Below, piece after piece: positions 1 to 41,661 of a stretch of DNA of 41,661 bases. The notes beneath the pieces were generated by a model, which was given only the letters and a program-made list of their open reading frames with translations, did no database searches and was not told the origin of the DNA. This DNA is from Candidatus Jordarchaeia archaeon (GTDB lineage Archaea; Asgardarchaeota; Jordiarchaeia; Jordiarchaeales; Jordiarchaeaceae). Location: positions 1-41,661 of the forward strand of contig JAHQXB010000074.1 in NCBI GenBank assembly GCA_029856435.1. Direction: 5' to 3'. Every line of letters starts with the position of its first letter. Position 1 is the stretch's first letter. Position numbers and translations under genes: made by a program.

Positions 1-421
1 TGCTTTCAGTGAGGGATGGTCCCAGCTGTGGCTCTGTCCTCTTTTGGGCTTTTTCGAACTTCTCACATTCCGGGCCTAGCTGGAATCGGCTGCACGACAC
101 GTGTGTATGGTTGTTTTTGAGGAATTATGGATTTAATGTTTTTTCTTTAACGTTAACAGTTGGAAGTTAACAAACTTTCTAAATAGAAGCAGTTTTAACA
201 CCCTACTCAAATCTAAAAATTCAAGTCCCCAGAACAATATCTGAAAGTCTACCCTTCAGAACATTATACACGACTAGATCATTGATTCCCACTTCATAGG
301 AACACCCTTCCTCCTGCCTGAAATCCCCCTTACTTTCAATACCTCCATCCAATCCGCAAGAGAAACGTAGTTCAGTGTAAGCACATTTTGCCCTCAGCTT
401 AAAAACACACCAGAATAAACA

Positions 422-436
422 GTGCAATTATTGCAC
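422..436. promoter_or_regulatory. Perfect 7-1-7 palindrome GTGCAAT-T-ATTGCAC, candidate operator upstream of the acyl-CoA dehydrogenase
   Basis: Read directly from the sequence. It lies ~130 bp upstream of the ATG at 565 and shares the core CAATWATTG with the palindrome at 36903-36921. Confidence 0.3.
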
Positions 437-564
437 ATTCTCTTTTTGGTCATTATCAGCTCCATAAAAGTTTAAAAAAATTTTAAAAAGGACTTGGAAT
501 CTCTGTAATGAAAAAAACTGAACTAACTTGCTGGAAAATCCCTAAAATATGAGGTGAATTGTTA

Positions 565-2088
565 ATGCAAACTTATCCTTGGTGGACCAAAGAGCAAATA
601 GAATTCGCTAAAGAAATAGAGCAATTCGCCACTGAGAACATACCCCGAGCTGAAGAATTATTCTGGACACGAACCTTCCCCATGGAGTTAGTAGAAAAAG
701 CAGTAAAAAGAGGATACTTTGGAGCAGGCATTCCCAAAGAATACGGTGGCCTAGGCCTAGGCTGCACCGGAGCCTGCATAGCCTGCGAACAGCTAAACCG
801 CATGTATGCCGTGGGCCACATTCTAGTAACCAGCTACATAGGTGGACTACACCAAATTCTACATAATGGCACCGAAGAACAGAAACAAGAATGGTTAACC
901 AAAATGGCCAAGGGCCAACTAGGAGCAGTATGTATAACCGAAGTTTTCGCAGGATCAGACGCCGCCTCAGTAATGACCACCGCCGAAAAAGATGGGGACG
1001 AATGGATAATTAACGGCAAGAAAAGATTCACAACAACCGCTGGACCTGCAGAAAGATACCTCGTATACGCAAAAACCAGCGACGACCCAGAAGTCCGAAG
1101 AAAAAACCAACACCTCACAACCTTCGTAGTAGAAAAAGGAACCCCCGGATTCCATTTAGAAAAGGTAAACCCCCTTGTCGCATTCGACAACCTTCCCAAC
1201 AGCTACTTAGACTTTGACAACGTTAGAGTACCAGACTTCAACAGAATCGGACCCGTTGGTGGCGGCTGGAATATAATGATGACCGGGCTTAATTTTGAGA
1301 GGCTGATTGGTGCCGCTGCGGCTGCTGGTGCCCTAGAAGACGTTATAAAACAGGTGATTTATTACACGAGTAGGCGCGTACAGTTTAGATCGCAAATCAG
1401 TGACTTTCAGCATAACCAGTTCAAGATTGCGGACATGATAACCAAACAGCAAGTAGCCCGCCTCGTTACATTCTATGCAGCCTACATCATGGATATGGGA
1501 CAAATGGCGGCCATAGAATCCGGTATAGCGAAAATGTTGAACACCGATTACGCCACCGAGATTGGTCTTGACGCCATACAATTGATGGGTGGCGATGGTT
1601 TGACGCGCTTCTATCCCGCGGAGAGGCTGCTTCGTGAGGGTAAGATTGGTCAAATTGTGGCTGGTACCAACGAGGTTCAGAAACTGGTCATCTACAGGAT
1701 GGGCGCATTGGGCTACTTGGATTGGCCTTTCAGGTTACGGTGGAACGAGAAACTGGAGACTCCCACGTTATCCCTTGGAAAGGGGCCTTGGTATGGGAAG
1801 GAGATAACTGAGGATGTTATGCTTAAGATTTTGGCAGAAGACTACAGGTGCAACCCTGGACTATACATGGCTATAGATGACTGCGAGAAGGAGACCGGTC
1901 TCCCGAAGGAGAAGATTTTGGATCTTTGGGCTAAGCTAGAGCAGAAGGGCTTAATAGTTACATTCAAGGATAGGCGTGGAAACGTGATAATGGCTAAAGC
2001 GAACTACATAGGTATAAGGAAAGCCTACCCCTTGGAGCACTACAAGTGGTTCCCCGACTGGTTTGACGTAGAAAAATTAGGCTTCTAA
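565..2088 (+). CDS. Acyl-CoA dehydrogenase with a ~125-aa C-terminal extension (winged-helix-like)
   Basis: ACAD motifs are present: CITEVFAGSD, INGKKRFTT, DAIQLMGGDG, IVAGTNEVQ. SD GAGGTGA (551-557) favours the ATG at 565 over the TTG at 559. Catalytic Glu sits in the helix-G position (GLNFERL), as in isovaleryl-CoA dehydrogenase. Confidence 0.92.
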   Translation: MQTYPWWTKEQIEFAKEIEQFATENIPRAEELFWTRTFPMELVEKAVKRGYFGAGIPKEYGGLGLGCTGACIACEQLNRMYAVGHILVTSYIGGLHQILHNGTEEQKQEWLTKMAKGQLGAVCITEVFAGSDAASVMTTAEKDGDEWIINGKKRFTTTAGPAERYLVYAKTSDDPEVRRKNQHLTTFVVEKGTPGFHLEKVNPLVAFDNLPNSYLDFDNVRVPDFNRIGPVGGGWNIMMTGLNFERLIGAAAAAGALEDVIKQVIYYTSRRVQFRSQISDFQHNQFKIADMITKQQVARLVTFYAAYIMDMGQMAAIESGIAKMLNTDYATEIGLDAIQLMGGDGLTRFYPAERLLREGKIGQIVAGTNEVQKLVIYRMGALGYLDWPFRLRWNEKLETPTLSLGKGPWYGKEITEDVMLKILAEDYRCNPGLYMAIDDCEKETGLPKEKILDLWAKLEQKGLIVTFKDRRGNVIMAKANYIGIRKAYPLEHYKWFPDWFDVEKLGF

Positions 2089-2131
2089 GAGGGTAAAGGC
2101 TTCTATTTTATTTTTTTAATTCGGTTCATTT

Positions 2132-2261
2132 TGCTCTGTTACATTTACTTTCTCTAAAGTGTTTATGTATTCTTGAAAAATTTTCAAATTAACGTTGTAA
2201 AATTGCAAAAATTCATCTGAATAGATAAAAATTGAGGGGGATAAAGTTGTGTAACGTGGCA
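2132..2261 (-). mobile_element. Degenerate MITE-like element, copy A (inverted relative to copy B)
   Basis: The reverse complement is collinear with 6514-6650; core 2173-2216 matches 6561-6605 at 41 of 45 aligned positions. Ends TGCTCTGTTACA...TGTAACGTGGCA form a decayed inverted repeat. It lies between convergent genes. Confidence 0.65.
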
Positions 2262-2284
2262 TCTTTGGTATTTCCCTTTTTTGT

Positions 2285-3712
2285 TTAGAGCCATCCCTCC
2301 TGTGTGTACTTTACGAGTTTTGAGTTGGCTTTTTTCCAATCTTCACTTGCTGATTCAAAAATTCTTTTGGCTCGAATGTTGGCTTCCTCTATGATAGCTT
2401 GTTCATCGATGTTGACAAATTTACCTTTAGAAAGTATTACTTTGCCATTTATTATTACATTGTCTACTTCTGTCCCATTTGTGGAATAGACGAGGTTGGG
2501 AATAAAGTTTCTGAAGGGACGGGAAACAGTGGGCGTGAGGTGTAGGTGTCTGAGGTTTAGGGTTATTACGTCTGCTTGTTTTCCCACTTCTAGGCTGCCC
2601 ACCTTGCTAGCTATCCCAAGAATTTTTGCTCCTCCAATGGTGGCTAGTTGAAGAGCCTTCCATGCAGGGAGCACAGTTGGGTCCCTGTGGAGTGTTTTGG
2701 TTAGGAGGCTTGCAGTTCTCATTTCCCGGAAAAGATTGTGGCTTCCAGGGCCTGCGGCCTGGTCGGTTCCCAGTCCGGCGCTTCCCCCCAACTCCACATA
2801 GTGGCCTACTGGGGGAACTATTCCGTCAATCATTCCTATGGCGCTGGGGCAGGCAACCATTTTCACCCCCTCTTTAACCATTAATTCTCTTTCTTTCTCA
2901 TTTGTGTCGTGGCAGTGGGCGGCTAAAAGAAAGGGGCCCAATAACCCATTTTTGTGGAGCACTTTTACCGTAGAAGCATTCTTTCCGTATCTGCCAGTTA
3001 TTTGAAGTCTCTCTCTTTGTCCCTGGGCTACATGCATATGTATTCCTGCGTTTTGCTCAATGGCTTGTTCCTTAATGGTCTTAAGCAAATCAAGGGAAAC
3101 CATGTCAAGTGCTTGGGGTCCATACATACAAGTCACCAATTCCTCTGATCTGAATTTCTGGAAGAGCTCTTGGGCCCTTTTAAGTTCGTTTTCTCCCTTG
3201 GAGCGGTCAAATTCGTAGAGGTCTATTGGTTTCAGATGGGTTCTGCCGAAGCCCACCTCGTTTATCATTTCTGTGGCCACCACTCTCACCTGCCAGGGTA
3301 GATAAACTTTCTCTAAAATGTCTACTGCATTTATGGTGTACTCCGCAAAGGTGGTTGTTCCAGTTCTCAGTCCCTCTAATACTCCCAACTTTGATCCACA
3401 TATGAGGTCTTCCAGAGTCATATGCATGGCTAGTGGCAATATCCCCTTGTTCATCCACTCAATTTCCGGTAAATCTTGTGCACCGCCCCGAAGCAGGGTT
3501 AAAGGGGTGTGGATGTGCCCATTAATTAATCCAGGCATTGCTACGTGATCTGTACCCTCAATTATTCTATCCGCTTCTTTGTAATTGAAACCATCAGTAG
3601 AACCAACGTAGCTTATTTTTCCATCCTCAATCCCTAATGCGCCATCTTGAATTATTCCCAGATTGTCTCCCTGGAATGTGAGTAGCCAAGTATTTATTAT
3701 CGCAATATCCAT
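2285..3712 (-). CDS. Metal-dependent amidohydrolase, MTA/SAH-deaminase / chlorohydrolase-like
   Basis: Motifs MPGLINGHIHT (HxH), GTTT, HMHVAQ, AAHC, GTDQ, GSLEVGKQAD. SD GGAGTGA precedes the ATG. Confidence 0.88.
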   Translation of the reverse strand: MDIAIINTWLLTFQGDNLGIIQDGALGIEDGKISYVGSTDGFNYKEADRIIEGTDHVAMPGLINGHIHTPLTLLRGGAQDLPEIEWMNKGILPLAMHMTLEDLICGSKLGVLEGLRTGTTTFAEYTINAVDILEKVYLPWQVRVVATEMINEVGFGRTHLKPIDLYEFDRSKGENELKRAQELFQKFRSEELVTCMYGPQALDMVSLDLLKTIKEQAIEQNAGIHMHVAQGQRERLQITGRYGKNASTVKVLHKNGLLGPFLLAAHCHDTNEKERELMVKEGVKMVACPSAIGMIDGIVPPVGHYVELGGSAGLGTDQAAGPGSHNLFREMRTASLLTKTLHRDPTVLPAWKALQLATIGGAKILGIASKVGSLEVGKQADVITLNLRHLHLTPTVSRPFRNFIPNLVYSTNGTEVDNVIINGKVILSKGKFVNIDEQAIIEEANIRAKRIFESASEDWKKANSKLVKYTQEGWL

Positions 3713-3843
3713 GTCGTTTCACTCCAATATAATTGTAAATTTGAAGTATAGATCGAAAAACAATTCTTCTTAAAAATCTTCTTTGGTGGCAATAAAAATG
3801 TTTGAAGTGGTTGGTGCTTACTGGTTCATTATTTTTGGGCTTT

Positions 3844-4374
3844 TTAAATTTCCCCTTTAACTTTGCTTACTGAAAAAACATCTCTAGGTTTTAGTAATGA
3901 TATTCCGGCCTTTTTTCCTATGATTTCTATTTGTATAATTTTCTGGGGATTCTTCAAGTCCACCTTACCCCAACTGATATTTTTGGCCAGAAACTCTATG
4001 ATTTCCTGCGTGTGATGCTGGTCGTAGAATCTCTTATTTACTGTCATTCTCCAAGTCTCGTCTTCCCCGATTTCCCTCGCAAGTTTTTTAACATGTTCCT
4101 GAATCTCTTCAAGGTCAGATGAGCACCACACATCGATTGGAACATAATTATAGGTGAACCAAAATTGTTCCGGTTCCTCCCTACACAGCTGCGCAAGCTT
4201 CCTATTTATTTCTCTAGGATCTGAAGACGTAACAATTAGAAAAATTCCCCTAGCTGGTGACCTTAAAAGTTTCGGCTTATTCTCGCCCACCTTCTCTAAT
4301 ACCCACAAAACCTCCTGTTCAGACTCCTTTATGTTCCGCATATCATAAGTGACAAGTAGATTTGGATTCTCCAT
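3844..4374 (-). CDS. Stand-alone THUMP-domain RNA-binding protein
   Basis: C-terminal WRMTVNKR...IIEFLA...KVDLKNPQKIIQIEIIG is typical THUMP. No catalytic domain is fused. Confidence 0.85.
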   Translation of the reverse strand: MENPNLLVTYDMRNIKESEQEVLWVLEKVGENKPKLLRSPARGIFLIVTSSDPREINRKLAQLCREEPEQFWFTYNYVPIDVWCSSDLEEIQEHVKKLAREIGEDETWRMTVNKRFYDQHHTQEIIEFLAKNISWGKVDLKNPQKIIQIEIIGKKAGISLLKPRDVFSVSKVKGEI

Positions 4375-4538
4375 TCATAATCCTCCCTATTGCACGTTTC
4401 AAGAATCCTAAACCTTTTAACCATTAAAAATTATACATCCTAAACCTTTAAATCAAACCCTTAATTACCTATCGAGAAATAAAAATCCTTAAAAAACGAT
4501 TCTGTGTCAGTAAAGGGGCATCAGGAATTAATATGCAG

Positions 4539-4555
4539 TAAAGGTTTATTTATAT
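4539..4555 (+). promoter_or_regulatory. Candidate BRE/TATA box for the corrinoid-methyltransferase pair 1
   Basis: TAAAGG-TTTATTTATAT lies ~35 nt upstream of the GTG at 4591. Confidence 0.45.
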
Positions 4556-4590
4556 CCTTGCATTAGGGAAATTAAAAATAAAATTTTTGT

Positions 4591-5259
4591 GTGAATGGTT
4601 CAGAAGGGATTGTTGTGGTTAACATTTATCAAGAACTTCGGGAAGCGGTCACAAAAATTGACACAGACAAATTGAGCGAGCTCAAGGAGAAGGTTCTGAA
4701 AACTCCCAACATTGATGTTGATAAACTTGTTGAAAGTATCAGAAGCGGGTTAGAAGAAGTGGGAGTGAAATTCGAATCTGGCGAGTACTACTTGGCGGAG
4801 CTTATTCTAATAGGTACAGAAGTATCTGAGGCGGTGCAAAAATGGAAACCTCTATTTGAAAAAAGGGAAACAGGTAAAAAAATGAAAAAGGCAGTTATTG
4901 GCACTGTGGAAGGAGACATACACGATATCGGCAAAAACATTGTAGGTATGATGCTGGCATCCAGCGGCTTCGAAGTGGTTGATCTAGGTAATGATGTTAC
5001 CCCAGAAAACTTTGTCCAAGCAGTTAGGAAAAACAAGCCGGCAATAGTAGGTATGTCCGCGCTCCTAAGTACAACTCGGGACAACATTAAGAGAACCATA
5101 GACGCCCTGAAGGAAAACCGACTACGAGAAAACGTGAAGATAATAGTAGGAGGAGCAGCTGTAGACGAAGACTTCGCAAAAGCAGCGGGGGCAGATGGAT
5201 TTGCAACCAACGCCGCTGATGCGGTTCCACTGGTTAAAGACCTTTTAGGAGGCATATAA
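4591..5259 (+). CDS. Corrinoid (cobamide-binding) methyl-carrier protein 1, MtaC/MttC-like
   Basis: Four-helix cap followed by GDIHDIGKN (DxHxxG), SALL and VGGA. Exact start is uncertain. Confidence 0.92.
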   Translation: MNGSEGIVVVNIYQELREAVTKIDTDKLSELKEKVLKTPNIDVDKLVESIRSGLEEVGVKFESGEYYLAELILIGTEVSEAVQKWKPLFEKRETGKKMKKAVIGTVEGDIHDIGKNIVGMMLASSGFEVVDLGNDVTPENFVQAVRKNKPAIVGMSALLSTTRDNIKRTIDALKENRLRENVKIIVGGAAVDEDFAKAAGADGFATNAADAVPLVKDLLGGI

Positions 5260-5260
5260 T

Positions 5261-6433
5261 TTGGCAAACCTTTCACCCCGAGAAAGAGTGGAGATGGTTG
5301 TAAACCACGAGGAGCCCGACCGGGTGCCGGTAGATTTTGGTGGAATGAACACCTCCATTTACGAGATGCCCGACTGGTGGCCTAAAAAAGCCCCCTACTT
5401 TGGATATAAAGCCCTGGTGGAGTACCTTGGCCTTAAGGATGTACCCAAACCCTACTTGAACTCTGGGAATTGTGTAATAAATGTGGATGAGAGAATACTT
5501 AATAGGTACGGGGTAGATTTTCAATACCTTTACATGTCCATACCTAAACCTAAAATGCACCCTGATGGAACCATTGAGACCATCTATGGTTTGAAGGTTA
5601 AACCAGTAGGCTACTACCTGGAGGTTTACGATCCACCTCTTTCGGGAAAAATCACCACCAAAGACATAGACAACTTTAAGTGGCCTGACCCCGAGGATCC
5701 CGTATTTTCAGGCAAGGCCAAGGAGCGTGTGCTTAGGATGAGAAAGAGTAGCGATAGGGTAATTGTTGCCCTAGCCTCATTCGCTGAACAGATATTTCAA
5801 AACTATGCTTGGATTCGCGGGTTTACCCAGATGATGCTTGATATGCAGAGAGAACCAGAACTCTTCCACTACCTAACTGACACCTTGCTTGCGGTTGAGG
5901 AGGGAATAATAGAAGCATTCTATTCTGAGGTGGGTGAACACATAGACTTTGCATACATTGCTGAGGATATGGGCACCCAGCAGGCACCTTTCATCTCCCC
6001 AAAACAATACCAAGAATTCTGGAAACCATATCACAAAAGAATGATAAAACACATCAAACAGTTTACCGACGCAAGAATAATGTGGCACTGCTGTGGAGCC
6101 GTTGCACCACTAATTCCACATCTAATCGATCTCGGCGTTGACATACTTCAGGTCATACAGCCTTTAGCTAAAGGAATGGATGCAGAATCTCTAAAAAGAT
6201 CTTTCGGACACAAGTTAACTTTTGATGGAGGCATAGATGTGCAAAGACTTCTACCAAAAGCCAGTCCTGAGGAGATTAAAGCAGAATGCAAAAGAGTAAT
6301 TGAAATTCTAGGCAAGGGCGGCGGATACGTATTTGCACCATCCCATAACATTCAGCCAGACACCCCACCCCAAAACGTGGTAGCTATGCTTGAAGCGGGA
6401 ATTGAATTCGGCAAATATCCCTTAGGAAAATAA
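5261..6433 (+). CDS. URO-D/MtaA-fold corrinoid methyltransferase 1
   Basis: N-terminal PRERV...EEPDRVP, EDMGTQ, HCCG, GGIDVQ and GGGYVFAPSHNIQ. TTG start is 1 nt after the corrinoid gene stop. Confidence 0.88.
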   Translation: MANLSPRERVEMVVNHEEPDRVPVDFGGMNTSIYEMPDWWPKKAPYFGYKALVEYLGLKDVPKPYLNSGNCVINVDERILNRYGVDFQYLYMSIPKPKMHPDGTIETIYGLKVKPVGYYLEVYDPPLSGKITTKDIDNFKWPDPEDPVFSGKAKERVLRMRKSSDRVIVALASFAEQIFQNYAWIRGFTQMMLDMQREPELFHYLTDTLLAVEEGIIEAFYSEVGEHIDFAYIAEDMGTQQAPFISPKQYQEFWKPYHKRMIKHIKQFTDARIMWHCCGAVAPLIPHLIDLGVDILQVIQPLAKGMDAESLKRSFGHKLTFDGGIDVQRLLPKASPEEIKAECKRVIEILGKGGGYVFAPSHNIQPDTPPQNVVAMLEAGIEFGKYPLGK

Positions 6434-6513
6434 CTCCTTTTTAACCCATTTTTCGCGATTTGTGAATCCCTTGGTGGGGTTGTGGAGCTTCTCATCACGA
6501 CACTTCCCCCTTT

Positions 6514-6650
6514 GGCTCTGTTGAAAAAGTTTTATTTTTTTCAATTTCCTTACAGTTTTAATGAATTTTTTGCAATTTTACATTGTTAATTTGAAAAATT
6601 TTCAAAAAACAACCAATTTTTTGAAAAAATTAAAATTATTCAACAGAGCC
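6514..6650 (+). mobile_element. 137-bp MITE-like element, copy B, with ~30-bp terminal inverted repeats and a CTTT target-site duplication
   Basis: Left end GGCTCTGTTGAAAAAGTTTTATTTTTTTCAA versus the reverse complement of the right end GGCTCTGTTGAATAATTTTAATTTTTTCAA gives 28/31 identity. CTTT flanks both sides (6510-6513, 6651-6654). No coding capacity. Confidence 0.8.
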
Positions 6651-6874
6651 CTTTTGGGAGAATGTGGATGCCGAATCGGTATAAACGCCCAAGCATCTCC
6701 AAACCATTTTGAGAAAAGCAAATCGCCAAAATAACTTCCCAGAATCTGCAAAATATCGGTTTTAACTTATCGTAAATGATAAAAGATTCAGGCAGAGATA
6801 AGTCTGCTTGTATATTGTTTGGAACAAATCGATAAAGATATCGAGAAAGGGTTTGAAAACAATAGGTGGTATTT

Positions 6875-7516
6875 ATGTCTTCTAAAGAAGAGTTATTGAA
6901 AAGGATGGTTGATGTTGTCGTAAATCTGAATGTTGAAGAGGCAAAAAAGATTGCGGAAGAGGCGTTAGAGTCAGGCATTTCCCCCCTTGAAGCAATAAAT
7001 GAGGGATTCTCCAAGGGACTTCGAAGGGTTGGGGAGCTCTTTGAAAATAAGGAGTATTTCCTCGCAGACATGATTATGGCCGCTGAGGCCTTTAAGGCGG
7101 GCATGGAGGTATTAACACCCCACATTAAAAAGGGTGGAAAGAAAAAGGGCGTAATAGTTATTGGGACGGTTAAGGATGATATACACGACCTCGGCAAGAA
7201 CATCGTAACAACCCTCCTCTCCTCTGAAGGCTACGAAGTTCACGACCTTGGGATAGATGTTCCCGCGGAGGAGTTCGTAAGAAAAGCCCAAGAAGTTAAA
7301 GCAGATATCGTTGGCCTAAGTGCATTGCTGACAACGACCATGGAACGCATACCTGAGGTAATCGAAGCCTTGAAGGAAGCAGGGCTGGACAAAGTTAAAG
7401 TTATTGTGGGAGGTAGACCCGTTACTCCCGAATTCGCCGAGGAGGTTGGTGCAGATGCCTACTGTGAAGATGCCATAAAAGCATTGAATGTTGTTAAAAA
7501 AATATTGGAGGGCTAG
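6875..7516 (+). CDS. Corrinoid methyl-carrier protein 2
   Basis: DDIHDLGKN, SALL, VGGR. SD AGGTGG at 6864-6869 favours the ATG at 6875. Confidence 0.93.
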   Translation: MSSKEELLKRMVDVVVNLNVEEAKKIAEEALESGISPLEAINEGFSKGLRRVGELFENKEYFLADMIMAAEAFKAGMEVLTPHIKKGGKKKGVIVIGTVKDDIHDLGKNIVTTLLSSEGYEVHDLGIDVPAEEFVRKAQEVKADIVGLSALLTTTMERIPEVIEALKEAGLDKVKVIVGGRPVTPEFAEEVGADAYCEDAIKALNVVKKILEG

Positions 7517-7520
7517 AAGA

Positions 7521-8561
7521 ATGTCGTCGGTTTTAGAACGAGTACTTGTAACCTTAAGCTTCAAGGAACCAGAATGGGTTCCCGTAATTCTCTTTCCCGA
7601 GTGGGATTTTCTAGCTGATCTTTACGGTGTGCCTTTAAAGAAGCTTCTTGAAGATCCAATGTTACAAATCGAGGCGGGTGAAAAAATGAGGCAACGCTTC
7701 CCCGAAGCTTTCATAGCGACATCAGTATGGGTTCCCTATGCTCACGCTTCAGGCTTCGGATGCCAGCTATCTGAACCCGAAGACGAAATTCCGGGTGTTA
7801 AAAAGGTTGCTGTAACTACCCCTGAAGATATCGACTCACTCGAAATTCCCGACCCCCAAAGCGACGGCCTAATGCCTAAGTACCTAGAGTATCTTAAGAT
7901 TCAGCAAAAAGTTAAGGGAAGTTCTGGAATTGGAGACTTTGGACCTGTGGAGCTCGCCTGCGAAATTATGGGTTATACCAATTTCCTTAAACTCATTTCT
8001 CAGAACCCCAAATATGCCCACAAACTCTTAGAAATCACCGTGAAGTCATGCACCAACTGGTTTAACACCCTCATTGATGTTATTGGTGGCTCCGCTCTAT
8101 TTGTGTTGGTGAGTGATCACACAACAGGTTTTCTGAGAGCCAAGCAGTGCCAAGAATTCTTCACACCATACCTGAAAAAGTTTCTGGACAATATTAGAAG
8201 TAAAGTAAGCATTATCCTCTACCACAATGAAAACTACGCGGCACATGTTCTAGATCAGATAGAGCAGATGAAAATCAATATATTCCACTGTGGCGAAATA
8301 GGAGACCTAGAAACAGCAAAGAAAAAAACATATGGAAAGTACACCCTAATGGGCAACATTCACCCTCGAGACGTAATGCTCAAAGGAACGCCAAAACTGG
8401 TTGAAGAAACCTGCAAAGAAGTAATCCAGAAACTGGGACCCGGCGGCGGATTCATACTCTCCACGGGGGGAGGTGTAAGCAGAAATATTCCCCTCCACCA
8501 TGTGGATCTCCTTATAGAATGCGCAAAAAAATACGGGAAATCCCCAATAAAGACAACATAA
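7521..8561 (+). CDS. URO-D/MtaA-fold methyltransferase 2 (non-canonical metal site)
   Basis: KEPEWVPV, LMGNIHPR...KGTP...V...CKEVI and GGGFILSTG. ATG at 7521 lies 4 nt after the corrinoid gene; the track start at 7488 overlaps it. Confidence 0.85.
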   Translation: MSSVLERVLVTLSFKEPEWVPVILFPEWDFLADLYGVPLKKLLEDPMLQIEAGEKMRQRFPEAFIATSVWVPYAHASGFGCQLSEPEDEIPGVKKVAVTTPEDIDSLEIPDPQSDGLMPKYLEYLKIQQKVKGSSGIGDFGPVELACEIMGYTNFLKLISQNPKYAHKLLEITVKSCTNWFNTLIDVIGGSALFVLVSDHTTGFLRAKQCQEFFTPYLKKFLDNIRSKVSIILYHNENYAAHVLDQIEQMKINIFHCGEIGDLETAKKKTYGKYTLMGNIHPRDVMLKGTPKLVEETCKEVIQKLGPGGGFILSTGGGVSRNIPLHHVDLLIECAKKYGKSPIKTT

Positions 8562-8604
8562 AAAAATAACTGAAAAACAGAAAAAAGGCAGCGTACTTTC
8601 TTGG

Positions 8605-9549
8605 TCATATTTTCAGTACTTTCTTGGCGTTCTCTCCCAGTATTAGTCGGGTCTCTTCCCCGCTGAACTTCAAGCCATACCTTTTTCCCTTTTTTGGAAG
8701 GTTTTTAATCCAATTTACCCATTCTTCCAGATTCATCATGGAGTTAGCGTATGGCCAATCGCTGCCAAAAAGTATCCTATTTTTGAAGGGAACAGCAAAG
8801 GTGAGCGGCAAATCCATGAGCATCCTAAGATTATTAAGCAGTAGTTGGGGAGCTCCACATGCCAACATCTGACCCGTGAATGAAATCTCGGTGTGAATAT
8901 TGGACTTAAGAGAGCCTATTTCTGCTAGTATTGGGACTCCGCTTATTCCCCCCATGTGGGCTGCTACTATTCTCAAATCGGGGAAAGCTGTTTGAACATC
9001 GTCAAGATACATTGGATTATTGTATTTAACTTCAAAGGGAATGAAGATTAAGCCGCAGTGGCAGAGTAGGGGAACATCTAACTCTACGCACTTCTTATAG
9101 AGCGGGAAGCAAACTGGATCATTGGGGTAGTAGCCTGCGTCGGGGTGGAACTTGAGTCCCTTCATTCCCCATTCCGTGACGCCCTTTTCAAGCAGTTCAA
9201 CTGCCTTTTCTCCCCTTCTTGGGTCAACTCCCACAAAGGCGATAAGCCTGTCGGGATATTCATCTGCTGCCCTTGCGTGGTACCTATTTTGCTCCTCTAT
9301 TGACATTTTCGCTTTACCCACTTTTAGCTCGAAGTCAACTGGCATAATCACGGCTTTGTCAACTCCTGCTTTATCCATGTCTTCCACAATGGTACTGGCA
9401 TCTTTTTTCCAAAAATCGGGCATCATATCCCTTAGCACCTTCTCCTTGGAGATACCCAGATTTAGGGAGAGAGATTGGGCTATAAGCTCCCAGTAAATGT
9501 CGGGATAAAAATCCTTGTGGCTTAAATGGCAATGCATATCTACTATCAC
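8605..9549 (-). CDS. Amidohydrolase_2-family protein (ACMSD/LigW/LigI-like TIM-barrel metalloenzyme)
   Basis: IVDMHCH, GLKFHP, HCG, AAHMGG, ILFGSDWP, ILGENAKKV. Confidence 0.85.
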   Translation of the reverse strand: MIVDMHCHLSHKDFYPDIYWELIAQSLSLNLGISKEKVLRDMMPDFWKKDASTIVEDMDKAGVDKAVIMPVDFELKVGKAKMSIEEQNRYHARAADEYPDRLIAFVGVDPRRGEKAVELLEKGVTEWGMKGLKFHPDAGYYPNDPVCFPLYKKCVELDVPLLCHCGLIFIPFEVKYNNPMYLDDVQTAFPDLRIVAAHMGGISGVPILAEIGSLKSNIHTEISFTGQMLACGAPQLLLNNLRMLMDLPLTFAVPFKNRILFGSDWPYANSMMNLEEWVNWIKNLPKKGKRYGLKFSGEETRLILGENAKKVLKI

Positions 9550-9681
9550 TAATAGACCTCCTTCATTGAAAATGGTTATTCTAACCCCTCTATGACCGAA
9601 TATGTTATATGTTTGAATGTGGATAATTGGAACATTATTAATTTTCAGTGTTGTATTTTAGGATTTCGGGAGGTTTGAAGT

Positions 9682-10518
9682 ATGAAAATTACCCATGAGG
9701 AAGGAAAATTTGATGGGAAAGGCAAAATAAAACTATACTACCAATTCTGGAAGCCGGAGAAGGTAAAGGCAGTAGTTGTTGCGGCGCATGGTTTGGCTGA
9801 GTACTCGGGTAGATACACTCATGTAGCTGAACACTTCGCCAATGAGGGAATCGCATTCTACGCATTAGATCATAGAGGACACGGGCTCTCTGAAGGTCCA
9901 CGCGGACACATAGATAGTTTCGATGACTACCTAGAAGACTTGGACACCTTCATTGACATGGTTAAAAAAAGTGAAAAGGGGAAAAAGACCATTCTTCTCG
10001 GTCACAGTCTGGGAGGAACAATAGCCATAGCATACGCTCTAAAAAACCCAAAGAAAATAGATTACCTTATTTTGTCATCACCGGCACTAAAACTAGCCAG
10101 CGAGTTAGACCCAGAGCTTATGAAAGCAATATTAGAGCTCTCAAAGAGCAACCCCACCCAGGAGCTACCAAACCAAATAGATCCAAACAACCTCTCACAC
10201 GACAAACAAGTATGCGAAAAGTACGATAAAGACCCCCTAGTTTTTAAAACCATAACAGCCAGATTCGCAGTAGAATTCTTCACCACCATGGAGAATCTTA
10301 GAAAGAACGCAGATAAACTCAAAGTTCCAACCCTACTTCTAGTCGCCGGAGACGACAAACTGGTAAGCCCTGAGGGAAGCAAAGAGTTCGCCAAGAACGT
10401 GAAAGAAAAAGACTTCAAAATGAAAATATATGATGGCTTCTACCACGAACTTTTCAACGAACTAGAAAAAGAAAAAGTTTTCAAAGACATTGACGATTGG
10501 CTGAGAAAGAGAATCTAA
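9682..10518 (+). CDS. Alpha/beta hydrolase, lysophospholipase/monoacylglycerol-lipase family
   Basis: HGLAEYSGRY, DHRGHG, nucleophile elbow GHSLG, triad Asp (GDDKLV) and His (YHELFNE). SD GGAGGT. Confidence 0.92.
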   Translation: MKITHEEGKFDGKGKIKLYYQFWKPEKVKAVVVAAHGLAEYSGRYTHVAEHFANEGIAFYALDHRGHGLSEGPRGHIDSFDDYLEDLDTFIDMVKKSEKGKKTILLGHSLGGTIAIAYALKNPKKIDYLILSSPALKLASELDPELMKAILELSKSNPTQELPNQIDPNNLSHDKQVCEKYDKDPLVFKTITARFAVEFFTTMENLRKNADKLKVPTLLLVAGDDKLVSPEGSKEFAKNVKEKDFKMKIYDGFYHELFNELEKEKVFKDIDDWLRKRI

Positions 10519-10591
10519 ACAAAAATTGTAAGCCCAAAATTTAGAAGCTTTTTTAAACACTTTTTTTTCAATATCCACCTGATATACCTGT

Positions 10592-10928
10592 TTGAAGAAG
10601 TCGAAGCGGCAGGGAAAAGACCTATCCATAGTAAATCATACGCCAGTAATGACCAGCCGCACCCTAGACGTTTTAACTGGAGGGCGCATCTTCTTAAAGT
10701 GTGAGAATTTCCAGCGTATTGGCACCTTCAAGTTTCGAGGGGCCTACAACGCCATAAGTCAATTAACTTCGGAAAAGGCGAAGAGGAGTCACTGCCTACT
10801 CATCCGGCAACCATGCACAAGCTGTAGCCTTGGCCGCAAAACTCTTGGAACGGAAAATAGAGTTATCCCCTATTTTTTTGAATACCTTTGCGTCACCGTT
10901 AAAAATCACATTACTCTATATCTTATGA
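10592..10928 (+). pseudogene. Frameshifted, 3'-truncated PLP-dependent threonine/serine dehydratase (serine racemase family)
   Basis: Frame 1 reads HTPVMTSRTLD...IFLKCENFQRIGTFKFRGAYNA (PLP-Lys motif). After a frameshift near 10785 it reads RGVTAYSSGNHAQAVALAAKLL. Similarity ends ~10850 and a stop follows at 10926-10928. Confidence 0.88.
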
Positions 10929-10974
10929 AGGGTCCAGTGTTCAAAAGGCACTTTTTTCAAGGGTGATTATTAAA

Positions 10975-11940
10975 ATGGGTGAGCTGAGATATAACCCGGT
11001 TCTTGGCGAGTGGATTATCGTTTCGGGTAAGAGAAAGGAGCGTCCCTTACTGCCAAGTAGTGCTTGTCCCTTCTGTCCCGGGTCTCCTGAGGTCCCCTCA
11101 GCCGACTGGGATGTTTTAAGTCTTCCTAACAAGTTTCCCTCACTGGTTCCAGAACCTGATGCGCCTGAAATTGGGGGAAACGATTTTTACCGTGTAGCTC
11201 CCGCCCAGGGGGTCTGCGAAGTGGTTCTCTACACTCCAGAACATAATAAAACTTTGGCAGACTTGAGTGTTTCCCATATAAGGAAGATCGTTGACCACTG
11301 GGCGCACAGGTATACTGACCTAGGGCAGAGAGACTATGTAAAGTACGTTTTTATCTTTGAAAACAAGGGGAGAGTTATCGGAGTGACCTTAGACCATCCT
11401 CACGGCCAAATCTATGCTTTTCCCTTCGTTCCCCCCCGAATTGAGAAGGAGTTGGAGTCAAGTAAAAACTTCTATGATAAGAGTAAGGATTGCTTGTTCT
11501 GCAAGATAACTGAGCGGGAAAAAAAGGACAAAGTAAGGGTGATTATGGAAAACGATGACCACATTGCATTTCTACCCTTTTATGCCAAGTGGCCCTTCGG
11601 TGTACACATCCACACCAAGAGGCATGTTCAAAGCCTCCCACAGCTAACTGGCGAGGAAAGGGACAGTCTGGCTCAAACCCTGAAGGAACTATTGATGACT
11701 TTCGATAAGCTCTTTGATTTCAGCTTCCCATACATTATGGCCCTGCATCAGCAGCCCACAGACGGAAACAACTACGAATATTACCATTTTCACATTGAAT
11801 TCTCGTCGCCAGTCAGGGAAAAAGAGAAGCTAAAATTTTTTGCCGGGGTAGAAGAATCTATGGGCACGGTGACATTCGATTATCGCCCGGAGGATAAGGC
11901 TGAGGAACTAAGAAGAGCATACTCAAAAATTAAGCTCTAA
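10975..11940 (+). CDS. galT: Galactose-1-phosphate uridylyltransferase
   Basis: ELRYNP, RKERP, CPFCPG, FENKG and the catalytic HPHGQ. SD GGGTGA at 10961-10966 favours the ATG at 10975. Confidence 0.92.
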   Translation: MGELRYNPVLGEWIIVSGKRKERPLLPSSACPFCPGSPEVPSADWDVLSLPNKFPSLVPEPDAPEIGGNDFYRVAPAQGVCEVVLYTPEHNKTLADLSVSHIRKIVDHWAHRYTDLGQRDYVKYVFIFENKGRVIGVTLDHPHGQIYAFPFVPPRIEKELESSKNFYDKSKDCLFCKITEREKKDKVRVIMENDDHIAFLPFYAKWPFGVHIHTKRHVQSLPQLTGEERDSLAQTLKELLMTFDKLFDFSFPYIMALHQQPTDGNNYEYYHFHIEFSSPVREKEKLKFFAGVEESMGTVTFDYRPEDKAEELRRAYSKIKL

Positions 11941-11983
11941 AAATGGCACCGAAAATAAAGGTGTTTTAATCAGAGATAATTTG

Positions 11984-12466
11984 TCATGTTTCTTGGGCAC
12001 AGTTTTGGCTCATTTTCTTCCTTATTTTTTCGCATAGAATCTCTGCTATTTCTTCAATTATGGGTTCAGTGCACAATATCTCTACATTTGCGACTTGTTT
12101 TTTCGCTTTTTCAAGTATCTCTGGAATATCTTTTTCCGTGTGTTTACAGTGTGTTAAAAAGAGGGGAACCACAATTATTTTGTTGAATCCTTCGCTGGCC
12201 AGCTGATTTATGGCTTCGGGAATGCTAGGCGAGCAAAACTCTGAAAAACCCACCTTCACCTCTAACCCCGTTTTATCCTTCACTTTCTTCGCGAGCCTTT
12301 CACTTTCCAGCTTATGAGGATCATTTATTTTCCCAATGTTCCTGGGAACTTTTCTCGCCGTATCTGATATTTTTTCCATGATTTTCTCTGCTTGCTCCAT
12401 TTCATAGTCCAATGGTATATCTCCATGAGCAGCTATAACAACTCCAACCTTCTTCATCTTCCTCAC
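11984..12466 (-). CDS. cbiX: Small CbiX/SirB-type (class II) chelatase
   Basis: IAAHG, VGFSEFCSPSI, VVPLFL, HTEKDIP. Single-domain size of 160 aa. Confidence 0.8.
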   Translation of the reverse strand: MRKMKKVGVVIAAHGDIPLDYEMEQAEKIMEKISDTARKVPRNIGKINDPHKLESERLAKKVKDKTGLEVKVGFSEFCSPSIPEAINQLASEGFNKIIVVPLFLTHCKHTEKDIPEILEKAKKQVANVEILCTEPIIEEIAEILCEKIRKKMSQNCAQET

Positions 12467-12519
12467 CTTTTAGTCAACGATTCCTCGAGTATCTTATTTA
12501 TGAAAGACAAATTTTATAA

Positions 12520-13851
12520 TTGAGAAAGATGCCTTCTAGTATTATGGCACAAAAGGCATTGGAAAACTACATGCATAAATTTATTGTGAATATCTGCAAA
12601 GAAATTGGGCCACGAGAGTCTGGTTCCAAGGAAGAGGAACTAGCAGGAAACAGGGTGGAAGAGGAACTAAAAAAGTTCTGTGACAAAACCCACCAAGAAG
12701 AATTCATCAGCAGCCCCACCGCTTTTCTGGGCTTCATCAGGTACAGCTCCATAATGGTAATTTGCGGAATAATCCTCTACTGGCTCTCTCTTCTAGTTGA
12801 TATGGGATGGCTTCAAATTGGCATCAATCCTACCGATTTAGTTTTAATCAGCTTGGGACTGATGCGGGGCAGTTTTCTCGGCCCGACACTCTCATTAATT
12901 GCCAGCATACTTGCAGTTTTTGCGGTTAGCTACTTCATTCTAGAAGTAATGCGCTACAGAGAGCTAGTGGACTTCGTATTTCCCAAGAAGAAGTCCAAAA
13001 ACGTCATTGGAACAATAAACCCCACAGGCAAAGTTAAACACACCATAATTTTTGCCGGCCACCACGATTCAGCCTACGAATTCAACGTATTCTACTACCT
13101 AAAGACAATAGGTAGTTTAACAATTTTCATCGGCTACGTTGGAGTAGTAATCTTTAGCATTGTTAGCGTTTTGAAAACAATCTTCTATCTTCTCCCACTC
13201 AAATTAACCCAAGTCTTTCTCTGGTTCGGAATTTTCTTCCTATTCATCACTCCCATAGCCGCCATCTACGTTTTCTTCCACAGCTATAAACCAGTACCGG
13301 GGGCCTTCGACAACCTATCCGGGGTGGCCGTGGTGCTAGGAATAGGCAAATACCTGTCCGAAAACAAGAACAACCCAGAAGTATATCCCAAAAACACTCG
13401 CATCCACCTAATCTCATTCGCCGGAGAGGAAGCCGGACTAAGGGGATCAAAACGCTACGTCAAAGCCCACTATGAGGAATTAAAGAAAAGCAACACTATT
13501 TTAATAAACATGGATGGCATAGCAACAAAGGACTCCGTCGTCATATTTGAGAAAGAAACACTAATAGGCGCAAAACACAACCCCGAATTATGCAATACCT
13601 TACTAAAAATTGCCCAAGAACAAGGCATAAACGCCCGCTTGGGAGCCCTACCCTTCGGAGCAACAGACGCCGCAGCCTTCAGCCGCAAAAAACTGCCAGC
13701 AACAACAATAGGATCCCACGAACTAAAAGGAAAACTACCCGAATTCTACCACACAAGACTCGACACCCCCGAAGTAGTGGACAAAGAAGCCCTAGGACAA
13801 ATACTACAAATCTGCCTAGGATACATAAAATACATCGACAATTTAACTTAG
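12520..13851 (+). CDS. Membrane-embedded M28-family zinc peptidase
   Basis: All M28 ligands are present: GHHDSA, GAFDNLSG, GEEAGLRGS, INMDG, YHT. Two hydrophobic insertions. Start could also be the ATG at 12529 or 12544. Confidence 0.85.
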   Translation: MRKMPSSIMAQKALENYMHKFIVNICKEIGPRESGSKEEELAGNRVEEELKKFCDKTHQEEFISSPTAFLGFIRYSSIMVICGIILYWLSLLVDMGWLQIGINPTDLVLISLGLMRGSFLGPTLSLIASILAVFAVSYFILEVMRYRELVDFVFPKKKSKNVIGTINPTGKVKHTIIFAGHHDSAYEFNVFYYLKTIGSLTIFIGYVGVVIFSIVSVLKTIFYLLPLKLTQVFLWFGIFFLFITPIAAIYVFFHSYKPVPGAFDNLSGVAVVLGIGKYLSENKNNPEVYPKNTRIHLISFAGEEAGLRGSKRYVKAHYEELKKSNTILINMDGIATKDSVVIFEKETLIGAKHNPELCNTLLKIAQEQGINARLGALPFGATDAAAFSRKKLPATTIGSHELKGKLPEFYHTRLDTPEVVDKEALGQILQICLGYIKYIDNLT

Positions 13852-13913
13852 TACATAACAGCCACCCCCCTTTTTTCATAAAAATGAATTAAATTCCCCG
13901 TAATTAGAGGTTA

Positions 13914-15167
13914 TTGAAAATGGTTAAACCAATAAATAAACCCAAAACGCAACCAGTTTTTCCGCAGCACAAAGGAGCCGAAGAGCTAGTACCCCAAGTC
14001 TACTCCATAACCACATTCGGAAATGTAGGCTTCGTTGTCACAGAAGAGGGAGTAGTAGTAGTGGACACAGCTATCCACCAGTTTGGGGAAATAATTAGAA
14101 ACGATATTCGAAAAGTTACCGATACTCCAATTCACTCAATTATATACACTCATGGACACTATGATCATGCTTTCGGCGTTTGGGCTCTGCTAAAGGATGC
14201 CGAAGAGCGGGGAAACCCCAAACCTAGAATCATTGCCCATGAAAATGTGGTTAAACGCTTCAACCGATACCGGGAACTACAGGGTCAACAGGAATTCATT
14301 AACCGCATCCAGTTCAGCGTCCCCGATGGGACAAGCGCCGTGCCCAAGGAATATTACTACCCAGACCTAACATATCACGACCGTTTGAGCTTTCGGCTCG
14401 GCGGCTTAACCTTTGAACTACGGTTTGGAATGGGGGAAACAGACGATGCCACCTGGATTTGGATTCCAGAGAAAAAAGTCCTATTCTCAGGAGATTTTCT
14501 CCTGTGGTCCTTTCCCAATTTGGGGAACCCCTTCAAGGTTCAACGCTACGAAACCGAATGGGCGGATGCCCTAGAACAAATGGCTTCCCTCCACCCTCAA
14601 ATTCTAGTACCGGGACATGGCCCAGTCATTCGCGGCGAAAAAATTCAAAAAGTTTGCCTCAACACCGCCCGAGCCCTACGCTACCTCCACGAAGAAGTGG
14701 TGAAACGCTTAAACCAGGGTGCCTGGATTGAACAAATACTAGAAGAAGTTCAACTTCCCGAAGATTTGGCCAAAAAGTCCTATCTGGCCCCCATTTATGG
14801 ATGCCCCACATTCGCCATCCACGCCATATACAGGCGCTACGCAGGCTGGTACGACGGCAACCCCTCCCATCTATTCCCATCAAAGACCGCAGACATCGCC
14901 AAAGAGATTGTAAACCTAACTGGACCAGAAGCATTACTTAACCGAGCTAAGGCCCTAAAAGAAGCTGGAGAAATACAATTAGCACTCCACTTAGTAGACT
15001 TCATAATATACAATCCCGAAACCACAGGTTTAAAAGAGGCTCATGAACTAAAAGCAGAATTGCTCCAAGCCAAAGCTGAGCAGACAACAAGTTTCATCGC
15101 CCGTAACATATTTGCGAATGGTGCTCATCGGGAGCGTCATTTTACTCGCGAAAGTAAGTACCCCTAA
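13914..15167 (+). CDS. Metallo-beta-lactamase-fold alkyl sulfatase-like hydrolase with dimerisation domain
   Basis: THGHYDH, GETDD, GDF, PNLGNP, PGHG, RRYAGWYDGNP. Confidence 0.85.
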   Translation: MKMVKPINKPKTQPVFPQHKGAEELVPQVYSITTFGNVGFVVTEEGVVVVDTAIHQFGEIIRNDIRKVTDTPIHSIIYTHGHYDHAFGVWALLKDAEERGNPKPRIIAHENVVKRFNRYRELQGQQEFINRIQFSVPDGTSAVPKEYYYPDLTYHDRLSFRLGGLTFELRFGMGETDDATWIWIPEKKVLFSGDFLLWSFPNLGNPFKVQRYETEWADALEQMASLHPQILVPGHGPVIRGEKIQKVCLNTARALRYLHEEVVKRLNQGAWIEQILEEVQLPEDLAKKSYLAPIYGCPTFAIHAIYRRYAGWYDGNPSHLFPSKTADIAKEIVNLTGPEALLNRAKALKEAGEIQLALHLVDFIIYNPETTGLKEAHELKAELLQAKAEQTTSFIARNIFANGAHRERHFTRESKYP

Positions 15168-15238
15168 GTAATAGAAATAGTAAGTCATATATACTAATAA
15201 AATTAATTTAAATAATCTAAAACATATTATATAAATTA

Positions 15239-16486
15239 ATGTTTAAGGAGGAAGATTTCGTGTCCACCGAAGATGTAGACAAGATGATGAGTGATTATCG
15301 TGAAAAGGTTTTGGCCTCCAGAACACGTTTCCAAAGATTTGTAGATTTCTTTGGTAAAATCCCCATGCCCACCTACTTCATAGTCATGTTTACTGGAGTC
15401 TTTTTAAACGGTTCCAGGCTGAACTCCCTGGATCTACTTCTTAGGTCTCTTGTGGTTCTTAACAGTCCTGACCCTCTAACAGGTTTTCAGCAGAGCATCC
15501 TTATACATCTGTGGTTTATACCTCCCATCCCCGCCGAGTGGAATTCATCCCTCCTAGTTCCAAGTGTGACCAGCGTTTTTGTGGGCTTTACACTATTCAT
15601 AATTTATTTCATTTCTAGGCGTGTAGCATACAAGCAAACGTACTATGTGGACCTAGGTTTCCTAGGGTTCTTTTTGCTGGGTATACTCCTGTTGCTCGCC
15701 TCTCCAAAAATATTTGCAGCACTCTACTACTATTATCCCGCTACTCTGGTATTCCTATTTTTGGCTGCCCCTGCCCTCATATCCATAGTCGCCAGGAAGC
15801 CTTTCACCCTTCAGCACGTTGAGAGAGTTTATCCCCCATCGATTAGGGAGCTTGATATTTACAAAAAAATACACTATCGGGTCGCCACTTTCTTTCTTGT
15901 AGTCTTCATTGTTAATGCTGCAGTTTTCTACTTCAGATTTGTTTTTTCCACCGCTTCACCAGTTTTCACCGTTGTATTCTTCATGGTTTTTTACTTCCTA
16001 ATTCTGGCTTGGGCTTTTATGACTCATTTTCCGGGATGGTACCGCCGAAGAGTACTAAAAACACCCCTAAAAAATCCATCAAATCCCCTCCCCAACAGGG
16101 TAAAAATAGCCGGTGCTCTACTGATAATTTACGGTCAACTAACCTTCATAGTTGGACTTATGCTATCAACCATAACATTCACGGCTTTAGCTTACCTTAT
16201 TGCCATAGCCCTCATAATCTCTGGCTTCGGAGTAATCTTAACTAAAAAGTGGGGCTGGTACCTGACCATAGGCACACTCGCATCACAGATTATCATATTC
16301 TGGTTAGCGTGGGCTTTTACCCCTCACAGTTTAACAGAATGGTTATCCTCAATTGGCACCTTCCTTGCAACCCTCTCATTTTATCCCCCATCAGATGGCC
16401 TCCTAAGCCTCTCCCTAATATTTACCGTAATTTCTTCAGTGTTCCTTTGCTATATGTTCCCAAAAAGAAACTATTACCTCCTTTAA
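15239..16486 (+). CDS. Polytopic membrane protein of unknown function (~10 TM segments)
   Basis: Long uninterrupted ORF with many hydrophobic segments. The segment RKPFTLQH...P...I...FF...NA recalls uncharacterised IspA-like membrane proteins (weak). Confidence 0.7.
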   Translation: MFKEEDFVSTEDVDKMMSDYREKVLASRTRFQRFVDFFGKIPMPTYFIVMFTGVFLNGSRLNSLDLLLRSLVVLNSPDPLTGFQQSILIHLWFIPPIPAEWNSSLLVPSVTSVFVGFTLFIIYFISRRVAYKQTYYVDLGFLGFFLLGILLLLASPKIFAALYYYYPATLVFLFLAAPALISIVARKPFTLQHVERVYPPSIRELDIYKKIHYRVATFFLVVFIVNAAVFYFRFVFSTASPVFTVVFFMVFYFLILAWAFMTHFPGWYRRRVLKTPLKNPSNPLPNRVKIAGALLIIYGQLTFIVGLMLSTITFTALAYLIAIALIISGFGVILTKKWGWYLTIGTLASQIIIFWLAWAFTPHSLTEWLSSIGTFLATLSFYPPSDGLLSLSLIFTVISSVFLCYMFPKRNYYLL

Positions 16487-16617
16487 CTTTTTATTGGAGC
16501 TTTGAACAGAATCGATGCCAATAGGTTAGTGAAGATTTTTAACCTTATTTGTGATTGTTTAAATACGCTCTTTCGGTCTGTTAAATTAGAACTTTGGGTC
16601 TTTTGGAGGTGTTTTAT

Positions 16618-17751
16618 TTGCCTTTAAGGATGCATGAAAACGAGACTATGACTCCTAGGGAGAGAATGGAAACTGTTTTAAATCTACGTGAACCCGACCG
16701 TGTCCCTATTATAGCTTCCTTTCACGCGGCTCAGGCTAGGTTGACTGGGATGACCATAGAGGAATTTTTCTTCAATGTGCCAAAATCCTATGAGGCCACA
16801 AAGAAGGTTTGGGAAATGTTTGGTGGCTTTGATGTGTACACGGGATGCTCCCCCATCCTTGGTTACTATCTTCCCTGGCCTAATTCTCACAGCATGGTTT
16901 ATTTTGACTGGACTCTTCCAAAGGGTAATGTTCCTGAGCAGATGCATGAGAAGGAGCTTATGAAGCGTAGTGACTATGATCTTGTAATTGAGAAGGGTTT
17001 CGCTCCCTTTAAGAGAAGACCGGAATTAGAGAAGGACTTCATGAATTATGTGGCGCAGTTCGCAGCATTGGACACTAACAAATGGCTTGAGGAGATGGAT
17101 GTTCCATCCCTTTTTGTTGGAGCCATAGAGCCCCCAGTAGATATTATATCTTTTCTGAGAAGCTTTAACAAGTATCTTATAGATGTTGTGGAGATTCCCG
17201 ATAAGGTTGTAGAGGCCTGTGAGGCTACAGTGGACGAAATGCTTGCCACCCTAGACGTACAAATCCAGTTTCTGAGCGGTGAAAAAGGTCCAAAAGCAGT
17301 TCTCTACGGATTTTCGCGGGTGGCTTCAAGTTTTATTTCCCGCAAAAAATTTGAACTATTCTGGCCCCACCTCAAAAGAATCGCGGAAGCCATCATAGAT
17401 AAGGGGTGTATTGTACAGTTCCACCTAGATAATGATTACACAGATTTTCTAGAATACTTCACAGAACTTCCGAAGGGTAAAACATGGTTCCACCTAGACC
17501 AAACAGACATATTCAAAGCCAAAGAAATCCTTGGAGATAGAGCGTGCCTAATGGGAAATATTCCTCCCCAGATAACAGGCTTAGGCTCACCTAAGGAAGT
17601 AGAAGCCTACTGTAGAAAACAGATAGAAGGTTGCATGGAAGGCGGAGGCTACATACTTTGCTCTTCATGTGTGCTTCCCGACGATGTTCCCGCCGCAAAT
17701 ATTAAAGCCATGAAGGACGCTGTAATGAAATACGGCTTCTACCGCGCCTAA
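16618..17751 (+). CDS. URO-D/MtaA-fold methyltransferase 3
   Basis: MTPRERM...EPDRVP, FHLDND, LMGNIPP...GSPKEV...C, GGGYILCSSC. SD GGAGGTG (16605-16611) favours the TTG at 16618. Confidence 0.87.
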   Translation: MPLRMHENETMTPRERMETVLNLREPDRVPIIASFHAAQARLTGMTIEEFFFNVPKSYEATKKVWEMFGGFDVYTGCSPILGYYLPWPNSHSMVYFDWTLPKGNVPEQMHEKELMKRSDYDLVIEKGFAPFKRRPELEKDFMNYVAQFAALDTNKWLEEMDVPSLFVGAIEPPVDIISFLRSFNKYLIDVVEIPDKVVEACEATVDEMLATLDVQIQFLSGEKGPKAVLYGFSRVASSFISRKKFELFWPHLKRIAEAIIDKGCIVQFHLDNDYTDFLEYFTELPKGKTWFHLDQTDIFKAKEILGDRACLMGNIPPQITGLGSPKEVEAYCRKQIEGCMEGGGYILCSSCVLPDDVPAANIKAMKDAVMKYGFYRA

Positions 17752-17795
17752 TCCCAAAACTATCTCCAGACAAAGTACTAGTTCTATTTTGGAGT

Positions 17796-18524
17796 GTGTA
17801 TGTGTTGCTTTATCGTGATTCCGTCTCAAAAGCCCAGAAGCTATATTACGATATGATTCTGGAATCTGGTTTTCCAATAAAGGGGCTGAAACCGGAAGAC
17901 TTGGAAGTGGTTGACTTCGGTCTAAGCCAGGGGGAACTGGACTACTTTAAAAGAGTGGGTCTTGGAATATACGTGCTAGTAAACGAGGCCGAATGTGGGA
18001 AAATTTTGTGCTTCCTTCCAAACCAGTACATGCCAGAACACCGCCACCAATCAGTGGTGGTTATGCCCAAAGGCTCCAAAATTATGAAGGGCTACATCGA
18101 TTTAAAGAAACTTGTGAAAGACTTTAAGGGTCTAAAAGAATTTGGGGAAGAGGCCGTCTACATGGTGCCCGAAAAGGAGAACACCCCTATTCCCAAAAAG
18201 GGTATTCTCATCCCCGGCAAACAGGAATACTTCCACACCATAAAGGGCACTGGCTCAATGTTTGTACCCGGAAAACCCACCGACAAACCCACCTATCCCA
18301 TACCTGAAGAGCATTGTCCTCACACTACCGCACTACACGAAGTCTTCCTAGAGCCGGGCGTGGGATTCCATCTGGCCGCCAACACTCCACACAGTGTAGT
18401 TGCGGGACCTGAGGGCCTAATAGTCATTGAGTTCTCCTTGAAAAGCAGAGATCCTCTAGACATATTTACGAATCCCAAAATAGACAGAATCACCCACATA
18501 AAGGAACGCTCAAAAATGACGTGA
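17796..18524 (+). CDS. D-lyxose/D-mannose ketol-isomerase family cupin with a ~50-aa insertion
   Basis: PNQYMPEHRH...GKQEYF...HEVFLEPG...NTPH...AGPEG.IV.EFS..S.D..DIFTNPKI follows the lyxose-isomerase pattern (His-x-His, Glu, His metal ligands). Confidence 0.82.
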   Translation: MYVLLYRDSVSKAQKLYYDMILESGFPIKGLKPEDLEVVDFGLSQGELDYFKRVGLGIYVLVNEAECGKILCFLPNQYMPEHRHQSVVVMPKGSKIMKGYIDLKKLVKDFKGLKEFGEEAVYMVPEKENTPIPKKGILIPGKQEYFHTIKGTGSMFVPGKPTDKPTYPIPEEHCPHTTALHEVFLEPGVGFHLAANTPHSVVAGPEGLIVIEFSLKSRDPLDIFTNPKIDRITHIKERSKMT

Positions 18525-21220
18525 GAGGGAGGATAACTGTGAAAAGAAGGAACGAATCCATTCTTGTTTCTCATACTCACTGGGATAGAGAATGGTACAA
18601 ACCTTTCCAAACTTTTCGAGGATACATGGTGGAAATGATTGACTGCTTAATAGACCTGATGGAAAAAAATCCTGACTATAAACACTTTTTGCTGGATGGT
18701 CAATCCATTCTTCTTGAAGACTACTTTGAGGTGCGACCCGAGAATAAGGAACGTATACGCGCTCTTGTCAGTTCGGGCCGCTTAAGTGTTGGCCCCTTTT
18801 ACGTTCTGCCAGACATGTTTTTGGTCTCCGCTGAATCTATTGTGCGGAACTTGCTTCTGGGCATAATGACTGCCGAAGAGTGTGGAGGGTCTCAAAAAAT
18901 AGGTTATCAGCCGGATTGTTTTGGGCAAATTGCTCAAACTCCTCAAATAATGAAGGGATTTGCCTTTAAGGGATTCGTTTTCTGGAGAGGTTTGGGAGAT
19001 GAGATTGACTTTCTTCCAACAACTTTTCTTTGGGAAGCTCCCAGTGGAGACCGCATACTTACTCACCAGATTGCAATTGGCTACTTTAATGTAGGCGACC
19101 TCCCCCAAGATACAGATGCTGCTATTACACTAATTGAAAAAACAAAAGTTATGCTTCAGGAAAGAAGCAACAGAAACTTCCACCTGTTTCTTAATGGTCA
19201 TGACCATGCTTTTCCCCAAAGAAACGTGCCCCAAATCATAAACGCCTACAATGAGAAACATCCCAATGACCCAATAAGGCATGGAAGTTTGCAAGACTTT
19301 TTCAATCAGCTTGAAGAAAACACCCATAACCTACCCGTGTACAGGGGAGAGTTCAGGGGAGCACGCATGTTTCCTGTTTTACCCGGAGTTCTATCCTCCC
19401 GCATATACTTGAAACAGGCAAATCATAGATGCCAAACAAAATTGGAGAACTATGCGGAGCCATTCTCCGCCTGGGCTTGGACCCTTGGAGAAAACTATGA
19501 TAGGAGTTACCTGTGGCTAGCTTGGAAGTGGCTTCTTGAAAATCACCCCCACGACAGTATTTGCGGATGCTCCATTGACCAAGTTCATAGAGAGATGGAA
19601 ACCCGTTTCGCTTGGAGTGAACAGATAGCTGACCTACTCACACTAAAAGCAATGGAGCGTATAGCGTCAAAAGCAACAGTTTCGGGTGAGGGATTCCCCA
19701 TAGCGGTCTTCAATCCCTCCCCTTGGAAAAGAACTGGAGTGGTGGAATTCCTCTCAGAGCCTTTTCCACCATTCACCTTTAACAGCCAGCAATTCACCTT
19801 CAACCCCTCCCTCGTCAAGAGCCTAGATTTCAAGCCGGACCGCAACTTTTGCATAGTGGATCAGGAGGATGGGAGAACTCTTCCCGTGGAAGTATTTGAA
19901 GAACCAGAGAGTTATGCCTTCCGATTTTTCGAGAATATGACCCGCTACACCCTAAGGTTTCTTGCCACAGATGTTCCCGCCTGCGGATACAAAGTACTGT
20001 ACGTAAAAGAAGGGAAGGCAGAAACTGCAAATTCACCTCTCAAACTCGATGTTGGGAAGAGAACGATTGAGAATGAATATTTAAGAGTTAAGCTTAACCC
20101 GAATGGCACAATGGACGTAACAGAACTATCAAGTGGCGTTACATTCACTGGACTACACATATTCGAGGATGTGGGTGATAATGGTGACGAGTACAATTAC
20201 TCCCAACTCAAGGAAGACGAGATTATTACCAGCGAACATGTTAATGCTGAAATTTCATTTGAAGAACACCCCGCAAGATTGGACGCAATAGTGAAGATGG
20301 AAATGCTTCTCCCAAAAAGTTTAGAGGAGGGGAACCGTAATCGCCGCTCCCGCGAAAGGATACCCCTAAGAATAACTTCAATAATATCTCTCTTTCCCGG
20401 CTCCAGATTTGTTAACTGCAAAACAGAAATCGAAAACGTCGCCAAGGATCACCGTCTAAGAGTACTCTTCCCTACGAGTATAGAGTCTGATGTTGTCTAT
20501 GCTGATGGCCACTTTGGAGTGGTTGAGAGAAGCTTGAAACTCCCGGACGACACAAACTGGATAGAAGTGCAAACTACAGCGAACCACCAAAACCTCTTCG
20601 TAGACATAAATAACGGAAAAAAGGGCCTAGCCATAGCAAATAAGGGACTCCCCGAATACGAAATCTATGGAGAAAACGAGAGAACCATAGCCATAACCCT
20701 TGTACGCTCAGTAGGCTGGCTATCAAGAAACATGGATCATAATAACCGCAGAATCTTCGGAGGCCCAGCAATACCCACACCAGAAGCCCAATGCCAGGGT
20801 CGCCTCACAGTGGAATATGCAGTAATACCCCACCCCGGAGACTGGGAGGAAGCGATGATTCCCAGAATAGCCAGAGAATTCACCTGCGACTTAAGGGCGG
20901 TAGAAGTCAAAAACCCCCTACACAAGCTACCCGCCTCCACAAGCTTTCTAGAAGTTGAACCCCCCTCAATAATTCTCTCCGCGGTTAAAAAAGCCGAAAA
21001 GGAGGAGGTCCTCATCATCCGCATATACAACACTGGAAAAAAACAGCAAAACGCGACACTCACCCTCAGTAAACCAGTGAAGTCAGCTAAAATAATCAAC
21101 CTCGCAGAGAATGAAATAAGGGAGGAGGCTTCAATTTCAATAAAAGAAAACAAAATCAAAGTAGAATGTATCCCAGCAGCAAAAATTGTAACATTAAAAA
21201 TCAACACCGCAGACCAATAA
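18521..21220 (+). CDS. Glycoside hydrolase family 38 (alpha-mannosidase / mannosylglycerate hydrolase-like)
   Basis: SHTHWDREWY, FLLDGQ, PDCFG, GHDH, HPHDSICGCS, VFNP, NKGLPEYE, PTPEAQC. Start overlaps the isomerase stop (GTGA). Confidence 0.93.
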   Translation: MRGRITVKRRNESILVSHTHWDREWYKPFQTFRGYMVEMIDCLIDLMEKNPDYKHFLLDGQSILLEDYFEVRPENKERIRALVSSGRLSVGPFYVLPDMFLVSAESIVRNLLLGIMTAEECGGSQKIGYQPDCFGQIAQTPQIMKGFAFKGFVFWRGLGDEIDFLPTTFLWEAPSGDRILTHQIAIGYFNVGDLPQDTDAAITLIEKTKVMLQERSNRNFHLFLNGHDHAFPQRNVPQIINAYNEKHPNDPIRHGSLQDFFNQLEENTHNLPVYRGEFRGARMFPVLPGVLSSRIYLKQANHRCQTKLENYAEPFSAWAWTLGENYDRSYLWLAWKWLLENHPHDSICGCSIDQVHREMETRFAWSEQIADLLTLKAMERIASKATVSGEGFPIAVFNPSPWKRTGVVEFLSEPFPPFTFNSQQFTFNPSLVKSLDFKPDRNFCIVDQEDGRTLPVEVFEEPESYAFRFFENMTRYTLRFLATDVPACGYKVLYVKEGKAETANSPLKLDVGKRTIENEYLRVKLNPNGTMDVTELSSGVTFTGLHIFEDVGDNGDEYNYSQLKEDEIITSEHVNAEISFEEHPARLDAIVKMEMLLPKSLEEGNRNRRSRERIPLRITSIISLFPGSRFVNCKTEIENVAKDHRLRVLFPTSIESDVVYADGHFGVVERSLKLPDDTNWIEVQTTANHQNLFVDINNGKKGLAIANKGLPEYEIYGENERTIAITLVRSVGWLSRNMDHNNRRIFGGPAIPTPEAQCQGRLTVEYAVIPHPGDWEEAMIPRIAREFTCDLRAVEVKNPLHKLPASTSFLEVEPPSIILSAVKKAEKEEVLIIRIYNTGKKQQNATLTLSKPVKSAKIINLAENEIREEASISIKENKIKVECIPAAKIVTLKINTADQ

Positions 21221-21616
21221 ACTCTTTAAACTTGCACTGAGCACCACTTCAATACATTAATGGCTGATAACTGGAAAACAAAGTTATATCACCTAACCAA
21301 AACTCAATTTTTGAATTATCCCCTTAGGGTTTAATCACAAGATAGGAGCCAAGATGAAAAAAAGTAAAAAGATGATGCTTCTTACTTCGGTGATGTAGAA
21401 TCGTTCGGTTTCGCCTCAAAAAGGGGTGTTTATAGGGCTTCTTTCACGATTTGGAGCCTTATTAGGGAGATGGAGCCGAATAAATCTGCATCACCTTCTT
21501 ACTTCCATGATAATTGTTTTGAATAAGAGGCATGATTTCTGCATTAGGTTGCTTCTTCCGGCTATTAAGGCAGTTTATTCCTTCTCATCCCGTATTGTGA
21601 ACTTTTTATTCATTTT

Positions 21617-22663
21617 TTAGTCAAGTTGTATGGGGTATTTTCCGTATTCTCTGGCTGCTTCCATGAAGGCCCTCAGATTTTCGAGGGGAGTATCTGGTGG
21701 TACTTCGCATCCTGTGGCAAGCATGTACATTCCACCTGGAGCCGCTTGACGTATGCATTCCTTAACAGCTTGTTTCACATCTTGTGGTGTGCCCTCCAAC
21801 ATGACTTTGACTGGATCTACGTTTCCCACAAGAACCACTCTGCCTGCAATCTTCTTCTTAGCTTCTGCAAGGTTGACTGGGGCGTCTATGCTGAGCATTG
21901 CGGGGCCCAACTCGACGAGCTTGTCTATAAGATGGTTTACGTCGCCACATACGTGCAATGCGCAGAATTTTCCCTCCGCCGCCCAAGTTTTGATTACCTT
22001 TTTTAAGGCGGGGGCTGCAAACTTGTCGAACTGTTTAGGTGAAAGAGTACCTGCCACAGGATCTCCGAGGTTTAGTCCCAATTTCACCTCGGCTTGTGCC
22101 CTTCCTTCCTCAATGGCGAAGTCTGTGGTTATATCAAGCATTTCCTGCACGTAGTCTGGGTTCTGTACAAGGTCTTTGTAAAAATTTTCTGGTCCCCTCA
22201 GCGCTGTGAGAAGAGAGACGGGGCCTGCGACCAGTCCGCCTACGCCTGCAACTTTTCTCAGCTCGTTGGTTACTATTTCGCCGGCTTTGAGGATGTTAGG
22301 CAGCCTGCCGTCTTTTCTTGGGTCAGGCATGCGTATATTTTTAACGTCTTTTTTCAAATCTTTTACTGGAAAGTCTACTGCCTCGGGGAGCCTATCCTCA
22401 TGGAATTTTATTTTGCAGCCAAAAGCTTCGGCCTCGACGAGGGTGTCTCCTAGGACAAGTACTACGTCTGGGGTGTATAGTTTGTATGCCTTAACAATGG
22501 CGTGGGCCATTGTTTCGGGGTCGGTTATAAACTCTTTTATGGGTACTCCTGCAAGTCTCGCGTTTCCCGCTCCCACAGAGGGGTAAGCTGGAACCCTATC
22601 TGGTTCCTGTCTGAGGAAAACTCTCTTCATTCTCTCTCTTACGGTTAACTCCTCACCAGACAT
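21617..22663 (-). CDS. MtaA/CmuA-family methylcobamide methyltransferase 4 (canonical Zn site)
   Basis: EPDRVP, EAEAFG, GDPVA, LHVCG, GNVDP, ATGCEVP (His-x-Cys...Cys). Confidence 0.92.
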   Translation of the reverse strand: MSGEELTVRERMKRVFLRQEPDRVPAYPSVGAGNARLAGVPIKEFITDPETMAHAIVKAYKLYTPDVVLVLGDTLVEAEAFGCKIKFHEDRLPEAVDFPVKDLKKDVKNIRMPDPRKDGRLPNILKAGEIVTNELRKVAGVGGLVAGPVSLLTALRGPENFYKDLVQNPDYVQEMLDITTDFAIEEGRAQAEVKLGLNLGDPVAGTLSPKQFDKFAAPALKKVIKTWAAEGKFCALHVCGDVNHLIDKLVELGPAMLSIDAPVNLAEAKKKIAGRVVLVGNVDPVKVMLEGTPQDVKQAVKECIRQAAPGGMYMLATGCEVPPDTPLENLRAFMEAAREYGKYPIQLD

Positions 22664-22693
22664 GATTTAACCTCCAAAATCTCGCGTCTTTTT

Positions 22694-23332
22694 TTATCCT
22701 AAGAGCTCTTTAGCCTTTTGGACTGCTTCCCGTGCGTCTTTTCCGTAGGCGTCGGCGCCGATTTTTTCAGCGAAATCTTGTGAGGTGGCGGCTCCCCCTA
22801 TTAGTATTTTAACACTTTCTCGTAGTCCCTCATTATCTAGAGCTTTTATGGTGTTAATCATCTCCGCCCTCGCTGACGAGATGATACCGGACATGGCTAA
22901 AATGTCTGGGTTATGCTTCTTAACATTCTCTACGAAGGTTTCTGGGGGAACGTTTTCACCAATGTCAATTACCTCAAATCCGGCTGCCTGTAACATTATT
23001 TTAACTATGTTTTTTCCTATGGTGTGTATATCTGTATAAGCGGTGCCAAGTAACACCTTGCCGTGGCCGCTCGTTCTTCTCTCCTTTAGGTGTGGCTCCA
23101 GTATCTCCAAAGCTGCAGACATGGTTTCAGCTGACATTAGGACATCAGAAATAAAGTATTCCTTGTTACCAAACTTTTCCCCGACAACTTCTATGCCCTT
23201 CATTAATCCCTTAGTTAGGGCATCATATGCATCTATTCCTTGCTCTAAAGCCTCTTTTGCGGCTTCCTTCACGAGATCCACGTTAGCCTCTATTACTGCG
23301 GTTGAAAGCTTTTCAAAAATTCTCTCAGCCAT
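22694..23332 (-). CDS. Corrinoid methyl-carrier protein 3
   Basis: TDIHTIGKN, SGII, IGGA. It sits 30 bp upstream of methyltransferase 4. Confidence 0.93.
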   Translation of the reverse strand: MAERIFEKLSTAVIEANVDLVKEAAKEALEQGIDAYDALTKGLMKGIEVVGEKFGNKEYFISDVLMSAETMSAALEILEPHLKERRTSGHGKVLLGTAYTDIHTIGKNIVKIMLQAAGFEVIDIGENVPPETFVENVKKHNPDILAMSGIISSARAEMINTIKALDNEGLRESVKILIGGAATSQDFAEKIGADAYGKDAREAVQKAKELLG

Positions 23333-23458
23333 TTGCAGTCCACCTTCTGACGCGAGTATTATCCGTTAATTGTACTTTTATCTCTACTACTCAACATTAT
23401 AAACTTTTGTCAAAAAAATGGTATGAGTCGTAAAACCGAAATAATTAGTTTTTAAGCT

Positions 23459-24889
23459 TTAAAGGAGCCCTTCCATCTTGTACCACTCCTCAGCTGCTTT
23501 GGACATAACTTCCCTGTGGTCTACTAGTTCTCCGCCTGCGTCTTGGAGAATTCTTTGAAACATCATGTCTGCTATGTCCCGGTTTTCCTCCACAATGTTT
23601 TGGGTCTGGTTTGGATCCTTTCTTAAATCGTAAAGGTATTCCCTGCTCCTAGAATAATTCGCTATATACACGAATTCTCTATCTTTTGTCCAGACATAAC
23701 CGTTGAAACCAGAGGTTGCGTAGCTCCGAGCCTCCCGCTCCCCCTCTATTAGAGACCAGAGCTCTTCTCCATCTAATGGTGTGGGGGGCTCTATTCCAAG
23801 GAAGGTTAAAATGGTGGGTACTATGTCGTGATTGTATACGAAACCTGAAACACGTTTACCACTCTTAAATCCTTGGGGGTGGCGAATGAAAAGCGGTATG
23901 TCCACTAACTCGGGATAGAGGCCTCTTGGAATCTTACCTATTAAGTTATGCTCACCCAACTGATGTCCATGATCAGATGTCAGTACCACCAGTGATTTAT
24001 CTAGCAGTTCCAGCTCCCTCATTTTTTCTAAAAATTTTCCAAGCCATACATCCACCATTGTGATTTCGCCCCCGTAGAGTGCCTTCATGTATTTTAACTC
24101 TTCGGGTGTGAGATAATCAATACTCGTTGAGTAGTTGGGTGTTATGACTTCTCTGCCAGTGTAGGGTGGATGGTAGAGGTCTCGGTATTTTTGGGGTGGA
24201 TCCCAGGGTTCATGGGGGTCAAATGAATCAATAAAAAGGAAAAATTTCTCAACATCTTTGTTTTCTTCTATCCACTTGGCTGCGGCGCTAAATACTTGGG
24301 GCGCGAAGTAGTCCTCCTCTTTTCGTCGTTCTGCAATGTTTTTGAGGTACTGTGGGAGTATTGTCATTATGTGGTCACATTTTCCGCTCTGTGGTATGTA
24401 GCGTTCTAACTGTTTGGAGTCAATTTTGGGTGCGGTTTTGTAAGGGTCTGCTTCTTGGCCTCTTATCAACTGCCACTGATGGTATCCTCGATGAAAATTC
24501 ATGCTCGGCTTGAAGTAGTGGTAAGTGTCCGTTATAAAGGCTGTGATGTAACCGTTTCTGCGTAGAATCTCCGCAATTGTGTTTTGAGAGTCGGGAATAG
24601 GTTGCCATCCATAAGCTTGAACCATATCTCCCTTGCAGGGATGGTATTCCTTGAAGGGGAAGGTGCGGATTCCCGTATGTATAGACCTTCTGAAGGGAAT
24701 TGTTGGAAGAGATTCGGGGTGCGCGTCTTCAAATATGATGCTTTCTCCGGCTAAGGCGTCTAGGTTAGGGGTTTTAATCCAACTGTTTCCATATATTCCT
24801 AGGTGATCCTTTCTCAGTGTATCTAGGAGGATTACTACGACATTCAAGCCCTTCACACCAACTTGGGGAGAATAATTTGTTCTATCCAA
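23459..24889 (-). CDS. Sulfatase-family (alkaline phosphatase superfamily) hydrolase with Thr at the formylglycine position
   Basis: LLDTLRKD, TPNLD, PTIPFR (T-x-P-x-R), DPHEPW, SDHG, DIVPTIL, YLYDLRKDP.Q..N. Confidence 0.88.
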   Translation of the reverse strand: MDRTNYSPQVGVKGLNVVVILLDTLRKDHLGIYGNSWIKTPNLDALAGESIIFEDAHPESLPTIPFRRSIHTGIRTFPFKEYHPCKGDMVQAYGWQPIPDSQNTIAEILRRNGYITAFITDTYHYFKPSMNFHRGYHQWQLIRGQEADPYKTAPKIDSKQLERYIPQSGKCDHIMTILPQYLKNIAERRKEEDYFAPQVFSAAAKWIEENKDVEKFFLFIDSFDPHEPWDPPQKYRDLYHPPYTGREVITPNYSTSIDYLTPEELKYMKALYGGEITMVDVWLGKFLEKMRELELLDKSLVVLTSDHGHQLGEHNLIGKIPRGLYPELVDIPLFIRHPQGFKSGKRVSGFVYNHDIVPTILTFLGIEPPTPLDGEELWSLIEGEREARSYATSGFNGYVWTKDREFVYIANYSRSREYLYDLRKDPNQTQNIVEENRDIADMMFQRILQDAGGELVDHREVMSKAAEEWYKMEGLL

Positions 24890-25000
24890 ATTCCGATGAT
24901 TAAACTAAGCCACTAATTATGGGAGCAATACTTTAATCTAATCTGTTTAAAAATATATTTTCATTAAAAACTAATCTTTTGACACTAAAAGGTGAATATT

Positions 25001-25630
25001 ATGGCTGATCTGCTTGTTGAAGCTATGGCTAATCTTGATAGGAACGCCGTACTGGATAATGTGGAAAAGGAGATTAAGAGGGGTACAGACCCCCTAAAAA
25101 TAATAGAAAGCCTCTCTCAAGGACTAAAAATTGTGGGTGATCTTTACGATAAAAAAGAATATTTTCTAGCGGAGCTGATAACCGCTGGAGACGTTTTTCA
25201 AAACGCTTTTCAAAAAATAAAACCAGCATTGGAGAAAAAGGGCCTTAGAACCCAGGTCAGAGGAAAAATAGTCATTGGAACGGTGCGCGGAGACCTACAC
25301 GACATTGGAAAAAACATTGTCACTACCATGCTTGTTTCCTCTGGCTTCTACGTGGAAGACTTGGGAGTCGACGTACCAGCAGAAAAGTTCATAGAAGCAA
25401 TAAAGAAAACAGACGCAAACATTCTAGCTATGTCAGCCCTCCTCACAGTAGCACTAGAGGCCGCAAAAGAAACAATAAAACTGCTGGAAAAAGAAAACCT
25501 CAGAAACAGAGTAAAAGTGATCTGCGGGGGCGCAGCCTTCGACGAAAACACCGCCAAAAGAATCGGAGCCGACGCTTACGGGAAAGACCCTCTAGATGCA
25601 GTAAAAATCTGCCAAAAACTCCTCCGGTAA
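25001..25630 (+). CDS. Corrinoid methyl-carrier protein 4
   Basis: GDLHDIGKN, SALL, CGGA. SD AGGTGA (24990-24995) favours the ATG at 25001. Confidence 0.93.
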   Translation: MADLLVEAMANLDRNAVLDNVEKEIKRGTDPLKIIESLSQGLKIVGDLYDKKEYFLAELITAGDVFQNAFQKIKPALEKKGLRTQVRGKIVIGTVRGDLHDIGKNIVTTMLVSSGFYVEDLGVDVPAEKFIEAIKKTDANILAMSALLTVALEAAKETIKLLEKENLRNRVKVICGGAAFDENTAKRIGADAYGKDPLDAVKICQKLLR

Positions 25631-25807
25631 ATAACCTTATCTCTCCACCCCTATTTCTCTTAATATATCTTTTTAAGGCGTTTTTCAGTAATAAATGTAA
25701 ATCTACTGATACTATCATAACTGGTTTTCTGCAAAAATTCATTCATTACCATAACATATTTCAAAAAGAGGGGAAGTAATAAAGAATTAGCTGTTTCTCG
25801 ATTAGGC

Positions 25808-26977
25808 CTAAAATCCTTTCATAATAGGTTCATACTCTTTGAAGAGGTATCGGGATATAACGTAACGCTGAATCTGAGATGTGCCCTCATAGATTTGGAA
25901 AAGCTTTGCGTCCCTAAACAGTTTAGCAATACGATAATTCTCCAGATAGCCTCGACCACCATAGACCTGTAGCGCGTCAATGGCAATCTTCATGGCATCT
26001 TCAGCGCCGACCAGCTTGGCTACGCTAGCTGCCGTGTTAGCGTCTCGGTCTCCCCTATCTACAAGCCAAGCAGCCTTCCAAGTCAGTAGACGCATAGCTT
26101 CGATACGAGCATACATATCCGCCACCATTTGCTGAATTGCCTGAAAACTTGAGATTTTATGCTCAAAGGCTTCTCTCTGCTTAGCGTAGTTAATAGCGTG
26201 CTCCATGGCGGAACGTGCCAAGCCTGTTGCAAAGGCACCAATGGCTGGACGGGTGCGCATAAATGTGCCCATGGCCAGCAGGAAGCCAATGCCCTCCTCG
26301 CCCAACCGGTTTTCAGCCGGAACGCGGACATTTCGAAGAATCACCGCCCCGGTGTCAGAAGCCCGATGTCCCAACTTATCGAGGGGTTTACCAGTAGACA
26401 ACCCTTCACTCTCGCGGGGAACAACAAATGCGCTTAAACCCTCGTGGCGCTTTGTACCCTTAAGCCGGGCAAAAATCACATAATAACTGGCGAAATTACC
26501 GTTAGTAACCCAGAACTTGTTTCCATTCAAAATGTACTCGTCGCCTTGGCGTTCATATGTGGCTTTAATTCCTGCCACATCGCTTCCCATTCCTGGTTCC
26601 GAAGTTGCGAAAGATATGAATTTCAGTTCCTTCGTGAGTGACGTTAAAAACTTTCGCTTCTGTTCTTCTGTTCCGGCAAGAATTATGGGTTCTGCTCCCA
26701 AATCGTTGGCATACATTGAGGTTGCTATTCCCGGGTCCGCTGCTGCAATCTCTTCAACCACAAGCACCGACTCAAAGGATCCGTAGCCCTGTCCACCATA
26801 CTGTTTGGGTATTCCCAAATTCATTAGTCCGGCTTTAAAGGCCTTTTCATAAATGGGTAGTGGAAATTCCCCACTTTTATCATATTTTGATGATACTGGA
26901 ATTATTTCTTCTAATGCGAATTTGCGTGCTTTTTCACGCAGAGCGATTTGCTCCTTTGAGAGTTCAAAATCTACCAT
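25808..26977 (-). CDS. Acyl-CoA dehydrogenase (short/medium-chain type)
   Basis: FATSEPGMGSD, LNGNKFWVT, KLGHRAS, ALQVYGGRGY, IYEGTSQIQ (canonical catalytic Glu). Confidence 0.95.
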   Translation of the reverse strand: MVDFELSKEQIALREKARKFALEEIIPVSSKYDKSGEFPLPIYEKAFKAGLMNLGIPKQYGGQGYGSFESVLVVEEIAAADPGIATSMYANDLGAEPIILAGTEEQKRKFLTSLTKELKFISFATSEPGMGSDVAGIKATYERQGDEYILNGNKFWVTNGNFASYYVIFARLKGTKRHEGLSAFVVPRESEGLSTGKPLDKLGHRASDTGAVILRNVRVPAENRLGEEGIGFLLAMGTFMRTRPAIGAFATGLARSAMEHAINYAKQREAFEHKISSFQAIQQMVADMYARIEAMRLLTWKAAWLVDRGDRDANTAASVAKLVGAEDAMKIAIDALQVYGGRGYLENYRIAKLFRDAKLFQIYEGTSQIQRYVISRYLFKEYEPIMKGF

Positions 26978-27085
26978 AACTTCCCAGCCTCCAAAAATTC
27001 ATTCTCAAGTTTAGCCCCTCAATTCCAGCAGTAGATGTTCCCAAATAAACTTGTGTTGGAATCTGAGGGTTTATGTCTAAAAGAT

Positions 27086-27325
27086 TTACTGCTTAGAAAT
27101 ATTAACGTTTCCCTCAGCGTCTGTCTGTTTTAGGGTCAAAGCGCCGCTTTTGCAATTCATCACACAATAAAAACAGTCAATTCGAGTCTTGCACTTGGAA
27201 ATATCCACTTTAAATCTTGGGTCAATGTCTATAATTGCACTTAAAGGACATGCCTTCATACAGGTTTTGCAATGTTGGCACTTTTCTGGATGGGCTAAAA
27301 CAGGATAATTAAATTTCAAGAGCAC
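27086..27325 (-). CDS. 2[4Fe-4S] ferredoxin-like protein
   Basis: CxxCxxCxxxCP plus CxxxxxCxxCxxxC. GTG start. Confidence 0.8.
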   Translation of the reverse strand: MLLKFNYPVLAHPEKCQHCKTCMKACPLSAIIDIDPRFKVDISKCKTRIDCFYCVMNCKSGALTLKQTDAEGNVNISKQ

Positions 27326-27555
27326 CGCCTTACTGGTTGTTCACAGTAATGGAACAATAATACACAACTTATATTTTTTTCCTACTTTTCCCTATAAAAA
27401 CAATTCTTGCACCATCTGAAAAATAGAGTTACCCATAAGCTATCTTTCTATCAAAAAAGGGAAGACTCCCCATTTTACTATTTTGAAAAATTTTCGCGGA
27501 CCATTTTGAGAAAAGGTTATGCGGCTATTGTCCAACTCGATGATAAACATTGTTT

Positions 27556-27771
27556 TTACTCGGTGTTTTCAACTTTTCTTATTCTTAGAATCCTTTTAAT
27601 TTCCATCATTGAATTGTATAACTCATTTAGTAGCAGTAGATCCCTTACTTCTTTCTTCTCTTTTTCCCGGAGGTAGGCTTCGTAGACGTTTTCTAACTCT
27701 TTACAGAAATCTAAGAGATCCTCATTTGAAATTTTTTCCCCGCTTTTATACACCAGTTTTTCCTTCTCCAC
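27556..27771 (-). CDS. Small helical hypothetical protein (71 aa)
   Basis: SD GGGGTGA precedes the GTG. Charged amphipathic composition; no recognised family. Confidence 0.55.
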   Translation of the reverse strand: MEKEKLVYKSGEKISNEDLLDFCKELENVYEAYLREKEKKEVRDLLLLNELYNSMMEIKRILRIRKVENTE

Positions 27772-28173
27772 TTTTTCACCCCGAAAAAATTGCCGTGGCT
27801 TAACTGTTATTAAAATATTATGGATAGGTATTACTTTCTTCTTTTTGTGAACTTTTTGTAATAGGAATTCTCGGTAATTTGAAATTATGAATTAGGGCTA
27901 TTTAGGGTGTGTAAAATGTGGATAATACTTTTATTTTTGGAACCGAGAAAGGCTGAGTCCCTGACTGACCTCTTCTTAAAAAGTTTTTAGAAAAGTAATG
28001 CGGGATGCGTTTTTAACAAAAGTTGTTAACTTCTTTATTAGTTCATCGATTGGGAAATCAATGAAATCCATGGTACGGTGAAGTTTTCCAAAGCAGAGTC
28101 CTAGTAACTTCCATAACTTGATGTGCATGAGATTCTAGATTTAAAATAGTCTAAAAAATTGGATAAAAGATTT

Positions 28174-28683
28174 TTAACTCATTAATAGTTTATTAATGCT
28201 TTTCTGGAGATTAATGTTGATTTTTGAAAGGTATCCTCTTCTTACCCCGAAATTTTCTAAGACGTCCTTCCCTAAATTGTTATTTTTTGTGTGATTGTAT
28301 TCCTCGATTAGTTCGTCTACGGTTTTTTCGAAATCTAAAAATTTTGAGGGGTCAACTTCGTCGTCAGTTACCGCTCCAAATTTATATACAAATTTTTCAG
28401 CTAATTTTCGCAATAATTCTTTTACTGGCTTGTCATCGCTGTTTGTTTCACATTTTGTTATTACTACAAAAATTATCTCGCCTAATGGATGGTAAAATAG
28501 CTTCAGAAGTTTTGTTTCCATCTTCACTATTTGGTCTTCGCAGAATTCTCTAAAAAAATTAAAAATCGCGGAAATGAAGCCCCCAATTAAGGCTTCATCT
28601 GGTGTATGCTCTCCGCGATCATATTCTCTGTGAAAGAGAGCGTAGCCGGTGTCCTTTATGACGTAAACTGCTTTGATGTTCAA
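28174..28683 (-). CDS. Stand-alone longin-like domain protein (Asgard-type eukaryotic signature protein)
   Basis: The pattern IKAVYVIKDTG.ALFHREY...LIGGFISAIFNF..E...I..ME...LK.FY......FVVI.....LL..L...F..KF...F.DFE...DELI matches longin / adaptin small-chain topology. Confidence 0.75.
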   Translation of the reverse strand: MNIKAVYVIKDTGYALFHREYDRGEHTPDEALIGGFISAIFNFFREFCEDQIVKMETKLLKLFYHPLGEIIFVVITKCETNSDDKPVKELLRKLAEKFVYKFGAVTDDEVDPSKFLDFEKTVDELIEEYNHTKNNNLGKDVLENFGVRRGYLSKININLQKSINKLLMS

Positions 28684-29010
28684 ATGTTTCAGCTCCCAAA
28701 GATTTTTTTCAGAGAATAGTTCTGTTTAGTTATTTGGTCCGTGTAAGTTTCCATCTCACAACCATCATAAGATTGCTATTTTTGAGTCTTCCACTACGCG
28801 CTGTTTTAGTTGGTTCCAGACTTTTTTCCCTATTAACTATAAAAACCCCTCCCAAAAAGTTGACAAGTCCTTATATTAATCAAGATTGAATACAGGGAAG
28901 CCCTAAACTCATAATCATTGTGTTATATGTTTAACTGCTGAATAGATGACAAAATTTATGAGCTATGTCTTATTCGTGGAATCGTAGAGAATTATGGAAG
29001 TAGAAAAACT

Positions 29011-29484
29011 ATGCCCGCTATGAATGCTTTTCAAATATACAAGCTTTTGCCGCAAACAAATTGCGGTAAGTGTGGGGAAGCAAATTGTATGGCTTACGCT
29101 GTTCAGTTGCTGAGTGGTAAAAAAAAGCTTGAGGATTGCACGCCACTCTTTCAGGAACCGAAGTATGCGGATAAATTAAAGCAGCTTCAAGAAATATTTA
29201 CCGTAACTGACGAAGTTAAGGAAACAGGACTGGTATTCCATGAGGACAAATGTACGGGTTGTGGAAATTGTGTAATGGTATGTCCTGAAGATGTTGCTGC
29301 TTCCCACCTTATTGCGGGTGGTAAGGGTTCCCGGGTTGAAGGGGTGGTGTTTCGTGTGGAGAATGGGAAGGCTAAAATAATTGATTTAACCAAGTGTAGA
29401 AGGATGGGTACTCAGAAGACCTGTCGTGTCTGTGAAATGTATTGTGGTACGGGTGCCATCGAGATTCGTTCGGTTGGTGGTTAA
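29011..29484 (+). CDS. Fe-S protein: N-terminal putative Fe-S domain (LPQTNCGKCG..NC) fused to a 2[4Fe-4S] ferredoxin, Fwd-associated
   Basis: CGKCGEANC...C, CTGCGNCVMVCP and C...CRVCEMYC. It lies 4 nt upstream of fwdB. Confidence 0.82.
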   Translation: MPAMNAFQIYKLLPQTNCGKCGEANCMAYAVQLLSGKKKLEDCTPLFQEPKYADKLKQLQEIFTVTDEVKETGLVFHEDKCTGCGNCVMVCPEDVAASHLIAGGKGSRVEGVVFRVENGKAKIIDLTKCRRMGTQKTCRVCEMYCGTGAIEIRSVGG

Positions 29485-29488
29485 ATCT

Positions 29489-30793
29489 ATGGCAAATTTT
29501 GTTCCAACTGTATGTGTGGGTTGTGGTCTTCTCTGTGATGACGTTGAAGTTAAGGTTGAGGGGGGCAAAATTGTTTCCACACTTCATACCTGTGCTCGGG
29601 GAGAGTGGACTCTGCGCAGAGCCCATAGCAATTCTCGTTTAACTTCACCACTAATTAAAAAGAATGGAAAATTGGTGAAGGCCTCTTTTGAGGATGCTTT
29701 GAGCCGTGCGACTGAGATTCTTTCGGAGGCAGAGCGTCCACTCCTGTGGGGTTGGAGTTCTGCAAGTGTCGAGGCTCAGCGTTTGGGGATTCTTTTGGCC
29801 CAGCGTTTGGGGGGTGTTATTGACAGCACTTCTTCCATATGTCACGGGTCTAGTATCTTGGCGGGGAGGGAAGCTGGTTTTAGAACTGCTACCTTGGGGG
29901 AAGTTAAAAATCGTGCAGATTTAATAGTTTACTGGGGTAGTGATCCTAGTCACAGTCATCCCCGTCACCTGAGTAGGTATACCATAATTCCGCGTGGGAT
30001 CTATACTCAGATGGGTTACGAGCAGAAACAACTTGTTATAGTTGATGTGCGTAAGTCTCGTACCGGTAAGATAGCTAACCAGATCCTTGAGGTGGAGCCT
30101 AACAAGGACTATGAACTTATTTCTGCGATGAGAATGGTTCTTAAGGGTAAAAATATTAGGGACAAAGAAGTAGCGGGGATTCCAGTTAAGGTCATAAATC
30201 AGGTAATTCAGACTTGGAAAACTCGGCAATTTGGGGTTATTTTTGTGGGGTTAGGGCTCTCTATGAGTAGGGGTAAGTATCGCAACATAGAAGTTTTATA
30301 CAAATTGGTTCAGGAGCTTAATGATTTCACTCGTTTTGTAGCGATTCCCATGGCTGGACATTATAACATGGTTGGATTTAACCAGGTGGCCACGTGGCTC
30401 ACCGGTCACCCGCTAGGAATTGACGCCAGTAGAGGAAACATATACTCCAATCCTGGGGAAACTACTGGAACTGAGATTATTATGCGGGATGAATTCGATG
30501 CGATGTTGGTTGTAGCTTCCGACCCTATCTCTACGATGCCCTTACCTATAGCACGAAAAATTGCTAGAAAACCCTTGGTAGTGGTTGATTGTTTAGAAAC
30601 TCCCACAACCAAGATTGCCGACGTGGTACTTCCCGCCGCAATGACCGGTGTAGAGGTTGAGGGAACCGCTTACAGAATTGATTCGGTGCCAATAAGGCTT
30701 AAGAAGTTCTTGGAGCCCTGTGGAGACTGTAAATCTGACGAGGAGATTTTGTCTCTTCTGCTTTCAAAAATTGAAAAACTGGGTAAAAAATAG
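29489..30793 (+). CDS. fwdB: Formylmethanofuran dehydrogenase subunit B (Mo/W-bisPGD)
   Basis: CVGCGLLCDD, CARG, SICHG (Cys ligand, not Sec), TLGEVKNRADL, HPRHLSRY, MAGHYN. True start is the ATG at 29489; the track extension overlaps the upstream gene. Confidence 0.92.
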   Translation: MANFVPTVCVGCGLLCDDVEVKVEGGKIVSTLHTCARGEWTLRRAHSNSRLTSPLIKKNGKLVKASFEDALSRATEILSEAERPLLWGWSSASVEAQRLGILLAQRLGGVIDSTSSICHGSSILAGREAGFRTATLGEVKNRADLIVYWGSDPSHSHPRHLSRYTIIPRGIYTQMGYEQKQLVIVDVRKSRTGKIANQILEVEPNKDYELISAMRMVLKGKNIRDKEVAGIPVKVINQVIQTWKTRQFGVIFVGLGLSMSRGKYRNIEVLYKLVQELNDFTRFVAIPMAGHYNMVGFNQVATWLTGHPLGIDASRGNIYSNPGETTGTEIIMRDEFDAMLVVASDPISTMPLPIARKIARKPLVVVDCLETPTTKIADVVLPAAMTGVEVEGTAYRIDSVPIRLKKFLEPCGDCKSDEEILSLLLSKIEKLGKK

Positions 30794-30839
30794 AAAGTCT
30801 TTTTATGTCAAATTGCTAATTGTGAACCTGTTTTTGTTG

Positions 30840-31283
30840 TCATTCGAGTTTTATTTGCATTTTGCAGTGTCCCACTTTGAACTTCTGTGATCCCGCTACT
30901 GTTGCCTTTTTGACTTCTTCTACTGGTTTTACTGCTCCCATAAGTATTCCTGGTAGGAAGCAAACTCCGCGTAATCCTTCTGATCTGAGTATTTCGTTTG
31001 CCGGGCAAACTTTGCATCCTTGGACTTCGACGTTCAAAAAGTTGTTTTCTATGTTTACTTTCACCTTTTCTCCGAGTTTGAGGTCGTTTTGGAGATAGTT
31101 TTCTAGCTCAGTTTCCAGCTCTTTTAAACTTATTTTTTCTTTATTTGCTATTTTAGAACCTAGTTCTCTGCCCAGTTTAACAAATATCTTCTGGGCATCT
31201 TCACCTAGGACTTTTACTAGTGCTACGTGGTATTTTTGGAACAAGCTTTCTGGGATTTCTTCAGTCACTTGGCATTCCTCCAA
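30840..31283 (-). CDS. V4R / methanogen-output-domain-like small ligand-binding protein
   Basis: GRELG helix, then CKVCP...CFLPGILMG...C, a four-Cys pattern typical of V4R-like folds. Confidence 0.6.
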   Translation of the reverse strand: MEECQVTEEIPESLFQKYHVALVKVLGEDAQKIFVKLGRELGSKIANKEKISLKELETELENYLQNDLKLGEKVKVNIENNFLNVEVQGCKVCPANEILRSEGLRGVCFLPGILMGAVKPVEEVKKATVAGSQKFKVGHCKMQIKLE

Positions 31284-31371
31284 AGTTGGAAATGAGTGTT
31301 TTATAATAAGCTTTTCTTAAAGGTTCAAAGTGTAAAAAATGTTCAGGAAAAGCTTTTTTCATGTTGTGTGC

Positions 31372-31974
31372 TTAATTTAGGTTCTTCTTTAGCTCCACTA
31401 GATATTTCTTAGTCATAATGGGATTGAAAGTGAGGCGTTTACTGATTACGAGGGTGTTCTGGTATTTAGGGTAGTATAATTTTAGACGGAGGTTTTTCTC
31501 CGTCCTATTTACTAGCTTATTTATTAGTGCTTGTGCCATCCTCCTAGATTCTAGGGCTGTGGATTTAAAACGTTTCACATTTAGACGTGTATTCCTTATG
31601 TAAACTATCCAGTCACCAAAAACAATTAAGAATACTAGAAGTAGGATTGGTGCGGCGCTGAAAAGTGGGAGCTCCATTCCTGTTTGGTGGATGCTGGTTA
31701 ATGTGAGAAATGTGGAGATAAAACCGGAGGCAACCACAAGAAGCATTAAGATTAGAATTAATCTGTAACCTGAAGATTTTATGTAGGTTGTTCGCATTTC
31801 TTGCAACTTCTTCTTTAAAAGAGGCCAGTTGACCTCCGCCTCTCTTCCCACTATGTCCATTGCTCCATCTAGGCTGGGATCCCTTAACAGCCTGTCTGTG
31901 AATAGAGGAGGCTTAAGTCCAGCATAGGCGTCAAACTCCTCTATCCACACTTTTAGCCTTTTTTCCAACAACAT
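31372..31974 (-). CDS. Hypothetical protein with two transmembrane helices
   Basis: 200-aa ORF with hydrophobic segments LILILMLLVVASGFISTFL and ILLLVFLIVFG; no recognised family. Confidence 0.65.
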   Translation of the reverse strand: MLLEKRLKVWIEEFDAYAGLKPPLFTDRLLRDPSLDGAMDIVGREAEVNWPLLKKKLQEMRTTYIKSSGYRLILILMLLVVASGFISTFLTLTSIHQTGMELPLFSAAPILLLVFLIVFGDWIVYIRNTRLNVKRFKSTALESRRMAQALINKLVNRTEKNLRLKLYYPKYQNTLVISKRLTFNPIMTKKYLVELKKNLN

Positions 31975-32123
31975 CTTTATCGCTTATCCCGGATTGCTAA
32001 AGCTAGAAGCAAGCATTTCGCGTATATTAAACTTACCCTATTATTAATCTGATATGCCTGTCAGGGGAAAGTTTTAAGATTTTTGTGTGTTACTTTTCTT
32101 TGTTAATCTAAAAGGGATGCCCC

Positions 32124-33227
32124 ATGATAGAGGTTTTTGAGAACCTTGTAACTAACCGTCATGTTAATGCGTTGCGATGGAAAAATAGTGGTAGGAAGAT
32201 TTTTGGCTACTTCTGCTCATATGCTCCTGAGGAAATTATTCATGCTGCGGGAATTATACCTGTGAGAGTGATGGGTGGTTCCGATGCTATTACCCTTGCA
32301 GATGTTCACCTGCCGAGCTATGTGTGTTCTTTTTCTCGCAGTTGCTACGATTTGGGTCTGAAGGATGTTTACAATTATCTGGATGGTGTGGTGTTCCCCT
32401 ATACTTGCGATACTATTGTTTCGCTTTACAATATTTGGAGGAAAGATATTAAAACACCCTATGTGGGCTTCGTGGATCCTCTGTGTGCGAAGAGGGAGAC
32501 TTCAAGGAAATATTTTCGGGAGGAAATTGCTCGCTTTAGGGTGTCGCTGGAAAAATTTCTGGAAAAGGAGATTTCAGAGGATTGTCTCGAGAATTCCATT
32601 GAAATTTATAATGAGAATAGGAAACTTTTGAAGAAAGTTTATGAGCTTAGAAAAAATTCGATTCCCCTCATTTCTGGGGTTGAAGCCTTAAGCATAGTTA
32701 GCTCGAGTATGTTGGCTCCCAAGGAGGAGCACAGTCGCCTGCTTGAAAACTTACTAGTTAAAATCTCAGAGAGGGAAGATGTGCCTGAGCCGGGTTTAAG
32801 GATACTTGTTTCTGGTAGTGTGATTTATGACTCTGAAATACTTAAAATGATTGAGGATGCCGGTGGGCTCATAGTAACCGATGATCTCTGCACTGGGACC
32901 CGTTACTTCTGGGATATGGTTAATCCCAAAGCTTCTCCCCTAGTTGCCATTGCGGATCGGTACTATGAGAGAATTCCCTGCCCTTGTAATTATCCTCCCG
33001 AAAAACGTTTAGAACATATTATGAATCTTGTAAAGGACTTTAAAGTTGAGGCGGTCATCTTCGTCTTACAGAAGTTTTGTGACCCTCACTTATTTGACTA
33101 TCCCTTTATGGAGGATAGATTAAAGGAGGTTGAAATACCAACACTTCTCATTGAAACTGAACATGTGACCTCGCCCATAGGTCCCCTTAAAACGAGAATC
33201 GAAGCCTTTTTTGAAACAATTCAATGA
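32124..33227 (+). CDS. 2-hydroxyacyl-CoA dehydratase / class I benzoyl-CoA reductase family subunit (HadC/FldC/BzdN-like)
   Basis: GYFCSYAPEE, AAG..PVR, VCSFSRS, TCD, DDLCTG, KFCDPH, TRIEAF.E. Confidence 0.88.
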   Translation: MIEVFENLVTNRHVNALRWKNSGRKIFGYFCSYAPEEIIHAAGIIPVRVMGGSDAITLADVHLPSYVCSFSRSCYDLGLKDVYNYLDGVVFPYTCDTIVSLYNIWRKDIKTPYVGFVDPLCAKRETSRKYFREEIARFRVSLEKFLEKEISEDCLENSIEIYNENRKLLKKVYELRKNSIPLISGVEALSIVSSSMLAPKEEHSRLLENLLVKISEREDVPEPGLRILVSGSVIYDSEILKMIEDAGGLIVTDDLCTGTRYFWDMVNPKASPLVAIADRYYERIPCPCNYPPEKRLEHIMNLVKDFKVEAVIFVLQKFCDPHLFDYPFMEDRLKEVEIPTLLIETEHVTSPIGPLKTRIEAFFETIQ

Positions 33228-33241
33228 TTGGTGGATGAAAA

Positions 33242-34441
33242 TTGGCAGAAAGAGGAAAAAAGTCTCTGGAGACTTCAAAAGAAGTCTTTAAGCTAGCCTC
33301 CCAACACTACTTGGGTGCGCATGAAGCCAAAAGGATGGGTAAGCCTGTAACTTGGATGACTGGATACGATCCTGTAGAACTACTCTACGCCATGGATATC
33401 GCGGTGGTGTACCCTGAAAATTATTCTGCGCTATGTGCCGTCACCCAAGTGGCACCAAAATTCATTGAGAAATGTGAAAGTTTGGGGTACTCTCGTGACC
33501 TGTGTTCTTATGCTAGAAATACCATAGGTACGACATTTTCTCAAGATGCTCCCTTTGGCGGCCTTGCTCCTCCAGATTTTTTAGTTGTTGCAAGGAAATT
33601 CTGTAAGACCCATGTAAAGTGGTGGCAAGTATTGAGCCGCAGATTTAACTGTCCCCTCTTCATAATAGACGCCCCATACATTACCGGTAAAGTGGAAGAG
33701 TACCACATAGACCACTACTTAGCCCAGCTTGAAGAGTTGATAGCGTTTTTAGAGGAGCAAACGGGGAAAAAAATGGATTATGATAAACTCGCAGAAGTGG
33801 TTAGACTGTCTGATAGGGCGAGTGTTCTTTGGGACGAAATTATGGAAATGCGCAAAAATGTTCCCTGCCCTGTGGGAGCCGCCGACATATTATCCTGTAT
33901 GTTTGGTATAGTGACTCTTCCTGGAACCCGTATAGCTGTAGAGTTCTATGAAAGGCTGAGGGACGAAGTTAAGGAGAGAGTTAAAAACAAGATTGGCACC
34001 GTTCCCGTGGAGAGGTTCCGTCTAACATGGGACAACATTGTCATGTGGTATAATGTGGGACTAACAAACTATTTTCAAAAGTATGGAGCGGTTTTTGTAT
34101 TTGAAGGTTACACCATGGTTTGGAGTGGACGCCTAGACCCTCAAAAACCATTAGAATCTCTAGCCAAGAAGTATCTAACTCCATTCATAGAGCTGAACAA
34201 TAGGGCCTGGTCCATGGTTGAGCTTTGTAAACAATATAAGGTGGACGGAGCCGTAATGCACTCCAACAGAAGCTGTAAATTTTTATCACTACTACAATAT
34301 GAACTAAAAGATATCTTGATGAAAGAACTTGGGATACCCTCACTAATACTAGAAGGAGACCACTGTGATGGAAGAGCCTACTCCGACGCCCAAATTAAGA
34401 CCAGAATTGACGCCTTCATGGAACTATTAGAGAAGAAATAG
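33242..34441 (+). CDS. 2-hydroxyacyl-CoA dehydratase family subunit (HadB/FldB-like)
   Basis: YPENYSA, GYSRDLCSYARN, CKTH.KW, HSNRSCK, LEGDHCD, TRIDAFME. Confidence 0.88.
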   Translation: MAERGKKSLETSKEVFKLASQHYLGAHEAKRMGKPVTWMTGYDPVELLYAMDIAVVYPENYSALCAVTQVAPKFIEKCESLGYSRDLCSYARNTIGTTFSQDAPFGGLAPPDFLVVARKFCKTHVKWWQVLSRRFNCPLFIIDAPYITGKVEEYHIDHYLAQLEELIAFLEEQTGKKMDYDKLAEVVRLSDRASVLWDEIMEMRKNVPCPVGAADILSCMFGIVTLPGTRIAVEFYERLRDEVKERVKNKIGTVPVERFRLTWDNIVMWYNVGLTNYFQKYGAVFVFEGYTMVWSGRLDPQKPLESLAKKYLTPFIELNNRAWSMVELCKQYKVDGAVMHSNRSCKFLSLLQYELKDILMKELGIPSLILEGDHCDGRAYSDAQIKTRIDAFMELLEKK

Positions 34442-34510
34442 ATTGATCCCTCCACTTATGCGTTGAGCCACTCGATTACATTAACCATTTGGGATGTTGT
34501 GATAGCTGTT

Positions 34511-35287
34511 ATGTATGTTGCTGGAATCGATATTGGAGCGCTTACCGCAAAATCAGTCATTTTGAAAGATGGGAAAGTGTTAGCTTTCACTGTTATTCCC
34601 TCGGGGTCAGATAGTAGGGAAACCGCACAGAAAGTTATGGATGCCACCCTAAGCAAGGTCGGGCTTGGCTTGAAAAATGTTGAGTTTACAGTTGCCACAG
34701 GCTACGGTCGTGTGAGTGTTCCCTTCGCAGATCTGCAGGTTACCGAGATATCTTGCCACGCTAAAGGTGCTTACTCACTTTTTCCCACTGCAAAAACGGT
34801 GATAGATATTGGAGGACAGGACAGTAAGGCCATAAAGTTAGGTGAGAACGGTAAGGTGGTGGACTTTGCTATGAATGATAGATGCGCTGCTGGTACGGGG
34901 AGATTTCTGGAAGTTATGGCTAAGGCTCTGGAGGTGAAATTGGAGGATCTGGGAGACCTCTCTCTTCAATCTAAAAATAGGGCAAAGATTAGTAGCATTT
35001 GCACAGTTTTTGCGGAGTCCGAGGTAATTTCGCAAATCTCTAAGGGAACCCCCAAAGTGGACATCATTGCAGGAATACATGATGCAATTGCCAGCAGAGT
35101 TTTTGGAATGGCCAGCAGGGTGAAAATTGAGAAGGATTTAGTTATGAGTGGGGGAGTAGCTAAAAATAAGGGCGTTATACGAGCCCTAGAAGAGAAGGTA
35201 GGGTTCAAAATTTTGGTGCCCGAAGAACCACAAATAGTGGGAGCTTTAGGTGCAGCTATAATCGCCCAAGAAAAAGTAGCAAAATAG
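34511..35287 (+). CDS. ATP-dependent acyl-CoA dehydratase activator (HadI/FldI/HgdC, ASKHA)
   Basis: GIDIG, ATGYGR, EISCH, DIGGQDSK, MNDRCAAGTGRFLE, CTVFAESE, GGVA. The ATG at 34511 fits the family start. Confidence 0.93.
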   Translation: MYVAGIDIGALTAKSVILKDGKVLAFTVIPSGSDSRETAQKVMDATLSKVGLGLKNVEFTVATGYGRVSVPFADLQVTEISCHAKGAYSLFPTAKTVIDIGGQDSKAIKLGENGKVVDFAMNDRCAAGTGRFLEVMAKALEVKLEDLGDLSLQSKNRAKISSICTVFAESEVISQISKGTPKVDIIAGIHDAIASRVFGMASRVKIEKDLVMSGGVAKNKGVIRALEEKVGFKILVPEEPQIVGALGAAIIAQEKVAK

Positions 35288-35439
35288 TTTGAAAAACTCA
35301 CCAAAGAGGGGTGAAATTTCAGATACTTTTATACGTCCATAGAAGATAGAATTTAACAGGTGTCACACTTAAAAACGGCTACTGATTAAAAATTCTGAAA
35401 TGTGACAAAAATCATTAAGATTGTTGGTGGTGTTGAGGA

Positions 35440-36828
35440 GTGGCTGACATAAAGCCGAAATATTTCACAGAAGAAGAAATCATCAATTTATTGTCCGAAG
35501 TGACTGATGAGGAACTACAGAACTGTCATAAGCATGAGCTTGTTCCCTCAAAAGATGTCATTCTGTATCAGGGTATACCTGGTGAGGCTAGAGTTAGGGA
35601 TTCCAAGGGTAATGAGTACATTGATTTTACATCTCAAGCTTGGACTCTGGGAATAGGCTACATACAGCAGGATGTCATGTTTGCCGCCATGGAGCAGATG
35701 AAACGCTTATCTCACGCCCGCAACCAGTTTCAGACGATTCCCCGCATAAAACTCGTCAACAAACTTTCGGAAATAGCCCCTGGCAACCTGAAAAATGTCG
35801 TTTTAAACACCCAGGGGGGCTCTGTGGCAGTTGAAGTGGCTCTAAAATTGGCCATGGTGAATAGACCAGCGGACCAAGATATTTTCATAACCATGTGGGG
35901 AGGATACCACGGCAACACTCTCGCCATGATGGCCCCCACACACTATATGCCCCTAGTAGTTCGGTACCGTGGCTTCGGAAGAGAACATTTTGTTAAATCC
36001 CCCTTCCCCTACTGCTACCGATGCCCCTTCGGCGAAAAGGACATCTCCGAATGCGGAAATCTGTGTCTAACCATGCTCCAAAAAACCATAGACTACGGTT
36101 GTCAAGGATTACCCATAGGCGTGCTCCTAGAACCCATCCAGGGACCAATGGGTGAAGTGCCAGCTCCCCCCGAGTTCATAAAGGGAGTCAGAGAGGTCTG
36201 CGATAAGAACAATCTCCTACTCCTCTTTGACGAGTCTCAAACCGCGTTCGGTAGAATAGGCACAATGTTTGCAGCTGAGTACTATAAGACAATTCCCGAC
36301 ATCATGGCTCTCACTAAGGCTCTGGGAGGCGGATTTCCCATGGGCGCAACACTGGCGAGCGAGAAGTTGGGCATGTTCACCCCCGCAGAGCAGCACAGTA
36401 CCTTCAGCGCAAACCCCGTCTGCTACGCCGCCGCCCTAGTAAACCTGATGCTCATAGAAAAGCTGGATTTGCCTAAGAGAGCTGAGGAAATGGGAAGATA
36501 CCTAATGAAAAGATTCCTGGAGCTTCAGGAGAAATATCCCATAATGGGTGATGTGCGAGGCATTGGACTGTTCCAAGGAGTGGAACTCGTAAAAGACCCC
36601 AAAACAAAAGTTCCCGCAAACACCGCAGCAGAAGAATTCGTAAATGAAGCCCTCAAAAGGGGACTAATACTAGACTTGAGCCAACCAGTAATAACCATAC
36701 ATGGAGACTTTTATAGAAACACCCTAACAATTAAACCCCCGCTAGTAATTACCCGAGAACAGATTGACCGCGCCCTAGAAATTTTCGAAGAATGCCTACA
36801 AACAGTTACTCCCCTCATAAAAGCCTAA
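35440..36828 (+). CDS. Class III PLP aminotransferase (omega-amine / GABA-transaminase-like)
   Basis: GYHG, LEPIQG, FDESQTAFGRIG, TKALGGG (PLP Lys), STFSANP, DVRGIGL. Confidence 0.92.
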   Translation: MADIKPKYFTEEEIINLLSEVTDEELQNCHKHELVPSKDVILYQGIPGEARVRDSKGNEYIDFTSQAWTLGIGYIQQDVMFAAMEQMKRLSHARNQFQTIPRIKLVNKLSEIAPGNLKNVVLNTQGGSVAVEVALKLAMVNRPADQDIFITMWGGYHGNTLAMMAPTHYMPLVVRYRGFGREHFVKSPFPYCYRCPFGEKDISECGNLCLTMLQKTIDYGCQGLPIGVLLEPIQGPMGEVPAPPEFIKGVREVCDKNNLLLLFDESQTAFGRIGTMFAAEYYKTIPDIMALTKALGGGFPMGATLASEKLGMFTPAEQHSTFSANPVCYAAALVNLMLIEKLDLPKRAEEMGRYLMKRFLELQEKYPIMGDVRGIGLFQGVELVKDPKTKVPANTAAEEFVNEALKRGLILDLSQPVITIHGDFYRNTLTIKPPLVITREQIDRALEIFEECLQTVTPLIKA

Positions 36829-36902
36829 AAAACTAAATCCTCAACTTTTCTTTTTTTTAAATATCCAAATTTACAAAGCTTCTCTTGCTTCCTCCCACGA
36901 TT

Positions 36903-36921
36903 ACCCACAATAATTGTGGGT
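36903..36921. promoter_or_regulatory. Perfect 8-3-8 palindrome ACCCACAA-TAA-TTGTGGGT, candidate operator or hairpin
   Basis: Read directly in the intergenic region between the aminotransferase and the FGGY kinase. Confidence 0.35.
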
Positions 36922-37075
36922 GCCTTTTTCATCTGGTTTTCCGATACATTTGCTGATATTTCCTATTGCGGTAGCAAAAAAACATGCTTATCTTAACAAA
37001 AAAGAGGGAAAAATCGCTCTCAGCACCTTGGGAAACGCAGTAGCCCGCCCTCCTCCTAAATTGTTCTAAACAGCC

Positions 37076-37094
37076 CGAAAATCTATTTATATTT
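37076..37094 (+). promoter_or_regulatory. Candidate BRE/TATA box for the FGGY kinase
   Basis: CGAAAATCTA-TTTATATTT lies ~100 nt upstream of the TTG start. Confidence 0.4.
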
Positions 37095-37191
37095 CAAAAA
37101 TATAATTAAGAAACTATTTAAGAAAGAAGTTTGATAGAGACTCATAAAAATTGAGAAATTTTATCCCTAAAAATATGGGAGGCTAAAAGAG

Positions 37192-38781
37192 TTGGGAGAA
37201 CAATGCATACTAACACACGATGTCGGCACATCCGGTAACAAAGCTGCACTGGTAAGTACATCTGGCAAAATAATAGGGGTAGCCGAGAAAAATTACGATG
37301 TGAACTATCCCAAGCCAGGATGGGCAGAACAAGACCCAAAACAGTACTGGAACGCAGTAGTGGAAACAACCCGAGAACTCATAAAAAAGACAAAAGTAGA
37401 CCCCAAAGATGTGATTGGAATAAGCCTGGACGCCCAAATGATGTCCGCAATACCCGTAGACAAAGACGGAAACGCCCTCAGACCCGCAATGATCTGGCTC
37501 GACTCAAGAAGCGAAAAACAATCCGACGAGTTCGAAGCCAAATTCGACCCCATAAGCCAACTATTAGATTTCGGAAACCTACCAATGACCACAGCAAAAG
37601 ACGTCATCCCTAAAATCTGGTGGATTCGCGACAATGAACCAAAAATATTCCAAAAAGCCTACAAATGGTGCGACGTTAAAGACTACGTAATACGCCAACT
37701 CGTAGGTGACTTCTACACCGACTGGAGCACCGCACTCCTCTTCGGACTCTTCCACATCCAAAACCATGTCTGGGTCGACGAACTAATACAGGGAGTAGGC
37801 CTATCAAGAGACAAACTCTGCGAAGTTGTAAAAACCACAGACATCGTAGGAACACTAACAAAAGAAGCCGCACAACAGCTGGGACTAACCACAGAAACAC
37901 CCGTAATATGCGGCGCAGGCGACGCCCCCGCCACCCACGTAGGCTCCGGCGCAATAAGGACAAATGAAGGACACCTCTACCTCGGCACATCCGGCTGGGT
38001 CTCAGTAACAGTCGACAATTTCACCGCCGACCCCGACACAGGCATAGCCGCTATATACTCCGGAGTCCCAGGCAAGTTCATGCTCATCGGCGAAATGGAA
38101 AGCGTCGCCGCCCCATTCAAATGGTTCAAAGACAACCTCGGAGGCCTAGAATGCCTAATGGCCATGGAGAAAGGATGCGACCCCTACGATGTCATAAACG
38201 AAGAGGCAGCGTCAGTAGGACCCGGCGCCAAAAAGCTAATCTTTCTACCCTGGATGCTTGGAGAAAGGGCCCCCATACAAGACACCATGGTCAGAGGGGG
38301 CTTCATAAACCTAAGCTTCCACCACGGCAGACCCGAAATAGCTAGAGCCATACTGGAAGGAGTAGCCTACCACATCAGGTGGATAACAAAAAACATACAA
38401 AAAATTCTCGATCGAGGAGTCTTAGACCCAAACCAGCCCAAACCCCAAATCCCATCCCTAAACGCCTGCGGAGGGGGAGCCATAAGTTCCGTCTGGATGC
38501 AAATATTTGCCGACGTCCTAAACAAAAGAATCCGTCCCCTCAAAGAACCCCGCCACGTCGCAGCACTAGGAATCGCCATAATATCTATGGTGGGACTAGA
38601 AATCTATCCGGACTTTGAAACCGCCGTAGATAAAGTCATCAAAATCGAAAAAGATTACTACCCAAACGAAAATCTAAAACCAATATATGACGAAATGTAC
38701 AATGTATTCGAAGGAATCTACCCCAAACTAAAAGAAGTCTACCAAACCCTAAACAAAGGCGAAACCCATCCAAAAGCGTAA
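37192..38781 (+). CDS. FGGY-family carbohydrate kinase (xylulokinase-like)
   Basis: HDVGTSGNKA, PGWAEQDP, WLDSR, GAGD, YLGTSGW, GERAP, AILEGVA, GGGA.S..WMQIFAD. Confidence 0.93.
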   Translation: MGEQCILTHDVGTSGNKAALVSTSGKIIGVAEKNYDVNYPKPGWAEQDPKQYWNAVVETTRELIKKTKVDPKDVIGISLDAQMMSAIPVDKDGNALRPAMIWLDSRSEKQSDEFEAKFDPISQLLDFGNLPMTTAKDVIPKIWWIRDNEPKIFQKAYKWCDVKDYVIRQLVGDFYTDWSTALLFGLFHIQNHVWVDELIQGVGLSRDKLCEVVKTTDIVGTLTKEAAQQLGLTTETPVICGAGDAPATHVGSGAIRTNEGHLYLGTSGWVSVTVDNFTADPDTGIAAIYSGVPGKFMLIGEMESVAAPFKWFKDNLGGLECLMAMEKGCDPYDVINEEAASVGPGAKKLIFLPWMLGERAPIQDTMVRGGFINLSFHHGRPEIARAILEGVAYHIRWITKNIQKILDRGVLDPNQPKPQIPSLNACGGGAISSVWMQIFADVLNKRIRPLKEPRHVAALGIAIISMVGLEIYPDFETAVDKVIKIEKDYYPNENLKPIYDEMYNVFEGIYPKLKEVYQTLNKGETHPKA

Positions 38782-39611
38782 CCTAAACCAACATCCCTCC
38801 CCTTTTTTTGGTCTTACTTGCCTAGTAAACCTCAACATTGTTCCCCAATAGAGAGAATGGATTCTGCATCCATCTCAATAGTTTAATCTTCCATTTTACA
38901 AGTCATAGCAAACCTACATACGCTTACGCGTTTTAGATAAAGGATGAAAACCTAGAGTTTCTCATAACAATAGTGTATTCGTCTGGCTTAATTTTTTGCT
39001 GACGACTATAAAATTAAGGCCGATTTAAATGGTTTCCTCAACAAAAATTTAATAATTATAAGACTCCCCCCAAATAAAGAATATTTCAATTCTAAAGAAA
39101 AGATGTTGAAAAAGTCTAAGGGCAATATTACTAAGTGGAGCAATTCGAGGAATAGCAGGAACCATAACAACAGCCTTCAGTAAATACAATCCCTAAAACT
39201 AATACGCTTTTATGAGAATTATCCTCCTATGTTTCGCAATTAACTTTACCATTTCGGTACTTAGGCCTCGTTTTTTCTCCGGTTTTATCCCCCACCCAAT
39301 ACCCCATTCTCCAACTGTCTCTACACTCGCTACAAACCTCATTCGTATCGGTTCTACTCCTCATCGTGCCTATCATCGTAGAAATGAATACCAGCGAGTA
39401 TACATACAAAATTGGAGGAGCCATAAGTATCCTATCGTAGCTCCCCTTTCAGCATAATATCACTCTGAAGACTATAATAACAATGGGAAATCTAATAACG
39501 GCATATACATCCACATCCGTATAACCAACTCCTATTAGCGATTCAACAGAACTTAAACAAGGAAAGAAAATAGCCTAATAGTCTCATCCCTACATTCAAA
39601 AACTGCAATGA

Positions 39612-39916
39612 AAAGTTGAAATAGATCCGTTTTTAAAACTGAGAACAAATAATTACCTCATAGATGGAAGCTACCTCGATGTTTGGCTATCCCACAAAAT
39701 TCTTGGAAGATACGCTTACCACTGGGAGCAAAGACACATAAACGGCGGAATGCACAGACACGATAACCCCCCCACGAATCCTAAAATATATGAAAACATT
39801 CCCACAACGAAACAGAGAACAACGCCCAGGAGAGCCAAATAAGCGAAAAACCCGAAGAAGCGATAATCCAAATCCTGAACTTTATCAAAGAAAAAATCCA
39901 TAAACAAAAGATTTAG
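39612..39916 (+). pseudogene. Degraded DUF6516/TumE-like toxin gene of a toxin-antitoxin module
   Basis: Segments in three frames: KLR..YLIDGSYLDVWLS..ILGRYAYHWEQRHING..HRHDNP / KYMKTFP / HNETENNAQES.IS..PEEAIIQILNFIKEKI*. At least two frameshifts; no intact start. Confidence 0.75.
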
Positions 39917-40129
39917 AAAAAATCAAAACTAATCCGGAATATACTATGAATGATATTTGTATTAACCTGCCTAATTGATGCGTAACCATAAAATAAGTAA
40001 TCCAAAATGCAAAATAAGCTTATTACTAGCCAACCATTGTTGCACATAATTAACAGAAAACAACGAACGAATTTTACCAAAACAATAAAAGGAAAAATAA
40101 AAAGGAGGAGACCCCGAAACCAAGCCATT

Positions 40130-41434
40130 TTACACCAGCTTACTCGTCTTCCATGTACCCAGAGCGCGAGCAAGCTCCTTGTGATCCTCAGCATACTTCT
40201 CTAAGGGAATACCCTTCATAGCAGCATCAATAGCCTGACGGAAAGAAATAGCGCCAGCACGAGGACCATCAGGATGGGCGTGCATCGCACCACCCACACC
40301 CACCACAAAGTCCCTACCAATGTCCGCCATAATCTGAGGGACAAGCTGCACAATAATACCACCAGCAGGCATAGGCATCGTCGGTCTCAAATGATAAAAC
40401 GGAAAAGTCAACTCACGCCAAACCTGTAAATAAGTCTCCTTCATAAAAGGCGCCTTACCATAGGGAGCAGGATAAACTTCTATGTCTGCTCCTGCTAGTC
40501 TGCAGAATTTTCCTAGTACGAGTCTGGCGTCTATTCCGTAGTGGGGTGAGGGGTATATGGCGGCAGCAAAATCAGTGTGGGCCAAAATGGGTACTTTGAT
40601 GCTTGGGTCTTCTGCTAGGTCTCTGAATGTTTCGTATCCCGTTGTGATGATGTTGACCATGAGGGCGTTGGCTCCTAGTTCTATGGCTCGTTCTGCGAGT
40701 TCTAGGGTTTTTTTGGGTCGGTCGGTTATGTTTACTGTGTAGAGTGTTTTTTCTCCTTTTTCTTCGTTTGCTTTGTCTATTGCTTCCATGAATTTTACTA
40801 CTCGGTCTTCTACTCGGTTTAGTTCCATGTCTGCTAGTAGTTCGTCGTCTTTTATGAGGTCTACTCCGCCTGCTGCGACTTGGTATGCTAGGTCTGCTCC
40901 TATTTCGCATGGTGAGTAGACGCAGGGTTTTATCATGTTATTTAGTATGGGTCGGTCTTTTATTCCTAGTACTTGTCTTACTCCTTGTATTCCGAATTTT
41001 GGTCCTTTGAATCCTTCTACCCATTTTTTGGGGAAGTTGAGGTCTAGGAGTTTTATTTTTCCTGCAGCTGAGAGGTTCCCGACTACTGTGCTGAATAGTA
41101 GGGGTAGGTTAGGTTCTCCGAGGTTTCTTATGGGATATGCTATTTGTATTATCCAGTGTCTTTCTTCTGTTTTTGGTAGTTGCCATTGGTGGGGTGGGAT
41201 TTCGTATACTCCTATTACTCGGGCTGCGTGTAGTTTTCTGACTTCGGGTGTTTCTTTGGGTACTGGGGTCCATGTTCCGGTGCTTTGTTCTAGTGCTGCG
41301 GCTTGGGCTAGTGTGTATCCGTCCAGCCATGAGGGTTGGATTGTGTAGTAGGTTGCGATTATGTATTCTTCTGGGTCTATGCCTTCGGGTAGTGCTTCGG
41401 GTGTTGATAGTAGTTCATATTTTTTTTCTCCCAA
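40130..41434 (-). CDS. RuBisCO-like protein (form IV RLP)
   Basis: EQSTGTW, VGN, IKP, KDDE, H294-equivalent, PYGK loop 6, AGG, GG..HAHP. It lacks the K177, R295, H327 and S379 equivalents. SD GGAGG favours the TTG at 41434 over the track start at 41584. Confidence 0.92.
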   Translation of the reverse strand: MGEKKYELLSTPEALPEGIDPEEYIIATYYTIQPSWLDGYTLAQAAALEQSTGTWTPVPKETPEVRKLHAARVIGVYEIPPHQWQLPKTEERHWIIQIAYPIRNLGEPNLPLLFSTVVGNLSAAGKIKLLDLNFPKKWVEGFKGPKFGIQGVRQVLGIKDRPILNNMIKPCVYSPCEIGADLAYQVAAGGVDLIKDDELLADMELNRVEDRVVKFMEAIDKANEEKGEKTLYTVNITDRPKKTLELAERAIELGANALMVNIITTGYETFRDLAEDPSIKVPILAHTDFAAAIYPSPHYGIDARLVLGKFCRLAGADIEVYPAPYGKAPFMKETYLQVWRELTFPFYHLRPTMPMPAGGIIVQLVPQIMADIGRDFVVGVGGAMHAHPDGPRAGAISFRQAIDAAMKGIPLEKYAEDHKELARALGTWKTSKLV

Positions 41435-41661
41435 TTTTTTTCCTCCATTCTTTTCTTGTGTTTCCAGTGAATACGTATTTTTTGTGCTTTTATTCTTATT
41501 GGAAGTTTTGTGGTGTGGGTTGGTTTGATTACTGTTTTGGGTAATAATTTTGAAAAGTTTTTTGTCATTTGGTGTCCCGGGCATAAACGGTTAATGAAGT
41601 CTTCTTTTCCCCAAAAAAAGCGTTTTTTGCCCTCTTTTTCACGGAGACCAATATAACTAAT

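Follow-up and report, generated by a model that had tools for sequence, protein, structure and literature searches.

Clustered corrinoid proteins and UroD-fold methyltransferases in the genome of a Jordarchaeia/Freyarchaeia archaeon

Described corrinoid-dependent systems and the Asgard locus

The MtoABCD system of the archaea Methermicoccus shengliensis and Archaeoglobus fulgidus combines a UroD-type methyltransferase I (MTI), MtoB, with the corrinoid protein MtoC, the MtrH-like methyltransferase II (MTII) MtoA, which passes the methyl group to H4MPT, and the RamA-like activase MtoD (PMC8630106, PMC8359953). In Acetobacterium dehalogenans, CdmBCA acts as a chloromethane dehalogenase/methyltransferase whose CdmB is zinc-free (PDB 9RUI), and homologs of CdmB have already been noted in Asgardarchaeota (PMC13222342). 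For Jordarchaeia/Freyarchaeia, the Wood-Ljungdahl pathway has already been proposed as the destination of methyl groups (PMC9723677, PMC11291895).

The 41,661-nucleotide stretch analyzed here ("the window") belongs to a genome of this Asgard lineage (G000) and holds, within 21 kb, four genes for MtaC-type corrinoid proteins (CP1 to CP4; Pfam B12-binding_2 plus B12-binding) and four for UroD-fold methyltransferases (MT1 to MT4; Pfam URO-D). All four protein families of MtoABCD are also present in the genome, and its archaeal host is, like A. fulgidus, non-methanogenic. However, the parts do not form one operon, only MT3 falls into the MtoB/CdmB wing, and distantly so, and neither an MFS transporter nor a regulator was recognized here. 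A further parallel is offered by the MGC systems, in which many divergent UroD-fold methyltransferases have their own corrinoid proteins but share activase and MTII, and in which most clades are uncharacterized, as here; the Asgard locus differs from them in its archaeal host and its H4MPT/MtrH-type acceptor. Since the cluster contains no RACE gene, it falls outside the definition of a type 1 MGC (Mlp2, Mlp3, corrinoid protein, and RACE).

Four corrinoid proteins and four UroD-fold methyltransferases in 21 kb

A preliminary description of this DNA had listed four corrinoid and four UroD-fold genes, and both Pfam and the DxHxxG motif, of which each CP has one, agree with it on their places. It had also reported three tight corrinoid-methyltransferase pairs, and in each of these we find the CP gene preceding the MT gene. 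CP1 (4591-5259, + strand), an MtaC/MtbC-type protein with DIHDIG at residue 109, is separated by 1 bp from its partner MT1 (5261-6433, +). CP2 (6866-7516, +; DIHDLG) lies 4 bp from MT2 (7521-8561, +) if MT2 starts at 7521, the likely start according to the closest homolog, although the open reading frame opens at 7488. CP3 (22694-23332, −; DIHTIG) lies 30 bp upstream of MT4 (21617-22663, −) in the same orientation. Two corrinoid proteins score below the TIGR02370 cutoff, CP1 with 162 bits (cutoff, 215) and CP2 more narrowly (211.5 versus 215.3 bits). MT3 (16594-17751, +) is set apart from the three pairs, and CP4 (24992-25630, +; DLHDIG) has no adjoining MT.

In total, these 21 kb hold 5 of the 19 methyl-transfer units in the genome, a density reached by 2 of 20,000 random placements, and their clustering is thus far beyond chance. 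The MTs share 22 to 30% identity with each other and the CPs 38 to 45%, and the array is thus not the product of local duplication. Between G000 and G003, dN/dS ranges from 0.02 to 0.11 across seven MT and CP genes (CP1 left out), with 0.036 for MT1, 0.021 for MT2, 0.067 for MT3, 0.023 for MT4, 0.058 for CP2, and 0.021 for CP3, whose G003 copy is 99% identical; dS of these seven genes is similar to that of flanking genes. The genes compared are therefore under strong purifying selection.

As the preliminary description had proposed, we placed the methyltransferases in a phylogeny. Tree, profile, and PDB matches assign them to four separate deep UroD clades. Identity with the decarboxylase HemE was rejected for all four (TIGR01464 below 91 bits versus a cutoff of 303). 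MT1 (URO-D, 3e-28) belongs to a large, uncharacterized family with 765 matches, in which an HxC...H triad (H276, C278, and H362 in MT1) is at least 90% conserved; its AF2 model (pLDDT 95) is a UroD barrel with MtaA (PDB 4AY7) as the best fold match. MT2 (URO-D over its full length, 1e-43) forms a lone long branch of a rare lineage, with 58 representatives at E ≤ 1e-30 among 1.8 billion proteins. Of the HxC motif, its family conserves the His alone, as is the case in the zinc-free CdmB and MtvB (PMC13222342). MT3, whose subfamily is found Asgard-wide, also lacks the zinc triad and sits within a CdmB-like superclade with support of 100/100. It matches CdmB (PDB 9RUI) over its C-terminal 220 amino acids (E = 2.5e-27) but bears no recognizable likeness to the N-terminal channel-forming extensions of CdmB. 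The true CdmB ortholog is encoded by another gene of the genome, on contig C83 (full-length match, E = 8e-88).

MT4 (URO-D, 5.6e-74) shows a full-length alignment with MtaA of Methanosarcina (PDB 4AY7; E = 2e-32), with the zinc ligands His-x-Cys...Cys retained (LHVCGD and ATGCE). It nevertheless stays below the MtaA and MtbA equivalog and subfamily cutoffs (202 versus 244 bits for PRK06252, 175 versus 400, and 144 versus 600), and it occurs in no more than a few species of a single genus. Like the two-gene methylthiol system MtsB/MtsA, the CP3-MT4 cassette has no separate MtaB-like MTI. With its MtaA-type zinc triad, MT4 probably acts on a thiol-linked methyl group in the manner of MtsA/MtsB or passes a methyl group to coenzyme M; it could equally act in the reversed role, as an MTII that moves the methyl group from methyl-CP to coenzyme M. 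Given the differing active-site makeups of the four MTs, they most likely use different donors.

MT3 and CP4 may represent a fourth, split pair. Among the four CPs of the window, CP4 is the best match (44 to 46%) to corrinoid proteins located directly beside MT3-like genes in the Asgard genomes G131, G149, and G031, which makes it the probable partner of MT3, whereas the CP tree leaves the pairing unsettled (support 63/43). Throughout the genus, CP4 adjoins a sulfatase gene.

Proposed route of the methyl groups

Scanned window open reading frames of at least 100 amino acids include no MtaB, MttB, MtmB, RamA, MtrH, or pterin-binding domain protein, as the preliminary description had observed for the known MTI, activator, and acceptor enzymes. 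Its further statement that the array stands in place of known MTI enzymes was too strong: three MttB-like enzymes and one MtmB-like enzyme are encoded elsewhere in the genome. The search of the remaining genome that it had called for recovered 14 URO-D proteins in all, about 13 small CPs, three RamA activators, four to five MtrH-type proteins, CdhC, and ComA, which belongs to coenzyme M biosynthesis; neither McrA nor MtaB was found in the genome, in contrast to the Methanosarcina coenzyme M methyltransferase systems. The fwdB gene that it had placed nearby was confirmed within the window (29426-30793; TIGR03129, 531 versus a cutoff of 328 bits).

Together, we consider it fairly probable that the three CP-then-MT cassettes and the split MT3/CP4 pair are part of an expanded, genome-wide corrinoid methyl-transfer repertoire in a non-methanogenic Asgard archaeon. 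Each UroD-fold enzyme would serve as a substrate-specific MTI, demethylating an O-, S-, or halogen-linked donor and methylating its own corrinoid protein in the Co(I) state, a role that the preliminary description had plausibly assigned to the adjacent pairs. Shared MtrH-type methyltransferases would next transfer this methyl group, with H4MPT or folate as the acceptor, from where it would enter the Wood-Ljungdahl pathway, while shared RamA-type activators would repair oxidized cobalt. Because the MtrH and RamA genes lie on contigs other than that of the cluster, we assume their use by the window cassettes. The Wood-Ljungdahl destination, also put forward in the preliminary description, is reasonable in view of RamA, MtrH, CdhC, and FwdB in a genome in which no McrA was found, and it fits the published proposals. 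The cassettes are most likely plug-in modules of a known non-methanogenic methyl-group diet.

Alternatively, the flow could run in the MTII direction, from CPs loaded by the MttB- and MtmB-like enzymes to coenzyme M or another thiol, and on through MtrAH to H4MPT. Sun et al. reportedly proposed MtrAH transfer of methyl groups to H4MPT for Jordarchaeia, and an MtrA-MtrH-like fusion of 511 amino acids is indeed encoded on contig C95. The similarity of MT4 to MtaA, its intact zinc triad, the presence of ComA where McrA was not found, and published proposals (PMC9723677, PMC11291895) also speak for such a route. Yet the thiol-activating triad is seen in MT4 alone and is absent from MT2 and MT3, MT3 groups with the MTI-type enzymes CdmB and MtoB, MT4 itself falls short of the MtaA and MtbA cutoffs, and a dedicated CP accompanies each MT, as is typical of MTI-CP pairs. 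We therefore regard this direction as unlikely for the array and retain substrate-specific MTI activity as the preferred reading.

Neighboring genes and their conservation among relatives

The genes interleaved with the cassettes mostly are what the preliminary description had named them, except that the Amidohydro_1 gene encodes a TRZ/ATZ-type deaminase-like protein and the supposed lipase is a Hydrolase_4 alpha/beta hydrolase. It had further suggested one integrated pathway, in which the hydrolases free methylated monomers and the adjoining CP/MT pairs demethylate exactly those. The density of hydrolases among the non-MT genes between 2.3 and 25.6 kb is in line with this suggestion, as is the operon-like arrangement of MT3, a lyxose/mannose-isomerase-like cupin (17796-18524, +; Atlas score of 0.95 to Lyx_isomer clusters), and a GH38 alpha-mannosidase (18521-21220, +; Pfam GH38 domains), with a 44-bp gap and a 4-bp overlap, a spacing that the congeneric genome G005 shares. 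The isomerase and GH38 form a sugar-catabolic pair whose position beside MT3 is specific to this genus. In other parts of the genome, a GH3 gene starts 8 bp after a CP gene, which is conserved throughout the genus, and an alpha/beta hydrolase gene starts 27 bp after an MT gene, making hydrolase coupling possible for some cassettes.

The comparison with relatives, however, argues against such wiring. The complete genome G005, from the same genus, retains the gene order Amidohydro_2, Hydrolase_4, CbiX, PepM28, alkylsulfatase, membrane protein, MT3, isomerase, GH38, sulfatase, and CP4, but despite this collinear hydrolase backbone it lacks CP1-MT1-CP2-MT2 and MT4-CP3, and CP3 is not found in its GH38-sulfatase gap. 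Orthologs of MT1 and MT2 occur only in G001 to G004 and those of MT4 only in G001, G003, and G004, the best match in G002 reaching 36% identity. URO-D proteins number 14 to 15 or more in G000 to G004, 7 in G005, and 3 to 5 in the sister family. Of the four MTs, MT3 alone is conserved across the order (72 to 97% identity); in the sister family, however, it (72%) adjoins thiolase, diphthamide synthase, and DUF169 genes, and GH38 is absent from all five genomes searched. Likewise, no MT, CP, or isomerase gene neighbors the GH38 homologs of other Asgard genomes, and no CP or MT gene neighbors the GH3 homologs in other Asgard families. Neighbors are thus largely shuffled, an outcome that the preliminary description itself had counted against its model, and CP-MT adjacency alone recurs in other Asgard lineages, where the corrinoid protein is the only conserved neighbor of MT1-like and MT3-like genes in distant genomes. 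In addition, the hydrolases of the locus are heterogeneous in function, and hydrolase genes make up only 3 of 20 sampled neighbors of the other CP/MT units in G000. A single integrated pathway is therefore even less likely than flow in the MTII direction. We conclude that the cassettes represent accessory modules that have come or gone within the genus and have built up in a variable region, and that the adjacency of hydrolases is positional rather than pathway-defining. Such a build-up is only a name for the common cause that the clustering must have, which may be co-regulation or a substrate class in common.

That some pairs of a CP and a zinc-less UroD protein are modules for B12-state sensing or regulation rather than catabolism, as the missing metal ligands of MT2 might suggest, is highly improbable, because no kinase, PAS, GGDEF, or other signaling gene lies beside any of the four units and catalytic MTI activity is proven for CdmB and MtvB, which are zinc-less as well (PMC13222342).

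Upstream of MT3, a polytopic membrane protein (15239-16486, +) with about nine hydrophobic segments by hydropathy, present in two to three tandem copies in G003 and G005, gave no match in Pfam, NCBIfam, or Atlas and may be a transporter. The open reading frame at 10592-10966 is the remnant of a truncated PALP gene. Finally, two MITE-like dispersed repeats lie within the locus. Repeat A (6514-6651), which is self-inverted and occurs dozens of times in G000 and congeneric genomes, is inserted between MT1 and CP2, which are only about 49 bp apart in G002. Repeat B (21389-21495) lies between GH38 and the MT4-CP3 cassette, with about 100 blastn matches in G000 (those listed being 95 to 100% identical) and many in congeners.

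Composition and family placement of the array

The analyzed window is one entire 41.7-kb contig (C67) of a 3.54-Mb metagenome-assembled genome that is 97.8% complete (G000), and the nearest protein matches in databases are labeled Candidatus Jordarchaeum and Freyarchaeota. As described from the sequence earlier, four corrinoid genes and four URO-D-fold methyltransferase genes lie within 21 kb: Pfam identified MtaC-type corrinoid proteins at 4591-5259 (CP1), 6866-7516 (CP2), and 24992-25630 (CP4) on the plus strand and at 22694-23332 (CP3) on the minus strand, together with URO-D proteins at 5261-6433 (MT1), 7488/7521-8561 (MT2), and 16594-17751 (MT3) on the plus strand and at 21617-22663 (MT4) on the minus strand. 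The three tight pairs noted in the preliminary description (CP1-MT1, CP2-MT2, and CP3-MT4) were likewise recovered, each with the corrinoid protein preceding the methyltransferase; MT3 and CP4 are unpaired and 7 kb apart. All four corrinoid proteins combine a B12-binding_2 cap, a Rossmann B12-binding domain, and a single DxHxxG motif, with TIGR02370 scores of 162, 211.5, 196, and 180 bits for CP1 to CP4, each below the cutoff of 215.3. The clustering of methyl-transfer units in these 21 kb is real: counting each cassette as one unit, the array holds 5 of the 19 units of the genome, which was matched in 2 of 20,000 random placements. Since the methyltransferases share 22 to 30% pairwise identity and the corrinoid proteins 38 to 45%, and given the tree discussed below, local tandem duplication could be ruled out as the origin of the array.

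Two further claims of the preliminary description held: FwdB is encoded near the array (29426-30793), and domain scans of the window ORFs of at least 100 residues detected neither an MT1 enzyme of the MtaB, MttB, or MtmB type nor the corrinoid activase RamA; MtrH and pterin-binding domains, as expected of a pterin-acceptor MT2 enzyme, were likewise missing. Scanning the window for Rfam families and tRNA genes gave no matches. Identity as a type 1 mlp cluster was rejected because the cluster has no RACE gene.

All four methyltransferases belong to the UroD superfamily (PF01208 scores of 99, 150, 83, and 250 bits for MT1 to MT4; gathering cutoff, 23.9), and all four adjoin, or belong with, corrinoid proteins. 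That they might instead be HemE uroporphyrinogen decarboxylases, the outcome that would have contradicted the preliminary description, was ruled out by the equivalog profile TIGR01464, which scored 91 bits for MT4, 55 for MT2, and 40 for MT1 against a cutoff of 303 and did not match MT3 at an E value of ≤1e-5. None of the four reached any NCBIfam equivalog cutoff. MT4 scored 202, 189, 175, and 144 bits against PRK06252, TIGR01463, MtaA_Meth, and MtbA (curated cutoffs, 244, 235, 400, and 600), narrowly missing the PRK06252 subfamily, and MT1 to MT3 scored ≤87 bits against the MtaA/CmuA-family and MtaA/MtbA equivalog profiles. In a maximum likelihood (ML) tree of the 14 genomic URO-D paralogues and their homologues, MT1 to MT4 occupy four deep clades. 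This tree was anchored by proxies (the CdmB orthologue encoded by G000 itself and a protein from JGI that clears the PRK06252 cutoff) in place of characterized MtoB, MtvB, OdmB, VdmB, MtaA, MtbA, MtsA, and CmuA sequences, with NCBIfam equivalog scores and PDB phmmer matches (MtaA 4AY7, CdmB 9RUI, and HemE) as further placement proxies.

The four enzymes differ at the positions of the MtaA zinc ligands. MT4 matches MtaA from M. mazei (4AY7) over its full length (E value, 2e-32), branches in the MtaA-like group of the tree, and is the only methyltransferase of the window with the MtaA-type His-x-Cys...Cys triad, whose ligands align as His-x-Cys (LHVCGD) and a distal Cys (ATGCE); its database homologues P0002 to P0006 are 84 to 88% identical, and the one at 88% is encoded on a 352-kb contig. 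The triad is missing from MT2 and MT3. The structure of the chloromethane methyltransferase CdmB (9RUI) has been newly solved, and MT3 matches its C-terminal 220 residues only (162-383; E value, 2.5e-27), falling inside a CdmB-like superclade in the proxy-anchored tree (support, 100/100). The true CdmB orthologue of the genome, a 420-residue protein matching 9RUI at full length (E value, 8e-88), is encoded on another contig (C83:36045-37703; L028:8046-9704), where its neighbor is a corrinoid protein gene truncated by the contig end and a fragment of MtrH lies close by. Asgardarchaeota homologues of CdmB had already been noted (PMC13222342).

MT1 clusters with Asgard homologues in the tree, and its family numbers at least 765 proteins from Asgard archaea, Anaerolineae, Caldatribacteriaceae, Desulfosarcina, and others. 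The family motif is His-x-Cys...His where MtaA has His-x-Cys...Cys; MT1 itself reads H-C-C...H, and its residues H276, C278, and H362 are ≥90% conserved in the family. Its AlphaFold2 model is a UroD barrel (pLDDT, 95) with MtaA as the top PDB fold match. A second MT1 paralogue, 55 to 57% identical, occurs in three congeners (G004:C184, G001:C571, and G003:C13) and not in G000. MT2, a lone long branch in the tree, represents a sparse lineage with 58 representatives at an E value of ≤1e-30 among 1.8 billion proteins. Histidine is the sole residue of the zinc ligand set conserved in this lineage, which recalls CdmB and MtvB, two enzymes that function without zinc (PMC13222342). Two enzyme families are thus candidates for acting on unknown methyl donors in anoxic sediments: the rare lineage of MT2 and the MT1 family, which has hundreds of members in Asgard, Chloroflexota, Atribacterota-like, and further anaerobes.

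Genome-wide machinery and a proposed shared methyl-transfer route

A three-component system, that is, MTI (methyl donor to corrinoid protein), a corrinoid protein, and MTII (corrinoid protein to acceptor) plus activase, is found at the genome level only, RamA and MtrH being encoded outside the window. The preliminary description had pointed to the rest of the genome for an activator, an MtrH-like MT2 enzyme, and coenzyme M (CoM) synthesis, and the search returned three RamA-type activases (C160, C29, and C48), four intact MtrH homologues, one of them a 511-residue fusion (C160, C79, C48, and C95), and ComA. G000 further holds CdhC, 14 URO-D genes (versus 7 in the complete congener G005 and 3 to 5 in the sister family of the same order), about 13 small corrinoid proteins, and three MttB-like genes; McrA and MtaB were not found in the genome search. 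G000 thus encodes every protein family that makes up the Mto system of archaea (UroD MtoB, MtoC, MtrH-like MtoA, and RamA-like MtoD; PMC8630106). There is also one MtmB-like gene, overlapped by a corrinoid protein gene (C28:15657-17679, L041; PF05369, E value of 4e-83). Its 460 residues are encoded without interruption in one reading frame, and therefore this monomethylamine methyltransferase homologue seems to be independent of pyrrolysine.

On balance, we favor a scheme in which each UroD enzyme would act as a donor-specific MTI, charging its own corrinoid protein, shared MtrH enzymes would pass the methyl group on to H4MPT, shared RamA proteins would reactivate Co(II), and the methyl groups would enter the Wood-Ljungdahl pathway. 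MT4/CP3 would be most like MtsA/MtsB, with which it shares a thiol-type zinc site and the lack of a separate MT1 enzyme. The opposite direction, with MT4/CP3 as an MT2-like exit to CoM, has on its side the MtaA likeness of MT4 and the presence of ComA in a genome where McrA was not recovered; overall, it appears unlikely.

Methylotrophy feeding the Wood-Ljungdahl pathway independently of methanogenesis has been proposed before for the host class, Jordarchaeia/Freyarchaeia having been suggested to be methylotrophic acetogens from their MttB, MtbC, MtrH, and CoM genes (PMC9723677, PMC11291895). Since the term "MtaA" is absent from both papers and "uroporphyrinogen" from PMC11291895, the much larger UroD-type repertoire seems not to be discussed there. 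Arrays of divergent UroD MTI and corrinoid proteins are well known in acetogens, with 26 methyltransferase systems in A. dehalogenans (PMC13222342), and Bathyarchaeia are reported to use lignin-derived aromatics via a methyltransferase system (10.1101/2022.10.23.513425). New here are a gene inventory bearing on this class, the pattern of cassette gain and loss, and the two uncharacterized enzyme families.

Cassettes in a hydrolase backbone

The window was compared at the DNA and protein levels with five congeners (G001 to G005). G001, G003, and G004 are collinear with it at about 90% nucleotide identity. In the complete G005, the order runs ACAD, THUMP, Amidohydro_2, Hydrolase_4, CbiX, PepM28, alkylsulfatase, three membrane ORFs, MT3, isomerase, GH38, sulfatase, CP4, ACAD, FeS, and FwdB, with 84 bp at the position of CP1-MT1-CP2-MT2 and 169 bp at that of MT4-CP3. 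No orthologue of MT1 was found in this genome (top match, 28% identical), nor any match to MT2 or MT4 at an E value of ≤1e-45. G002 carries the CP1-MT1-CP2-MT2 block, and an MT4 orthologue was not found there. Because the hydrolase backbone persists in G005 without the tight pairs, and G002 lacks MT4, gene order identifies the three pairs as accessory cassettes that either entered this backbone or disappeared from it. The result shows that the predicted substrate range of these archaea is tuned as small CP-MT cassettes are gained and lost.

Across the order, MT3 is the only conserved methyltransferase of the window (72 to 73% identity in the sister family), and its sister-family neighbors are thiolase, diphthamide synthase, a C_GCAxxG protein, and DUF169. 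GH38 was not found in any of five sister-family genomes, and in three other Asgard families its homologues lack a neighboring methyltransferase, corrinoid protein, or isomerase. In more distant Asgard genomes, an MT1-like gene (G021) and MT3-like genes (G131, G149, and G031) have a corrinoid protein directly upstream, the sole neighbor type common to these loci and the window. CP4 is the top window match (44 to 46%) to the corrinoid proteins adjoining MT3-like genes, a hint that MT3 and CP4 may form a pair that has been split; the corrinoid protein tree is star-like and does not separate this pairing.

These comparisons bear on the model of the preliminary description that neighboring hydrolases release methylated monomers, which the CP/MT pairs then demethylate. 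The two gene classes do interleave in the window, but the linkage is not conserved in relatives, given the G005 backbone without tight pairs and sister-family MT3 without GH38. Hydrolase-coupled demethylation is accordingly quite unlikely, and this tempting yet unsupported pathway can be removed. A sensory role for the CP/MT pairs is very improbable.

The MT and CP genes are under purifying selection. Between G000 and G003, dS across the region is 0.26 to 0.50, and dN/dS for seven MT and CP genes ranges from 0.02 to 0.11 (MT1, 0.036; MT2, 0.021; MT3, 0.067; MT4, 0.023; CP2, 0.058; CP3, 0.021; and CP4, 0.110; CP1 was left out, its G003 copy being on another contig). On the whole, the flanking hydrolases have higher values (0.03 to 0.15), and substitution rates of this kind indicate that the MT and CP genes are functional. 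Recent transfer of MT4-CP3 between species is ruled out by a dS equal to that of the flanking genes, and the cassettes are judged not to be recent transfers between G000 and G003.

Two MITE-like repeat families occupy intergenic gaps beside tight pairs: element A (6514-6651; about 138 bp, self-inverted) and element B (21389-21495; about 107 bp). Copy numbers in G000 range from dozens to about 100 per family, and both families are also abundant in G001, G003, and G004.

Glycan-related neighbors and other genes of the window

Downstream of MT3, a lyxose/mannose isomerase-like cupin and a GH38 alpha-mannosidase (17796-21220) look like a mannoside utilization pair. The gap between MT3 and the isomerase is 44 bp, and the cupin overlaps the GH38 start by 4 bp, spacing compatible with a single transcript for all three genes. 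Elsewhere in the genome, a corrinoid protein gene at C86:5501-8744 (L040) is accompanied by a small ORF and, 8 bp further, by a GH3 glycosidase gene; G005 and G002 have retained these three genes together, and the two UroD genes that adjoin it in G000 are 9 kb distant in G005. On C52, a methyltransferase is followed after 27 bp by an alpha/beta hydrolase. These adjacencies on C86 and C52 leave some room for a genus-specific link of CP/MT units to glycan or glycoside catabolism. GH3 homologues outside the genus have no corrinoid neighbor, and hydrolases make up 3 of 20 sampled neighbors of the other genomic CP/MT units.

A more specific reading would be that corrinoid units were recruited within the genus to glycan catabolism, for oxygen-free demethylation of O-methylated sugars, possibly also sulfated, or of methoxy-aryl glycosides. 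Behind it stand the order membrane protein, MT3, mannose/lyxose isomerase, GH38, sulfatase-fold protein, and CP4 in the window and the GH3 locus of C86 with its adjoining UroD genes; a literature search with other targets met no corrinoid-dependent sugar O-demethylase. We consider this reading distinctly improbable. The membrane protein directly upstream of MT3 (15239-16486) has about nine hydrophobic segments, and searches of Pfam, NCBIfam, and Atlas assigned it to no family; it occurs in two tandem copies in G003 and three in G005.

Three other loci of the window deserve mention. A 124-codon ORF at 10592-10966 matches PLP-dependent enzymes (PALP, threonine dehydratase-like) over its first ~65 residues, after which similarity is lost; it abuts galT and is probably what remains of a truncated gene. 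The RuBisCO-like protein at 40130-41584 scores highest as an MtnW-type enolase (367 bits versus a cutoff of 409) and has an N-terminal extension of about 70 residues. Finally, two HGD-D subunits and a BcrAD/BadFG activator ATPase (32124-35287) form a radical enzyme set of the 2-hydroxyacyl-CoA dehydratase type, which is followed by a class III aminotransferase.

Follow-up and report, generated by a model that had tools for sequence, protein, structure and literature searches.

A corrinoid-dependent methyltransferase gene beside sugar isomerase and alpha-mannosidase genes in one genus of Asgard archaea: probably two juxtaposed modules of known kinds

Three co-oriented plus-strand genes follow each other closely in the window, i.e., the whole stretch of 41,661 nucleotides from a Candidatus Jordarchaeia archaeon that was analysed. 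They encode an MT1-type corrinoid-dependent methyltransferase of the URO-D superfamily (16618-17751, 377 aa from a TTG codon, longest ORF from 16594; hereafter MT1), a long-form cupin isomerase of the D-lyxose/D-mannose isomerase family (17805-18524, 239 aa, ORF from 17796) and a cytoplasmic GH38 alpha-mannosidase of the MngB/SpGH38 type (18539-21220, 893 aa from a GTG codon, ORF from 18521). The first-pass annotation had already recognised three co-oriented genes of these families, and ORF calls, family searches and PDB matches confirmed both the layout and the gene identities (URO-D, D-lyxose isomerase homologue and GH38). Its spacing of a 44-bp gap followed by a 4-bp GTGA overlap needs revision, since ortholog lengths (377, 237-239 and 893 aa for MT1, cupin and GH38, respectively) and Shine-Dalgarno-like GGAG(G) motifs point to TTG 16618, TTG 17805 and GTG 18539 as the likely true starts, leaving gaps of 53 nt between MT1 and cupin and 14 nt between cupin and GH38; the overlap appeared because the longest ORF had been picked. 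Neither short gap contains a TATA-like box and one, GTTTAAATACG, lies upstream of the MT1 gene, so that co-transcription of the trio is plausible from the sequence.

MT1 matched the Pfam URO-D family (PF01208) with 83 bits. The closest solved protein was CdmB (E=2.5e-27, 99 bits), the chloromethane:corrinoid methyltransferase (MT1) of Acetobacterium dehalogenans (PDB 9rui; Nat Commun 2026, PMC13222342), whose relatives are MtoB, MtvB, OdmB and VdmB; this alignment spans the C-terminal 222 residues only. MtaA was matched at 6.6e-4 (22 bits), and no UroD match was obtained among solved proteins at E<=0.01. The AF2 model (pLDDT 94.1) has the (beta/alpha)8 barrel fold of URO-D and MtaA, with MtaA 4ay8 (E=7e-14) and UroD as best Foldseek matches. 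H269 and D271, invariant in 26 sequences with identity down to 34%, coincide in the alignment with the zinc-binding His-x-Cys of MtaA, which upholds the His-x-Asp...Cys site ascribed earlier to this enzyme; C310 is invariant in the family, and the cysteine of a CSSC motif, aligned with the third MtaA ligand, is kept in orthologs and deleted in one subclade.

MT1 was compared with two better described groups. It shares the fold of the methylcobamide:CoM methyltransferases MtaA/MtbA (PDB 4ay7, Foldseek E=7e-14), but differs from them in having Asp for the first Cys, in its low scores (22 bits; NCBIfam 46-60 bits vs. cut-offs of 244-400) and in the place that a family member takes in the operon of a 34%-identical relative, i.e., the MT1 and not the MT2 slot. 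That operon is canonical, with CobW, corrinoid protein, MT1, pterin-binding MT2, DUF1638 and RACo activase. Like CdmB, MT1 would be a URO-D TIM-barrel enzyme that cooperates with a small, separate corrinoid protein as well as with an MT2 and a RACo-type activase. The cavity of CdmB is aromatic and free of metal, and homologues of CdmB have been reported from the archaeal order of the present genome, Sigynarchaeales (PMC13222342). Unlike CdmB, which has neither ligands nor zinc, the MT1 family keeps His-x-Asp...Cys, and the N-terminal half of MT1 is unrelated by sequence to that of CdmB, where it forms substrate channels. MT1 is a member of an uncharacterised family that is sister to CdmB and to the O-demethylase MT1 enzymes. 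On other contigs the same genome encodes three RACo activases (RACo_C_ter) and 4-5 MtrH homologues, and it has some 15 small corrinoid proteins besides at least 10 URO-D paralogues.

The methyl carrier that the first-pass annotation expected to be supplied in trans has a good candidate elsewhere in the window. A corrinoid protein with B12-binding_2 and B12-binding domains and a DxHxxG motif (24992-25630, plus strand; D101, H103 and G106 conserved) is encoded 7.2 kb 3' of the MT1 stop codon. Genes for such proteins adjoin relatives of MT1 at 17 loci elsewhere, namely seven ortholog loci and all ten loci of a clade of 36-40% identity, and protein 24992-25630 shares 60-64% identity with those encoded directly 3' of MT1 orthologs in two other Asgard families. 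Its identity with the remaining three corrinoid proteins encoded in the window is 36-44%, and these three match the partners of the MT1 orthologs at 37-45%. The model of its complex with MT1 reached an ipSAE of 0.86, with 0.00 for the best of three controls; this mark was attained by 58 of 80 solved complexes vs. 2 of 110 mismatched pairs; contact agreement between runs was at least 93% and partner pLDDT at least 85. This seemingly orphan protein is thus the probable cognate methyl carrier of MT1, as judged from synteny, identity and modelling. The corrinoid dependence claimed for the URO-D enzyme gains support from the neighbouring corrinoid genes, the MT1/MT2/activase operon of the relative and the complex model.

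The cupin (17805-18524) is related to the enzyme TsLI of Thermofilum sp. (7nzo/7nzp/7nzq) and to YdaE of B. subtilis (2y0o), with the same fold and about 30% identity (phmmer vs. PDB: 7nzo E=1.4e-25, 2y0o E=3e-20; Foldseek top match 7nzq, E=1.6e-13, TM 0.87 on the target, from a moderate model of pLDDT 78). Unlike these two, it has about 55 residues inserted after the HxH motif and before GKQE; since the insertion splits the match, the Pfam PF07385 score stays below the gathering threshold (14.6 vs. 20.8 bits, C-terminal part only). Residues K69, H82, H84, K142, E144, H199, E212, D219 and R231, all invariant (the first eight in 11 sequences), align in the same order with K62, H75, H77, K86, E88, H143, E156, D163 and R175 of TsLI, so that all Mn ligands (H82, H84, E144, H199), the sugar-binding residues (K69, K142, E212, D219) and the equivalent of R175 are retained. 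The last residue has been reported to restrict TsLI to lyxose, with mannose activity <2%. Since R231 aligns with it, activity of the cupin on mannose should not be assumed, and the proposed isomerase step on this sugar loses ground. The long-cupin subfamily is rare, with 16 database matches and, among 400 Asgard genomes, six occurrences that all fall in a single genus, and in three assemblies of one species lineage the gene bears an identical frameshift while the MT1 and GH38 genes are intact. A 51%-identical cupin is encoded on bacterial-type contigs, with URO-D-fold genes and one for a sugar kinase as neighbours; these URO-D-fold proteins are remote from MT1 (26% over 113 aa), and no corrinoid-protein gene was found beside them.

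GH38 (18539-21220) contains the four Pfam domains of its family (PF01074 144 bits, PF09261 48.5, PF07748 55.9, PF17677 45.2) and its best PDB matches were 3lvt (E=2.4e-130) and 2wyh (E=5e-123). In its four domains, its length and its lack of a signal peptide it resembles MngB of E. coli, SpGH38 of S. pyogenes (2wyh) and the E. faecalis GH38 (3lvt), and the sequence similarity is strong over the whole length. It differs from MngB in missing the NCBIfam equivalog cut-off for mannosylglycerate hydrolase (626.8 vs. 1138 bits); the architecture is MngB-like, but identity with MngB is not assured.

Upstream of the trio, a multi-pass membrane protein of 415 aa (15239-16486, plus strand), with about 8-9 TM segments in a hydropathy scan, gave no match in Pfam or NCBIfam and no usable one in the Atlas. 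It is a conserved upstream neighbour, with 2-3 tandem paralogues in relatives (G117, L061, L064), and is possibly a transporter. Downstream, on the minus strand, an MtaA-like methyltransferase (21617-22663; Pfam URO-D 250 bits, NCBIfam MtaA/CmuA 189 bits) and its corrinoid protein (22694-23332) form a pair whose occurrence between GH38 and a sulfatase-like gene varies in close relatives, being present in L061, L092 and L094, absent from G117, L009 and L064, and represented by a 58-aa remnant in L091. The sulfatase-fold gene itself (23459-24889, minus strand; Pfam Sulfatase 135 bits), convergent with GH38 and divergent from corrinoid gene 24992, keeps its position genus-wide (G117, L009, L061, L064, L091).

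Among 400 Asgard genomes the MT1-cupin-GH38 trio occurs in one genus only (g1, 6/6 genomes), to which closely related metagenome contigs add; this Jordarchaeia/Freyarchaeia-like genus preserves the gene order throughout, with orthologs 75-97% identical to those of the window. The synteny of the triad, on which the first-pass annotation had staked its proposal, is therefore not conserved outside one genus. Cupin and GH38 genes are absent around the MT1 orthologs of four other families, those paired with a corrinoid-protein gene included. GH38 as such is found in 209 of the 400 genomes; outside genus g1 it and the MT1 ortholog are on separate contigs, and the GH38 genes common in other Asgard archaea share only about 40% identity with the GH38 of the window. 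In the sister family f2 all five genomes have an MT1 ortholog and none was found to have GH38, and at 20 GH38 loci of seven other families a URO-D gene occurred within 7 kb once and a cupin gene never. A different glycosidase recurs near the MT1 family. In a Lokiarchaeial genus (g53) a GH3 gene precedes the MT1 ortholog by 67 nt in an operon of GH3, MT1, corrinoid protein and SDR, beside Fe-ADH and aldehyde dehydrogenase genes, and in a Helarchaeial relative GH3 lies about 7 kb from MT1. Glycosidases therefore recur near MT1 more often than chance would lead one to expect (about 2% in a rough post-hoc estimate, not computed by a tool).

The locus is explained best, and rather probably, by two modules of known kinds that adjoin each other in one Asgard genus and are likely transcribed together; we infer that no substrate is common to both. 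In the first, MT1 would bind a methyl donor whose leaving group is activated at a site of His269 and Asp271 (plus Cys) that probably carries a metal; Co(I) of corrinoid protein 24992-25630 would accept the methyl group, which an MT2 of the MtrH type or like MtaA would hand onward, and oxidised cobalt would be repaired by RamA-type activases whose genes lie elsewhere in the genome. In the second, GH38 would free mannose in the cytoplasm from imported alpha-mannosides or mannosylglycerate, and the Mn-type cupin would turn an aldose, mannose or lyxose, into the ketose.

The first-pass annotation had instead proposed a single pathway, in which GH38 frees O-methyl-mannose, MT1 demethylates it onto a corrinoid protein and the cupin makes fructose. 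The co-oriented and tightly packed trio, the glycosidases beside MT1 orthologs (GH38 here, GH3 in g53) and the clustering of the 51% cupin homologue with URO-D-fold genes are in keeping with such a route. Zinc in MtaB is the Lewis acid for methanol, and the His-x-Asp...Cys site could play this part toward an alkyl ether. The earlier statement that no cobamide-dependent sugar O-demethylase has been described also stands, none having been found in the literature searched; this shows no competing anaerobic route for methyl-sugars, and its sole sugar O-demethylation system is the cytochrome P450 6-O-methyl-D-galactose demethylase of marine bacteria (PMC6292453). Unlike the reaction proposed for MT1, of which it would be the aerobic counterpart, the P450 route is oxygen-dependent and unrelated in fold and mechanism. 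Nonetheless, the chain from GH38 through methyl-mannose and demethylation to isomerisation is unsupported by the distribution of its genes: the trio is limited to one genus, MT1 orthologs do without GH38 or cupin in four other families (f2 without any GH38), and a URO-D gene neighbours GH38 at just 1 of 20 loci elsewhere. One lineage has a frameshift in the cupin gene between intact neighbours, the 34% MT1 relative lies beside an Asp-Al_Ex-type transporter without sugar genes, and no corrinoid MT1 is known to use an alkyl (sugar) methyl ether. As the trio does not extend beyond one genus, the single pathway is an unproven and unlikely proposal. Similarly improbable is the broader version, by which the MT1 family and its corrinoid protein would carry out the cobamide-dependent O-demethylation of methylated sugars or glycosides, having been recruited beside GH38 and the isomerase here and beside GH3 in the Lokiarchaeial genus.

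Other donors and functions for MT1 were weighed as well. Methoxylated aromatic, or other methylated, aglycones freed by the neighbouring glycosidases could be the substrates, as MT1 falls in the CdmB/O-demethylase superclade (PMC13222342) and the gene set of g53 would fit the breakdown of aryl beta-glucosides of the coniferin type; GH38 does not suit this reading because natural aryl alpha-mannosides are rare, the N-terminal half of MT1 cannot be aligned with the one that forms the substrate channel in CdmB, and no aromatic-catabolism genes lie near MT1 within the window, so that we regard it too with considerable doubt. Still less probable is a haloalkane (chloromethane) dehalogenating role like that of CdmB, as proposed for the Sigynarchaeales homologues: CdmB is the closest solved protein and has homologues in this archaeal order (PMC13222342), but the true CdmB homologue of the genome is encoded elsewhere, on contig C83 (299 bits at full length vs. 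99 bits over the C-terminal half), and the metal-free, aromatic cavity of CdmB contrasts with the His-x-Asp...Cys retained by the MT1 family. Least credible of all is a function other than methyl transfer for the URO-D-fold protein, namely cofactor-free decarboxylation or some other reaction on a sugar-derived acid. The protein does resemble uroporphyrinogen decarboxylase in fold, and URO-D-fold genes lie by the cupin homologue on bacterial-type contigs without a corrinoid-protein gene; yet those are only distant kin (26% over 113 aa), a corrinoid neighbour occurs at 17 loci, a relative has the full MT1/MT2/activase operon, and the MT1-corrinoid complex model passes its controls.

The two juxtaposed modules of known kinds thus remain our preferred reading, with a weak link to sugars left through GH3 in the Lokiarchaeial genus. 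On present evidence the sugar genes are lineage-specific neighbours of MT1, and the locus is therefore a modest lead and not a new system. MT1 has now been assigned a specific corrinoid partner, is distinct from the CdmB homologue of the genome and retains a metal-type site lacking in CdmB, three results that make its biochemistry directly testable. Should the donor prove to be a methylated sugar, a first route for removing sugar methyl ethers without oxygen would be known, filling a real gap.

As to the separateness of the modules, the occurrence of the long cupin in one genus, the GH38 genes unlinked to MT1 elsewhere and the cupin frameshift were counted in its favour. Counted against it were the tight 53-nt/14-nt packing in an order that persists across the genus, the GH3 genes near MT1 orthologs together with the 51% cupin among URO-D-fold genes, and the position of the cupin-GH38 pair exactly between MT1 and corrinoid protein 24992.

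The window corresponds to contig C67 of an Asgard MAG (3.5 Mb, 98% complete), and the nearest database proteins carry the labels Candidatus Jordarchaeum, Freyarchaeota or Sigynarchaeota. On the + strand from 12.5 to 21.2 kb, an M28 peptidase is followed by an MBL-fold alkyl-sulfatase-like gene, then by a multi-pass membrane protein (15239-16486) with approximately 8-9 TM segments and no known family, and finally by the trio considered here: gene 1 (16618-17751), gene 2 (17805-18524) and gene 3 (18539-21220). Downstream of the trio, an MtaA-like methyltransferase with its corrinoid protein (21617-23332) and a sulfatase-fold gene are found on the minus strand, followed by a lone corrinoid protein on the + strand (24992-25630); URO-D-fold genes and corrinoid proteins number four each in the whole window. 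Neither a riboswitch nor any other RNA family was detected by Rfam in the interval 12000-27000, and the soluble proteins all lack a signal peptide. The membrane protein, for which the ESM Atlas gave no usable match, may be a transporter. A protein of this type always precedes the gene 1 methyltransferase within the genus, and relatives carry it as two or three tandem paralogues (e.g., L043:3651-7860). The MtaA-like pair is an insertion/deletion polymorphism of the genus, located between gene 3 and the sulfatase-fold gene: it is present at loci L061, L092 and L094, absent from genome G117 and loci L009 and L064, and reduced to a 58-aa remnant in L091.

The three co-oriented ORFs noted by the first-pass annotation are indeed present, but the 44-bp gap and the 4-bp GTGA overlap that it placed between them are not borne out. 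Ortholog lengths and GGAG(G) motifs set the likely starts at TTG 16618, TTG 17805 and GTG 18539, leaving spacers of 53 and 14 nt, and the overlap had appeared because the longest ORF had been chosen. Gene 1 is preceded by a TATA-like element, GTTTAAATACG, which has no counterpart in either spacer; judged from these features, a single transcript for the trio is plausible.

Gene 1 has a URO-D fold (Pfam, 83 bits), and its AF2 model (pLDDT 94) has MtaA and UroD as top structural matches. The closest solved protein by sequence is CdmB (E = 2.5e-27, vs. 6.6e-4 for MtaA), in an alignment limited to the C-terminal 222 residues. CdmB, a chloromethane MT1 (substrate:corrinoid methyltransferase) described in 2026, is a member of the O-demethylase clade of MtoB, MtvB, OdmB and VdmB, and has an aromatic cavity and no zinc (PMC13222342). 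The gene 1 family instead keeps His269 and Asp271 invariant, down to 34% identity, at the positions where the His-x-Cys zinc ligands of MtaA align; Cys310 is invariant as well, and one further Cys is kept among orthologs. The true CdmB homologue of this genome is a separate gene on contig C83 (L002:1498-2760; 420 aa), with a full-length match of 299 bits to PDB 9rui. Next to it are a corrinoid-protein gene and a fragment that resembles MtrH and has an in-frame TAG; PMC13222342 reports a Cdm system in Sigynarchaeales, and this locus probably represents it.

Several lines of evidence identify gene 1 as a corrinoid-dependent MT1. Five Asgard families contain its orthologs (at least 65% identity), and a corrinoid-protein gene follows about 32 nt after the ortholog in one f17 genome and six f20 genomes. 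The encoded proteins are 60-64% identical to the window's 24992-25630 protein, to which the other three corrinoid proteins of the window show 36-44% identity. An adjoining corrinoid-protein gene was also found at all ten sampled loci of a more distant clade (36-40% identity), and a 34% relative on a bacterial-type contig sits in an operon of CobW, corrinoid protein, MT1, pterin-binding MT2 (onward methyltransferase), DUF1638 and RACo reductive activase (L088:5124-11578), a layout that fixes the gene 1 family in the MT1 position. That operon also holds an Asp-Al_Ex-type transporter, and the presence of CobW may point to a metal being delivered to the His-x-Asp site. Genome-wide, the archaeon encodes three RACo activases, 4-5 MtrH homologues and about 15 small corrinoid proteins. 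A complex model of MT1 with the 24992-25630 protein scored 0.86, against 0.00 for the best of three controls; 58 of 80 solved complexes attain this mark, as do 2 of 110 mismatched pairs, counts that hold only roughly here because our own alignments were used. Contact agreement between runs was at least 93% and partner pLDDT at least 85. As close paralogues could pass too, the model supports binding of this corrinoid protein by MT1, not specificity.

Gene 2 gave no match above threshold in Pfam or NCBIfam, with D-lyxose isomerase sub-threshold in Pfam, and its family was settled by a sequence search of the PDB: phmmer retrieved the D-lyxose isomerases of Thermofilum (1.4e-25) and B. subtilis (3e-20), and the best superposition of the AF2 model (pLDDT 78) was on 7nzq (TM 0.87 on target). 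All Mn- and sugar-binding residues of the Thermofilum enzyme are invariant in an 11-member alignment including gene 2, as is the counterpart of R175, the residue held responsible for the near-exclusive lyxose specificity of that enzyme; mannose activity can therefore not be assumed. Unlike in the Thermofilum enzyme, the HxH motif of gene 2 is followed by about 55 inserted residues. This long-form cupin is rare (16 matches in 5.8 billion proteins) and, in a profile search of genome contigs with the cupin alignment, limited to Jordarchaeia/Freyarchaeia records. Three assemblies of one species lineage share a frameshift near codon 54 (L015:2700-3409, L094:4078-4787, L069:4096-4805), and shortened products of 137-185 aa are also found in the protein database. 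Gene 3 is a four-domain GH38, close to the cytoplasmic GH38 enzymes of E. faecalis and S. pyogenes and scoring under the MngB equivalog cut-off.

All six genomes of the genus have the trio, as do related metagenome contigs; since the whole neighborhood is syntenic within the genus, this recurrence reflects shared ancestry. Synteny across genomes, which the first-pass annotation had put forward as a check and whose absence elsewhere it would take as a refutation, fails beyond the genus level. None of the other 394 Asgard genomes sampled has the long cupin, and GH38, found in 209 of 400, lies outside the genus on contigs other than that of the MT1 ortholog. In the sister family f2 the MT1 ortholog is present in 5/5 genomes (73-95% complete), in which no GH38 was found at E ≤ 1e-80, and its context is a thiolase and DUF169; elsewhere it is accompanied by a HAD hydrolase, two TPP enzymes and a saccharopine dehydrogenase (family f15) or by an SDR and LRR proteins (f17). 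Among 20 GH38 loci drawn from seven other families the cupin was never found and a URO-D gene lay within 7 kb only once; the idea that GH38 and URO-D genes are generally linked in Asgard archaea was accordingly rejected.

The best-supported reading is that two modules have been juxtaposed within one genus and are probably co-transcribed, one of them an MT1-corrinoid pair that would carry out methyl transfer and the other a cytoplasmic mannosidase-isomerase pair. The alternative advanced by the first-pass annotation, that GH38 frees O-methyl-mannose, the URO-D enzyme demethylates it and the isomerase feeds the sugar into glycolysis, appears improbable to us. Its sole positive support is adjacency: in two of the five families the MT1 ortholog has a glycosidase no more than two genes away, namely GH38 in the window's genus and GH3 in g53, a Lokiarchaeial genus of f20 with the order GH3-MT1-corrinoid protein-SDR, which is a second, independent glycosidase association of MT1, and in a third family GH3 lies about 7 kb away. 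Yet the trio is limited to one genus, and in the lineage with the frameshifted cupin both MT1 (97% identical) and GH38 (91%) are intact. In the other lineages having both, MT1 and its corrinoid protein are adjacent; in the window the sugar pair and the sulfatase-fold gene separate them. No corrinoid-dependent sugar demethylase was found in the literature searched, and two Asgard papers do not discuss the trio genes (PMC9723677; PMC11291895).

The compact g53 run (L057:5904-10725; also L011, L050, L052 and L053) adjoins Fe-ADH, aldehyde dehydrogenase and M28 peptidase genes. A 51% homologue of the cupin was found on high-GC (61%) bacterial-type wetland contigs (L062:3294-12120 and L063), next to two URO-D-fold genes, two DHDPS-family genes, an FGGY kinase and a sugar ABC transporter, with a DegT aminotransferase and IclR regulators in the surroundings and no corrinoid-protein gene at either locus. 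This co-occurrence of cupin and URO-D genes was considered as independent support for a sugar link and judged weak: the URO-D genes on these contigs have no more than a remote relationship to the window MT1, and more distant long-form cupins lie in nucleotide-sugar clusters (GT9, PfkB, cytidylyltransferase) that have no URO-D gene. Two such clusters on low-GC contigs (L098:134-6112, L101:1802-8431; cupins of 35-41% identity), with a PfkB kinase, ARMT1-phosphatase, cytidylyltransferase and GT9 glycosyltransferase, look like nucleotide-sugar (heptose-like) biosynthesis with the cupin as isomerase. A 2518-aa open frame at L103:4515-12071 contains FGGY-kinase-like and cupin isomerase-like segments. 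Two Lokiarchaeial genomes have an ORF of about 500 aa, weakly sulfatase-like, immediately beside GH38 (L113:9405-10946, L116:9431-10936), echoing the GH38/sulfatase-fold neighborhood of the window.
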